From contig JBIJDH010000038.1 in the NCBI GenBank assembly GCA_044344255.1, forward strand, positions 1 to 53,385: a stretch of DNA of 53,385 nt, given 5' to 3'. Positions 1 to 53,385 of the stretch are shown one piece after another. The translations under genes and the position numbers were made by a program. Positions within the stretch are counted from its first letter, which is position 1. Every line of letters starts with the position of its first letter. The stretch comes from Myxococcota bacterium. GTDB lineage: Bacteria; Myxococcota_A; UBA796; UBA2385. The notes beneath the pieces are model-generated. The model had not been told where the DNA came from. It was given only the letters and a program-made list of their open reading frames with translations, and did not search any database.

Positions 1-78
1 GCCCCCGTCCGCGAGCGCCGCGCCGTCCCCGGCGGTCGGGCCTTCGAGCGGTTCCGCAAGCAAGACCGCGCCGACTGA
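1..78 (+). CDS. 3' end of an upstream ORF (partial, ...APVRERRAVPGGRAFERFRKQDRAD*)
   Basis: Frame 1 is open from base 1 to TGA at 76-78, followed by a pyrimidine-rich spacer and the RBS of the next gene. Confidence 0.4.
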   Translation, partial: APVRERRAVPGGRAFERFRKQDRAD

Positions 79-117
79 ACCCTCTCCTCCCTCTCTTCAT
101 TCTCCGAGGACAGACCC

Positions 118-1008
118 ATGGAAGACCAGCACGACACCTACGATTCGGCCGAGGACCTCGTCTTCGGCGCCGCGGACCCCTACCTCCTCCTCGACAACGC
201 CGACGGCGACGGCGACGGTGACGGCGACAGCGACGCCGACCCCAGCCTCGAGGGCTTCGGCGACGACTACTTCGCCGGCGAGGACGACGAGTCGCTCGAT
301 GGCGACGACTTCGACGACGACGACGAGGACGACGGCCTCGACGACGAAGAGGACGACGACGACGACTTCGAAGGCGAGGACGAGGACCCCGAGGCCGGCG
401 AAGACGAGGACGACGCCGAGCTCAGCGGCCCGCGCCGCCGCCGACGGGTGGCCCGCCGCAACAGCCGCCAGGCCGAGCGGCAGGAGGACCGCGCCGAGTC
501 CCTCCAGGATCGCGCCCGCCGAAACCGCCGCCGGGCCCGGTCGATGGACCCCGACCAGAAGCGGCAACGCAAGCACAAGAAGGACGAGTCCCCCGCCCAG
601 CATCGCCAGAAGGTGGCCCGACACAAGATGACCCCCGAATTCCTCATGGCCCGGGGCTACTCGAAGTCCCCCCTCTCGGGGTCGGTGAAGACCTCGACCA
701 AGGGAAAGGACACCATCACCATCGACGTCGAGTCGAATTTCATCACCGAGAGCCTCACGACGGAGGGCTCGGCCACGGGGTCGGTGCTCTTCACGGTCTG
801 GCTCGGGGAGGTGCCGGTCTGGCGCTCCACCGCCGGCACGCCCTGCTCGGTCTTCTCCATCACTTCGCTCGCGCTCGCCGGGAACATCGGCGGGCACCTG
901 CTCAAGCCGGGGCAGAAGATCAAGCTCGACATCGAGACGGCCGCCGACAACGACGTGGTGCGCGCCACCTTCATCGGGTGGAAGAAGACGCACGCCTCGG
1001 TCTGCTGA
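118..1008 (+). CDS. Hypothetical protein: Asp/Glu-rich N-terminus, Arg/Lys-rich linker, ~110-aa C-terminal beta-rich domain (candidate single jelly-roll virion protein)
   Basis: GAGGA RBS upstream and GC3-rich codons. The C-terminal domain has alternating hydrophobic strands (ITIDVESNF...VWLGE...PCSVFS...PGQKIKLDI...ATFIGW). The fold is inferred. Confidence 0.75.
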   Translation: MEDQHDTYDSAEDLVFGAADPYLLLDNADGDGDGDGDSDADPSLEGFGDDYFAGEDDESLDGDDFDDDDEDDGLDDEEDDDDDFEGEDEDPEAGEDEDDAELSGPRRRRRVARRNSRQAERQEDRAESLQDRARRNRRRARSMDPDQKRQRKHKKDESPAQHRQKVARHKMTPEFLMARGYSKSPLSGSVKTSTKGKDTITIDVESNFITESLTTEGSATGSVLFTVWLGEVPVWRSTAGTPCSVFSITSLALAGNIGGHLLKPGQKIKLDIETAADNDVVRATFIGWKKTHASVC

Positions 1009-1036
1009 GTCGTCCAGGTCTATCGGGAGGTGAACA

Positions 1037-1612
1037 GTGGCCTCTGGACTGAGCCGGGCCCAGGCGACGGTGGCGCTCCCCGGGGAACCCACCACCTGGA
1101 CCTCGCTGCTCCAGACGGCCGCCGGCTGCGCCGCCTGGCGGCTCCTTGAGCTGTCGGGCGACCGCCCCTTCGACCTCGAAACAGGCTGGTCGGCCGGCGA
1201 CACGACGGGCCTCTCGGTCACCTGCACGGTGGCCCGCTCCGCGCGGCTCTGCCTCTACGCCACCTCCCTCGACCTCCGGGTCCGCAACCGGGCCCCGGCG
1301 GCGGGGAAGGTCTCGGTGGTCATCGTGGACACCTTCCTCCCCACCGAGAACGTCCACCAGACCGACGGAGACGCCACCGCCGGCACCACCCTCGCCGTCC
1401 TGCCCGCCGCCGTCTCCCTCCGCCTCGAGCTCGCGAACCCCGACGGCCTCCCGAACGCCCGCCTCCGCCTCCTCGACCCCGACGGCACCGTCCGGGCCGA
1501 TCTCTCCGCCGCCAGCCAGCCCTCCGCCGGGGTCTTCGTCGGCGGGGCCGCGAGCATCGAGGTCGTCTCTCCCCAATCCCGCTGGCGACTCCTCACCTTC
1601 CTCTCCCTCTGA
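1037..1612 (+). CDS. Hypothetical all-beta protein (191 aa), possibly two ~95-aa beta-sandwich halves; candidate virion protein
   Basis: GGAGGT RBS before the GTG start. Strand-like periodicity throughout, with no TM segment. Confidence 0.7.
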   Translation: MASGLSRAQATVALPGEPTTWTSLLQTAAGCAAWRLLELSGDRPFDLETGWSAGDTTGLSVTCTVARSARLCLYATSLDLRVRNRAPAAGKVSVVIVDTFLPTENVHQTDGDATAGTTLAVLPAAVSLRLELANPDGLPNARLRLLDPDGTVRADLSAASQPSAGVFVGGAASIEVVSPQSRWRLLTFLSL

Positions 1613-1618
1613 ACGGTC

Positions 1619-2128
1619 ATGCGCATCATCCTCAACATCAAGTTCGCCGAGACCTACGCGGTCGAGCTGTTGAACGGCCTCGCGGCGCACAACGCGCACG
1701 CGCTCCGCTCGCTGGCCGAGCAGGGCGAGCTCCTGCCGCTCCTCTACGAGAGCGGCGTGGTCTACGAGCGCGAGGAGGAGGAGCTGTGGAGCGACTTCCC
1801 GAGCCTGCTCGACCAGGGCCACGAGGACTGCGACGCCCTCTCCGCGGCGCGCGCCGGCGAGCTCATCGCCTGGGGCTGGGAGGCCCTCGCGCCGGGGGAC
1901 GGCGGCTATCAGCGGGCCCGCCAGGACAGACCCGAGAGCCTCGACGCCGAGGTGCTGCTGCGCACCCGCCGACAGCTCGGCGAGAGGGGCGGGCTCTATC
2001 ACTGCATCGTCGAGTACCGCGTCGGCGGCTTCATCTACCGCGACGACCCCTCCGCGCGCCTCGGGATGCTGGTGAACCGCGCGCCGCACAACCCCTGGGG
2101 CGACCGGCCTGTCCGGCGCGCCGCCTGA
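1619..2128 (+). CDS. Transglutaminase-like (papain-fold) protein, putative cysteine protease
   Basis: Candidate triad in the expected order: EDCDAL (Cys), LYHCIV (His), DDPS (Asp). Preceded by LYESGVVYE..E..W.D. Confidence 0.65.
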   Translation: MRIILNIKFAETYAVELLNGLAAHNAHALRSLAEQGELLPLLYESGVVYEREEEELWSDFPSLLDQGHEDCDALSAARAGELIAWGWEALAPGDGGYQRARQDRPESLDAEVLLRTRRQLGERGGLYHCIVEYRVGGFIYRDDPSARLGMLVNRAPHNPWGDRPVRRAA

Positions 2129-2143
2129 ACAGAGAGGAACATC

Positions 2144-3274
2144 ATGGTCAAACGAGCCGATCGAAAAAAGGTCCGCGCCCTCCGGCGCGAGCTCCGCCAG
2201 GACGGCGGCCTCAATCGGGACGACCGCAAGCAGGTCCGCGCCCTGCGCCAGCACATCAAGGCCCGCTCCCACGCGCGCCGGGCCGAGAAGCTCGACCCGG
2301 ACGAGTCCTGGAAGAAGAAGCGGGGCAAGGGTGAGGAGCAGCCGGAGCAGAACCCCGAGCACGAGGAGCGCACCAACCAGCGCCCCTACCGGCGCAACCC
2401 GGCGGCGATGCGGGAGCTCCCGGGACCGCTGGGGCCCGGTGCCCGCCTCCGCCGTCGCCGGCCCGCACCCGACGAGGACACCGACGATGTCGAGGTCATC
2501 ACCGAGGACGCCGACACCCAGGAGGCCGTGGACACCCTCACCGGGATGCTCGGCGAGATCGGCGGCGTCACCAGCTTCTCCGGCACGGCGCCGGGCCTCG
2601 GGGCCGTCGTCGCGGCCCTCCGAAGTCGCGGCTACACCCCCGGCGACATCACGGGCGGGCTCCAGGACTTCGGCTACGAGCTGCTCGACCAGGTGGCCCG
2701 GTCGGGGGCGGAGATCGGCGCCACGGTCGGCGAGGCGAGGGAGGCCGCCGGGCCCGTCATCCGCGCCGTGAAGGCCCTCGGGCGCGGCGTGAAGCGCGTG
2801 GCGAAGGGCGTCGGCAAGGGGGCGAAGAAGGTGGTCGAGCGGGCGCGGAGCCGCCGGGCCGCCCGCCGGGAGGGGCTCCGCGCAGAGCACGCGGCCACCG
2901 CCGAGCAGCGCGCCATGGTCGTCAACGACACGAACGTCTCGCCGCGCTCGCTCCTCCGCGACTGGTCGGAGTTCATCGCGCCGCCCGAGATGGGGATGCG
3001 CTTCCAGGTCGCGGCCGGGAAGGCCGTCTATGTCCAGCCGGTCGACGCGAACAAGACGATCTGGGTCGTCACCACCGCGCCGAACGCGATGGGCGCGATG
3101 ACGGAGGCGGTCGCCAAGGCCGCCGGACAGAGCCTCCTGGCGAGCGCCGGGATGGCCACCTGGAAGCGGGCCCTCGACCCGCTCGCGATCGCTGAGGTGA
3201 AGCTCCTGACCGCGGGGCCGCTCGAGCTCGGCTGCAACGGGCGCCGCTGCCTCGAATGTGAGCAGGGGCTCTGA
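2144..3274 (+). CDS. Hypothetical protein with basic N-terminus and a Lys/Gly amphipathic helix (candidate virion membrane-active or core protein)
   Basis: GAGGAA RBS. The segment AVKALGRGVKRVAKGVGKGAKKVV is amphipathic. The C-terminus carries C-x4-C-x2-C. Confidence 0.75.
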   Translation: MVKRADRKKVRALRRELRQDGGLNRDDRKQVRALRQHIKARSHARRAEKLDPDESWKKKRGKGEEQPEQNPEHEERTNQRPYRRNPAAMRELPGPLGPGARLRRRRPAPDEDTDDVEVITEDADTQEAVDTLTGMLGEIGGVTSFSGTAPGLGAVVAALRSRGYTPGDITGGLQDFGYELLDQVARSGAEIGATVGEAREAAGPVIRAVKALGRGVKRVAKGVGKGAKKVVERARSRRAARREGLRAEHAATAEQRAMVVNDTNVSPRSLLRDWSEFIAPPEMGMRFQVAAGKAVYVQPVDANKTIWVVTTAPNAMGAMTEAVAKAAGQSLLASAGMATWKRALDPLAIAEVKLLTAGPLELGCNGRRCLECEQGL

Positions 3275-3870
3275 TGTCGGCCTGGACCGCCACGCACCAC
3301 GGGCTGCTCGACCGCGCGGAGGCTGGCCTCGCCGTCGTCTCCGCCGCTGCGGCCCGGGGCGAGGCGGCCCTGCGCGAGCAATTCGAGGCGCCGGTCACCC
3401 GCTGGATGGGCCTCCGTGAACAGAACCGGCGGCGACTCCAGGCCCTCGGCGGCGAGCTGGCGGCGGCACCTCCGGCGCTCCGAGAGGGCGGCTGGCCCGC
3501 CTTTGAAGCGTCCACCGAGGTCTATCGGGACCTCGCCGCCCCCTTCGACGCCGAGGTCAAGCCCACCGTCGGGAACCCGCTCCTGGGGCTCGTCGTGGTG
3601 GGTGGTGTGGTGAGCCTCATCGCCATCGCCTGGTGCTGGGTGAGCCTCGCCGAGCAGGAGCGCCTCGGCCAACAGATTGACCTCCAGCGCAGCGAGCTCG
3701 CGGCGCGGGTCGAGGCCCTCCGCTGGGGACAGGTCCTCCCGCCGAGCACCGTGCAGCCGGTGGTGCAGCAGAACAACGACAACGACTCTATCGGGCCCCT
3801 CCCGCTCCTCCTCGGGGCGGCGGCGCTCGGCGGCTTTCTCTGGTGGAAGAGCAAGGGGCGACGCAGATGA
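3274..3870 (+). CDS. Membrane protein with two TM segments and a coiled coil
   Basis: TGATG coupling. TM1 is LLGLVVVGGVVSLIAIAWCWV. The C-terminal anchor LPLLLGAAALGGFLWW is followed by KSKGRRR. Confidence 0.8.
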   Translation: MSAWTATHHGLLDRAEAGLAVVSAAAARGEAALREQFEAPVTRWMGLREQNRRRLQALGGELAAAPPALREGGWPAFEASTEVYRDLAAPFDAEVKPTVGNPLLGLVVVGGVVSLIAIAWCWVSLAEQERLGQQIDLQRSELAARVEALRWGQVLPPSTVQPVVQQNNDNDSIGPLPLLLGAAALGGFLWWKSKGRRR

Positions 3871-5360
3871 ACGCGAAGATACGACTGTCCATCCTCGGCG
3901 CGGACGAAGACGTCCCCCGCCTCCTCACCGGCTACAGCCCGCGGGTCTGCGGGGGCGAGGCCGCCTTTGTCCTCCGCCCGCGCGAGGGGCAGGGCCTTCT
4001 CGTCCTCCAAGAAAAGAAGCAGCCGGCGAAGGTCTGGATCTCGGACCTCTCGCTCCTGCCGGCCTCCGTCGAGGGTGACCGCCGCGCGCGGGCCGTGAGC
4101 GACGCCCCGGGTACGCCCTCTTGGTCGGTGAGCCCGACCGAGGCCGTCGCCCTCGTGAAGCGTCTGAAGGCCAACGCCGGGACGAAGGGCCCCGCCTCGC
4201 TCCGCGGCACCTGGAAGGGGGTCGTCCACTGCGACGACGGGGCGCCGATCGTCGAGCTCGAGCGCAAGGTCGCGAGCTACGGCACGCTGCGCCTGCGCTC
4301 GGTCGCGGGGCAGGGCTGGCAGGCGACCTTCATCCGCGCCGAGAAGTGGTTTTCGAAGGGCAAGGAGGAGCAGTCCCCCGCCGTAGACCGCCTCGCCGAG
4401 GCCATCCAGCGCGGCATGGTCCAGATGACCGGCCTCGTGAGCGAGGCGTGCAGCTTCCGCGACACCCACCGCCGGAACGCCGTCGACGCCGAATTCGCCG
4501 TGGCGCACCCCTACCAGGAGCCCGCCGCCCCGAAGGACACGACCGAGCGCTACAACCCGCGGGACAGCTTCCGCGTGGTCGAGGCCGCCTCGGGCTTCAA
4601 CGTGGTGAACCTCGCGGGGGCCGCGGTCGCGAGCTTCGGCGGCCGGGAGAAGGGCAAGGCGACCCAGCACGCCGCCGCGCTCAACCGCGGCCGGGGCGCC
4701 CGCGCCGAGGCCCCCGCCGACCTCCAGGCGCCGCTCGTCCCTCCCGGGCTCCCCGTCCTGCCCGCGCCGCGCGCCGCGATCCCGCCGGCCCTGTCGAGCA
4801 TCCCGGCCCCCGAGGCTCCGGCCTGCCCCGTGTCCGTCCAGCGCATCGCCGAGGCCACGCAGAAGGAGGCCGACGCGCTCACGAGCCTCTCCGACTCCCT
4901 GTGGGGCACCACCGAGGGTCCCGAGCTGCTCACCCGGGCGGGCAAGCTCATCCGCCACGCCGAGGCCCTCGTCGCCTCGCCCCTCTGCGCGGGGCGCGAG
5001 AAGGAGCAGGCCCGGGCCGATCTGGAGCGGGCCGCCACCGCCTACAACGAGGCCCGCGCCGCCATCCAGCGGGGGGATGACCCCGACACCGTGACCACCT
5101 TGAAGCGCGTGGCGGAGCGGGTCTCCCTCGCCGCCGCGCGGGCCGCGAAGTCCTGCGCGGGGGCGGGCAAGTCCGCGAGGGTCACGGCCCCGGCCACCGC
5201 TCCGAAGCCGGCTCCGGTGGAGCCGAAAGCCCCGCGGGGACGAAAGCCGAAGGCCCAGTCCGCCCCGGAGGTGGACCCGGCCAAGGATGCCCTGCTCGTC
5301 AACGCCTTCGCCGAGGCCATCAAGGCGGCCGCCGCCGGGATGCAGGGAGGTGCCGCGTGA
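3867..5360 (+). CDS. Hypothetical protein (497 aa, Ala/Pro-rich linkers)
   Basis: ATG at 3867 overlaps the upstream TGA (ATGA) and codon bias is strong. No recognisable motif. Confidence 0.75.
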   Translation: MNAKIRLSILGADEDVPRLLTGYSPRVCGGEAAFVLRPREGQGLLVLQEKKQPAKVWISDLSLLPASVEGDRRARAVSDAPGTPSWSVSPTEAVALVKRLKANAGTKGPASLRGTWKGVVHCDDGAPIVELERKVASYGTLRLRSVAGQGWQATFIRAEKWFSKGKEEQSPAVDRLAEAIQRGMVQMTGLVSEACSFRDTHRRNAVDAEFAVAHPYQEPAAPKDTTERYNPRDSFRVVEAASGFNVVNLAGAAVASFGGREKGKATQHAAALNRGRGARAEAPADLQAPLVPPGLPVLPAPRAAIPPALSSIPAPEAPACPVSVQRIAEATQKEADALTSLSDSLWGTTEGPELLTRAGKLIRHAEALVASPLCAGREKEQARADLERAATAYNEARAAIQRGDDPDTVTTLKRVAERVSLAAARAAKSCAGAGKSARVTAPATAPKPAPVEPKAPRGRKPKAQSAPEVDPAKDALLVNAFAEAIKAAAAGMQGGAA

Positions 5361-5500
5361 AGCTCGACCACCTGCTCTTCCTGTGGCGCCTCGCGCTCCT
5401 CAGCATCGTCATCGCGGCCTTCCGCTGCCAGGGCGGGACTCCGCCGAGCGTCGTCGAGGTGCCCGCCCGCCCGGTCGCCTCCACCGTGCAGGCCCGCTGA
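5357..5500 (+). CDS. Small membrane or signal-peptide protein (47 aa, MKLDHLLFLWRLALLSIVIAAFRCQGG...)
   Basis: Not in the ORF track. GTGA overlap with the upstream stop, GGAGG RBS, and its TGA overlaps the next ATG. Hydrophobic stretch followed by a Cys. Confidence 0.6.
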   Translation: MKLDHLLFLWRLALLSIVIAAFRCQGGTPPSVVEVPARPVASTVQAR

Positions 5501-5685
5501 TGTCCGCTGTCGCCGAGTCCTTCCTGGAGCGCATCCTCCCCATCGTGCGGACGCGGCTCCCCCGAGGCATTGACGCCGACTACCTCGACGCCTTCGTCGA
5601 TCGCAACCGGCCGATGTTGGTCACGGTCATCGACCAGAACCTGGGGCCCATCCTCGCGCGGGTCCAGCCGGCCAACAACCCCGGC
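5500..5685 (+). pseudogene. Truncated duplicate of the 5' end (tag module) of the DarB-like gene
   Basis: MSAVAESFLERILPIVRTRLPRGIDADYLDAFVDRNRPMLVTVIDQNLGPILARVQPANNPG, after which homology stops abruptly. Confidence 0.75.
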
Positions 5686-7147
5686 ACGTTGACAACTCTC
5701 ACGCGGACGGCGGAGCAGGTTTCTTTCGCCTCCGCTCAGACCGCGACGTCCTGCTCAGGCGAGACGAAGGCGACGAGAGCACCAATCCCCACGAACGCCC
5801 CGACAACCCTCCCCTACCGAGGCAAAGACCCCGCGCGCACCCAGACCCGAAGCCCGGGCCATCCCCAAGGTAGACCCCGTCAAGGATGCGCTTCTGGTTG
5901 GTGCCTTTGCCCTGGCCATCCGGGCCACCGCAGCCGGGATGCGAGGAGATGCACCAGGAGCCGCCGGTTCTCCTACCACAGCTTCTTCAAACTTCAGGTC
6001 AGGCCTTACTTGGTAGCTCATGGCGGGGCTCGGGTTGAGCCGTTGAATTCTGGGTCCGGAGATGCGACGAGTGGGAGCCCACTCCTTTCGATACGGCCCT
6101 GGACAGGGCTGGAATCGATAGCGCAAATTTTCAGGAAACTCAAAATGGTGGCCCACAAAACAGAATCGCCCTTTGCTCACCCAATATCAACCGAAATAGT
6201 CGAAAGAAGTGGATGCGAGCGAGTCACGACACTCAGAATCAAACAACCACTAGTCCGTATGGGTCGAGAGCAGTTCCCCCGAAACAGCATCCAGGTCGTA
6301 AGCAACGTCCCCACCGGCCTCGTCGTCCAGTCGCAGCACCGCCGCAGAGTCCGAAATATCGCTGGGCACCCCCCGTCCCGATCCTTCGCAGTCCGAGTAG
6401 CAATTCCGATATCCGAAAGCAGGCATAATCAGGTACCACGCGCCACCGTTGGTGGGCTCGATACCCACCACGGTGAGGGCTTCCGGACTGTCTACACTCC
6501 ATTCTGTGACCACCACAGACTCCTGGTCAGCCCATTCTCCTTCGCTACCCACCCCGCCCCGGAATTGCCAATAAACCCCCGGCTTGGAACTGGATGCAAA
6601 CGCGCCTTCCGCAGTCAATTCATCAACCGAACCGTCTGGCCCCGATCCATAGGCAAAAAACCACAAGAACCCCGCATCCGCCGCCCACTCGCCTCGCGTT
6701 GCTTGCAGCGCCACCGATGCGGCATGCGCAAACGTCGTCCCACCAGGGTCGTCACCGTCGGCGAAGTTCATCCCATCGTTTGACCCATCACCACTGCTGC
6801 GACCATCCTTCCCATCGGACGAACCACTACAACCGATAACAAAGACGGTGAGAAGTAATAATGAGAACTGCACTTTCACTTCCTCGGGAGGCTCATCGTA
6901 TCGCAGCGTTGCTGCTCAAGCAAGATCATGGTCGACGATCTTTGCGAGCTTCAGGGGGTGCGACGTGAACGCAGCGGCCATGTTCCTCGAGCGCATCCTC
7001 CCCATCGTCCGGAACCGGCTCCCCCGCGGCATCGACGCCGACTACCTCGACGCCTTCGTCGATCGCAACCGGCCGATGTTGGTCATGGTCATCGACCAGA
7101 ACCTCGGTCCCATCCTCGCGCGGGTCCAGCCGGCCAACAACCCCGGC
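5521..7147 (+). repeat. 165-bp direct repeat (5521-5685 and 6983-7147) flanking a lower-GC cassette
   Basis: Manual alignment gives 9 mismatches in 165 bp. Of 8 altered codons, 6 are synonymous. Confidence 0.95.
6250..6879 (-). CDS. Putative lipoprotein (cargo/moron gene)
   Basis: MKVQFSLLLLTVFVIG-C signal with a lipobox-like Cys and a Ser/Gly/Asp linker. GAGGAA RBS. Opposite strand and lower GC than its neighbours. Confidence 0.75.
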   Translation of the reverse strand: MKVQFSLLLLTVFVIGCSGSSDGKDGRSSGDGSNDGMNFADGDDPGGTTFAHAASVALQATRGEWAADAGFLWFFAYGSGPDGSVDELTAEGAFASSSKPGVYWQFRGGVGSEGEWADQESVVVTEWSVDSPEALTVVGIEPTNGGAWYLIMPAFGYRNCYSDCEGSGRGVPSDISDSAAVLRLDDEAGGDVAYDLDAVSGELLSTHTD

Positions 7148-10100
7148 GACCAGGGCGAGCTCGCCGAGCTGTGGACCCCGGGCAAGCGCACCGCCGCGAA
7201 CCTCGCCGCCATGCGCCTCCTCGCCACCAAGGCCCCGGGAGACTTGGTCGAGGCCGACCGTTCCGTGCTCCGCGGCTACTCGGGCTGGGGCGGGCTCTCG
7301 ATCCGTTCGGCGGCCCCGCAGTTCCCGGCGGGCATCCCCGTGCCCGAAGAGCGCGGGCTCATCCACGAGTACTACACCCCCACCCGGGTCACTCGGGAGG
7401 TCGCCCGGCTCGTGGGGCCGCTGGTGCCGGAGCTCGCGGGCGACGAGGGCGTGGTCCACGCGCTGGAGCCCTCCGCCGGCATCGGCCGCTTTCTCCATGC
7501 TTTCCAGGGCCCGGCCTTCGCCGACCTGCGTTGGCACTCCTGCGAGTGGTCGGAGCTGTCCGGCCGGCTCCTCGCCGCCCTCTTCCCGAGCCTCGACCTG
7601 CACGTCGGCCCCTTCGAGCGGTGGGTCCGCGAGCAGGGCCCCGCCTGGACCGGGCGGATCAACATCCTCATCTCGAACCCGCCCTACGGCGCCCGCGGGG
7701 CCAGCCTCGCCGAAGATCCCGACCGGGCCTACCGCGAGAAGATGGCCTACCACTACTTCCTGCGACGGGGCCTCGATCTGCTCGCCCCGAACGGCCTCGG
7801 CGTCTTCCTCGTCCCCGCCGGCTTCCTCACCGGCAAGACCGCCGCCTTCCGCACGCTGCGCGAGAAGGTGCTCAAGCGCCACCACCTCGCGAGCGCCTAT
7901 CGGCTCCCCTCGATGCGCCCGAATGGCCGCGAGGCCATCTTCCCCGGCGCCCTGCTCGTGACGGACCTGCTCTTCTTCCGGGCCCGCGGCGGCGAGCTCG
8001 ACGCCGTAGACCGGGCCGACCAGGGCATCCTCGAGGGCCGCTACTTCGAGGAGAACCCGCGGCACATCCTCGGCCGCGAGGTCGGCAAGGACGGCGGCGA
8101 CGACGACCAGTCGGCGAAGCCCCGCTACAGCTACCAGGTCGAGGGCGAGTTCACGCGGCTCCCCGACCTCGTCGAGCGCCCGCTCTGTTCAGACTGCAAC
8201 ATCATCGCCTTCCCCACCGGCCGGTCGGCGGGCGCGGGCCGAATCGGAGTGACCCGACAGGCCGACGGGGAGGTCTCTCACCTGCCCCGCGACCTCGCCT
8301 CCGCCGTCACCCTCGGGCTGCGCGTGGACCGCTACCTCGCGCTCGTGGCGGCCGACGCAGCCGACGAGCCGCCGATGCTCTGGCCGGAGCTCCACGAGGC
8401 CCTCGCCGCATGGAAGGGAAGCTACGGGAACCCGCACGCGCACATCGATCTCGTCAAGCTCGCCCGTGGCGGCACCACCGGGGCCGAACGCTTCCTCTCG
8501 GCGTTCGACCGGGCGGGCGGGCTCATCGAGGGCCTGCGGCACCCGCCGGCCGCCATCGAGCCTCGTTTCACCGGTCAGGTAGACGATGTGGTCGCCATCG
8601 CCGAGCACCTGTATCGGAGCGCCCGGTCCCTCACCCTCCCCGCCCTCTTCGAATACCACCGCTCCCTCGGCGGCCAGCTCTCCGAGGATGCCGTGCGGGA
8701 GCGCGCGCTCGCGGGGGGCTGGTTCCTCGACGGCGACGACTGGCGGGATCTCGTACCCGCCGAGGTCTACCTCACCGGCTCCCTCTGGCCCCGCTATGAC
8801 CGCGCGAAGGCCCACGGCGCCGAGGCCCAGGCGAAGACCCTGCTCGCCGCCATCGCACCCGCCCTCTTTGATGACATCGACGGCGTCTCTGCGCGTCAGG
8901 GTTGGCTCCCGCTCGACCTCGTGAGCGCCTGGATCAACGACACCTGGAGCCGAGCCTCTGGCTACGACAGCGTCGAGCTGGTGCGCCAGAAGGGCCTCGT
9001 GGCGCCGAGCGGCTGGGACTACGAAGATCTGTCCAAGAAGGAGCGCGACCTCCACCCCGAGGTCCTGCTGCTCGTCGGCTGGATGAACCACGACAAGACC
9101 CTGTTCAGCCCGCCCAAGAAGTTCGACGACGAGTCCGAGAAGGACATCGACAAGGCCCGCATGAAGAAGGCCGCCGAGTGGGACGCCAGCTTCAAGGGAT
9201 GGGTGGGCGCCACCGCCGAGCGACGGGCCCGCATCGAGGGCGCCTACAACCGCCAGTTCCGCGGCTTCGTGCAGCCGTCCTATGCGGCAGAGCACCTGCC
9301 CATCGCCCGCTGGCGAAAGGACGGCCCGCGGCTGCACCCCCATCAGATCGCCGGCGCCCGACGGGTGCTCGCCAACCGCGGCGGGCTGCTCGCCTTCGAC
9401 GTGGGCGTCGGCAAGACCTACACCGGCGTCGGGGTGATCGCGCGGGCCCGGCAGGAGGGCTGGTGCAAGCGGCCGGTGGTGGTGGTCCCGAACTCCATCG
9501 TCTGGAAGTGGGAGGCCGACTTCAAGCGGGTCCTCCCCGACTACCGCGTCGCGGTGATCGGCTCGAAACGAAAGACCATCAGCCGGGGCGAGCGCAAGGG
9601 CCTCCAGACCTCCGACACCGACACCCCCCAGGAGCGGGCCGAGAAGTGGACCCGGTTCCAGGCCGGCGAGTACGACGTGGTGCTGCTCACCTACACGGCC
9701 CTCGGCCGCACCCGCATGAACGAGAAGGCGGTCCGCGGGTATGCCGACCAGACGGAGGCCATTCAACGGGAGGTCACCCTCCGCCGCCGGAACGCCCAGA
9801 AGCGGAAGAAGCTCTCCGAGCGCGACCAGGCGATCCTCAAGGAGGGCGTGGCCGCCTGGGTGGCCCAGCAGATGGAGATCTCCGAGGGCTGGGACTACGA
9901 CCCCGGCGTGGCCTGGGATGACATCGGCGTCGATCTGCTCATGGTGGACGAAGCCCAGAACTTCAAGAACCTGTACCTCCCGGAAGACCGGGAGGGCGGC
10001 GTCCCCCGCTTCATGGGCAACCCAGGAGACGGCTCGAAGCGAGCCTGGCAGCTTGACTTCCGCTGCGCCGCGGTGCGCCGGAAGACCGGGGGGGCCGGCG

Positions 10101-12094
10101 TCGTGCTGCTGTCAGCCACCCCGGCGAAGAACAGCCCCCTCGAGTTCTACAACCTCATCCAGTACGTCGATCCCGGCGCCTGGACGCGGATGGGGATCCG
10201 CGACCCTGAACAGTTCATCGACCGCTACCTGAAGATCGAGATCAAGCCCGTGGTCACGCCCGCGATGGAGGTCGAGGAGCGCGGCGCCGTCGTCGGCTTC
10301 CAGAACCTCCACGAGCTGCGCGACGTGATCCTCCGCTACGGCGAATTCAAGACCGCCGAAGAGGTGGGCCTGCGCCTGCCGGAGCCCCGCGTCGAGATGG
10401 TCGAGGTGGACATGGACGTCGGCCAGGACGCCAAGTACGACGACTACGTCCGCCAGATCGAGGCCGCCATCAAGTCGGAGGACCCGGCCGACCGGGCCCA
10501 GATCCTCGGCCTCCTCGCCCGAATGGCGCTCGTCGCCATCCACGCCGAGCTCGACGAGGGCTACTCCTGGAAGACCGCCGACGAGGTCGGGAGCTCGTCC
10601 TCCCCCAAGTTCGCCGCGCTGGCCGAGCGGGTGCTCGCCAACCGCACCTGCGGTCACCTCGTCTTCGTGGACAATATCGCGGCCCACCGCTGGGTCCGCG
10701 ATGTGCTCATCAAGGGCGGCATCGTCGCCGACCGCATCGCCGTGCTCAACGCCGAGGTCGCCCCGAACGCCGCCGACCGCCAGCGTATCGCCCGCGAGTT
10801 CAACGGCGACCCCGAGACGGAGACGCTGCCCAAGTACGACGTGGTCATCGCCAACGCCATCGCCTACGAGGGCATCGACCTCCAAACGCGCACCTGCGCG
10901 ATTCACCACCTCGATCTTCCCTGGGAGCCCGCCACTCTCCAGCAGCGGAACGGCCGCGGCGTCCGACAGGGCAACACCCTCTCCGCCATCGCCATCTACT
11001 ACTACTTCTCGCGCCGCTCCCAGGATGGGCTTCGGTTCAACCTCATTCAGGGCAAACGCGGCTGGATGACGCAGCTCCTGAAGTCCCAGGACCGGGACAC
11101 GAACAACCCCGGCGCCCAGATGGACATGGGGCCGGAGGAGATCCTCCTCCTCATCAGCCGCAATCCAGAACAGACGCGGGCTCGACTGGAGGCGGTGCGC
11201 GCCCAGCGCGAGGCGGAGGCGAAGAAGAAGATCGCCGCCGAGGCGAGCAAGCTCCTCCGGGCGATCAACGCCCGCTTCCGAAACGCCGAGCGAAGCCGCG
11301 ACGCAGTCGAGGCCGCCCGGCTCCGCGGCGAAGGCGAGGAGCGCCTCAAGCACCTCGCCCGAATGAGCCCCGAAGCCTGGCCCTGGGCGGCCCAGGCCGT
11401 CGTGGTGCGGGACACGCCGGTCCTCGTGCCCGACGGGGGCGGACCCCTCTACGAAGGGCTGCGCATCGGCGTTCCCAGCACCTGGAATGAGGGGCGAGTG
11501 GACCACGGCGAGTTCGGTCGGGTGAGCCGCGAGGGCGACATCGGCTTCCGCGCCGCCGGCGAGGCCACCTGGCGCAAGCTCCGCTCGGACGCCGCCCCCC
11601 TCCAAGGCCTCCTCCCCGCGCACTACGGCGTGGACTGGCCCGCCGACGAGCACGCCTTCACGCTGCGCACCGTCCGCGACCGCCTCGCCCGGAACCTCCG
11701 CTACAACGGCGACTGGCCCGCCCTCGGCTGGCACCTTGCCCCCGACACCTGGACGGAGCGCCTCTGGGGCGAGCTCGGCCAGGAGGTCATCGAGGCCATG
11801 TCGCGCGCCTCCTACTACGAAGCCCGCGCGCAGAAGGTCCCCGTCGTCGCGCCCGCCGGCCTCCAAGTCGCCTATGCCGCCGTCATTCACGGCACCGCGG
11901 GCATCACGCCCTACCCGCCGACCGACGCCGGCTGGCGCGCCTTCCTCGAGGCGGCCCGCGTCTCGACCCTGAAGTTCGGCGAGCTCCAGGAGGCGGCCCG
12001 CTACTGGTGGAGCCGGTCGGTGCCCCGCAACCTCCTCTCCGCGGATGGCGGTGAGGGCGAAGAGGCCGAGGGAATGGCCGAGGCGGCCAAGTGA
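6965..12094 (+). CDS. DarB-like polyvalent protein: N6-adenine DNA methyltransferase fused to an SNF2-family helicase
   Basis: ANLAAMRLL...YSGWGGL, EYYTP, LEPSAGIGRF (motif I) and NPPY (motif IV). Helicase motifs DVGVGKT, VDEAQNFKN, SATPAKNSPLE, QRNGRGVRQGN. Start reassigned to GTG 6965 after AGGGGG. Confidence 0.9.
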   Translation: MNAAAMFLERILPIVRNRLPRGIDADYLDAFVDRNRPMLVMVIDQNLGPILARVQPANNPGDQGELAELWTPGKRTAANLAAMRLLATKAPGDLVEADRSVLRGYSGWGGLSIRSAAPQFPAGIPVPEERGLIHEYYTPTRVTREVARLVGPLVPELAGDEGVVHALEPSAGIGRFLHAFQGPAFADLRWHSCEWSELSGRLLAALFPSLDLHVGPFERWVREQGPAWTGRINILISNPPYGARGASLAEDPDRAYREKMAYHYFLRRGLDLLAPNGLGVFLVPAGFLTGKTAAFRTLREKVLKRHHLASAYRLPSMRPNGREAIFPGALLVTDLLFFRARGGELDAVDRADQGILEGRYFEENPRHILGREVGKDGGDDDQSAKPRYSYQVEGEFTRLPDLVERPLCSDCNIIAFPTGRSAGAGRIGVTRQADGEVSHLPRDLASAVTLGLRVDRYLALVAADAADEPPMLWPELHEALAAWKGSYGNPHAHIDLVKLARGGTTGAERFLSAFDRAGGLIEGLRHPPAAIEPRFTGQVDDVVAIAEHLYRSARSLTLPALFEYHRSLGGQLSEDAVRERALAGGWFLDGDDWRDLVPAEVYLTGSLWPRYDRAKAHGAEAQAKTLLAAIAPALFDDIDGVSARQGWLPLDLVSAWINDTWSRASGYDSVELVRQKGLVAPSGWDYEDLSKKERDLHPEVLLLVGWMNHDKTLFSPPKKFDDESEKDIDKARMKKAAEWDASFKGWVGATAERRARIEGAYNRQFRGFVQPSYAAEHLPIARWRKDGPRLHPHQIAGARRVLANRGGLLAFDVGVGKTYTGVGVIARARQEGWCKRPVVVVPNSIVWKWEADFKRVLPDYRVAVIGSKRKTISRGERKGLQTSDTDTPQERAEKWTRFQAGEYDVVLLTYTALGRTRMNEKAVRGYADQTEAIQREVTLRRRNAQKRKKLSERDQAILKEGVAAWVAQQMEISEGWDYDPGVAWDDIGVDLLMVDEAQNFKNLYLPEDREGGVPRFMGNPGDGSKRAWQLDFRCAAVRRKTGGAGVVLLSATPAKNSPLEFYNLIQYVDPGAWTRMGIRDPEQFIDRYLKIEIKPVVTPAMEVEERGAVVGFQNLHELRDVILRYGEFKTAEEVGLRLPEPRVEMVEVDMDVGQDAKYDDYVRQIEAAIKSEDPADRAQILGLLARMALVAIHAELDEGYSWKTADEVGSSSSPKFAALAERVLANRTCGHLVFVDNIAAHRWVRDVLIKGGIVADRIAVLNAEVAPNAADRQRIAREFNGDPETETLPKYDVVIANAIAYEGIDLQTRTCAIHHLDLPWEPATLQQRNGRGVRQGNTLSAIAIYYYFSRRSQDGLRFNLIQGKRGWMTQLLKSQDRDTNNPGAQMDMGPEEILLLISRNPEQTRARLEAVRAQREAEAKKKIAAEASKLLRAINARFRNAERSRDAVEAARLRGEGEERLKHLARMSPEAWPWAAQAVVVRDTPVLVPDGGGPLYEGLRIGVPSTWNEGRVDHGEFGRVSREGDIGFRAAGEATWRKLRSDAAPLQGLLPAHYGVDWPADEHAFTLRTVRDRLARNLRYNGDWPALGWHLAPDTWTERLWGELGQEVIEAMSRASYYEARAQKVPVVAPAGLQVAYAAVIHGTAGITPYPPTDAGWRAFLEAARVSTLKFGELQEAARYWWSRSVPRNLLSADGGEGEEAEGMAEAAK

Positions 12095-12756
12095 ACCCCT
12101 ACCTCGCCCCCGACCGCGTCGAGCACACGCTCGAGGCCCTCGTCCGGCCGGCGCTCGGCGTCCGCTACGTCTGGAGCGGCGGCGGCGCCAACGCCCGCTA
12201 CCCTGAGGGTGGCCTCGGCCACGTCCTCCAGCCCCGGCGGCGCGGCTGGGACTGCTCCGGCTTCGTGCTCGGGCTCCTCGCCCTGCTCGGCACGGTCCCC
12301 TGGGAGTGGAAGACGCCGCGCACCTCCGCGGGGCTGCGGAAGCTCTGCGCGCCGGTCGCCTGGGGCCAACAGCGGCCGGGGGACCTCGCCTTCTACGAGG
12401 GCCACGTCGTCGTCATCGCCACCGCTCCCGATGGGAAGGGCGACAGCGTCGTCGTCGAAGCCGGAGGCGGTCGGTCCACCACCAATGGGGACGACCCCGG
12501 CGCGGTCATCCGCATCCGCGGCGGCATCCGGCAAGGGCGAGGCGGCTTCCTCGGCCTCGGGCGGATGCACCCCATCGGCGTCTCTGAGCTGCAGCAGGCC
12601 ACCGTCGAGGCCGTCCACGCCCTCGTGAACGGAGCCGATCCCGGTTCGGTCTCCACCGCCGTCCTGGAGCAGCTCGAGGGTCGCTACCGCGGCATTCCCG
12701 CCGTCGCGGCCTTTCTGGGCCAGCCCACCGTCTCGGGGGGCCGCCATGCCCGCTGA
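12091..12756 (+). CDS. NlpC/P60-family cell-wall peptidase
   Basis: G.RYVWSGG, WDCSGFV (catalytic Cys), PGDLAFYEGHV (His). GTGA coupling. Confidence 0.85.
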   Translation: MNPYLAPDRVEHTLEALVRPALGVRYVWSGGGANARYPEGGLGHVLQPRRRGWDCSGFVLGLLALLGTVPWEWKTPRTSAGLRKLCAPVAWGQQRPGDLAFYEGHVVVIATAPDGKGDSVVVEAGGGRSTTNGDDPGAVIRIRGGIRQGRGGFLGLGRMHPIGVSELQQATVEAVHALVNGADPGSVSTAVLEQLEGRYRGIPAVAAFLGQPTVSGGRHAR

Positions 12757-13111
12757 GGTCTGGCAGTGCCACCTCCCCGCGATCTGGAACGGGACCGCGT
12801 GGAAGACCGCGCCGGTCGAGCGCCGCGCGGGCATCGACGAGGTGAGCTGCCAGGTGGTCGTCCTGGGCGACCTCGGCGGGGCCACCGTCACCGCGAAGGT
12901 GCAGGTCAGCAACGTCGCCGATGTGGCCGACGCCGGCTGGCTCGACCTCGCCGAGCTCTCGTTCACCGCGGCCGGCGTGAAGTGGGCCGGCGAGGACAAC
13001 ACGCTCCTCATCGGCACCTTCGCCTTCATCCGCCTCCGCGTCGCCCACGAGGACGGGAGCCCCACCCTCGACGCCTCCGTCACCGCCTGGCTCTGCGGGG
13101 ACACACGATGA
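12746..13111 (+). CDS. Small beta-rich hypothetical protein (candidate virion/vertex protein)
   Basis: Overlaps the upstream gene by 11 nt. Strand pattern VTAKVQVSN...WLDL...FAFIRLRV. Confidence 0.65.
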   Translation: MPAEVWQCHLPAIWNGTAWKTAPVERRAGIDEVSCQVVVLGDLGGATVTAKVQVSNVADVADAGWLDLAELSFTAAGVKWAGEDNTLLIGTFAFIRLRVAHEDGSPTLDASVTAWLCGDTR

Positions 13112-13500
13112 GCGCCGCCGTCCGCACCAACCAGCGGAGCCGCCGCCCCGTCTCCCGGAGCTGGGTCGAGGCCCACCCAGGCGGTTTCACCCTCCTCCGC
13201 GAGAGCGGCGGGCAGGTCGAGCTCCGCGCCGATCTGACCCCTGACGTCAACCGGACCCGTGACCTCGGCGACTCCGCTCACCGCTTCCGCCACGCCTGGG
13301 TGGGTGAGCTCCATACGGGCGACCTCTGCCTCGGCCGCGACACCCCCGAAGGCCCCGCCCACTGGCGCATCGTCGAGTGGCCCGACCGCATCGAGGCCAC
13401 CGACCTGAACGGTCGTCGATTCACCCTCCTCCTCGTCGCGCAGGACGGTCCCCCCTGGAAGCGCGCGCTGCGCCGCGCCCTCCTCTCGATCCTCACCTGA
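13108..13500 (+). CDS. Small fibre/spike-associated protein (130 aa)
   Basis: ATGA coupling at 13108. Motif LTPDVNRTRDLGDSAHRFRHAWVGELHTGDLCL...WRIVE resembles the P..D.T.DLGS...RW..TGDL module of phage fibre proteins. Confidence 0.65.
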   Translation: MSAAVRTNQRSRRPVSRSWVEAHPGGFTLLRESGGQVELRADLTPDVNRTRDLGDSAHRFRHAWVGELHTGDLCLGRDTPEGPAHWRIVEWPDRIEATDLNGRRFTLLLVAQDGPPWKRALRRALLSILT

Positions 13501-13523
13501 CCCCCCAACCCAAGGACGTACCC

Positions 13524-14831
13524 ATGGAAACCGAAGAGATGCTCCCGCCCATCGTGGAAGACCCGAGCCACGGCCCCACTCGCCGTCGCCTGCTGTGCCT
13601 GAAGTCCGCCTTCGTGAACTGGCTGTTCGCCGACATCAAGGTGGCCACCCTGCGCCTCGGCCAGCACAGCGTCACCATCGGCGACCGCATCACCTACAAC
13701 GACGACCAGACCCCGACCGCCGCCGGCCAGCTCGGCATGAACACGACGAACGGCCGGCCCCGGGCCTACATCGGCGGCCAATCCCGCGAGCTGCCGGGGG
13801 ACCACGAGGTGCTGCGCCCCGATGGAGAGGTCGCGAACGCGGCTGACCAGGACTGGGGCGGCTTCCGGCTGACCAACCTCGGCCTCGCCAGCCTCGCCGC
13901 CGACGCGCCCACCTGGGGCCAGGTCATCGACCTCGTCACCACCCGCGTCGACGCGCTCGAGTGGTCGGATGGCGTGGACGCGGCCACCACCACGGCGATC
14001 GCGGCCGACGCGACCCTCGCCGGCGAGACGCTCACCGCGAACGCCAACGGCGCCTTCGCCACCGTGGATGGTGTCGCCCCCGCGATGGGAAACTTCTATC
14101 TGCTGAAAGACGAGGCCAACGCGAAGGACGGCGTCTGGACGCTCACGACGCTCGGCGACGGCAGCACCGCATGGGTGCTCACCCGCCGCACCGACTTCGC
14201 CGTCGGCCAGGGCGTCGCCGGCCGTCTCCTCCCCGTGAAGCGCGGCACCGTCTACGGCGGCACCGACTGGCGGGTCTCTTCGGCCGCGGGCTCCGATGTG
14301 GTCGGCACCCACACCATCACCTTCAGCGTCCGCACGGTGACCAACGACCACGGGAGCCTCGTCGGCCTCGGGGACGATGACCACAGCATCTACGCCCTCC
14401 TCGCCGGTCGCTCCGGCGGGCAGACCTTCGTGGGCGGCTCCGGCGCCGGGCAGAGCCTCACGCTGAGCTCGACCAGCCACGCCACCAAGGGCCTCATCGA
14501 CCTCTTGGACGCCGTCCAGGTGGGCGGGAACATCGGCCTCAACGGCGACTTCGACATCAAACCCACCACCAGCGGTCAAGGCCGAGTCGGGACCGTCGGC
14601 AAGAAGTTCGCCCAGGTGAACGCCGTGGTCGTCAACATGGGCGACGCCGTCATGCAGTCCCCCGAGGACCCGAGCGCCCGCTTCGTGTTCATCGAGGCCG
14701 CCCCCGACCACCTCATCGTCGTGAACCCCGTCACTGGCCGGGCTTGGGACGTGCTCTCCGCCGGGGCCTCGCGATCCGCGACCCCCGCCGAGATCCAGCG
14801 CGCGGTTGATGGTCCCGGGGGTGGTGCGTGA
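13524..14831 (+). CDS. Fibre/spike-like receptor-binding protein (435 aa)
   Basis: AAGGA RBS. TVDGV...YLLKDE..AKDGVW...WVLTRRTDF (fibre-type module), HGSLVGLGDDDHSIY motif, Gly/Thr-rich composition. The C-terminus resembles the 13108 protein. Confidence 0.7.
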   Translation: METEEMLPPIVEDPSHGPTRRRLLCLKSAFVNWLFADIKVATLRLGQHSVTIGDRITYNDDQTPTAAGQLGMNTTNGRPRAYIGGQSRELPGDHEVLRPDGEVANAADQDWGGFRLTNLGLASLAADAPTWGQVIDLVTTRVDALEWSDGVDAATTTAIAADATLAGETLTANANGAFATVDGVAPAMGNFYLLKDEANAKDGVWTLTTLGDGSTAWVLTRRTDFAVGQGVAGRLLPVKRGTVYGGTDWRVSSAAGSDVVGTHTITFSVRTVTNDHGSLVGLGDDDHSIYALLAGRSGGQTFVGGSGAGQSLTLSSTSHATKGLIDLLDAVQVGGNIGLNGDFDIKPTTSGQGRVGTVGKKFAQVNAVVVNMGDAVMQSPEDPSARFVFIEAAPDHLIVVNPVTGRAWDVLSAGASRSATPAEIQRAVDGPGGGA

Positions 14832-15388
14832 TCGTCGCCGCGACCATCGGTCACGCCGGCCGGCCCTCCAAGTGGGCCGATCGGGGCGCTGCCTTCGAGG
14901 GGGTGGAGGAGGCGAGCGTCGTCCGCCGCTACCTCGACGCAATGGACCACGAGCTGCGCCGCCTTGGCCACTCGGTGGTCCTACTCGGCGACGGCGAGTA
15001 TGCCGACCAGTGGGCACGGGCCGACGGGTATGGCGCTGGCGTCTACCTCAACGCGCACGTCAACGCCGGGAAGGGCGACCGGGGGCTCGTCTTCTACGAC
15101 CACCGGTCGGTGCGGGGGAAATCCCTCGCCGAGGCCCTCGCCGCGGAGCTGGCCCGCGCGCTGCCGTGGTCCACCGCAGCGCTCCCTTGCCGTCCCGACA
15201 CCAACGGCGTGCCGCGGGACGGCGACTTCAGCGAGGCGTTCTCCTGCATCCGCGGGGTGAAAGCGCCCGCGGTCTGCCTGGAGCCCTACTTCCTCGACGG
15301 GCCGCGACGGGCCGACTTCCTCTTTCGCCTCCCTGATGTCGGGTGCGCCGTCGCCAACGGCATCGCCGGCTGGGCGAAGGCGGCGTGA
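14828..15388 (+). CDS. N-acetylmuramoyl-L-alanine amidase (Amidase_3), putative endolysin
   Basis: Zn-ligand and catalytic pattern IGHAG...E...YLNAHVNAG...AVCLEPYFLD. No signal peptide. Confidence 0.85.
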   Translation: MIVAATIGHAGRPSKWADRGAAFEGVEEASVVRRYLDAMDHELRRLGHSVVLLGDGEYADQWARADGYGAGVYLNAHVNAGKGDRGLVFYDHRSVRGKSLAEALAAELARALPWSTAALPCRPDTNGVPRDGDFSEAFSCIRGVKAPAVCLEPYFLDGPRRADFLFRLPDVGCAVANGIAGWAKAA

Positions 15389-15486
15389 GGATGTTCGCCT
15401 GGAACTCACCCGCGCAAACTCGGTGTCTCCGCCTTCCTCCACTTGCCAGTGCCGGACGACGAGGGCCACCCGTTCACGGGCTGGGA

Positions 15487-15939
15487 TTACCTCGCCAGGA
15501 AGTCGAAGCGGAGACTCGCGTCTGTCACCCGTTCGGGCTGCTCGTTGGTGTAGGCGAAGGCTCGGACCTCGCCCACCCCGGGGTACCGAAAGCGGACGTG
15601 GTCAGCGTAGGTCCTGGCCTGCTCCATCACCTTTTTTCGCGAGTCGGTGCGCTTGGCACGCGCGGTCGAGCCGCTCCGTCCCGTGTCGATGAATTTCACC
15701 TCCACAACGGCCACGTTGCCCGAGCCATCGGTGAAGAGCAGGTCCCCTCGGCCGAGATTGGTCATCCCGCTGACCACCTCCCACTCGTCGTCGACGAGGA
15801 ACGGAAAGGCAGGGAGGAGCTCGCGGCTGCGCCGGATCAGGTCCCTCTTGAGCACGAATTCTTCGTTCTCGTCCCAGTCTTTCCCTTCAAAGAAGGCTCT
15901 GAGGATTCCGTCCCTTCGAATCGCCTCGGCTCGGTCCAT
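15487..15939 (-). CDS. Small PD-(D/E)XK nuclease-like protein
   Basis: EWEV...GRGDLLFTD...VAVVEVK...QARTY, the E-D-ExK-QxxxY pattern. GGAGG upstream. Confidence 0.65.
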   Translation of the reverse strand: MDRAEAIRRDGILRAFFEGKDWDENEEFVLKRDLIRRSRELLPAFPFLVDDEWEVVSGMTNLGRGDLLFTDGSGNVAVVEVKFIDTGRSGSTARAKRTDSRKKVMEQARTYADHVRFRYPGVGEVRAFAYTNEQPERVTDASLRFDFLAR

Positions 15940-16016
15940 GTTCGTGCGGCCTCCGTTGTGAATGGCAAGAACGGAAGACGCAGATGTCCGTGGGCACCGG
16001 ACACCTCGGCGATCCG

Positions 16017-16110
16017 ATGGGCACGGTCCTCGAGGTCTTCGCCGGCTGCGACGGCACCTCCCACGGCCTCCATCGGGCCGGCTGGCACCCCTTCGCCCGT
16101 ATCGGGCGTG
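16017..16110 (+). pseudogene. Remnant of a C5-cytosine DNA methyltransferase N-terminus
   Basis: MGTVLEVFAGCDGTSHGLHRAGW matches C5-MTase motif I (h-E/D-h-F-A-G-x-G-G-x-x-x-G-h-x-x-A-G). No later motifs follow. Confidence 0.5.
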
Positions 16111-16181
16111 CCCCAGTCGCGGTCATGGAGTGCCAATACTCTTCGCTGGATGCGGCAGGCATCCCGATGAACCGCTCGGCG

Positions 16182-16670
16182 CTAAGGGGCGTCTCTCGCC
16201 TCCCCGACCTCGGCCAGGGCCCGCGCGATCAAGGCAGGGTGGAGCCGAAACCCCTCCGCCTCCACGCGCGCCAGGACCGGGCCGAGCGCTTCAATGAGAC
16301 CGCGCTGACGGGCCTCCAGGAGCACACCGAGGGTGCCGCGCACTGGAAGGCCTCTCGCGCGAGCGACGGCTCTACCGGCTCGCTCGTCCATGAGGAGCAG
16401 ATCCGCACTTTCGGCCTCGGCCAACGCGATCGCAGCGGTCTCGCCCGCATCGAGGCCAAGGTCCATCACGGGCGGGCTCGGTTGCAGAGCCACATGCAGC
16501 CAGGGAGCGGCCCGAAGCTCGGCAACCCCGACGGCGTTCGGGCTCCCTTCCACCAGCTCCAACCAGACGACCCGAGGGACCAGCACTCGCTCGAACAAGG
16601 CAGGGAGCAAATCCAGCAGGCCAACCCGCGCCATCACCACCAGCGGCGATGCATCCGCAACCACCAGCAT
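16182..16670 (-). CDS. PIN-domain toxin (DUF3368-like)
   Basis: VVADASPL...VPRVVWLEL...LDAGETAAIALA...LLMDERAGR...GTLGVL. Confidence 0.85.
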   Translation of the reverse strand: MLVVADASPLVVMARVGLLDLLPALFERVLVPRVVWLELVEGSPNAVGVAELRAAPWLHVALQPSPPVMDLGLDAGETAAIALAEAESADLLLMDERAGRAVARARGLPVRGTLGVLLEARQRGLIEALGPVLARVEAEGFRLHPALIARALAEVGEARDAP

Positions 16671-16679
16671 GACCGCGCC

Positions 16680-16961
16680 TCAGGCCCGACCCGCCGTCGC
16701 GCGGATCGACTCGATCTCCTGCTCGAAGTCGTCGGGATCGTAGTCAAGAGTGAGCACCCCGTGGGCGCCGGCCACGCGCAGGAACTCGTCGAGGCTGAGC
16801 CCCAACAGGCGAGCGCCCGCCACCCGAGAGAGGCGCCCCTGCCGAACCTCGTCAAAGACGAGGAGCCGGGAGAGCCGATGCGCGAGCAGCTCGGGTGCCT
16901 CGCCCACGACGGTGGCCGGCACTTCAACCAGGACAGGGATGGTGGATGCGGCTGCGGCCAT
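16680..16961 (-). CDS. UPF0175-like antitoxin partner
   Basis: GRLSRVAGARLLGLSLDEFLRVAGAHGV HTH pattern with an acidic tail, directly upstream of the PIN gene. Confidence 0.8.
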   Translation of the reverse strand: MAAAASTIPVLVEVPATVVGEAPELLAHRLSRLLVFDEVRQGRLSRVAGARLLGLSLDEFLRVAGAHGVLTLDYDPDDFEQEIESIRATAGRA

Positions 16962-17020
16962 GCCCTGGACCTATCGCGACACCACCCGCCGGCCCAGCCT
17001 GCCCTTCCCCGGAACGTTCC

Positions 17021-19852
17021 ATGAACGCCCAGCCCTGCGGCCTCTGCGCCGCCATCGAGCCCCTCCGCGCCCTTCGCGCCGCCCCGAAGGCCGCGGGCAG
17101 CCTCCGCATCGACCGCGAGGCCCTCCGCCGCGAGCTCGGCGGCCGGCCCGAGATCGTGGACGCCGCGCCCGCGAAGGCGAGCGGGCGGCCGTCGGCGAAC
17201 GCCGCGGTCATGTGGCGCTACTTCACCACCTCGGTCTACCAGAGCGGTGATCTACCCGTGCTCGCCACCCGCGAGGCCGCCCAGAACGCCCGCGACGCCA
17301 TCGCCAGCGCCGCACGTCGGCGGCAGATCCGCGCAGGCGAGGGCCGCTTCGAGGTGACCTGGGACGCTGCCAGCCGGAGCCTCTCCTGGGACGACAACGG
17401 CGTAGGTATGGACACCGAGACGATCCTCGGGAAGTTCCTGGTCATCGGCGAGAGCGGCAAGCGCGACGCGGGAGACTCCGAGGAGGCGGCCGGCGGCTTC
17501 GGGGTGGCGAAGGCCGTCATCCTCGGCGCGAGCTCGACCTTCCGCTGGGAGCTTCACAGCCGCGACAACCTCGCCGTCGGCCGAGGCGCCGCCTCCGACG
17601 TGGATGTCTTCGACCATCCGCCTCGTCAGGGCACGCGAATCACCATCCATGACGTGAGCGAGGACTTCGACAGCGCCTGGGAGCCCGCCCGATCCGCCTG
17701 GGTGCCGCTCGAGGATCGCCTCCGCGAGCTGCTCGCCGCCAATGACCTCCCCGGCCTCACCCTCGTCTTCAACGGCCACGAGGTCCGACCGATGTTCAGC
17801 CGCCGCGGCGGCTCGAAGGTCGCCGTCGAGGGCTGGTGGGGGTCCGGAACCGAGGCCAGCGTCAAGGCGTACCGCCGGCCCCCCGGCGACAAGGGCGGCG
17901 CCTACTACATCCGCCTCAACGGGCTCTTCCAGTTCCGGGTGTCGGCGCGGCGAAGCGGTCTCAAGGTCGATGTCGTCATCGACCTCGCCACCACCGTCCG
18001 ACCCGGCCAGTCTGGCTACCCGCTGAACGCCGCCCGGGACGCCCTCCAAGACCGCGCCCGCTGGGCCTTCGACGAGCTGGCCGAGGAGGTGGAGCGCGAG
18101 AACGAGAGCACCGGCCGCTCCGACGAAGAAGAGGTCTACGACCCCGACTCCGACGACCCCCGCGAGCGGGCCGGCGCCGACGAGCTCGCCGCCTTGCAGG
18201 ACGAGGCCTTCCGCGACCCGGCCTTCCAGCGCGCCCTCTCTGAAGCTGCCGGCGGCATCATGGGCTTCTATGCCGAGCGCCTGAAATACGCCGAGAAGCA
18301 GGATTCAGTCTCGAGCCTCGCCCCTCGCGGTACTCGACCCGACCGCCGCGGAGGCGACGACGACGGCGACGGCGAAGAGCGCGGCCCCGTGCTCCCCCCT
18401 GGCTTCAAGGCGGCCGAGGCCGCCGCGCCGATCGAAGCGGACATCGCCGCCCCCTCACAAGTCGCCGCCGGAGCGGCCGGAGCGATCCGCGCCTTCCTCC
18501 AGGGTGCCGATGAGGCCGTGCTGGTCGGCAACCCGAACGGGGAAGACCCCTCGTCGGTCGGTCGCCGTGACCGCGGCATCTTCGGCCCCGCGGTCGAGCA
18601 AGCCCTCGACCAGGTCGCCCGCGGCGAGGCGGACGACGCCGCGGTCGCCACCGTCGAGCAGGCGATCGAGCGCGCCGCCGACACCGCGATGGGCCCCGGC
18701 GGCGGGGGCCTCCTGCAGGTGGCGGCGGTGCCCCGGGTCCTCGCGGCCCTCGACCGGGCCACGGGGCAGGCCAAGGCCCGCAACCCCTTCGGCCGCCACG
18801 CGGGCCTGCGCATCTCGAAGAAGACCTACGACCGAGCTCGCGCCGCACGCTTCAAGCGCAGCTACGCCCGCTGGCTGCCCTTCCTCGTCGCCTGGGACGC
18901 GGCGCTCCGCCTCATCGCCGGCGAGGCCCGCATCCGGCGGCGCTTCAAACCGGGCTTCGTCCTCGACGACACCGTGCTCGGCCTCACCGCCCGCACCGAG
19001 CGGGGCTCCTCCGTCATCTACATCCACCCCGATCGGTTCGCTCAGGCGGTGAAGGCCCACCGCGAGCGACCTCTCGCCATCGCCGCCTACCTCCACGGCA
19101 TCGCCTGCCACGAGCTCACCCACCTCGACTCGGGCCGGCTGCACGCCCGCGGCCATGACGAGCGCTACGTCGCCGCCCGTGAGGACCTCGGCGCTGCGAC
19201 GGGGCATCTCCTCCCCGCCATCGCCATCCTCGTCCAGAAGGTGCTCCAGCTCCCGGAGCCCGAGAACGCTGACCACAAGCGCATCGACCGGCTGGGGCGT
19301 GACCTCGACCGGGCTCGGACCACCATCAAGGAGCAGCGGGCGAAGATCGCCCAGCTCCAGCGCTCCCTCGACCGGGTGCCTGGGGATGAGGGCGACCTCA
19401 ATGGACACCAGACGCCGAACACGCGCCTCCGATGGTCCGATCTGCGCGGCTGGCTCGACGCCTGGCGCCAGATCCAGGCACGCCGGATCTCCGCGACCCG
19501 GCACCGACAGGAGGCCGTTCACCTCGACGCGCTGCCCGACGCCGTCATCGAGGCCGCCGGCGCCGCCGATCGCGACGAGTTCGAGCAGCTCCTCTTCGCG
19601 ACCCGCCCGCCCCCGGGCCTCCGCGCCGATCACCCCTCGGTGCGGCTCCTGAACGCCATCGACCGGGCCCGAGGTGGAGCGGGTCGGGTGAAGAAGGGCC
19701 TCGACGCCGGCCGCCTGCTCGGCGTCGCCATCGCCACCCTGCGCGCTCGTCCGCCCGGCGACCTCGATCCAGCCTACATCGACGGCTTCGTCGCCCGGAA
19801 CCGGCCGAGCCTGCTCACGCTCATCCACGGGGCCTTCGGGGGGGCGCCATGA
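17021..19852 (+). CDS. GHKL (HATPase/MORC-like) ATPase fused to a zincin-like HExxH metallopeptidase and a C-terminal tag module
   Basis: REAAQNARDA, DDNGVGM, GGFGVAK and GTRI Bergerat motifs. ACHELTH...GHDERY peptidase motif, then a coiled coil. Start at ATG 17021 avoids overlap with the antitoxin gene. Confidence 0.85.
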   Translation: MNAQPCGLCAAIEPLRALRAAPKAAGSLRIDREALRRELGGRPEIVDAAPAKASGRPSANAAVMWRYFTTSVYQSGDLPVLATREAAQNARDAIASAARRRQIRAGEGRFEVTWDAASRSLSWDDNGVGMDTETILGKFLVIGESGKRDAGDSEEAAGGFGVAKAVILGASSTFRWELHSRDNLAVGRGAASDVDVFDHPPRQGTRITIHDVSEDFDSAWEPARSAWVPLEDRLRELLAANDLPGLTLVFNGHEVRPMFSRRGGSKVAVEGWWGSGTEASVKAYRRPPGDKGGAYYIRLNGLFQFRVSARRSGLKVDVVIDLATTVRPGQSGYPLNAARDALQDRARWAFDELAEEVERENESTGRSDEEEVYDPDSDDPRERAGADELAALQDEAFRDPAFQRALSEAAGGIMGFYAERLKYAEKQDSVSSLAPRGTRPDRRGGDDDGDGEERGPVLPPGFKAAEAAAPIEADIAAPSQVAAGAAGAIRAFLQGADEAVLVGNPNGEDPSSVGRRDRGIFGPAVEQALDQVARGEADDAAVATVEQAIERAADTAMGPGGGGLLQVAAVPRVLAALDRATGQAKARNPFGRHAGLRISKKTYDRARAARFKRSYARWLPFLVAWDAALRLIAGEARIRRRFKPGFVLDDTVLGLTARTERGSSVIYIHPDRFAQAVKAHRERPLAIAAYLHGIACHELTHLDSGRLHARGHDERYVAAREDLGAATGHLLPAIAILVQKVLQLPEPENADHKRIDRLGRDLDRARTTIKEQRAKIAQLQRSLDRVPGDEGDLNGHQTPNTRLRWSDLRGWLDAWRQIQARRISATRHRQEAVHLDALPDAVIEAAGAADRDEFEQLLFATRPPPGLRADHPSVRLLNAIDRARGGAGRVKKGLDAGRLLGVAIATLRARPPGDLDPAYIDGFVARNRPSLLTLIHGAFGGAP

Positions 19853-21996
19853 ACCCGGAGATCTTGCTGGAGGCCGCCGCCCGGGTCCTTCGCGCCCGAC
19901 CGCCCGAGGGCATCGACGCCGCCTACATCGACGCCTTCCTCGACCGGAACCGCGACCAGCTCGAGGAGATCGTCCGCCTCGCCTTCTCGACTCGGCGCGC
20001 TGAGCCGCCCCTTCGCCGGTTCCAGGAGGAGCACCGCCTCGCCCGCAAGGTGCTTCACTTCACGGTCGCGTTCCTCGCCCAGCCCAGCCGCGACCCCGAG
20101 GAGGCCGCGCTCCTCGCCGAGATGCTCGACGGAATCGCCGACCACGCCGCCTATGAGGACCGCGTCCTCTTCCCCGCCCTTCTCCGCGAGGTGCCCGAGG
20201 CGGAGCCCGCCATCGAGCACGCGATCGGTGAGCACGAGCTCATCGGCGAGCACCTCTTCGCGCTCACCGCGGCCCTCCGCGCAGGGCGCCGCTACGACGG
20301 GCCGGCAATTCCTCTGATCCTCCACCACTTCGAGGAAGAGGAGGAGGCGCTGCTCCCCCTCGCCGGCGCGGTCCGCGAGACGCCGGCGGGCGAGCCGGGC
20401 CGCCTCCAGCTCCTCCAGACCCGAATCGAGGCCCTGCGCCCGCGGCCCACTCTCGACGCTCCGCCGCCGGAGCCCACCCCCGAGGCCGACGCGGTCCTCA
20501 CCCCGAACGGCGGCGCCCGAAGCGGCACGCCCATGCCGCCGGAACGCTGGCAGCGCGGGATGCGCCTCGTCAATGAGGCTGGTCAGCACGGCACCCTCGA
20601 CGAGGTCCGGCGGTGGGTCCTCCGAACCCGGAGCGCGCTCGGTCACCTCGCCGAGGAGACGCAGACCGACGCCCTCTTCGTCCTCGACTCGGGCCGCACC
20701 ATCACCCTCTTCCCGCCCGCCTTCGCAGAGCGGCGGCGGTCGAGCCTCGTCGTCCCAGACGTGCGCCTCGACGGCCGGACCTTCCTCGACCCCAAGGTCG
20801 CCTGGCAACGGGTGAACCAGGCTCGGCTCCAGATCGGCCACGCCGCCGAGAAGGCCGACGCCGCCCGCAAGCCCGACCAGAAGGAGCGTTGGCGGCGAGA
20901 GTCGGCGTCGGCCCTGCGCCTCTTCCAAGAGACCGCCCGCGCCTTCCTCGCCTGGGTGGCGGAGCACCCCGAGGTGGCGATCGAGGGCTTCGACCCAAAG
21001 GAAGCGCGGCGCCTCGTGCTAGAGCTCCAGCCGACCCGGACGCCCGCCGAGGAGTGGGAGCGGGCGGCAATCCAGCGGCTCCCCAAGGACTGGCTGGAGC
21101 GGTGGGTGGTCGGGGACGCTGTGCTGCTGCACCTTCACGACGGTCGGGAGCCTCGACCCGACACCGGCTGGCGCATCACCCAGGTGGAGGGCCACGAGGC
21201 CGAGCTCGAGCGCGGCGGCCAGCGCCACCGGCTGCCCCTCTGGATGCTGAGCCGCGATCCGACCGCGCCCGCCGCACCGGCGACCTACCCGGCGCCCACC
21301 GAAGACCGGTGGCTCGTGGACATCGGCCAGGAGCTGGTCGTCGCCGGGGGCACCGTCAGCCGCGCCGCCGTCGCGAGCGCGGTCAAGCGCTATCTCGCTG
21401 GGAAGGGCGTCCCCGTGCGGACGTCGGTGAACCGGGGCGCCTGGGTCAGCTCCATCACGTTGGAGCCGACCGCCGGCCGCTTCGACGCCGCTGTGCAGGA
21501 GCGCCTGCGCGCGCTCCTCCCCGGCCTGCTCGTCCAGGCGCAGTACGCCTCCTTCGAGCCCGCCCGCCGCGAGGCGCAGGCCTTCGACCCCTACGCCGAC
21601 TACTCCGGCAAGGCCGCCGGGCTGCGCATCCTCGCCGCCGAGGTGCCGGCCTTCGCCGCGATCTTCGCCGCCGCGCTCCGAGGCGAGGGCCAGGCGCTGA
21701 GCCGGCTCGGGGAGTCGCTGTCCGCGGGCGCGGAAGCGACCCCGACCCGAGGCGGCGCCACCCAGACGCAGCGCGCGATGGCGGCCTCGGGCTGCATCGA
21801 CATGGAGTTCGAGCTCCTGGGCGTGGGCCGCGTCCGCGTGGTCTGCGCCCAGGCCGGTCGGCGGGACCTCTGGCACAACCTCTGGGTCGAAAGCGTGCGC
21901 TACGGCTACAACGGCGGGCGCTGGGCGAAGGGGATGCGGCCGCCGCCGGCGGTGCTCGAGGCGGTGCGCGAGCGGGGGGTGGCCGCCTTCGGGTGA
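19849..21996 (+). CDS. Multidomain protein: N-terminal tag module, hemerythrin-like (HHE) domain, several unassigned domains
   Basis: ATGA coupling at 19849. EEH...HAAYEDRVLFPAL...EHELI...HHFEEEEEALLP matches the H/HxxxE hemerythrin pattern. Confidence 0.8.
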   Translation: MNPEILLEAAARVLRARPPEGIDAAYIDAFLDRNRDQLEEIVRLAFSTRRAEPPLRRFQEEHRLARKVLHFTVAFLAQPSRDPEEAALLAEMLDGIADHAAYEDRVLFPALLREVPEAEPAIEHAIGEHELIGEHLFALTAALRAGRRYDGPAIPLILHHFEEEEEALLPLAGAVRETPAGEPGRLQLLQTRIEALRPRPTLDAPPPEPTPEADAVLTPNGGARSGTPMPPERWQRGMRLVNEAGQHGTLDEVRRWVLRTRSALGHLAEETQTDALFVLDSGRTITLFPPAFAERRRSSLVVPDVRLDGRTFLDPKVAWQRVNQARLQIGHAAEKADAARKPDQKERWRRESASALRLFQETARAFLAWVAEHPEVAIEGFDPKEARRLVLELQPTRTPAEEWERAAIQRLPKDWLERWVVGDAVLLHLHDGREPRPDTGWRITQVEGHEAELERGGQRHRLPLWMLSRDPTAPAAPATYPAPTEDRWLVDIGQELVVAGGTVSRAAVASAVKRYLAGKGVPVRTSVNRGAWVSSITLEPTAGRFDAAVQERLRALLPGLLVQAQYASFEPARREAQAFDPYADYSGKAAGLRILAAEVPAFAAIFAAALRGEGQALSRLGESLSAGAEATPTRGGATQTQRAMAASGCIDMEFELLGVGRVRVVCAQAGRRDLWHNLWVESVRYGYNGGRWAKGMRPPPAVLEAVRERGVAAFG

Positions 21997-22107
21997 GCAG
22001 CTCTTCAGGGGACCGAAAGCCTGGCCAAAGGCCGCCTGCCTTGTGGCTGCAAGCGAAGGCCCGCCTCGATCGCGGAAGAACCGATAGCAGGGGTCGAGGA
22101 GGTCCAA

Positions 22108-22740
22108 GTGAGCGAACGACGCCCGGCGGCCCCACGGGTCGCCCTCTACGCCCGTGTCAGCACGGTCGGGCACGGTCAGGACGTAGGACTCCAGCTCGAC
22201 GAGCTGCGCCAGGTCGCCGCCCAGCGCGGGTGGGCCTCGGTGGAGTACGTCGACGCTGGAGTGTCCGGCTCCAAGACATCCCGGCCCGGACTGGACCGCA
22301 TGATGGCGGATGCGCAGGCCGGGAAGCTCGATCTCGTCGCCGTTTGGAAGCTCGACCGCCTCGGGCGCTCGCTCCAACACGTCCTTGGTGTCTTGGACCA
22401 GCTCACCAGCCAGGGCGTCGGCTTTGTCTCCCTCCGCGACGCCGGCCTCGACACGACCACTCCCGCCGGCCGGCTGTTCACCTCCATGATCGCGGCGTTC
22501 AGTGAGTTCGAACGCGGACTTATCCAGGAGCGCGTCGTCGCTGGGGTGCGGCGCGCGCAGGCCGCCGGGAAGCACTGCGGCAGGCCACGGAAGGAGGTCG
22601 ATCTTCGGCCCGCAGTGGCCCTCTTGAAGGAGGGGCGGGGGTTGAAGGACGTGGCCCGGATCCTGAAGGTGCCGCGGGCCACGCTCCGACGGCGGCTGGA
22701 GGAGGCGGGGCAGTGGCCCATGGAGCGGGCCGCGGCGTAG
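22108..22740 (+). CDS. Small serine recombinase (resolvase/invertase family) with C-terminal HTH
   Basis: VALYARVST (catalytic Ser), GVSGSKTSRPGL, VWKLDRLGRS, EFER..I.ER...G...A...GK..GRP. GAGGAGG RBS. Confidence 0.95.
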   Translation: MSERRPAAPRVALYARVSTVGHGQDVGLQLDELRQVAAQRGWASVEYVDAGVSGSKTSRPGLDRMMADAQAGKLDLVAVWKLDRLGRSLQHVLGVLDQLTSQGVGFVSLRDAGLDTTTPAGRLFTSMIAAFSEFERGLIQERVVAGVRRAQAAGKHCGRPRKEVDLRPAVALLKEGRGLKDVARILKVPRATLRRRLEEAGQWPMERAAA

Positions 22741-22759
22741 AGTGCCGGGCGGAGGTACA

Positions 22760-23599
22760 ATGGCGCACGTTCAGATCAACCTGAGTGACAACCCGGCGCA
22801 CACGGCCCTCAGCCAGGCGGCAGCGGCGATGGGCGTGAACTTCGCCGCTCTCGTGGCGAGGGTGGCCATTTGGGCCCCACAATCGGCCCACCAGGAGCGG
22901 GTCACCCCGGAGAACTCAACCGGGGCCGTGTACCCTCACATCCGTCGCGCTCGGCCGGGTTCCGGCGAGCGCGCAGGAACCAGGGTCGACGGAGTCCTCT
23001 TCGACCGAAACAACTATGCCGGGCACGCTATCCGCCACGCAGTCGGGCACCCCCGGTCGGCCCTGGCCGGCTATCAGGCGTGCCACATCTGGCCGAGCAC
23101 CTGCTACGACGAGCGCTACCACACTGTCCTCGCCAACCTCGCCCTCATCCCGGCGAGCCTGGTCAGCCTCTCCGACCACGAGCCGTCGGTGATCGCGGCG
23201 CTCCAGTATCGGGCCTTCGAGCTGTACGGGTGGCACCCGGTCGAGCACCCCGCTCCCCAACACCCCGTCGGCTACCCCGAGCTGTGGTTGGCCCCCACGG
23301 CGCCTCCGGAGCGAACCGCTGGGGTCGCACGCTCCACCCGCCTTCGGCCATCCGGTCCATCTGGTCTCCGTGTCCCGCTCGCCCCACCCCCTCGCCCGGC
23401 GGGCGCCGAGTCCCAGCGCGAAGTCCTCCAGCGACTTTGGACCGATCTCCGCGGCGATGAGCCTGCCGTGGTTCGTGCGTGGGTGGCAGCGGAACAGGCA
23501 GGCGTCGTGGTGCGGAGGAGCAACCTGCGGCAGAAGCCCGCCGAGGACTACGCGCGGCGCCTGATCTACGACGGACTCAAGAGGGGCTGGCTCCAGTGA
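22760..23599 (+). CDS. Hypothetical protein with an HNH-like core
   Basis: GGAGG RBS before ATG 22760. ACHIWP...LANLALIP resembles the H...N arrangement of HNH nucleases. Confidence 0.55.
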   Translation: MAHVQINLSDNPAHTALSQAAAAMGVNFAALVARVAIWAPQSAHQERVTPENSTGAVYPHIRRARPGSGERAGTRVDGVLFDRNNYAGHAIRHAVGHPRSALAGYQACHIWPSTCYDERYHTVLANLALIPASLVSLSDHEPSVIAALQYRAFELYGWHPVEHPAPQHPVGYPELWLAPTAPPERTAGVARSTRLRPSGPSGLRVPLAPPPRPAGAESQREVLQRLWTDLRGDEPAVVRAWVAAEQAGVVVRRSNLRQKPAEDYARRLIYDGLKRGWLQ

Positions 23600-23610
23600 G
23601 CGGCCTGGCC

Positions 23611-23720
23611 GGTGGCAAGAAGGTGGGTCCGCCGGGGTCCAGAAGGCTGGCCTCCGCGGAGGGGGCTGGAAGGGGGATCAAGGGGTCCAGAAGGCAGGGC
23701 CGGATCGGGGGCCAGAAGGA
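23611..23720 (+). repeat. Five imperfect 13-bp direct repeats (consensus GGGGTCCAGAAGG), spaced 21-27 bp
   Basis: Copies begin at 23611, 23634, 23661, 23682 and 23707. Those at 23634 and 23682 are identical over 14 bp (GGGGTCCAGAAGGC). Confidence 0.65.
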
Positions 23721-23866
23721 GGTGCTTTGGCGCCCGCTGGGGGCTCAGGTCGGGTTACCGTAGAGCGTCCGCGTGAGGCTCTGCATTCGGGGATGCCGCT
23801 CCCCGTTGCCCTCATCAAACATCTCAGCTCCCCAATATCCATCTCGCCCAAGATCCAGAGGGACGT

Positions 23867-25666
23867 TTGACCTCATCGCTTGAACTACGCTCGATCAGCG
23901 ATCTGTTGAACGAGCGTTTCATCATCCCAGCCTACCAGCGGGGCTACAGATGGACTGAGCGCCAAGTCACCGAACTGCTGGACGACCTGCACGAGTTCGG
24001 GCGTGACAGTGACAGTCTTCCCAAGGAGGCGTTCTACTGCCTGCAGCCGGTGGTGGTCCTGCCGTGTGAGGACGGCAGCTGGGAGCTCATCGACGGCCAG
24101 CAGCGGCTGACCACCCTCTTCCTGGTCATGGGGGCGTTGGGCATGGTGATGCAGATGCTGGGCAAGCAGCGCTACGAGATCCGTTACGAGACCCGACCTC
24201 GCAGTGGGCAGTTCCTGACTTCTCTGTCCGCCGAGCAGGCCGAAGAGAACATCGATTTCCACCACCTCTACCGAGCCCACGCGGCCATCGAGGCTTGGTT
24301 CGCCGCCCATGACGGCACGGTCAAGCTCAACCTGCTCAACCGCCTGCTCGCGCCGCAGGACCGAAACGTCAAGGTCATCTGGTACCAGCTGCCCCAGTCC
24401 GAAGACCCCGTGCAAGTCTTCATCCGCCTCAACGTGGGCAAGATCCCGCTCACCAACGCCGAGCTCATCCGGGCGCTCTTCCTGCGAGATCGGAACTTCG
24501 GCAGTCCCAGCGCAGCGCCCTCGCGCATCCAGGTGGCCCAAGAGTGGGACGCCCTGGAGAAGCGCCTGCAGCACAACCCCTTCTGGTACTTCCTTCACGA
24601 TGGGGCCGACGACTACGCCGCCCGCATCGAGTATCTCTTCGAGATCAAAGTGCAGGAGCTGGGGCTGGAGCGCCCCGCCCACGACGACTACAGGACCTTC
24701 ATCGCCTACCAGTACCACTTCCTCGAAGGGGCTTCGGTGGAGTCCACTTGGCGCGAGGTGCGCCAGCTCGCGCAGAGGCTGGAGGAGTGGTACGGCGACC
24801 GCACCCTCTACCACCTCGTGGGCTACTGGATCGCCACCTCCCCTGGCTCCAGCGGTGAGGTGATCGTGGAGTTGCTCCGGCGCCGCCGAAGCTCCACGCG
24901 CACCGACTTCGACCAGCATTTGCGGGGTCTGATCTTCGAGCACCTCGTGCGTTCCCCCATCAATCGGCAGGACCGAGAAGATGTGGTCGAGGTCCTGAGG
25001 GAGCGCCTGGGCAACCTGACCTACGACAGGTCCAGCGACAAGACCACCATCCGAGCCGTTCTACTGCTGTTCAACATCGCCACCCTGCTGCGCAACACCG
25101 GCTCCAACCTACGCTTCCCCTTCGACCTCTTCAAGCCGGAGCGCTGGGACATCGAACACGTTCGCTCAGTGCGCTCGGAAATGCCGGGTCGCGTGGACGA
25201 CCGCAAGGCCTGGCTGGCGCAGGTAGTGCGGTACTGGAACCAACCCGAGTTGGGGGGGAGCGGCGAGCGCAGCTTGGCCCGAGACGCGTTGAGGAACGAC
25301 GCGCAGGCGCTGCTGAGCGCCGAAGTCTGGGACGACGGCGCCTTCGAGGACCTCTACGACCGACTACTCACCCATTTCGAGGAAGCGCTGGGCAGCGAGG
25401 CGGACCACGGGCTGGCCAACCTCACCCTGCTCGATGACAGCACAAACCGGGCCTACAAGAATGCCGTATTCCCTGTGAAACGTCGTTGGATCCTGGAGCT
25501 GGACAAGAAGGGGACCTTTGTGCCTCTGTGCACCACCAACGTGTTCCTCAAATACTACAGCGGCGACATCGAGCAGATGATGTTCTGGCGCGCCGACGAC
25601 GGCAAACGTTACTTCGAGGCCATCGTCGAGATGCTGGGCCACTTCTTCACGGGGGAAGGGGTATGA
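23867..25666 (+). CDS. GmrSD-family protein: DUF262 (ParB/Srx) plus C-terminal DUF1524-like HNH
   Basis: IPAYQRGYRW, IDGQQRLTT, FIRLNVGKIPLT; DIEHV...LANLTLLD..TN...N. Confidence 0.9.
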   Translation: MTSSLELRSISDLLNERFIIPAYQRGYRWTERQVTELLDDLHEFGRDSDSLPKEAFYCLQPVVVLPCEDGSWELIDGQQRLTTLFLVMGALGMVMQMLGKQRYEIRYETRPRSGQFLTSLSAEQAEENIDFHHLYRAHAAIEAWFAAHDGTVKLNLLNRLLAPQDRNVKVIWYQLPQSEDPVQVFIRLNVGKIPLTNAELIRALFLRDRNFGSPSAAPSRIQVAQEWDALEKRLQHNPFWYFLHDGADDYAARIEYLFEIKVQELGLERPAHDDYRTFIAYQYHFLEGASVESTWREVRQLAQRLEEWYGDRTLYHLVGYWIATSPGSSGEVIVELLRRRRSSTRTDFDQHLRGLIFEHLVRSPINRQDREDVVEVLRERLGNLTYDRSSDKTTIRAVLLLFNIATLLRNTGSNLRFPFDLFKPERWDIEHVRSVRSEMPGRVDDRKAWLAQVVRYWNQPELGGSGERSLARDALRNDAQALLSAEVWDDGAFEDLYDRLLTHFEEALGSEADHGLANLTLLDDSTNRAYKNAVFPVKRRWILELDKKGTFVPLCTTNVFLKYYSGDIEQMMFWRADDGKRYFEAIVEMLGHFFTGEGV

Positions 25667-28068
25667 GGCTCAGCTTCAGGAAGGTCTTCGAGCACGGCGC
25701 TCGCATCACCGTACCCCTGCTGCAGCGAGACTTCGCCCAGGGCCGCCCAAGCGCCAGCGATGTGCGCGAGCGCTTCCTCGACGTGCTGCTCGCCACCCTG
25801 CGCCTGCCCCCCGGAGACGACAGGCTGCCGCTTGACCTCGACTTTGTGTATGGCAGCCCCGACAACGAGGGCGCATTCAGCCCCCTGGACGGCCAGCAGC
25901 GCCTGACCACCCTCTTCCTGCTGCACTGGTACCTGTCGATCCACGACGTGGAGGAGCAGGACTTCCGCAGCTGGGCCATCAGCGAGGGTAGCGCCACCTT
26001 CAGCTACCGCGTGCGGCCCAGCTCGAAGGACTTCTTTGACGCCCTGGTGCAGGCCGAGGTCGACCTCCACGCGGTGGCCGCTGGGAACATCGTCCTTTCC
26101 GACCTGCTGCGCGACCAGCCCTGGTTCTTCCAGTCCTGGGACCTGGACCCCACCGTCCGCTCCTGCCTGGTGGTGCTCGACGCCATCCACGCCCGCTTCC
26201 AGGGGAGCGAGGGGCTGTATCGGCGTCTGGTCGACCTGGACGCCCCGCCCATCACCTTCCAGTTCCTCAACCTCAAGGAGTTCCGCCTCACCGACGACCT
26301 CTACATCAAGATGAACGCGCGTGGGAAGGCGCTCACGGTCTTCGAGACCTTCAAGGCGAACTTCGAGCAGCACGTTGGGGAGGTGATGCCCGAGGCCACC
26401 CGTCCGCTCAAAGGCACGCCCGTGGCCCTGAACACCTACGTCGCCCAGCGCTTCGACACGGCCTGGTGCGACCAGTTCTGGACCTGGCGCGGTAAGGGCA
26501 GCGAGCACGACCAGCTCACCATGAACGCCATCCGTGCGGCGGCCCTCGTCGGAGTGGTGCGCGAGCCACCTGAGCTGCCGGAAGCCGACCTCAATGCCCT
26601 GTTGGACGACATCCGCTTAGGCAAGCTCAAGACCTTCTACGACTACCGGGGGCGACAGTGCCTGGGCAGGACCTTCGTCGACGGGCTCGTGGGTCTGTTC
26701 GACCTCTGGTCCTCGGACGGCGACCGTCTGCGCAGCATCCTGAAGGAGACTCGCTGGTATGACGAGGCCCAGGCCTTCGAAGGGGTCCTGCTAATGGACG
26801 CGCGCGGCCGCGGGACGCTGCCCTACGACCGCTGGCTGCAGTTCTACGCTTGGTGCGAGTACCTGCTGAGCGGCTTGCCGCATGAGGGGCTCCGCGAGTG
26901 GATGCGCGTGGTCGTGAACCTGACCGAGAACTCGATCTACAACCGCGTCGACGAGTTCCGCCAGGCGGCGTTCGGCCTGCGGGATTGGCTGGCGGCCCAG
27001 GGCGCCCAGCTGCTGGAGGGCTTGGCCGAGGTTGGGTCCGTGCCTGGCTTCTTCGCGCGCCAGCAGGTGCGGGAGGAGCGACTCAAGGCCCAGCTCATTC
27101 TGCGCTCGGAGGCGTGGCGTAGCTTGATCGAGGAGGCCGAGACCCACGGCTACTTCCGTGGGCAGATTGAGTTCCTTTTCGACTTCTGCGGCGTGCTGCA
27201 GCGCTGGCTGGACGCGGAGATGAGCTGCAGCTGGGACGATGCGGACGACGAGAAGCTGCGGATAGCCTTCTCGACTTGGTACGAGCGCGCAAGGGCTGTG
27301 TTCCGGTCATCCCCGGCCGGCTTGACGACACTCCCGGAATTCGTGTGGGAACGCGCCCTGCTATGCGAGGGCGACTACTTTCTTGCCAAGGGCTCCAATC
27401 ACGGATTCCTCGAAGATAGCGGTCGGCAGCTCAGCTGGAAGCGCCTACTGCGCGCCGACCTACGCGACGCGAATGCTCGGGACCAGCGCGACATCGTGCG
27501 CCGGGTCCTGCAGATAGTCGATCCCCACAACGTGGAAAAAACGCTGCGCGAACGCATAATCCACGGTGTCGACGAGGAGGCTGGGGTCCTGGCAGGCTGG
27601 CGGGCACGTCTGGTGGAGCGACCAGAGCTGCTCGCCTACTGCGGAAAGCGGCTAGTCCGCATCGTCCCGGACTACAGCATCTACCTGCTCTCCAGCGAGC
27701 GGCGCAGCGGGTACCACAAGGAGCTGTTCACCGCGCACCTGGAGCTTGAACTTAGGCCCCGAGTTCAAGCGAGGGCACTGGCACCTTTCGACAAGATCTT
27801 CTACGTCGAAGTACGCACCGACTCTGAAGAGCCTACCCTGGAGTTACGCTCAAGCGAACGCAACGACCTGAAACTTTCTATCACGTTTAAAGGAGGTAAG
27901 TTCCAGTTGGATGTTGAACCGGAAGAACTGGCGGACCCTGACCTCGAGGAAGGCGAAGGCTGGTGGGTGCCTGCCGGGGAGTTGGAGACCGCAATCGAAG
28001 AGATGCTCGCGCGGGCTCGGCAGCTGGGACGCAATCCAGTGAGTGAAATGCACGGCCCACATGCGTAG
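25663..28068 (+). CDS. Second DUF262-domain protein (no clear HNH)
   Basis: ATGA coupling at 25663. VPLLQRDFAQG, LDGQQRLTTLFLL, YIKMNARGKALT.FE.FKA. Confidence 0.88.
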   Translation: MRLSFRKVFEHGARITVPLLQRDFAQGRPSASDVRERFLDVLLATLRLPPGDDRLPLDLDFVYGSPDNEGAFSPLDGQQRLTTLFLLHWYLSIHDVEEQDFRSWAISEGSATFSYRVRPSSKDFFDALVQAEVDLHAVAAGNIVLSDLLRDQPWFFQSWDLDPTVRSCLVVLDAIHARFQGSEGLYRRLVDLDAPPITFQFLNLKEFRLTDDLYIKMNARGKALTVFETFKANFEQHVGEVMPEATRPLKGTPVALNTYVAQRFDTAWCDQFWTWRGKGSEHDQLTMNAIRAAALVGVVREPPELPEADLNALLDDIRLGKLKTFYDYRGRQCLGRTFVDGLVGLFDLWSSDGDRLRSILKETRWYDEAQAFEGVLLMDARGRGTLPYDRWLQFYAWCEYLLSGLPHEGLREWMRVVVNLTENSIYNRVDEFRQAAFGLRDWLAAQGAQLLEGLAEVGSVPGFFARQQVREERLKAQLILRSEAWRSLIEEAETHGYFRGQIEFLFDFCGVLQRWLDAEMSCSWDDADDEKLRIAFSTWYERARAVFRSSPAGLTTLPEFVWERALLCEGDYFLAKGSNHGFLEDSGRQLSWKRLLRADLRDANARDQRDIVRRVLQIVDPHNVEKTLRERIIHGVDEEAGVLAGWRARLVERPELLAYCGKRLVRIVPDYSIYLLSSERRSGYHKELFTAHLELELRPRVQARALAPFDKIFYVEVRTDSEEPTLELRSSERNDLKLSITFKGGKFQLDVEPEELADPDLEEGEGWWVPAGELETAIEEMLARARQLGRNPVSEMHGPHA

Positions 28069-28360
28069 CCCCTTTCTACCGCCCAGCTGTCTCCCGACCG
28101 CCTCCTGCAGACCGCCTGACCGCGGCGTTCTCCCGTGCTTGCAGCCGGGCCAGACGGCAATGTCCGGGGTTTCGGGTCAGCTGCGCGGGGTCAGGGTGCG
28201 GCAGGAGCACACACCCCCCCTTTCCCACGCCAACGGCCTTCTCGCGGCCGGGGTTCGGACGGAACTTACGAACGCCAGGATCTCCCGACTTGGCGGGCGA
28301 GCCTCGGCACGAGGGGATCGCGCCCAAGCTCATCTCACCGGATGCGGCGCCCAATGTTCA

Positions 28361-30511
28361 TCAACCATCCCCATTTCGAGACACTGCGGCAATCCAAGCA
28401 CTCCCCCGCCCAGACCACGTCACCAGTACCTCCCGCTTCGCTCGGGTCACCGCCACATATAGCAGCGAACGCTCCTGCCGCTCAACATCCTCCTTCACAG
28501 CTTCATCCTCGGTTCCGGCAAAGGCCTCGGAAAGTGGGACCACCCCGTCATTCGCGCCGGCGACAACAACTCGCTCGAACTCCAGCCCCTTTACGCGGTG
28601 CATGGTCGCCATCCGCAACCCGGGCTTGTTCCGGTCCTCGGCCTCGCTCCGCCGCAAGCGATAGACGTCGATGCCCTGGCCAGCCAGCCCAGCCTCATAC
28701 CGGTCGAGGAGCTGGGCCGTCCGCGCAACGAGACACGTCCGCGTGAGGTCGCCGTTCCTCACCCAGCGGGCGATCTCTGCGACCTCCGACTCGACATTCG
28801 GGCACCCGATCTGCAGGGGAGGCTCGCCGTGTAGCAGCGACTTGTAGCCATGGGTCGTGTCCAGCCCGGCATCGAGGTCATCGACCGATAGGCCTTCGAG
28901 GATGGCAACGGCGAAGCGGCGGATCTCGTCGGTGGTCCGGTAATTGACCCGCAGCCGACGCGCGCGGCCGGTGACATGCACGCCTGCTGCCGAGAGTGTC
29001 GAGCGGCGCCGATAGATGCGCTGGTGGGCGTCTCCGACGATAAAGATGTCATTCTCGGCGGAGGGCACCATAGCGCGGATCAGCTTGAACGCGGCGGTTG
29101 ACATGTCCTGCCCCTCATCCACGAGGACGGATCGGTAGCGGGGAATAGCCTCCCGCCGACTGAGGATGCCCGTCGCGTCCCGGAGCGCGTCGCCCGCTTC
29201 TTTCACGCCCTCCTCCTCCATGAGGTTGCGGTATTCGGCGAACACGCGCCAGATCGCCTTGCGCTGGCTGCGGGCGAGCCGCACGCCTCGACCACCACGG
29301 GGTGCGCGGACATAGTCTTCCTCGGTCACGCAGCCCAACGGCTGCACGACGTAGTCCCACTCTTCTCGGAAGAAGGTCGCAGGGAACTGCGTTGGCGCGA
29401 GGGCCAGCGCAAGGTCCCAGAGCCGACGCAGCCTGCCGGTGCGCCCGTCCCAGTAGTCGATCTGGTAGCGATACCCCTGCTGGTGGAGGAAGTCGGTCAC
29501 CCACTTGTCGAGGTGCTCCACCTCGATCCGGCGGAACGCTGCCGGGGGGCAGAGCTTCCGAAGGTTCTCCTGGATGTCCGCCGCGAGGTTGCGGGTGAAG
29601 GTCGTGAACAGGACTCGGTCGTCCGTCTCCGGGAAGGTGTGCTGGACGAGCCACGCGGCGCGGTGCATGGCGACGACGGTCTTGCCCGTGCCCGCCCCGC
29701 CGAGAACGCGGACCGGGCCGCTCCAACGCCGCTCGACGAGCTTCCGCTGGCTGGGGTGGAGGAAGATCCGCCAACGCTCCAGGGGTGCGTCCAACATTGC
29801 GGCGACCGCTTCGTCCGTCTCAACGAGGACGAAGCTTCGCTTAGACGAGTCCGTGGCGAGCGAGGCTGCGAAGTCGGTCGGGGCAACCTTCACGGGCACC
29901 TCGATCTCCATCGCCCTGCGCACCTCGTCGAGCGTCTCCCCCTCGCCGAGGAAGAACAGGGCCTCGTAGGCGTCGGCTGGGAGAACGGCGGCGAGCCCGG
30001 AAAGCTCTGTGACGGAACGGACGTTGCGAACCACCTCCAGCATGGCGGGGGGGACGCTCACGCTGACCAGATCCGCATCAGAAAACCCGGCAAAGAGCGG
30101 GGTGGCGGCCGATACATCGGTTGGCACCGCCGAAATCTCAGGGGCTGTGGCGCCCACCAGGCCCTCGGCCAGGGTGAGGATCTGGAGGCTCCCGGTCTCG
30201 GGGTGGACCTCGCAGCGCTTGTTCTTCGCCCAGGCCATGGCCTCGTCGTGGTGATCGACCCAGAGAAGGACGTACACGTTGCCCTCATCCGGCCGAAGCA
30301 CGATGGCGCGGTAGGCATCGTCCACCCGCACCGTCCGCAGGTTCTGGTCGACGAACGTGTGGATCTTTTCGTAGTTGATCCCCGCGGAGGTCGGGTTCTC
30401 CCGGAACTTCCGCACGAAGTTCATGACCTTCTTCTGCTGCGCACGGGGCACCCGTGAGAAGCTGTCAAGGAACTGCTCGAAGATCGCGACGCGTGGTTGG
30501 AGCTGACTCAT
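28361..30511 (-). CDS. UvrD/SF1 helicase with an N-terminal RelE/ParE-like domain
   Basis: GGAGTGKT, TFTRNLA, VDEGQD, VGDAHQRIY, NYR, TMHRVKGLEF, LLYVAVTRA. N-terminal ~90 aa with R.VRVDDAYRAIV...WVDHHD. ATG overlaps the upstream TGA. Confidence 0.9.
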   Translation of the reverse strand: MSQLQPRVAIFEQFLDSFSRVPRAQQKKVMNFVRKFRENPTSAGINYEKIHTFVDQNLRTVRVDDAYRAIVLRPDEGNVYVLLWVDHHDEAMAWAKNKRCEVHPETGSLQILTLAEGLVGATAPEISAVPTDVSAATPLFAGFSDADLVSVSVPPAMLEVVRNVRSVTELSGLAAVLPADAYEALFFLGEGETLDEVRRAMEIEVPVKVAPTDFAASLATDSSKRSFVLVETDEAVAAMLDAPLERWRIFLHPSQRKLVERRWSGPVRVLGGAGTGKTVVAMHRAAWLVQHTFPETDDRVLFTTFTRNLAADIQENLRKLCPPAAFRRIEVEHLDKWVTDFLHQQGYRYQIDYWDGRTGRLRRLWDLALALAPTQFPATFFREEWDYVVQPLGCVTEEDYVRAPRGGRGVRLARSQRKAIWRVFAEYRNLMEEEGVKEAGDALRDATGILSRREAIPRYRSVLVDEGQDMSTAAFKLIRAMVPSAENDIFIVGDAHQRIYRRRSTLSAAGVHVTGRARRLRVNYRTTDEIRRFAVAILEGLSVDDLDAGLDTTHGYKSLLHGEPPLQIGCPNVESEVAEIARWVRNGDLTRTCLVARTAQLLDRYEAGLAGQGIDVYRLRRSEAEDRNKPGLRMATMHRVKGLEFERVVVAGANDGVVPLSEAFAGTEDEAVKEDVERQERSLLYVAVTRAKREVLVTWSGRGSAWIAAVSRNGDG

Positions 30512-33500
30512 CAACGACCCTCCTCCCCGTGAAACTGCCGGATGGCGGCGACCAGCAGCGGGACGTTCCCCACCACATCTTCAAGATTGAACACACGCCA
30601 CCTCGCCGCGAGCCTCCCGACGACACCGTCGGGAAGGTCGATGACCACTGCGACCCGTGCTTCGGGCCAGGCGAGCTCGGCCACCGCGTCCAACGCGCGC
30701 CCTATTTCGTCGGGCAAGTCGACCCCCACCTCGGGCCGCGGGATCCCCGCAGCGGCGAGCGCGGTCAGCAGCTCGCGGGCCGCGGGGTCCACTTCCCCGA
30801 GGAGATCGGCCCAGCCACCGGCGGAGTCCGCGTCAATGCCCGCGTCCCGCATGGCGGCGAGCTTGGAGTAGTCCAGGGCGTCCATGCCGCGGCGACCGAG
30901 GAACCAAGTATGGCGCATTGGTCGCAGGAAGTTGGCAAGCCGCAGGAGCCCCGCCCAGGTCCGGTGCACGCGGGGCTCGTAGGCGGCGTCGAGATCATCG
31001 TGGAGGACAACGACGAGACGAATTGCGCGACTGGCTGCCTTTCCGAACCCCTCGATGTCGGCCTTGGCGATGCTCGCGTCGCCGTAGATGAGGACATCGG
31101 CGCGCCGGTCCTCGTCGGCAGGCCAGTGCAGGGCGAGATGCTTGGCGCCGCTCGGCTCGATCCAGGCGCGTGGTTCGCCGGGGAGAGGGGCGAGCGCGTC
31201 GGCCCACGCCGCCACGTTCACCAGCGGGACGAGCTGGCTGAAGATCGTGGTCCAGGCGAGCCGATGGGCGTCGACGTGCGCGTAGGCACCCGACATCGTC
31301 TCGATGAACCACCGCCAAGTGGTCTCCCCGAGTCGAGATCGCACCGTGTGTGGGACCTTCAGCGCGTCCAGCATCTTTCCGAGCGGGCCGTCGTCTCGGA
31401 AGATCATGTGTACGGGCTCCATCTTCCCGGTGCCGGCCTCGTCGAGCGCTGCTGCGATGTCCTCCCATGTGAATGACCAGACGTCGTACTTTCCGGAAGT
31501 CTGCACCGACATGCGCCTCAGCATGTCCATCCCAATCTGGCCCTTATGGAAGGCCCACCCGTCGAGGAAGATGGCGACCGGCCTCTCCCCATTGGCGACC
31601 GTCGTCGGGTGGAGTAGGAAGTCGATGCTTACAAAGACGCCAAAACCCTCTGTCTTGGAATGCTCTCGCTGCGGCTCGATGTTCCATGATCGGTCGCCGA
31701 TGGTCCACCGCCACCCCGGCTTCCCGAACACGAGCGCCTTTACGACCGTGGAGGTCACGGAGTCTCCGCCCGAGCGTCGCAGTGCCTCCAGAAATCGGGC
31801 TTCCAGCACGCTACCGAGGAGGCCATCGACCCTGACATCTCCGATGGACTTCACGCGGACGATCGGCATCCAGTGGTCCAGGATCCGCGTGAGCAGTACG
31901 ATGGCCGCGCTCCGCGAAGTCTCTGGCATTTCATTGCTGTGCCGGTACAGGTATATGCACTGGTAGCAGCCGTCCCGATTTGGATCAGTCGCGCAGGTGC
32001 ACTTCACGAGGCGTTCACGCGCCAGTTGGAGCACATCGCGGACACCCTCGGGCGTCTTGAGCGTGGGGTCTACGCGCAGAAGATTCTTGAGGTAGCCCGT
32101 GCCGCCCGGCACCGTGTCGTAGATCACCAGGAACTGCTTGCGAAGGGGCGTGTTCGGCACAGGCTCCGACATCACCATGGTCCTCAGGTGGTCGACCCGG
32201 CCCTCGAAACGGGCGCGCAAGCCCACCTGGGTCGCCGCGGTGAACGAGTGAAGGTCCCTGTCGGTGTTGAAGCTGGGGATCGGCAGAAGGAACCGGAGCG
32301 CCTCGGACTCGAACTCCCGGTAGAGGTAGACACACTCCACGACGGGCATGTTCGCGGCGTTACGGGCCGGACACGTGAAGGTGTGGCGTGGCGTCCCCGA
32401 CCCGTCCTGCACCTTCCCGCACCGCTTGCAGACCTCGAAGCCCCGCCGAACGTCCTTCTGGCCTGCGATGGTGGTCGCCGCGCCATCGGACGTCGCCTTC
32501 CCGAAGTTCACGTCGCGAAAGGTTGCCTTGGGGAGGAACTCAAAGGCGAACGGGATGTCGTCGTTGTCCAGCTTCCAAGCGTCCCGCGAGGGTGTGTCGT
32601 GGAACCGGAGGAGGGTTTGGCGGGTGTAATAGGTGGGTTCGCGAGCGTCCCGGTCGTCCGTGAGCCGACTGGCCCGATCGTTCGTGTTCGCGAAGACCGC
32701 ACGGAGCTTCAAGACCTCATGTTTCTGGTCGGGATCGGGCCAGAGCGGACTCCCACAGGCCGGGCAGCCGGGAGCGGGTGGCTGCCCCGCCTGGTCGATC
32801 TCGGTGTGGCTGCACTCGTTGCAGAACCGCCAAGGGCCGGGCTCCAGGTCCGAGACATCGACCTGATCGATCTTCACTTTGCGCCCGCTCGCGTAGAACT
32901 CGTTGTCCGGAGCGAGCTCAGACAAGGCCGCGGCGGAAGGGCGTTCGTACTCGTATGCAAGGGTCTCGATCTCCCCATCATCACCTTGCACCGTCGTCTT
33001 CTTGCGCCAGATGATGGACCGGAGGCGGATCGGCGCCTCCGGGAAGGCGTAGTTGGGAAGCAGGCCCTCGTCGGTGAGGAAGCCGAGCGGATCGCGCTTG
33101 TCGAGCTCGGAGACGAGGCGTTGGGTGGCGGCCTTCTCCCGCGCCAGCTCCTTGAGGTCCTCCTTGTCCTTCTCGTCCTTCACCGGCTTCGCGGTGAGCT
33201 CCTTGATCAGGTCTACCAGCCGCCGGACCTTCTTTCGGAGCTCGTCCACGGCCTTCTTCTCCGCGGCGAAGGCCTCGAGGACGCGATGCGCGACGAGCGT
33301 CTCCCCGTCGGCCTCGCTTCGCATCGAGCGACGAAGGACATCCGCCGTGGGCGGCTCGACGCTCCCGGCGAACATCGAGAGGAAGTCGTCAACCAGCTCG
33401 TGCTCGTGTGACCGGACGTACTCGCTCCAGTTGTGGGGGAACTTCAGCGCGGCGGGGTTCTCCAGGGCGCCGAACACGGGCCGCATCTCACGAGGTAGAG

Positions 33501-36500
33501 CGTCCTCCGTCGGCGAGGTCGCCGCCCAGCGATCGAAGCAGAAGGCGGCGAGCTGGCGCTCCAAGACGGCGGTCGCGTCGAGGAACACGCCAGGGGGAGC
33601 GACGGCGCCAGCGATCATCTGCTCGGGTTCACCGTAGAAGTAGAGATCGTGATTGCGGGCGTTGGCGATCGTAAGCACCAGCGCGTTGCCATCACGGCGG
33701 CCGGCGCGGCCGACGCGCTGCAGATAGTTCGCCTGCGCGGGTGGGACCGAGCAGAGCACGGCCGACGAGAGGTCGCCGATATCGATGCCCATCTCCAGCG
33801 TCGGTGTCGAGGACAGGAGGTTGGGAAACCAGGGCTTTCGGTCCTTCTCGGCGGCCTTGAACCGGCCTTCGAGGTCCTCGCGCTTGGCACGCGACAACAG
33901 TCCGGTGTGCTCCTCGGCAAAGATGCGGGCCACGTTCCCGGAGCGGTACAGCCGCGCGAAGTAGTCGGGTTCCGAATCCGGGCGCGCGGCCATGCGCCCG
34001 GCGCACTGCGCGGACAAGCAGGGTGAACCCACCCAACCGGCCGTCGACTCCGCCGCCACCGCGGCGACGTGGCCGCAGCGATCACACCGAACGGCGTCCA
34101 CCCTCGCAGTGACCCTCAGCACCTCAGGACGCAGGCCCCAGACCTTGAAGTTCTGGCTGGCAAGGCGTTCCTCGACCAGTCCGCCGCTGACCAGCCCCGC
34201 CAGGACCATCCGCACCAGGTCGGCGGCCTGGCCCGTCAGCGGGGCAACCTCGCGCATATTGCCCTCGCACCAACGCTCGTACCAGGTGGGCTTGGTGTTG
34301 GAGCCGAGGAGTCGGTCAAAGTGGCGACCAGCCGGGCGGTTCGTCAGGAGCGCGGGACGGCGCCCACCATCCGGGAGGCAGCGCTCGTTCTTGAAGGTGA
34401 AGTCGGACTCGGTCTCCCAGAATGGCTTGGGAAGCTCGTTATGGAGGATTCCTCCGCGCTCCTGCATGTGGTGGAGGAACCCCGACAGCACGCGGCGAAG
34501 GTCCTCCCGCATGAGGCCGCGGAGGCCCGCGATCTCGTTTCGCACAGATTCGAGGAGCTGGTCGACGACGGCGTCGAGACGCGCAGCATCGACATGGGCC
34601 GTGGAGCAGCGGGTTCGCGCCAGCGACCGGCCAACACGAGCGTGGAGGCCGTACTCGGCGTACACCTCCCAGGTCAAACGCCGGAAGATGAGCTGGGGCA
34701 GCAGCGACCCGTTCGGGAGCCTTCCCTCCTCGCGGAGTCGCTCGTAGTCGCGGAGCCACAGCATGTCGGGCGCGATGAAGGTGGCGATGAAGGCGTCTTC
34801 GTCGAACCCTCCGGTCGAGCGCCACCATTCGCGGACGCGGCCCGCGAGCGCGGGCAAGGGAAGCCCCTCGCCGACCTCATCCACCACCCGCTGAATTGCG
34901 ATGCGCAGGTTGAACCGCCAGGTGCGGGCGCCGAAGAAGCCGGCACGATGGGCGGCGTCCTGGACTGAGTCCGAGAACGTCAGGAGCTTCTTGTCGTCGT
35001 TGAAGGGCGACGCGAAGAGCTGATCGATGAACACGCTGGTGAGCGATGCGGCCTGGAACCCGAGCAGCGAGAGGCTCCGGGGAAAGCCGCAGAACGGGCA
35101 GTCCCGGTTCAGCTCCGGCCGGTTCCGCCGGTTGGGGCGGGTCTGCACCACATCCGCGAGCTCGAGCACCCGCGCCTCGTCGATGTCCTGGCCGCGTGAG
35201 ACGAGTGTAAGGGTTTCCTTGTCGAAGCGCCTGCGGATGCCGTTGATCCGGGCGTCCTCCTCATGGGCGCACGGAAACAGGAAATGGATGCGCGCGTCGT
35301 TGGCGAAGAAGGCTCGGTAGAACTGCTGCAGTTCCACACGGTAGCGCCAGGGCTTGTCCCTGCCGACCAGGGCGCCCCACCCCATGACGCCGCACTCGCG
35401 GCAGTGGATGACCGGGAGGTGGGAATCGAGCTGAGTGGGGGTGAGGTCATCGGAGTAGCGGAGCCGCGGCCGGTCCTCCACACTGGCCACCATGCGCCGC
35501 ATCTCGCGCTGCCAGAGCTGAATGCGGACCTGGAGAAAGGCCTCGGTCGGTCGTGCCTCGCCGGCAAGCTCGCGCTTCTCGAAGGCGGCAGGCAGCTCTT
35601 CACGCCATTGCCGGGCGGCGGATACCAGGGCGAGAAAGCTCAGTAAGGCCGCGCGGCGAACGGCCGGATCATCGGTGTTGGCCAATCGCCCACCGAGCCG
35701 CTCTACCAGCGCGTCGACGGTCTGGGGACCCGCTGCGAGCTGGTCGAGGATGGTGCTCAATAGGCCGTGACGCAGGAGGCCCATGGCCAGTTCGACGTGC
35801 CAACCGGGGCCGGGCGTCCCATCGGGTGGTGGGAGGCCGTCGAGCCACCAGGCCGCCTGCTGGACGACGAATGCATCATGGTCACTGTAGCTCGCGGGGT
35901 CCAGCCGGCTGGCGTCCTCGACGTCGAGCGGCGTCCAGAACGTGGGCTTCTCGCCCAAGAAGAACTCATCAACGTCGAGACGCGTCTCAGTGATGACCGA
36001 GTCGGCGTCGAAGGTCTCACTGAACACCCGCTCGGCGTACTGGCGGAGGGTGTCGCCGCTGGCCTCGCTGCCGAGGGTGGCCGAGGTCCCGACGCAGCAA
36101 AGTTGCCCCGGGCGGACGCGCAACCGGTCCTTCAGCCGCCGAATGAGGCAGGCGAGGTCGGTGCCCTGCGCGCCGTCGAAGGTGTGGAGCTCGTCCACGA
36201 CGAGGAAGCGCAGCGACCCACCCGCAGAATCCTGCCAGAGCTGCCGATCCCGCGGCCGGATCAGCAGGTAGTCGAGCATCTTGTAGTTGGTGAGAAGGAT
36301 GTCGGGTGGCTCCTTCTGGAGCCGTTTGCGGTCAGTGATGATGTGGTCGGGTCCCATCGTGCCGTGGGCCTTCCGCCCCTCGCCATCGTCCTCCCCGACG
36401 TAGAGGCCCGCCGTGACGCCGCCACGGAGCTTGTCGTTCCCGTGGATGAGCTTCGCGAGGCGCAGTGCCTGGTCAGAGGCCAGCGCGTTCATCGGGTAGA

Positions 36501-36882
36501 CGAGGATGGCCTTGATCCCCGGCTTCCCCGCGTGCGCCAAGGCGTGCGCGAGGATCGGGTAGAGGAAGCTCTCAGTCTTGCCCGAGCCCGTGCCGGTGGC
36601 GACGAGCGTACTGCGCTTCTGCCCCCCCCCGAGCCGGTTGAACGCCAGCTCCTGGTGAAGGTGCGGCGTGAACGGGAGCGGGACGTCGGGGAAGTAGTCG
36701 GGGCGGCTGCCCTTTCGGAACGGCAGCCCGAGCTGCACATACGGGCCCTTCATTACCTCGCCAGGGGCCGCCAGCAGGTCGTCGATGACGTTGGCGAAGG
36801 CCGGGGTGGTCGAGGCGAAGCTGGCGCGTAGGAAGTCGCCGAGGCCGCGCTGGAGTTGGCCGACGAGGGCGGCGGGGATCAT
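30511..36882 (-). CDS. Large DEAD/DEAH SF2 helicase with DUF1998 and a C-terminal nuclease-like domain (YprA/DrmAB/DruE-related)
   Basis: TGTGSGKTE, YPMNALA.DQ, VDELH, TSATL, TLEMGIDIG, YLQRVGRAGR. YDTVPGGTG and C.C...DGCYQC (DUF1998), then IDF...IFLDGWAFH. Start placed at MIPAAL (36882). Confidence 0.9.
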   Translation of the reverse strand: MIPAALVGQLQRGLGDFLRASFASTTPAFANVIDDLLAAPGEVMKGPYVQLGLPFRKGSRPDYFPDVPLPFTPHLHQELAFNRLGGGQKRSTLVATGTGSGKTESFLYPILAHALAHAGKPGIKAILVYPMNALASDQALRLAKLIHGNDKLRGGVTAGLYVGEDDGEGRKAHGTMGPDHIITDRKRLQKEPPDILLTNYKMLDYLLIRPRDRQLWQDSAGGSLRFLVVDELHTFDGAQGTDLACLIRRLKDRLRVRPGQLCCVGTSATLGSEASGDTLRQYAERVFSETFDADSVITETRLDVDEFFLGEKPTFWTPLDVEDASRLDPASYSDHDAFVVQQAAWWLDGLPPPDGTPGPGWHVELAMGLLRHGLLSTILDQLAAGPQTVDALVERLGGRLANTDDPAVRRAALLSFLALVSAARQWREELPAAFEKRELAGEARPTEAFLQVRIQLWQREMRRMVASVEDRPRLRYSDDLTPTQLDSHLPVIHCRECGVMGWGALVGRDKPWRYRVELQQFYRAFFANDARIHFLFPCAHEEDARINGIRRRFDKETLTLVSRGQDIDEARVLELADVVQTRPNRRNRPELNRDCPFCGFPRSLSLLGFQAASLTSVFIDQLFASPFNDDKKLLTFSDSVQDAAHRAGFFGARTWRFNLRIAIQRVVDEVGEGLPLPALAGRVREWWRSTGGFDEDAFIATFIAPDMLWLRDYERLREEGRLPNGSLLPQLIFRRLTWEVYAEYGLHARVGRSLARTRCSTAHVDAARLDAVVDQLLESVRNEIAGLRGLMREDLRRVLSGFLHHMQERGGILHNELPKPFWETESDFTFKNERCLPDGGRRPALLTNRPAGRHFDRLLGSNTKPTWYERWCEGNMREVAPLTGQAADLVRMVLAGLVSGGLVEERLASQNFKVWGLRPEVLRVTARVDAVRCDRCGHVAAVAAESTAGWVGSPCLSAQCAGRMAARPDSEPDYFARLYRSGNVARIFAEEHTGLLSRAKREDLEGRFKAAEKDRKPWFPNLLSSTPTLEMGIDIGDLSSAVLCSVPPAQANYLQRVGRAGRRDGNALVLTIANARNHDLYFYGEPEQMIAGAVAPPGVFLDATAVLERQLAAFCFDRWAATSPTEDALPREMRPVFGALENPAALKFPHNWSEYVRSHEHELVDDFLSMFAGSVEPPTADVLRRSMRSEADGETLVAHRVLEAFAAEKKAVDELRKKVRRLVDLIKELTAKPVKDEKDKEDLKELAREKAATQRLVSELDKRDPLGFLTDEGLLPNYAFPEAPIRLRSIIWRKKTTVQGDDGEIETLAYEYERPSAAALSELAPDNEFYASGRKVKIDQVDVSDLEPGPWRFCNECSHTEIDQAGQPPAPGCPACGSPLWPDPDQKHEVLKLRAVFANTNDRASRLTDDRDAREPTYYTRQTLLRFHDTPSRDAWKLDNDDIPFAFEFLPKATFRDVNFGKATSDGAATTIAGQKDVRRGFEVCKRCGKVQDGSGTPRHTFTCPARNAANMPVVECVYLYREFESEALRFLLPIPSFNTDRDLHSFTAATQVGLRARFEGRVDHLRTMVMSEPVPNTPLRKQFLVIYDTVPGGTGYLKNLLRVDPTLKTPEGVRDVLQLARERLVKCTCATDPNRDGCYQCIYLYRHSNEMPETSRSAAIVLLTRILDHWMPIVRVKSIGDVRVDGLLGSVLEARFLEALRRSGGDSVTSTVVKALVFGKPGWRWTIGDRSWNIEPQREHSKTEGFGVFVSIDFLLHPTTVANGERPVAIFLDGWAFHKGQIGMDMLRRMSVQTSGKYDVWSFTWEDIAAALDEAGTGKMEPVHMIFRDDGPLGKMLDALKVPHTVRSRLGETTWRWFIETMSGAYAHVDAHRLAWTTIFSQLVPLVNVAAWADALAPLPGEPRAWIEPSGAKHLALHWPADEDRRADVLIYGDASIAKADIEGFGKAASRAIRLVVVLHDDLDAAYEPRVHRTWAGLLRLANFLRPMRHTWFLGRRGMDALDYSKLAAMRDAGIDADSAGGWADLLGEVDPAARELLTALAAAGIPRPEVGVDLPDEIGRALDAVAELAWPEARVAVVIDLPDGVVGRLAARWRVFNLEDVVGNVPLLVAAIRQFHGEEGR

Positions 36883-36901
36883 GGCCGAGACTCGTGCATC
36901 A

Positions 36902-37612
36902 TCAACACCACGTGCGGATTTCCAGGTGAGCCGCGACCGCGGCGACGCACCGAGGATCAAGGTACCCGTGGGGATCTCCTGCATCAGCCCAGTAGATGAT
37001 CCAGTCGAGCACCCCCGGGTGCGACTCAGCTACCGCGATCTCGCGGAGGAACTGGCACAGCGCGTGATCGCCCGCCCCCGCCGCTGTTTCGTAGGCGATG
37101 ACCGCCGCTTGGAAGACACGAAATGACTTTTTCCGGTACTCCGGCAGCTTTCCACGCCCCCAAGCGTAGATGGTTGCGGACGCTGTGCCCCGCGGGGCCG
37201 CAGGTACATACTCGCCGGATGTGGGATCGAAATCAAGATGGTGCCAAGGCCGGTATGTGGGATCGCTCGGGTTGAGGAGGTCGGGCGTGAAGCTATCCAC
37301 CTTTGCGGCCTGACAACGGCCGCATGCGAGAACCAGATTGTCCCACTCGAAGCAGAGGAGCGGCTCGATCGACTTCGGGTTGAAGTGGTCGACCGTGCCT
37401 GCCTCGCTGTATTCGCAGTACATGCACCGATCGTGACCGCGGTTCATCGCGATGAGCTCGCGCATCAGTCGCACCTTGCCCGCGTTTGGCCAGTTCGTGT
37501 CGGCCGCTCTACGCCGCGTGCCATGCGTACGTCTCCGCGCGATGCGCTGGGTCTGGGAAGCCAGCTGATTGCCGAGGGCGGTGCTCGGCGGGGGACGGAA
37601 CACGTACCTCAT
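36902..37612 (-). CDS. HNH endonuclease (Septu PtuB-like)
   Basis: RCMYCE...VDHFNPKS...FEWDNLVLACGRCQ..K...LLNP. ATGA-coupled to the ATPase gene. Confidence 0.85.
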   Translation of the reverse strand: MRYVFRPPPSTALGNQLASQTQRIARRRTHGTRRRAADTNWPNAGKVRLMRELIAMNRGHDRCMYCEYSEAGTVDHFNPKSIEPLLCFEWDNLVLACGRCQAAKVDSFTPDLLNPSDPTYRPWHHLDFDPTSGEYVPAAPRGTASATIYAWGRGKLPEYRKKSFRVFQAAVIAYETAAGAGDHALCQFLREIAVAESHPGVLDWIIYWADAGDPHGYLDPRCVAAVAAHLEIRTWC

Positions 37613-38985
37613 TTCTTGAGGAGCCCCCGAACCAGTGTGTCAATCTCGTAGTTTGGATCTTGGGGCATCTCGCGAGCGAGCCTGCGGTGCTCCTGCTCGT
37701 CCGCCGCGCTTAGCGCCCTGCGGCGCCGGCTCACCTCCAGCTCTGCGAACCGTCGACGGCGCATTACGCTCTCTTGGGACTGGGCATGCTCCATTCCGAA
37801 AAGCGCCGAGACAACCGCATCGTCCAGCGTTCCGTTCGCGACGTTCGCCCACGTCTCGGCGTCTGCCGGGGCGAACTTCTTAAGGGAGGGCATCCGAAAC
37901 AGGCCACCTGGGTCGGCTGCTTGACAGATGAAGGGACTGTGGGTCGTGACGATGAACTGAATGTTCGGAAAGTGGCGCTTGAGCCAGAACCCGAGCCGCT
38001 GCTGGAGCTCAGGATGCAGGTGCATTTCGGGCTCGTCGATCACGACCGTTCCCGAGATTGTGACGCCGACGTCAGCGTCCGGAGAGGGCTCCCAAGTCAG
38101 GATGTCGTGCAGGAGGAACCCGGGCTTGAACTGCTCGATGCGCTGCAGGAGGTCGAGGACTAGCGCTAGAACTGCGTGATTTCCATCACCGAGAAGACGA
38201 GTCACCTGCCAGCCACCATTCCACTGAACTTCGAGCCCCTCGCTCTCGACACGCATTGGGGTCTGTGTGTCGGCGACAAGCAAACCATGCCCGAGTAGCC
38301 GCAGCAGTCCGTCGCGAAGCTCAACCGCATGGGCGTTGCTCCGAGAGGCGTTCAGCTCCATCCCCATCAACCAAATGCTCGCCGTTTCCAGCGCCGCGTC
38401 CTCACGAAACAGAGTGACGACCGCCGCGGTCCGCGGAGCGCCCTTGAACAACTCCGCCGCGTCCGGAGACGACCGACGGTTTCCGCGGCTCGCTCCGTAG
38501 GCCGCAAAGAGCCATCCGTCGGGCCTTGTGCCGTACGACGAGGCATTCCAGAAGTGTCGAATGACGAAGCTATGATCCCCGTCGGGCGGAAGGGTCCTGG
38601 GCCCCGACGAGGGATCCCGCGTCCACTCGACGCGAAGGGGGACCGGTTCGAGCCGCCGCTCGCGGCGCGGGAGGTCGTCGTCCACTCCCGCCTCCACCCA
38701 GGCGCAAGTCGACCCCGCGTCGGTGTGGGACGGCTCGCCTCGCCCTCGGTGGATCCAGTCCATGCGATCGACCGGCCGCAGGAGCCACGCCATCCCCGAT
38801 CCCCCGAGCAGGGCTGCTGCCATGCCCTGGAGGAAGGTCGACTTTCCGGACCCGTTCGGTCCTGCCACGACGTTCCACCCGGCCATCGTCCCCCGCTCGC
38901 CAATCGGCTGCTTCGCCAGGTCAAAGGTCAGCCCCTTCGGACCGATGCCGCGGATGTTCTTGAGCTCGACTTTGCTTATGTACAT
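37609..38985 (-). CDS. ABC/AAA-type ATPase (Septu PtuA-like)
   Basis: L.NIRGI, GPNGSGKST, VVIDEPEMHLHPELQ, FPNIQFIVTTHSPFI. Confidence 0.88.
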   Translation of the reverse strand: MYISKVELKNIRGIGPKGLTFDLAKQPIGERGTMAGWNVVAGPNGSGKSTFLQGMAAALLGGSGMAWLLRPVDRMDWIHRGRGEPSHTDAGSTCAWVEAGVDDDLPRRERRLEPVPLRVEWTRDPSSGPRTLPPDGDHSFVIRHFWNASSYGTRPDGWLFAAYGASRGNRRSSPDAAELFKGAPRTAAVVTLFREDAALETASIWLMGMELNASRSNAHAVELRDGLLRLLGHGLLVADTQTPMRVESEGLEVQWNGGWQVTRLLGDGNHAVLALVLDLLQRIEQFKPGFLLHDILTWEPSPDADVGVTISGTVVIDEPEMHLHPELQQRLGFWLKRHFPNIQFIVTTHSPFICQAADPGGLFRMPSLKKFAPADAETWANVANGTLDDAVVSALFGMEHAQSQESVMRRRRFAELEVSRRRRALSAADEQEHRRLAREMPQDPNYEIDTLVRGLLKK

Positions 38986-38988
38986 GGT

Positions 38989-41900
38989 CTATCTCCTATC
39001 CCCGAAACGCGCCCCGAAGTGCGCCCACGCCTGCCGGTAGTCGGCTTCGCGGTCGCACCGCACCCACGGGGCCTCGTAGACGATCACCCGGTCTTGGAGA
39101 CCCCCGGGGAGGGTGTCGTCCTTGATGGGGCGGTGGATCGAGCCGGTGATCATCCCGGACACCTCGTCCCAGCCGGGGACCGAGTCGCCCTTGGCGCGTT
39201 TGCGCTTGAGACCCACGCCGACGAGGCCGCGGCTGTTGGTGAAGACGATACGGCCATTGCGGTCGTAGAAGGTCTCCTTCTCGTAGGAGCGCATGACGGG
39301 GAACTGCGCGCGGTAGAGCGTGATGAGCTGGTCGAGGGTGATGCCGAGGCCCATCGAGACCAGCACGTCGATCTCGACGAGTGCCTGACGGCGCGCATAG
39401 TCGGTGCGGAGGGCGCAATTCCGCTGCCAGTCCAGCGTGAGCTTCCCGAAGAAGTCGGGTTGGAGGCGGTCGTCGGTCTTGGTCCATTCGTCGGCGCAGA
39501 ACGCGTCGTCCCAGCACTCGCGCCAGAGGGGGGCGTAGTGGGTGGTGAGGCAATTAAGGGCGAGGGTGCGGGCTAGGATCTCGCTCCGTGGACTCGCCAG
39601 CACCGGCAGTCGCTTCGCCAAGCTCGGTCGAAGCTTGTCAGTCCCAGTAGACTTCACCAAGAAATCGAGCGGAATCGAGTGCCAAGTCGCCGCTATCGCC
39701 GCGATCTCCCGCCCCATCGGAAGCGTGTAGCTGTTTGCGACATCGACATGCGCGAACCCGGGCGGGATTATCGCGCTTTGAAGGGTTCGTTCTCCGTCAG
39801 GATTTACCATCGCGCTGATGATTACCCGAAAGTAATCCATTGCTTTGTTCGGCAGCTCGGGGGGAGACCACGGCGCGGACGGGGACCTGCGCAAGTACTC
39901 GCCGGGCGAGCACGCCCGAATAAAATTCGTTCGCGGAAGGTAGTCGTCTTCAATTATGGAAGCGTCGATCACATCATAGTGACTACTCTTGGCACACTCC
40001 CGTCGCGGAGTCTTGTAGAGGGGATTGGCGACGTTAAAGTGCGGCCCGGAGAGCACGACCTCGGCGGGAATCGTGGGATATTGGGTCGATTGCTTGATCG
40101 TTCCAGCGGATTGGGCGCGCGATTCGTGCCAGAACTCATGCGGGTGTACATTCGGAAAGATTGCCGAGAGGGATCGCGAACCGTCGCGGAACCGATTCAA
40201 CACGGGGATGAGCTGCCGCGCATGGAGGGCGGGCAGACGGGCTTGGTCTGCGGGGGTACCCTCATCGTCGTAGACATCCGCGAACAACTGCAGCTCAGCG
40301 CGCGTTACCTCGATGATCCGCGCCAAGTGCCCGGCGGTTTCCCAAAGGCCAGCGTCGGTCCTGACCCCAGGAGTTGCGCCGTGACCGAGGTGTTTGTGAC
40401 AGGCGTCGACCGTGGCTGCGGCGTACAAGTTTGCGATAGCGACAAACCTCGGTTCCGACTTCGCGACCGAATACACGTTTGCGCTGAAACGGGTTTGGTG
40501 ATGAACTCCCTTGAAGGCCCACTCTTCTTCGTTTTGAAACTGGTAGTGACGACGTAGCCGGGAGTAGGCCGCCCGACGCAGAACGCCGCCTCCGGGCTCG
40601 TCGAACACTGTTTCGGGGTGCAGGAAGCCTGCGGCTCCGCCCGCTCGGGCGGCCCGCCAAGCCTGAGGCAGGAAGTTCTTAAAGAGGTTCGGCTGACTGC
40701 CCGCAAGCTCGGGAAAGTTCAGCGTTGACCCAAGAAACGCCTGCATCCCGGCTGCGGCCCCGTGTTCACCCAACCATTGGGGGCGGTTTCCAAATCGCTC
40801 GAAGGTTGCTGAGCGTCGAAGTGCCGACTCCGCAGCGTCGAGCTTCCTCAAAACGAACATGGGGTCTGCTTCACCCAGCACTCCGGCCTCGCTCCACTCA
40901 ACCTTCACCCACGGCGGATTCCCCAACACCAGGTCAAACCCACCCCGATCCGCATAGACATCCGCGAATTCCAGCTCCCAGTGCAGGAATCGGTACCCCC
41001 CCGCCAGCTCGTCCACCAGTCTCAAACGATCGTACTTGCCGATCAGCTCCCGTACATTCACGACGCCCAACTCCAGCGCGAGCTGCTTCGCCACCTCTTT
41101 GGCTTGCGTTGGGGCGAACATCGGCATGATCTCGCCGATTCCCGGGAGCGACATCAAGTCCGCCCCGAGGATCAGCGACAGATCCAGGAAGAACTGCGCC
41201 CGCGACGGCAAGAGGTCGGCCTTCTCGATGGGCCAAAACCAGAGCGCGCACCAGTAGTCCATCGCAAGCTTCAACCGACGATACGGGCTCGACGCCTTCA
41301 CGCCTTCCGAGTCAATCTCGCCCTTCCAGATGCGGTCCTTCTCAGCGGTTGTGGTGACCGCCGGAGTCTCGTCAGGCATCGCCTCGGGGTACACCGACAA
41401 CGGGTCCGCCGTCCTGTTTCGAACATTCCGCAGCAGGGTCACATGCGCGGACCAGAGGCGGTCCACCGCGGAGGAGAGCGTGAGCAGGTCCTCGCGGTCG
41501 CCTCCGTCGAGCTGCTCCATGAACTCGGTCTTCCAGGCCTTGATCGCCTTGAGCTGCGGACCGCACAGGTCCTTGACCGGCTGCCCCTCTTTGCCGCCGG
41601 CGTAGTCGCACATGCCAGCGTCGGGGAGCAGGAAGTGCCACACCCCGTCGTCCGGCCGCGCCGCGCCCACCGCGACGCGCTCCGGGGTGTCCGTCACCCA
41701 GGGCTTCGGCTTGTCCCTCTCGCCGATCGGCGGCACCCGGAAGACGTTGCGCCGCCCGCCCACCAACGAGTTGCCGTTCACGAGCTGCATCCCGAACCAG
41801 GGCACGAACGCCCCGTCGTAGATGCTGTTCAGCCACAAGGATACTTCGGCCAGCTCGATGGCCACCGGGTTCAGGTCGATCCCGAACACGTTATTGTCGG

Positions 41901-43782
41901 CGATGTACATCTTCACGCGCTGCTTCTCGCGCGTGTACTGTTCGTGCTTGATGCGTCGCCCCGGGCCCAGCTCCCGCTGTTTGCGCAGGAGGTACTGCTC
42001 GGCGAGCTGGTCCACCGCCTCGTTGAGGAAGGCGGCGCTCCCGGCGGCGGGCTCGATCACCTTGAGCTGGAGGATCTCGTCGGGGGTCACCTTTGGCTTC
42101 CCCTCCTCGTCATCGAGCAGCTCCTTGAGCGAGTACTTCACTACGGTCTGCGTGAGGGAGTGCGGGGTGTAGAACGAAGCCGACTTTTCGCGGTCCCGGC
42201 CCGACATCCGGTAGATGAAGGTGCCTTTCTCGTACTTCTGGAAGCTCCCGTCCGAACGCTTCACCCGCTCGTCGTCGGTGTAGTCCTCCAACGCGGAATA
42301 GGTCACGAAGAACGCGGGGTCGAGTACGCTCAACGCCGGCAGCTTCCCATCCTTCTTCTCGCCGTTGCGCACCTCGTAGAGGTCCTGCTCGGCAAAGAAC
42401 CCGCGGAATGAAAGCAGCGCCTCGTACACCGCCCCGAGCTGGTTGATCCCGAGGGTGGCATAGGACACACGGCGGGGGGAGCCCGAACCGCCCTCGTCGC
42501 GTCCCCGCGACATCGAAAGGCGGTAGAGCACCCGGCCGAGGACGTGGTTCGGGAATCGGACGCGGTTGAGAAGGGAGGTCCGCTCGGGGTCGAACAGGTG
42601 CGACTTCAGCGGGCGCAGGCGAAAGGTGTCGTGCATCGACTCGCCGGCGCCGAGCAGGCCGCGCTGGCGAGGATCGACGCCCTCGAAGATCATCCGGAAG
42701 AGCAAGGAGATGCTCTCGTGCAGGTGGTGGCCGTCCTGCGCCTCGGCACCGTCCCAGCCCACTTTCGTCGCCAGGTCTCGCAGGCGCTCCAGGCTGTACC
42801 CCTTCGCGTAGGCCTCGCTGCCCATCGGCGCATACCCGAGCTCCGGGCGGGCTTCGAGGAACAGGATGAAGAGCAACCGGTACATGTACCGGAGGCATTC
42901 CATCCCGAGCTTCTCGGCCATGCCCGCGTCGTAGATGCGGACGTGCTTGTCACGAAGATCGGTGACCACCGCGTTTCCGAGCAGCTCGATGCACTCCCTG
43001 AGCGTGTACTTGAGGTCCTCCGACACCTCAAAAGCGTGCTTGTGGGAGTTCTCGTCGAGGCGATCAACCAAGGGCGCCCCGGCCTCCGGCGCGAGAGACT
43101 CCCGGTGAAGGAGCGCCGCCGTGATGTCGACCTCCGGACCGGCACGCGACAGGATCTCACCAAGGTCGAAGCGCATGAGCCGCTGCTCGGCCCACTTGCC
43201 CCGTTCGAGTAGGAGAAGGTCGGTCTGCCCGGCGAGCACCAGGAAGCGCGGCGGGTCGGCGCGATCGAAAGCCGCCACGGCGATGGCTTCGAGCGCGCCA
43301 GAGGGAACATGCCAGTCCTCGTCGTCCACCCCCGCGGCTCGTGGCGTTGCTTCGAGCAGCTCTGGGAGGACCGGCGACATCAGTGTGCTCGCTTCGGAGT
43401 CCCGCGACCGGGTCACCGCGATCCACCACGCGATGGGGGTCCCGTCCGCCCGAGTCGCTTCGGCCAACACGGGGAGCTGGCCGCCTGTCACCGGATGCGC
43501 CGATGGCTTCGCCTGCCACCCAAGCGCGGTCGCCACGCGGGCCACGAAGTTCACGTGCTCCGACACGCGCTCCGCGGGGTCGGAGACGCGCTCCAGTCGT
43601 TCCTTCAGCTTGGAGAGCGCCCGCCCCAACGCCTTGAGCGCGGAGGGCGGCGCGGCCTCGTCACCCGCGCGCTCCCGCCACCCTGCGAGCACCGGCTTGA
43701 GGTCATTCGCGAGGATCGCCGACAGGTAGTGGTCGGCGTAGAACTCGTTGACGTTCTCGATGCCGAGCAGGGGGGTGCTCAT
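38989..43782 (-). CDS. Large type IIG / Eco57I-like amino-methyltransferase (DrmMI-like) with target-recognition domain
   Basis: QLGAVYEALL, REKSASFYTP, IEPAAGSAAFL (motif I), GIDLNPVAIELA.VSLWL, GNSLVG, GFDLVLGNPPW (motif IV). Confidence 0.9.
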   Translation of the reverse strand: MSTPLLGIENVNEFYADHYLSAILANDLKPVLAGWRERAGDEAAPPSALKALGRALSKLKERLERVSDPAERVSEHVNFVARVATALGWQAKPSAHPVTGGQLPVLAEATRADGTPIAWWIAVTRSRDSEASTLMSPVLPELLEATPRAAGVDDEDWHVPSGALEAIAVAAFDRADPPRFLVLAGQTDLLLLERGKWAEQRLMRFDLGEILSRAGPEVDITAALLHRESLAPEAGAPLVDRLDENSHKHAFEVSEDLKYTLRECIELLGNAVVTDLRDKHVRIYDAGMAEKLGMECLRYMYRLLFILFLEARPELGYAPMGSEAYAKGYSLERLRDLATKVGWDGAEAQDGHHLHESISLLFRMIFEGVDPRQRGLLGAGESMHDTFRLRPLKSHLFDPERTSLLNRVRFPNHVLGRVLYRLSMSRGRDEGGSGSPRRVSYATLGINQLGAVYEALLSFRGFFAEQDLYEVRNGEKKDGKLPALSVLDPAFFVTYSALEDYTDDERVKRSDGSFQKYEKGTFIYRMSGRDREKSASFYTPHSLTQTVVKYSLKELLDDEEGKPKVTPDEILQLKVIEPAAGSAAFLNEAVDQLAEQYLLRKQRELGPGRRIKHEQYTREKQRVKMYIADNNVFGIDLNPVAIELAEVSLWLNSIYDGAFVPWFGMQLVNGNSLVGGRRNVFRVPPIGERDKPKPWVTDTPERVAVGAARPDDGVWHFLLPDAGMCDYAGGKEGQPVKDLCGPQLKAIKAWKTEFMEQLDGGDREDLLTLSSAVDRLWSAHVTLLRNVRNRTADPLSVYPEAMPDETPAVTTTAEKDRIWKGEIDSEGVKASSPYRRLKLAMDYWCALWFWPIEKADLLPSRAQFFLDLSLILGADLMSLPGIGEIMPMFAPTQAKEVAKQLALELGVVNVRELIGKYDRLRLVDELAGGYRFLHWELEFADVYADRGGFDLVLGNPPWVKVEWSEAGVLGEADPMFVLRKLDAAESALRRSATFERFGNRPQWLGEHGAAAGMQAFLGSTLNFPELAGSQPNLFKNFLPQAWRAARAGGAAGFLHPETVFDEPGGGVLRRAAYSRLRRHYQFQNEEEWAFKGVHHQTRFSANVYSVAKSEPRFVAIANLYAAATVDACHKHLGHGATPGVRTDAGLWETAGHLARIIEVTRAELQLFADVYDDEGTPADQARLPALHARQLIPVLNRFRDGSRSLSAIFPNVHPHEFWHESRAQSAGTIKQSTQYPTIPAEVVLSGPHFNVANPLYKTPRRECAKSSHYDVIDASIIEDDYLPRTNFIRACSPGEYLRRSPSAPWSPPELPNKAMDYFRVIISAMVNPDGERTLQSAIIPPGFAHVDVANSYTLPMGREIAAIAATWHSIPLDFLVKSTGTDKLRPSLAKRLPVLASPRSEILARTLALNCLTTHYAPLWRECWDDAFCADEWTKTDDRLQPDFFGKLTLDWQRNCALRTDYARRQALVEIDVLVSMGLGITLDQLITLYRAQFPVMRSYEKETFYDRNGRIVFTNSRGLVGVGLKRKRAKGDSVPGWDEVSGMITGSIHRPIKDDTLPGGLQDRVIVYEAPWVRCDREADYRQAWAHFGARFGDRR

Positions 43783-46631
43783 TGTGTTCCCCCCATGCTG
43801 CAGAATGCTGCGACGACCTGCAGGAACGGGTTGGGCTCGGTGGTGAGCGCGGCCCCGACGAAGTCCACGAAGCGCTGGAACACCTCGTCCACGCGGCGCT
43901 CCTCTGCCGTGCGCGCATCGAGCTTCTGCCCGACGGCACCAGCGAAGTCGAGGTGCACCTGCTTCCTTTTGCGGCGCTGCAGCTCTGCGAGGCGGTCGAG
44001 CTGCGCATCCATCCGCGCCTGGAGCTTGGCGTCCAGCTCAGCACGATCCCGGATGACCTGGGCCCGGACCTTCTCGACGGCCGCGGGGAGCAGCTTCTGG
44101 ATCGCGGCGAGGTCGAGCGGGATGCCGACGTTCGGGATGGGCTGTGTGCCGAGCTCGGTGCGGCGGAGCAGGTCGTCGAGGCTCTCCAGCGCCTTGAACT
44201 GGCCGTCCCGGAACACCGCCGCGTACCATCGGTGGAGCACCGGCTGCGCTTGCCGGTTGGGGACCAGCCCGGACACGAGGATGATCCGCTCACCCGGCGC
44301 GAGCCCACGGGTGAGGCCGATCACCGGAGCGCTGTGGCGGCCGAACTGAGTGCGCACCCGATCGGCCACCCAGCTCATCACTGGATGGAGTGCCCATAGG
44401 AACTGGTGCTTCGGCCAGGAGCCCTCGTCGGCGCGAGCCTCGCGGATCGCGCGTTGCATCCGGGAGGGGTCAGCGGTCAGGCAAAGCGACTTCTCAGTGT
44501 TCATCGCCTCGGAAGGCACCATCCGGAGGCGTCGTTCGAGGTCGGCGGGCATGTCGAACTCGAGGTAGCGGTCGAGCTCCCGGAGCTCCACTCGGAACCG
44601 ACCGGCCCCTTGGAACACTTCGAGCGCGGTGCGCAGGTAGTCGAAATCGGAGCGGAACAACGACGTCGGCGGGCGCGGCGGGGCATAGAACGCCGGGACT
44701 TCCTTCGCTTCCGCGAGCTTCTTGTCCAACGGGTCGATGATGGCGAGCAGCGCGTCGAAAGCGTCGTCGGAGAGGCCTTCCTCGATCGCCTGGGCGGTCT
44801 GGGCCTCCTGCGACTCGATGTCGTAGGCCCCCGAAAGCGCGAGCGGATCGTCAATGTTCTTCGCTGCGGCCTCGTCTTTCTCGGCCAGCCTGGTGAGGAT
44901 GCGCTGCTCGCCCTCGATGTGCTCGTTTGCGGTCTCGACGCGGAGGTACTGGATGAGCGGCGTCTTCTCCTGCCCGTAGCGGTCGATGCGGCCATTCCGC
45001 TGCTGGTAGACCATCAACGACCAGGGCAGGTCAAAGTGGATCATCCGGTGGCAGAGGAAGTGGAGGTTGATGCCTTCGGAGGCCACGTCCGAGCAGATCA
45101 ACAATCGGATCGCCTTGTGGGGGTTGGCGAAATCCTTCACCATGTCGCCCTGCTCGACATCGGACATCGCGCCGTGCAGAACGGCCACCGCCGCCTTGGG
45201 GAGGCCCAGGTCGGCCGGGAGGTGGTGCTCCAGGAACTCCAGGGTCTTCACGCTCTCCGTGAAGATGACCAGGCGATCGGTGGCGTCCTTGCCGGACCAG
45301 GCCCACTCGCCCTTGCCCTCGCGCAGGAGCCGAAGGAGCCGTTGGTAGCGGCTGAACCCAAGAACTCCGATCTCATTGACGGTGTCGCGCAGCTCCTCCA
45401 GCAGACGGACCTCGGCGGCCCAGTCGTCTCGCTTCCGGCGGCCGGCCTTGAAGTCGGCTTCCAGGTTGGTGAGGCGTGTTGCCAGGGTCTGGACGCAGGC
45501 CGACGGGCTCGACAGGAGAGCCTTCTCCAGCGAGGTACGGAACAACATCGAGCCGGCGCGACGGTTGAGTCGGCTGTTCGCGAGCTTCGCCAAGGCGACG
45601 AACGCGGCCTCCTCGGCAGGGCTCGCCTGTTGCCGGGCATAGGCCACCTTCCGCTCGGGGAAGTGCGACTTCACCTCGCTCGCAACGTCGTGCTTGAACC
45701 GGCGGATGAACAGGCCCTTGATGTCGCTCGGCCCGTAGTCCTCGGGGTTGGCGATGGCGGTCTCGTCAAGCATGTTCATGAGGCTTGCGAAACTACGCGG
45801 CCGGCCGTCGTGGGGCGTCGCGGAGAGCAAGATTAGCGCGTCAGAGTGCTTGGCGAGGAGCGAGGCGAGGCGCGCCCGCTGGGTGAGATCGGAACCGCGC
45901 TCGGCCACGTTGTGGGCCTCGTCGATGACGATGACATCCCAGTGCGCCTTCTCGATGTGGCGGCTGTAAGCGTCGTTTCCCTTGAGCGTGTCCATCGAGA
46001 TGATGGCGCGGTCGTAGTAGTAGAAGGGGTTGTGGTTCGACGGGATGCGGTCGCGCACGCGCTGGATGCCGATGGAGTCGAGGCGGACCAGCGGGATCGT
46101 GAAGCGGCTCCAGAGCTCCTTCTGGAACTGTACGAGCATGCTCTTCACGGTCACGACGAGGATGCGGCGGCCGCGGCCGCGACGAATCAGCTCGGAGAGC
46201 AGGATGCCGGCTTCGAGCGTCTTGCCGAGGCCCACGGCGTCGGCGATCAAAATGCGGGGGCGGAGCTGCTGTAACGCCAGCCGCGCCGGTTCGAGCTGGA
46301 ACGGCATGGCGTCCAACGCGCCGAGATGGCCGACGCGGACGTCCTCGGAGTCGGGCGGAACCTCGCGGAGCAGGCTCTCGATGTAGAGCAACGCGCCGCG
46401 GTGCTGGGCGGATGGGTCGTGGACGAGGGCAGTTTCGGCAGGGTCCAGCACCCGAACATCGGTCTCGTACTCGTCGAGGAAGATGGCCTCGCGCTCGCGG
46501 ACGACCTCGGACACCCCGATCACCCTGATTGCGCGCCCACCGGAAGAGGAAGGGGTGACCTGGACCACGCGCCAGACGGCGTCGCGGATCTCGACATGGG
46601 CACCGGGGGCAATGGGGAGGGGGTCGGGCAT
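43779..46631 (-). CDS. SNF2/RapA-family helicase (DrmD-like)
   Basis: LIADAVGLGKT, VIDEAH, LSATPH, SEGINL, QQRNGRIDRYGQ. ATGA-coupled to the MTase gene. Confidence 0.92.
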   Translation of the reverse strand: MPDPLPIAPGAHVEIRDAVWRVVQVTPSSSGGRAIRVIGVSEVVREREAIFLDEYETDVRVLDPAETALVHDPSAQHRGALLYIESLLREVPPDSEDVRVGHLGALDAMPFQLEPARLALQQLRPRILIADAVGLGKTLEAGILLSELIRRGRGRRILVVTVKSMLVQFQKELWSRFTIPLVRLDSIGIQRVRDRIPSNHNPFYYYDRAIISMDTLKGNDAYSRHIEKAHWDVIVIDEAHNVAERGSDLTQRARLASLLAKHSDALILLSATPHDGRPRSFASLMNMLDETAIANPEDYGPSDIKGLFIRRFKHDVASEVKSHFPERKVAYARQQASPAEEAAFVALAKLANSRLNRRAGSMLFRTSLEKALLSSPSACVQTLATRLTNLEADFKAGRRKRDDWAAEVRLLEELRDTVNEIGVLGFSRYQRLLRLLREGKGEWAWSGKDATDRLVIFTESVKTLEFLEHHLPADLGLPKAAVAVLHGAMSDVEQGDMVKDFANPHKAIRLLICSDVASEGINLHFLCHRMIHFDLPWSLMVYQQRNGRIDRYGQEKTPLIQYLRVETANEHIEGEQRILTRLAEKDEAAAKNIDDPLALSGAYDIESQEAQTAQAIEEGLSDDAFDALLAIIDPLDKKLAEAKEVPAFYAPPRPPTSLFRSDFDYLRTALEVFQGAGRFRVELRELDRYLEFDMPADLERRLRMVPSEAMNTEKSLCLTADPSRMQRAIREARADEGSWPKHQFLWALHPVMSWVADRVRTQFGRHSAPVIGLTRGLAPGERIILVSGLVPNRQAQPVLHRWYAAVFRDGQFKALESLDDLLRRTELGTQPIPNVGIPLDLAAIQKLLPAAVEKVRAQVIRDRAELDAKLQARMDAQLDRLAELQRRKRKQVHLDFAGAVGQKLDARTAEERRVDEVFQRFVDFVGAALTTEPNPFLQVVAAFCSMGGTQ

Positions 46632-46906
46632 TGTGGCGGCGACACATAACGGGCCAGCGGCGCGGCTGGGGAGCCTGCCGAGAACTTGAGAAGTTCGGGG
46701 GCTGCCGTCAGCAAGTGTGGTACTGCGGACCCGCTCACTCTACTGTGCGACCAGCGATGCACCCCGATCGGACCGCAGCCTCCCGAAGCTCAGACGCACT
46801 TCAGGTGCAGGAGCGGCCGAAAAGGTTCGGACCCCTTCAACCACCGAGAGCCATACCGTACCTGCCTGTAGATGGAACCCAGATGTTGACCTCCTGGGTG
46901 ACCTCG

Positions 46907-47866
46907 ATGAAGATACCCGAGGGAACGGGCGAAAGGCAGACTCGACCCTCCATGCAGGCCCTCCGGCGTTCACGCCGGGGGGCTTTTGCGCTTCTGGGTC
47001 GCCCCAGCGCGGGTGGCGCTCCCCTCGTCGATGCTGCCGGGGCGCCGTCCTCCTCCACCGCCGTACCCGTGATCTCGGTGGGCCGGGACGGCAAGCCGCT
47101 CCAGACGGATCGCGAATCGGGCCAAGCCCCAGCAAAGGGAGCAGGCAGACGACGCGGAATCGGGCCACGCGAAACGGAATCGGGCCACGGAATCGGGCCA
47201 ACCCCTCCCGACCCCTGGGCGGCCCGGATCCAGAAGGTGCGGGCCGCCCTCGACAGGGCCCGGCGCTTCCAGGGTTGGATGCTCGCCCAGGCCGACCGCA
47301 CCGCCGCCGATGTCGCCCGTCGGGAGAAGCTCACCCGGGCCCGCGTCAGCCAGCTCCTCCGCCTGCTCAAGCTCGCCCCGGAGATCATCGCCGACATTGA
47401 CCGGCCAGGGCGCACCGGACGGGTGCTCGGGGAACTGGAGCTCCGCCAGCTCGCCGGCCTCGGCCGAAAGGAGCAGTTGAAACTCTACCGCGCGAAGCTC
47501 GGGCTCGACGAGCAGGGCAAGGTGACCGCCGAGGGGAGGGCCGCCGAGGCGGAGGTACGGCCGCAGCAGGCCCGCAACCGGGGCCTGGCCCAGCACCTCG
47601 CGCGTGCCCGGCGCTACCGGGAGCTGGTGGAGTCGGGGCGATTCCAGACGATGACGGAGCTGGCGATGTCGGAGGGGGTGTCGGTGTCCCGTGTGAGCCA
47701 GCTCCTCAACCTGCTTGACCTGCACCCCGACATCATTGCGGCCATTGACGTACCGCAGGAGCGGGAGCCATCGGTGACGGAGCGGGAGCTGCGGAAGATC
47801 GCGGTGATCCTCGACAAAGATCGGCAGATCAGGGAGTGGAGGAGGCTCAACCCCACCGATCGGTAG
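46907..47866 (+). CDS. Protein with two tandem ParB/Spo0J-type HTH modules (start uncertain)
   Basis: Internal duplication ARREKLTRARVSQLLRLLKLAPEII...ELELR and AMSEGVSVSRVSQLLNLLDLHPDII...ERELR. The N-terminal ~100 aa look non-conserved. Confidence 0.7.
   Translation: MKIPEGTGERQTRPSMQALRRSRRGAFALLGRPSAGGAPLVDAAGAPSSSTAVPVISVGRDGKPLQTDRESGQAPAKGAGRRRGIGPRETESGHGIGPTPPDPWAARIQKVRAALDRARRFQGWMLAQADRTAADVARREKLTRARVSQLLRLLKLAPEIIADIDRPGRTGRVLGELELRQLAGLGRKEQLKLYRAKLGLDEQGKVTAEGRAAEAEVRPQQARNRGLAQHLARARRYRELVESGRFQTMTELAMSEGVSVSRVSQLLNLLDLHPDIIAAIDVPQEREPSVTERELRKIAVILDKDRQIREWRRLNPTDR
47114..47200 (+). repeat. Four exact copies of GAATCGGGCCA
   Basis: At 47114-47124, 47157-47167, 47177-47187 and 47190-47200. 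Confidence 0.85.
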
Positions 47867-47936
47867 CACTCCAATACTCTCACCACCGATCCCAACTAGC
47901 TGGTTGCTGAATAGGATGCCATACGTAGGGGCGAAC

Positions 47937-48767
47937 ATGTCAATACTCACGTACCTGGCTCTTGAATCATCCCCTCCTCCACCTCCTAAGCCATTTTTCG
48001 TTGGCCCAACCACCGGCCTTCGTACCGAAGGTTGCTATCTTTCGGCCACCGACAATTGCGATGGCCCGCTGAGTCGTGAACACTATCTCTCAAGAGCAAT
48101 TTTGACTCAAATGAATGGACTCAAAGTTGTTGGACCAACATGGGCGGGTCCAACAGGCAAGGTAGTTGGAGTCGAGTCGCTGACTGCCCGAATTCTCTGC
48201 ACGCGCCACAATAGTGGTCTGACGGAGCTGGACACAGCAGCAGCGGAAGTATTTCGAGCCCTACGTGGGCCGACAAGCCAACAGATCGTGAATGGTGCTT
48301 TGTTCGAAAGATGGATCCTCAAATTTGCAGTGGGTGGAATCTGGGCGAACTTTCTGACCACGCGAGTACCCAACGAACCTCCTCCGCCAATGACGATAGA
48401 AGCAACAAACTGGCTCATCGGCAATCGTCACCTTCCCATCGGTTACGGGCTACACATCGTACACAATGACTACTCCGTTCAGGCAAGACATGGTCAACTC
48501 CCCCTCCCCGATATCGACAAAACGATCAAGGCGGTACCCTGCATAAACGAGCATGGACAAATGGTAGCATTGTCGCTTTCGTTGTGTGGAATTTCGTTTC
48601 TTCTGGTACTCGGCGACGAGGACTCCTGGCAGAAGTACACGCCGTATAAAGTGACCTATCGACCGAGCCAGATGGAACTTCAACGACGCGACGCTACAGT
48701 TCTCATAAAGTTCGACTATCTCGGTTTGCCTCACGGTGGAGAGGTCGCCGCCAAGTACCGCGGATAA
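47937..48767 (+). CDS. Lower-GC hypothetical protein with an N-terminal HNH-like Zn motif
   Basis: CYL...NC...SREHYLS...ILCTRHNSGL. AGGGG RBS before ATG 47937. Confidence 0.65.
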   Translation: MSILTYLALESSPPPPPKPFFVGPTTGLRTEGCYLSATDNCDGPLSREHYLSRAILTQMNGLKVVGPTWAGPTGKVVGVESLTARILCTRHNSGLTELDTAAAEVFRALRGPTSQQIVNGALFERWILKFAVGGIWANFLTTRVPNEPPPPMTIEATNWLIGNRHLPIGYGLHIVHNDYSVQARHGQLPLPDIDKTIKAVPCINEHGQMVALSLSLCGISFLLVLGDEDSWQKYTPYKVTYRPSQMELQRRDATVLIKFDYLGLPHGGEVAAKYRG

Positions 48768-50170
48768 TACCATCGGGTCAGGCTTTTGCTCACCGCAACG
48801 ATCAATTCGACCCGAACCATCTCCGCAAGAAGCCGCCCCGCCGTCCTCTCCGGAAGCCCTACAACCTCGACCACCTGCTGCCGTGTAATGCTGCCCTACC
48901 TCCGCTCCAGCTCAAGGACCGCTTCCCACCGCGGATCCGAAGCGACCGGCTCTGCCGCATTCGCCTCCGGAAGCCGATAACGGCACCCCTTCCCCCGCCC
49001 GCTGGTCTCCACCTTTCTGGCCTTCACCAGATCGGAGAGCTCCCGCCAGACCGTCGTCCGGGGCACCAGCAGCGCCGCGATGATGTGCCCCTTGCCGACT
49101 TCGCCCGCGTTGGCCAGATGCGCGAGGATGCGCTCCTGGAGAGACGCCTCGACGGGTGGCAGCTCCAGCGAAGCGCGAACATCGGCACCGGTGATCGTCT
49201 TCCGTTCCCCGTCAATTGCGGCCTTGAGCAGCGCACCCTGAAGCTCACGGACGTTTCCGGGCCAGTGGTGGCCGCGCAGCGCGGATCCGACCGCGCGAGC
49301 CAGATCCCGAGGGCCCACGCTAGGCCGTGCGGCGAAGCCCTCGACGATGTGTCGGGAGAGAAGGAGCAGATCATCGCCCCGCTCGCGGAGTGCTGGCGGG
49401 ACCAGCTTGAACACGGACAGACGGAAGAAGAGGTCTCATTGAGAAAGGTGCCGGCCGCGACCATCGCCGACAGTTCCAGCTTGGTGGCGGCGACGAAGCG
49501 CACATCGACCTTCCGGCCACCGTCCAGCCGGATCTCCCGCTCCTGGATGACGCGGAGCAGCTTCGCCTGCAGGTCGAGGGGCAGCTCTCCGATCTCGCCC
49601 AGGCAAAAGGTGCCGCCGTGAGCCTCGGCGACCAGGCCGCGCTTTTCAGTAACAGCCCCCGTGAAGGCACCCCGGGCATGGCCGAAGAGCTTTGCCTCTA
49701 CGATCGACGCGGTGCCAAGTATAGATGGTTGCCTACTCCCCGAGACGCGATCGGCGGCTGCAGCGCTCATTGGAAGTAGACCGGGGTGTGCTCACCAGGG
49801 GTAGTCCACCTGCGTGCTGGTCCTTGCACGGTCTCGGTGGTTCAGTTATGCCTTTGGTCGGTCGGCACCTCGGTGGTTCATGAGGTTGTTCGGCCAGCCG
49901 AACACCGAAAAGCTGGCGTTCGAGGGCCGCCGGCCGCACTTCCGCTCCCATGGATGCCCCCTGAGGACTCCCTGGAAGCTCATCGAAGGGCCTCCGTGCG
50001 GGGCCCCCGCCCCCCGCCGCCAGCGTAGCTGACCGGTGGCGACTCCAACCGGGGTGGACTACTTCCGGTGAGCAGAAGTGGTCTACTTCTGGTGAGCGCT
50101 CAAGTCGGCGGGCACGTGGAGGAAAACCAGTCCGCGGTGCGATGGCCTACCACTCTCACCTCCCGGTGCG
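48760..50170 (-). pseudogene. Sigma-54-dependent activator (NtrC-type AAA+) with C-terminal winged HTHs, degraded
   Basis: LFGHARGAFTGA, degenerate Walker B (FCLGEI), LQAKLLRV, VRFVAAT. Frameshift near 49430 to PPALRERGDD...WPGNVREL. In-frame TAG at 48896-48898 precedes a further HTH-like segment. The 5' part is interrupted by a miniature IS. Confidence 0.85.
49758..50104 (+). mobile_element. 347-bp miniature (internally deleted) IS21-like element
   Basis: Imperfect ~50-bp inverted ends with internal sub-repeats (GCTCAnnnGAAGTAGWCC). Flanked by a 7-bp direct repeat TCGGCGG at 49751-49757 and 50105-50111. Confidence 0.8.
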
Positions 50171-50482
50171 CACGTTCCCATCGAAGCGGCCCCTACCCAC
50201 CCGGAACCGGCCCCGCGAAGCGGTCCGTCGCTACCAGCCCCGCCAGCCTCGATCCCCAACCCGTGCGACAGGTCTACGGGACTCGCAAACCGGCGCCCGC
50301 GGTCGTTTACTCTCCATCGCTGGCGCCAGTTAATCGCGCGTATGCTCACCGAGCTCGTTAGGGTGGTCGGGTAGTTTGCCGGACGGGTGGTTTCGAGCCC
50401 ATTCAAAGTGCTGGTCCGTGCGTGGGCTTGCACCTAGGCTTCGGGAAGCCTCCACTTCCAGACGCGTCAAAAGGAACAGCAC

Positions 50483-50905
50483 ATGTCAAGCGCCGAAACT
50501 GATGTGAAGAGAAAGAAAAAAGAATCGATCGACCGCGTGCTTCAGCAAATTTACAATCGTTGGACATCAACAGGTATGTTGTCGCCATTGGTGCGGGCCC
50601 CTACCTTGACCGGACCTGGACAGGCCAACGATTGTTATAGGTTCGGGCTACCCAACAATAAGCATGGAACACTTACCCTCCGCTGGGACGACAAGGTGAT
50701 AATTGAGGCAAGATACTACGATCTGCGCTTCGTCCCTGCTCCTTATGACGTGAGGCTGGTGTGGGATGAAGCAACGGGAGAGTATGTTCCAATTGATAAG
50801 GAAGTAACAGCGTTATCGGTCGTAGACGACATGATCAAAAGGCTCAGACACAACCCCCCTGATCCCATGGAGCCGGTATCGCCCCGCGGAAGCAATAAGT
50901 CGTGA
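50483..50905 (+). CDS. Hypothetical protein (140 aa, lower GC)
   Basis: AAGGAA RBS and a natural-looking composition. No motif recognised. Confidence 0.6.
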   Translation: MSSAETDVKRKKKESIDRVLQQIYNRWTSTGMLSPLVRAPTLTGPGQANDCYRFGLPNNKHGTLTLRWDDKVIIEARYYDLRFVPAPYDVRLVWDEATGEYVPIDKEVTALSVVDDMIKRLRHNPPDPMEPVSPRGSNKS

Positions 50906-51101
50906 ACAAACAAAACTCGACATTCCGGATGCGTTCATGGCTGCCGCATGGCGGCTATGCTGCGGTGGGGTCGGAACTTTTCGCTTAGCACTTGGCCGCG
51001 TTCCAGGCCGCCCACGGCGCTTCCCAGACGCCCCTCCCAAGATGAAACGGATGCTTATGTGGAGAGTCCTGACTCCATCTCTTTGGCGACCCTCATGGAA
51101 G

Positions 51102-51824
51102 TCATCGCTTCACCCCTTCGAGGTTGGCACCTTCGAGGTTGGCGCCTTCGAGGTTGGCACCTTCAAGGTTGGCGCGGGCCAGGTTGGCGCCGCGCAAGTC
51201 AGCGCCGCGGAGGTCGGCGCTGCGGAGGTCCGCACCGGGGAGGTCGGCCAGGGCGAGTTCGGCCTCCTGGAGGATGGTGCTAGCGATGTCCGCGATAAAG
51301 CTGTTGCGGCTGAGTTCGCCGCCGGCGAAGCCGGTGAAGGTGAGGTTGGCGCCACGGAGGTCGGCGTCGCGGAGGTCAGCGTCGCGGAGATCGGCGAGGA
51401 GGTCGGCGCCGTTGAGGTGAGAGTCACGGAGGATGGCGCGGGTAAGGTCGGCGCCGTTGAGGTTGGCACCGACGAGATTCGCGCTGGTGAGATTCGCCCC
51501 GCTAAGCTTGGTGGCGACGAGCTCCGCCCGGGTCAGGTCGGCACCGCGGAGGTCCGCTCCGTTGAGGTCGGCGCCGTTAAGGTCAGCACTGTTGAGATCG
51601 GCGCCACGGAGGTCCGCGCCGCGGAGGTCCGCGCCGCTAAGGTCAGCACTGTTGAGATCGGCGCCGCGGAGGTCGCCACCACGAAGGTCGGCGGTACTGA
51701 GTTTGGCGCCGCGGAGCTTGGCGTCGCGGAGCTTGGCGTGCCTTTGGTACCAAGCTCCGCGGAGCTTGGCACCGCGGAGGTCGACACCAGCCATGACGGC
51801 GGCCTCCAATTCGCCCTTATTCAT
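51102..51824 (-). CDS. Pentapeptide repeat protein
   Basis: Dozens of A(D/N/K)L(R/S/N/E)G units. GGAGG RBS upstream of MNKGEL. Confidence 0.9.
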   Translation of the reverse strand: MNKGELEAAVMAGVDLRGAKLRGAWYQRHAKLRDAKLRGAKLSTADLRGGDLRGADLNSADLSGADLRGADLRGADLNSADLNGADLNGADLRGADLTRAELVATKLSGANLTSANLVGANLNGADLTRAILRDSHLNGADLLADLRDADLRDADLRGANLTFTGFAGGELSRNSFIADIASTILQEAELALADLPGADLRSADLRGADLRGANLARANLEGANLEGANLEGANLEGVKR

Positions 51825-51906
51825 CAGCCACCTCCAGCGGATTCGCGTGCATTGCAGCCATATCCCACTCGTGACGCAGGCGACGAATTCGGCTACGGAC
51901 GCCGAG

Positions 51907-53385
51907 TGTGGGATCCGGAAACTCTGGCGGGTCGAGATCCGGAAACTCTGGCGGGTTCTGACCCGCCGGCCGCTCTTTGGGGTCTCCGGTAGCAGGCGGG
52001 TGCCCTCCGGAGGCCCGCCCGGTGATCGACGTCATGACCCGCCTGAAGATCCACAACATGGCCGAGGGGGGCACTCCCCAGGCCGACATCGCCGAACTCT
52101 GCGGCGTGGGCCTGCGCTCCGTGCAGCGCATCCTCGCCGAGACCGCGCCGACGCCGGACGAGGTCGTGGCCGGCGAGCGCGCCGGCACGCGACACGTCGG
52201 GCGCCCGCCGAAGGCCGACACGGCCATGGTCGAGCGGATCCGCTTCCTGCTCGAGACCCCCGGCAACGAGCGGCTCCCGGCGACCGAGGTGCTCCGCCGC
52301 GCCACCGAGTGGGGCTACACCGGCGGCCGCAGCCAGATGACCGAGCTCGTGAAGCGGCTCCGCCCGAAGCCGCGACAGGAGCCGATCGTCCGCTTCGAGG
52401 GGCTGCCCGGCGAGTACACGCAGTTCGACTTCGGCGAGTGCCTGGTCGAGTTCGGCGCCACCGGGAAGCAGCGCGTGCAGTTCTTCGCGGCGCGCCTGAA
52501 GTACTCCCGGTTCATGCACGTGATCGTCGTGCCCGACCAGACCGCTGAGACGCTTGTCCGCTCGCTGATCGCCTGTCTGGTCGTATTCGGGGGCTCGACG
52601 AAGGAGTGGGTGTTCGACAACCCGCGCACCGTGCGGATCTCGCCCATCGGCGCGAAGCCGGTGGTGCTGCACCGGTTCCTCCGGCAGCTCGTCGCCGAGT
52701 ACAACGTCATCGCGACCCTGTGCGCGCCGCGCTCGGGCAACCAGAAGGGCAGCGTCGAGCGCGTCGTCGGCTACGTGAAGAACAGCTTCCTGCGGGTCCG
52801 GAGGTTCCGCGATCTCGCAGACCTCGAGGCCCAGCTCGCCGAGTGGCTCCGCGGGGTGAACCACGAGCGCCTGTCCGACGCGACGGGAGAGATCCCCGCC
52901 GTCTCGCGCCAGGACGAGGCCCGCTGGCTCGCCGAGCGTCCCGTTCAGGTGGGCCCGGAGGCGTGGGCGATCGAGGACTCGGCGACGGTGACGCCGATGG
53001 GCACGATCTCGTTCCAGGGCACGGCGTACTCGGCGACCGCCCGGCACCTCGGGGCACCGGCGACGCTCCTGGTGCGCCAGCGGACGCTCGAGATCGTCGT
53101 CGCCGGTCAGCGCAGCACCCACGACCGCCAGGACCACACTGGTGAGATCCAGCGCCTCCCGGAGCACCGTCTCGACGTGCTGGCCGTCCTGCACGGCGCC
53201 CGGAAGCACGCGACCTTCCGCCGCCAGTGCCTGCTGGAGCTGGGCCAGCCGGCGTGGCAGTTCATGGGGCCCCTCGTCCACCGGTGCCCGGAGGGACGCT
53301 GGGAGAGGCCCTGCCACGAGCTCTTCGACCTGCTGACGCAGCACGGGGACGGCGCCATGCGCGACGCCTTCGCCCGCTGCGTCGC
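51907..53385 (+). mobile_element. IS21-family insertion sequence, left end (truncated by window)
   Basis: Begins TGT at 51907. The 21-bp direct repeat GATCCGGAAACTCTGGCGGGT lies at 51912-51932 and 51936-51956, as expected for IS21 ends, and is followed by istA. Confidence 0.9.
52022..53385 (+). CDS. istA: IS21-family DDE transposase IstA (partial, no stop in window)
   Basis: Read by hand from GTG 52022 after GGAGG. N-terminal HTH, GYTGG, VRFEGLPGEYTQFDFG, LKYSR, FDNP, KGSVER.VGYVK. Confidence 0.92.
   Translation, partial: MIDVMTRLKIHNMAEGGTPQADIAELCGVGLRSVQRILAETAPTPDEVVAGERAGTRHVGRPPKADTAMVERIRFLLETPGNERLPATEVLRRATEWGYTGGRSQMTELVKRLRPKPRQEPIVRFEGLPGEYTQFDFGECLVEFGATGKQRVQFFAARLKYSRFMHVIVVPDQTAETLVRSLIACLVVFGGSTKEWVFDNPRTVRISPIGAKPVVLHRFLRQLVAEYNVIATLCAPRSGNQKGSVERVVGYVKNSFLRVRRFRDLADLEAQLAEWLRGVNHERLSDATGEIPAVSRQDEARWLAERPVQVGPEAWAIEDSATVTPMGTISFQGTAYSATARHLGAPATLLVRQRTLEIVVAGQRSTHDRQDHTGEIQRLPEHRLDVLAVLHGARKHATFRRQCLLELGQPAWQFMGPLVHRCPEGRWERPCHELFDLLTQHGDGAMRDAFARCV

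Follow-up and report, generated by a model that had tools for sequence, protein, structure and literature searches.

The rules by which phages select the proteins that are injected with their DNA are known in few cases, and the signals described are short and unshared. The locus studied here, on a 53,385-nt stretch of a contig from a Myxococcota bacterium (JBIJDH010000038.1, called the window), raises the question of why a single small module sits at the ends of large proteins of unrelated types, and whether it addresses these proteins to a virus particle. The features of the window that bear on this question are the following.

118..1008, + strand: single jelly-roll protein with an acidic, then Arg-rich N-terminal arm; candidate major capsid or penton protein (AlphaFold2, relatives)
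1037..1612, + strand: J2, compact tandem two-jelly-roll protein; capsid or spike candidate (predicted fold)
1619..2128, + strand: Cys-His-Asp protein, putative maturation protease (invariant residues)
2144..3274, + strand: basic core-operon protein (operon position matches a conserved cluster; no sequence link found)
3274..3870, + strand: core-operon membrane protein (relatives' cluster E 3e-21; hydropathy peak 2.55)
3867..5360, + strand: c3, conserved basic core protein, candidate DNA-associated scaffold (last conserved core gene before DarB)
5274..5357, + strand: amphipathic C-terminal helix of c3, candidate tag receptor (conservation, weak predicted complex)
5357..5500, + strand: 47-aa hydrophobic ORF (gene call; hydropathy 2.04)
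5500..5685, + strand: second copy of the 5' end of the DarB gene, including tag 5521-5646; no independent cargo (165-nt match)
5709..5952, + strand: degenerate second copy of the c3 3' end, with a frameshift (local alignment to 5111-5353)
6250..6879, - strand: low-GC gene inserted within the duplication, lipoprotein-like by eye (GC 0.54-0.62 vs 0.72; no Pfam match)
6965..12094, + strand: DarB-like adenine methyltransferase (MTase)-SNF2 protein with tag 6983-7108 (Pfam, PHROG)
12091..12756, + strand: NlpC/P60-like cell-wall hydrolase, weak (Pfam E 0.005)
13524..14831, + strand: Gly/Thr-rich protein, possibly a fibre or receptor-binding protein (62% identical homolog, which adjoins a second GHKL gene on G000:C1)
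14828..15388, + strand: Amidase_3 endolysin (Pfam E 4e-9; PHROG endolysin)
15984..16200, + strand, end approximate: remnant C5 cytosine MTase gene of the element (cluster HMM E 2.6e-6, translation), overlain on the opposite strand by a PIN/UPF0175 pair (Pfam)
17021..19852, + strand: GHKL-type ATPase and HExxH peptidase with tag 19715-19840 (homologs, HSP90-family match)
19849..21996, + strand: hemerythrin-domain protein with tag 19864-19989 (Pfam E 1.2e-6)
22108..22740, + strand: small serine resolvase/invertase (Pfam E 8.8e-46), recurring beside the cargo block in relatives and in the circular virus G402

The module (the tag) comprises 45 residues in two helices and hangs on a variable linker. 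A preliminary description of this DNA had reported four gap-free copies, and we found all four at their coordinates (5521-5646, 6983-7108, 19715-19840 and 19864-19989), with the same 12 invariant residues that it listed, in L, R-x-R-x-P, D-x-x-Y-h-D-x-F-h-x-R-N-R and L; the copy at 19715-19840 stops 3 residues short of the stop codon. Four copies are thus present, but only three are independent: the 5521 copy is identical to the 6983 copy at 40/42 residues and belongs to a local tandem duplication in which the 3' part of the c3 gene was doubled as well (5111-5353 vs 5709-5952, the second copy now frameshifted). The 165-nt match of the 5521 region to 6983-7147 differs mainly at third codon positions. 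The three independent copies are mutually identical at 16-21 of 42 residues.

We searched 1.84 billion representative proteins with an HMM of the four copies and obtained 128 matches at E ≤ 0.001. In the 8.18-Mb genome, translated in six frames, the same HMM recognised no copy beyond these four (next best E 0.61). Hence, the module is not a chance resemblance. By position, 68 matches are N-terminal, 45 are C-terminal and 10 take up their fragment entirely; the 5 internal ones are, by eye, mis-called starts or broken frames. The tag does occur at either end as described, but it is not always terminal, since genuine internal tags are found in fusions such as P0259 (GHKL-tag-hemerythrin). Hence, terminal placement is a strong rule and not an absolute one.

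Tag columns are conserved (identity 0.43-0.50) relative to linker columns (0.04-0.07), and linker length varies, with 83-218 aa between HExxH and the tag; three Arg columns of the tag hold R in 85%, 98% and 87%. With a conserved domain on an unconserved linker of variable length, the module behaves like a portable address. A neutral by-product of local duplications would account for the 5521 copy, which is one, and several of the database matches are broken frames. However, 105 GHKL and 40 DarB proteins keep the tag although their linkers are unconserved, each class with its fixed consensus, and this profile refutes neutrality for the independent copies, which makes it a highly improbable account of the module.

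Within the host class, the module was detected in 75 of the 182 genomes, and its carriers deserve attention as elements missed by PHROGs and Pfam structural profiles. Among 401 genomes, the tag (E < 1e-4) is present in 31, J2 in 26 and both in 23. The tag is confined to these elements; weak matches outside the class were inspected in three of six genomes (G355, G201 and G168, leaving aside G017, G243 and G264) and were partial and outside any element. The HMM search that had been proposed as a test returned termini of diverse enzymes within similar proviruses, and no widespread non-viral domain emerged from the domain searches.

As the preliminary description had supposed, the tag corresponds to no named domain. 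Pfam gave no match for 62 members (best E 0.016, no family matched by more than 4 of them), PHROGs none for the three members searched and NCBIfam none for two, and the best PDB sequence match had E 0.14. The ESM Atlas returned only short unnamed clusters (0.76-0.77), the best match of the tag alone to phage sequences had E 3, tblastn against plasmids gave none, and a scan of viral contigs with the four-copy alignment gave 30 pattern matches, none confirmed. PF28555, which is annotated on the window DarB, is absent from the other tagged proteins; hence, it is not the tag. By these sequence searches, the module looks like a domain uncatalogued in Pfam, PHROG, NCBIfam and PDB. The literature listings searched contain no description of the tag or of the virus lineage, and the supplementary domain files of PMC5512222 may bear on this novelty.

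The tagged proteins fall into DarB-like MTase-SNF2, DndC/PAPS-reductase-like and hemerythrin classes, with the tag N-terminal, and GHKL-peptidase, C5 MTase and DpdA-like classes, with the tag C-terminal. GHKL homologs, collected by residues 40-460, are tagged in 107/120 cases (C-terminally in 105/120), among them a Nannocystis pusilla protein (P0255, WP_224191434.1) whose tag has diverged; C5 MTases exist in tagged and untagged forms, and one genome (G415) has arrays, with six tagged genes within one 20-kb stretch. The tag was found in none of 795 gene calls from 15 core, structural and lysis clusters (overlapping loci counted twice), in agreement with its earlier reported absence from structural and lysis genes.

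The earlier domain calls for the three window cargos also stood. The window DarB matches Eco57I/N6 MTase, SNF2 and Helicase_C in Pfam and the DarB-like PHROG at E 3.5e-69, and with its NPPY, GVGKT, DEAQ and QRNGR motifs it combines adenine MTase and SNF2 helicase modules. The GHKL protein has a weak HATPase_c match in Pfam, an HSP90-family match at E 5e-7 and HELTH at 19109, and the hemerythrin protein has tagged relatives in other elements. Across the family, the cargos are, as annotated, mostly DNA-modifying and mutually unrelated enzymes. The methylases and the DpdA- and DndC-like enzymes could work in the producer cell, and packaging would then be unnecessary for them.

Tag sequences form distinct classes (identity 0.45 within DarB, 0.35 between DarB and GHKL). 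Concerted evolution of tags within an element was considered and rejected: DarB-GHKL tag identity is 0.36 both within and between elements (8 elements). The class difference would suit tag-tag oligomerisation linking accessory enzymes to the DarB SNF2 translocase in one complex, as would fusion P0259, in which a single tag serves two cargos. However, the equal identities show no co-adaptation within elements, and genome G147 carries six tags, every one on a frame of DarB length, and no tagged accessory protein was detected in it. Hence, the tag is retained even where there is no second cargo; the earlier suggestion that tags mainly join different enzymes into one complex is not supported, and we consider oligomerisation improbable.

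What kind of element carries the tag is indicated by a conserved operon of single and tandem jelly-roll proteins, the Cys-His-Asp protein, the membrane protein, c3 and DarB. The 118 protein is conserved in relatives, and its C-terminal 112 aa are modelled by AlphaFold2 as a beta-sandwich with two short helices (pLDDT 81.9). In VIA, it matches HHIV-2 chain 6h82_b (Z 7.6), the STIV turret (7.1), the PBCV-1 capsid (7.0) and an HCIV-1 chain (5.9), with a non-viral chain on top (8.2). J2 is modelled as two jelly-roll barrels (pLDDT 93.5); its top Foldseek PDB match is the phiCjT23 capsid protein (E 1.8e-5, TM 0.42), a loose fit (VIA Z 7.8, rmsd 5.9, 171 aligned), and it also matches XepA and the capsid proteins of PRD1 (P3), STIV and FLiP, with XepA and non-viral folds scoring like viral capsids. 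Hence, both predicted folds are best described as generic beta-sandwiches, for which non-viral chains score equal or higher. The Cys-His-Asp protein, possibly transglutaminase-like, has C71, H128 and D142/D143 invariant in 12 homologs and no match in the domain libraries or PDB searched; it may be a maturation protease.

PDB sequence searches with the 118 domain, J2, the Cys-His-Asp protein and the tag gave no significant viral match, and tblastn with J2 and the Cys-His-Asp protein against phages gave none. Pfam and PHROG revealed no head, portal or terminase among the window proteins, at a depth that remote homologs could escape; there is no Pfam match to an HK97-fold shell protein, the folded candidates being jelly rolls, and no conserved Walker A protein that could be a packaging ATPase among the core clusters. 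The carriers are apparently of a tailless jelly-roll type with no detectable portal or terminase, and are not P1-like.

The relatives' carriers are elements integrated at tRNA att sites: G147 has one at tRNA-Asn (42-bp att repeat, 23.4 kb) and one at tRNA-Val (16-bp att repeat, 47.5 kb), with serine recombinases. The window contig begins inside its element, six other flank pairs gave no clear att pair, and four MAG contigs have no terminal repeats. Among the matches listed, 20 DNA sequencing runs with the element came from lake or fresh water, and no RNA run was found; contigs of four sequencing runs revealed no excision joint that could be used, and dips in depth do not count as evidence of one. 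The carriers are apparently a hitherto undescribed family of proviruses in myxobacteria-like hosts.

G402, a complete circular 105.7-kb IMG/VR virus with a 51-bp terminal repeat, has the same core without the tag. It encodes PolA, RNR, Sak4 and a primase, and 97 of its 108 gene calls, searched against Pfam and PHROG, gave no head, portal, terminase, tail or packaging ATPase match. It retains J2, the Cys-His-Asp gene and the 118-type protein (as two tandem paralogs), keeps the SNF2 without its methylase, and has a c3 that lacks the C-terminal helix. Hence, the lineage as a whole does not need the tag, and in G402 the tag and the c3 helix are absent together.

The c3 cluster holds 79 gene calls; the protein has a net charge of +14 and a Lys/Pro/Ala-rich low-complexity tail, and it matched no family in domain libraries and nothing usable in the ESM Atlas. 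Its C-terminal helix follows a low-complexity linker and is conserved, with D, L and F invariant and two A near-invariant in 49 motif-selected homologs. For one hand-picked pair, the tag and this helix, ESMFold2 gave a complex score of 0.44 vs 0.00 for the best of 3 controls; the mark is reached by 116/157 solved and 2/215 mismatched pairs, and scores ≤ 0.60, which comprise 18/157 solved complexes and both passing mismatches, are more often wrong than right. Runs share at least 90% of contacts, and the partner pLDDT is 68. The modelling against named proteins that had been suggested thus lends weak predicted support to the 3867 protein, through the one pair run, and we regard its helix as a candidate receptor that the tag is weakly predicted to bind.

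Helix and tag were both detected in 57/63 loci; in the other 6, the helix, the tag or both miss the HMM cut and look diverged rather than lost. Beside the main clade of loci stands a diverged one with L084, L226 and L227. Operon linkage alone suffices to expect this co-occurrence. Charge complementarity between helix and tag was also considered (raw rho -0.41, n 42, excluding L077 with a short tag and L099 with no anchor). The anticorrelation disappeared under phylogenetic contrasts (+0.38 and -0.12), and a linker control was as strong as the tag (+0.39); we therefore rejected it.

Our main reading, to which we assign a probability of roughly 45%, is that the tag docks on the c3 helix and so tethers enzymes to the nucleoprotein for co-packaging. 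The tag would be a folded docking domain (helix, PPxG turn, and a helix with a Y-x-D-x-F-x-x-R-N/H-R face) that binds the amphipathic helix encoded just upstream of DarB. The c3 protein would coat the viral DNA and, in a virus with neither a portal nor a packaging ATPase, the shell would form around the coated DNA. An enzyme whose tag sits on a flexible linker would be tethered to the genome and hence packaged, delivered with the DNA, and act in cis against host restriction. We infer throughout that c3 binds DNA, that particles form and that the cargo is encapsidated and injected. Some role of the tag in virion loading, whatever its receptor, is probable.

The receptor could instead be a membrane protein, the acidic arm that the 118 protein carries or the inner face of a jelly-roll shell protein, on the pattern of the capsid-targeting sequences of P1 and T4 or of encapsulin cargo peptides. 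The portable terminal behaviour of the tag is equally expected then, the acidic arm could be a partner for its conserved basic residues, and encapsulin cargo includes hemerythrins, as far as the consulted part of PMC8346489 goes. However, G402 has the 118-type, J2 and Cys-His-Asp genes and no tag, its c3 being the protein that lacks a helix, and the sole pair tested, with the c3 helix, gained weak predicted support; another receptor is unlikely. Similarly unlikely is that the tag, through c3 or its own DNA binding, only brings modification enzymes to replicating viral DNA before packaging, the enzymes staying out of particles. Many identifiable cargos do modify DNA (N6 and C5 MTases, DpdA-like, DndC-like) and the conserved face is Arg-rich, but GHKL-peptidase and hemerythrin cargos are no DNA modifiers, DarB lies within the structural operon, and in other phages both DarB-type proteins and those that bear peptidases belong to the virion, according to the portion of PMC5512222 used.

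If the tag does dock on the c3 helix, jelly-roll-type viruses would have a system for selecting cargo, which would be a modular alternative to polyvalent fusions and possibly a tool for loading proteins into particles. Since the candidate receptor is named, two short peptides are enough to put the loading rule to the test. A broader proposal, rather doubtful as a whole, is an undescribed tailless jelly-roll dsDNA virus lineage of 23-105 kb with no packaging ATPase and a shell built around a c3-coated genome, in which a plug and socket (the 45-residue tag and a 20-residue c3 helix) would bolt on any enzyme, including DNA-modification sets, and the SNF2 translocase of every structural operon would be the core DNA motor.

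The comparisons that follow draw on parts of the papers cited. Odin-group viruses and FLiP are double jelly-roll viruses without packaging ATPase (PMC5894146); Odin genomes are 7-11 kb, and FLiP and phiCjT23 have small ssDNA genomes (PMC5894146, PMC9719478). The carriers share with them jelly-roll capsid candidates and the absence of a packaging ATPase, but, with 23-48 kb when integrated and as much as 105.7 kb when free, they far exceed in size the viruses so reported. With ~190 aa, J2 falls below the 239 aa of the phiCjT23 capsid protein, called the smallest (PMC9719478), and the parts of these two papers used describe no cargo tag. The A32/FtsK-HerA ATPase that lies beside the capsid gene in Bamfordvirae-type Varidnaviria was not found here; J2 has two jelly-roll barrels, with the loose fit to a double jelly-roll capsid protein given above and non-viral folds scoring alike, and the 118 protein may resemble a Halopanivirales-type single jelly roll, with the same reservation (HHIV-2 below the non-viral top). 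Charybdis elements, at 4.6 kb, differ from these elements (bioRxiv 2025.08.03.668216).

Polyvalent proteins, whose genes adjoin virion genes, contain an MTase-SNF2 dyad and metallopeptidase domains and are predicted to accompany the DNA (PMC5512222). The same activities lie beside virion genes here, but in separate genes that each carry the same tag rather than fused in one chain. Encapsulins are HK97-fold cellular compartments with short cargo-loading peptides (PMC8346489); like those peptides and the Family 2 loading domains, the tag is an N- or C-terminal address on unrelated cargos including hemerythrin, whereas here the proteins are jelly rolls, the cargo acts on DNA and the carriers are mobile elements with integrases. 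The first 30 residues of P1 DarB direct a reporter to the capsid, and the P1 signal is N-terminal, under 30 residues and without consensus among Dar proteins (PMC9024508). Like it and the CTS of T4 internal proteins, the tag is a terminal signal, portable in principle, on an MTase-SNF2 anti-restriction protein with structural-gene neighbours. It differs in being one 45-residue domain common to at least six unrelated enzyme classes, at either end and with a candidate receptor, in a tailless virus with no HK97 shell or portal detected. The window DarB matches 113 phage records, and the 25 homologs listed, P1 DarB itself not being directly compared, align from residue 66 or later, outside the tag. 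By analogy, then, the tag may well work as the targeting signals of P1 DarB or encapsulin cargo do, to which it is unrelated in sequence, and we hold this likeness as tentatively as the docking on c3.

We found the tag, which the preliminary description placed four times in the window, at all four positions (5521, 6983, 19715 and 19864), and the 12 residues it listed are common to every copy. However, the copy at 5521 is not independent because 5111-5685 is duplicated, which leaves three independent copies (16-21 of 42 residues identical). The second copy of the end of the 3867 gene (5709-5952) is frameshifted, a low-GC gene is inserted in the duplicated region, and the true start of the gene for DarB-like protein, an adenine methylase-SNF2 protein, lies downstream at 6965. 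The window is the beginning of contig C38 in a genome of 8.18 Mb, whose six-frame translation yielded no fifth copy with the four-copy HMM (next E 0.61).

Against 1.84 billion representatives, the four-copy profile gave 128 matches at E ≤ 0.001; 68 of these matches are N-terminal, 45 are C-terminal, 10 span whole fragments and five are internal, so that the terminal placement described earlier is a strong rule but not an absolute one. Within the phylum, this profile matched 37 of 401 genomes at E ≤ 0.01; 31 match at E < 1e-4, all in the window's class, and a 62-row alignment profile matched 75 of 182 class genomes. Titles of 34 of 80 related loci name Myxococcota, Deltaproteobacteria or Sandaracinus, and since the remainder are loosely or inconsistently labelled MAGs, we only infer myxobacterial hosts. 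Some titles (L117 and other related loci) name Klebsiella, Enterobacterales or Rickettsiales, apparently loose MAG labels. One GHKL homolog whose tag has diverged (P0255, WP_224191434.1) comes from the cultured myxobacterium Nannocystis pusilla.

Across 188 copies, the best-conserved residues reach P 96%, F 97%, R 98%, L 90%, R 85-87%, G 84% and Y 82%, and the hydrophobic pattern suggests two amphipathic helices flanking a Pro-Gly turn. The preliminary description did not recognise the tag as a named domain, and Pfam, PHROG, NCBIfam, PDB and Atlas gave no match.

Judged by its sequence, the tag is a portable module. In 105 GHKL proteins, tag columns are 0.43-0.50 identical compared with 0.04-0.07 in the preceding linker, and the HExxH-to-tag distance can be anything between 83 and 218 residues. 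Of the 38 DarB proteins measured, 37 have 5-28 residues between the tag and the next motif. Among the best 120 of 208 GHKL homologs, sought with residues 40-460 only, the tag is C-terminal in 105, further inside in two and absent from 13, several of which are cut or hold a visibly diverged copy. The cargo classes are as follows.

Tagged cargo classes and position of the tag
DarB-like methylase-SNF2 protein: N-terminal
GHKL-peptidase: C-terminal
C5 methylase: C-terminal (untagged orthologs also exist)
DpdA-like protein: C-terminal
DndC/PAPS-reductase-like protein: N-terminal
Hemerythrin proteins: N-terminal

Further carriers are proteins without an assigned name. Forty additional loci hold 45 tags (22 GHKL C-terminal, 14 DarB, of which five have no start codon within the 8-codon rule, 4 C5 methylase and 5 other). 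Genome G415 holds 29 copies, with tagged-gene arrays behind GHKL, and P0259 is a GHKL-tag-hemerythrin fusion, i.e. the window's two cargo genes sharing one tag. Tag sequences cluster by cargo class, not by element. A set of 795 gene calls for core, structural and lysis proteins contains no tag, in agreement with the reported absence from structural and lysis genes.

N-tagged accessory genes tend to begin directly behind the C-tagged GHKL gene or in its downstream array (window 19715-19989; L160, L161, L065, L342-L344, L349), as if new cargo arose by the terminal tag being copied onto the next gene. DpdA-like and DndC/PAPS-reductase-like proteins are tagged together (L342:14039-15175, L344:9815-10918, L342:8844-10292, L065:2867-4060) and may encode an unknown DNA modification. 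A C5 methylase gene remnant lies under a minus-strand PIN (DUF3368)/UPF0175 pair (window 15984-16960).

Gene order around tagged DarB is fixed: c5, 118-type, J2 (1037), often c16, Cys-His-Asp (1619), c31, a membrane protein, c3 (3867) and DarB. Genes for lysis and cargo come next, and three divergent genes precede the operon. Stretches encoding the 1619 protein number 142 from genomes and 134 from metagenomes. Of the 401 genomes searched for the tag, 26 contain J2, and 23 of these have the tag too; eight have the tag without J2 and three J2 without the tag, related genomes not being independent. In 39 of 66 homologs of the 118-type protein (window 118-1008), a hydrophobic-Gly motif (FG, IG, LG, VG) lies where the acidic part meets the basic part. 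The motif, possibly the cut site of the Cys-His-Asp protein, also precedes conserved segments of other core proteins (relatives of the 2144-position and 3274 genes).

AlphaFold2 predicts a jelly roll that includes short helices for the 118 C-terminal domain (pLDDT 81.9) and two jelly-roll barrels for J2 (pLDDT 93.5). Structural matches of the 118 domain include HHIV-2, STIV, PBCV-1 and PRD1 proteins (Z 6.2-7.6), and the top Foldseek PDB match of J2 is the phiCjT23 capsid protein (TM 0.42; Z 7.8, rmsd 5.9, 171 aligned). Non-viral sandwiches score as high for both; hence, 118 and J2 are both no more than candidates for the major capsid protein.

G402, an IMG/VR virus of 105.7 kb that has terminal repeats and is rated complete, shares the core of the window element and adds PolA, RNR, Sak4 and primase, and 97 of its 108 gene calls, when scanned, gave zero matches to head, portal, terminase or tail families. 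Its DarB-like protein (L152:2769-13475, 3569 aa) keeps the SNF2 motifs and lacks methylase and tag; the constant operon part, from these motifs, is the helicase rather than the methylase. The core clusters contain no conserved Walker A protein, and no packaging ATPase was detectable in the lineage with this operon. According to Yutin et al. (PMC5894146), the only double jelly-roll viruses reported without the ATPase are the small Odin group and FLiP, for which genome-centred assembly is suggested. The core operon (window 118-5360 and relatives; G402 L149-L154) marks a tailless jelly-roll virus lineage of 23-105 kb that is apparently undescribed.

Several genomes (G147, G415, G453) hold 6-8 operon copies; in G147, repeats bound one element at tRNA-Asn (23.4 kb) and another at tRNA-Val (47.5 kb), both adjoining serine recombinases. 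In the window's genome, left-arm-type genes (L155, C37) and a recombinase-primase-VapE block (L156, C9) lie on other contigs; with L157 (C1), these are pieces of a second element and integration/replication modules. In G415:C35, a ~52-kb insertion carrying serine recombinase, type I R-M and metal-efflux genes splits DarB (L344:16094-18145 and L347:10436-13945). A defence island adjoins the window element (23867-46631: two GmrSD, UvrD, DEAD/MZB helicase, AAA and HNH, Eco57I-type methylase, SNF2 helicase), metal-transport genes (RND efflux, CusCBA-like, cation efflux, P-type ATPase) recur near elements (L033, L038, L055, L058, L345-L346), and L035 has a tubulin/FtsZ-like gene close to a primase-like gene.

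At its C-terminus, the basic c3 protein (charge +14) has a Lys/Pro/Ala-rich linker and then a conserved amphipathic helix, with D, L and F invariant in 49 homologs selected by motif. Among 63 distinct loci with full c3 and a DarB start, HMMs found helix and tag in 57, tag only in four and neither in two, and all six remaining loci have diverged versions by eye; c3 of G402 has no such helix. ESMFold2 scored tag with helix at 0.44 in three runs (contact agreement at least 90%, partner pLDDT 68), and the highest-scoring of three controls stayed at 0.00. In calibration, 116 of 157 solved pairs attained the mark, as did 2 of 215 mismatched ones; because scores ≤ 0.60 came from only 18 solved pairs and both mismatches that passed, the complex is weakly predicted. 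Tag-helix charge covariation failed after phylogenetic correction. In a diverged sub-lineage, tag and helix are both changed (L084, L100, L126, L127, L146, L223, L226, L227).

We propose, with a probability of roughly 0.45, that the tag docks onto the c3 helix and c3 binds viral DNA, with the shell assembling about this core, so that tagged enzymes would be brought along and act on the genome as it enters. Virion loading in any form is fairly probable; that the receptor would instead be a shell or membrane protein is an unlikely variant. It is similarly unlikely that the tag targets enzymes to viral DNA within the producer cell, without packaging. Tag-tag complexes on DarB are more doubtful still, since G147 retains six DarB tags and zero tagged accessory proteins, and a neutral tag is highly improbable. 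The preliminary observation holds with one of its copies discounted, and its cargo-tag interpretation holds in part: we keep a portable terminal module on diverse enzymes of similar elements, now with a candidate receptor.

Among the openly accessible articles searched, we found neither tag nor lineage described. The tag would resemble in its way of working the P1 DarB targeting sequence, of which 30 residues suffice while Dar proteins share no consensus (PMC9024508, section 3.3), and encapsulin cargo peptides (PMC8346489), and the tagged cargo is reminiscent of polyvalent proteins (PMC5512222). It belongs to none of these, since phage DarB homologs, among the matches listed, align to the window DarB only from residue 66, the tag has no match in phages and plasmids, and no HK97 shell was detected. 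The tag is probably a cargo address, of a kind already known, on an apparently undescribed virus lineage with a candidate receptor.
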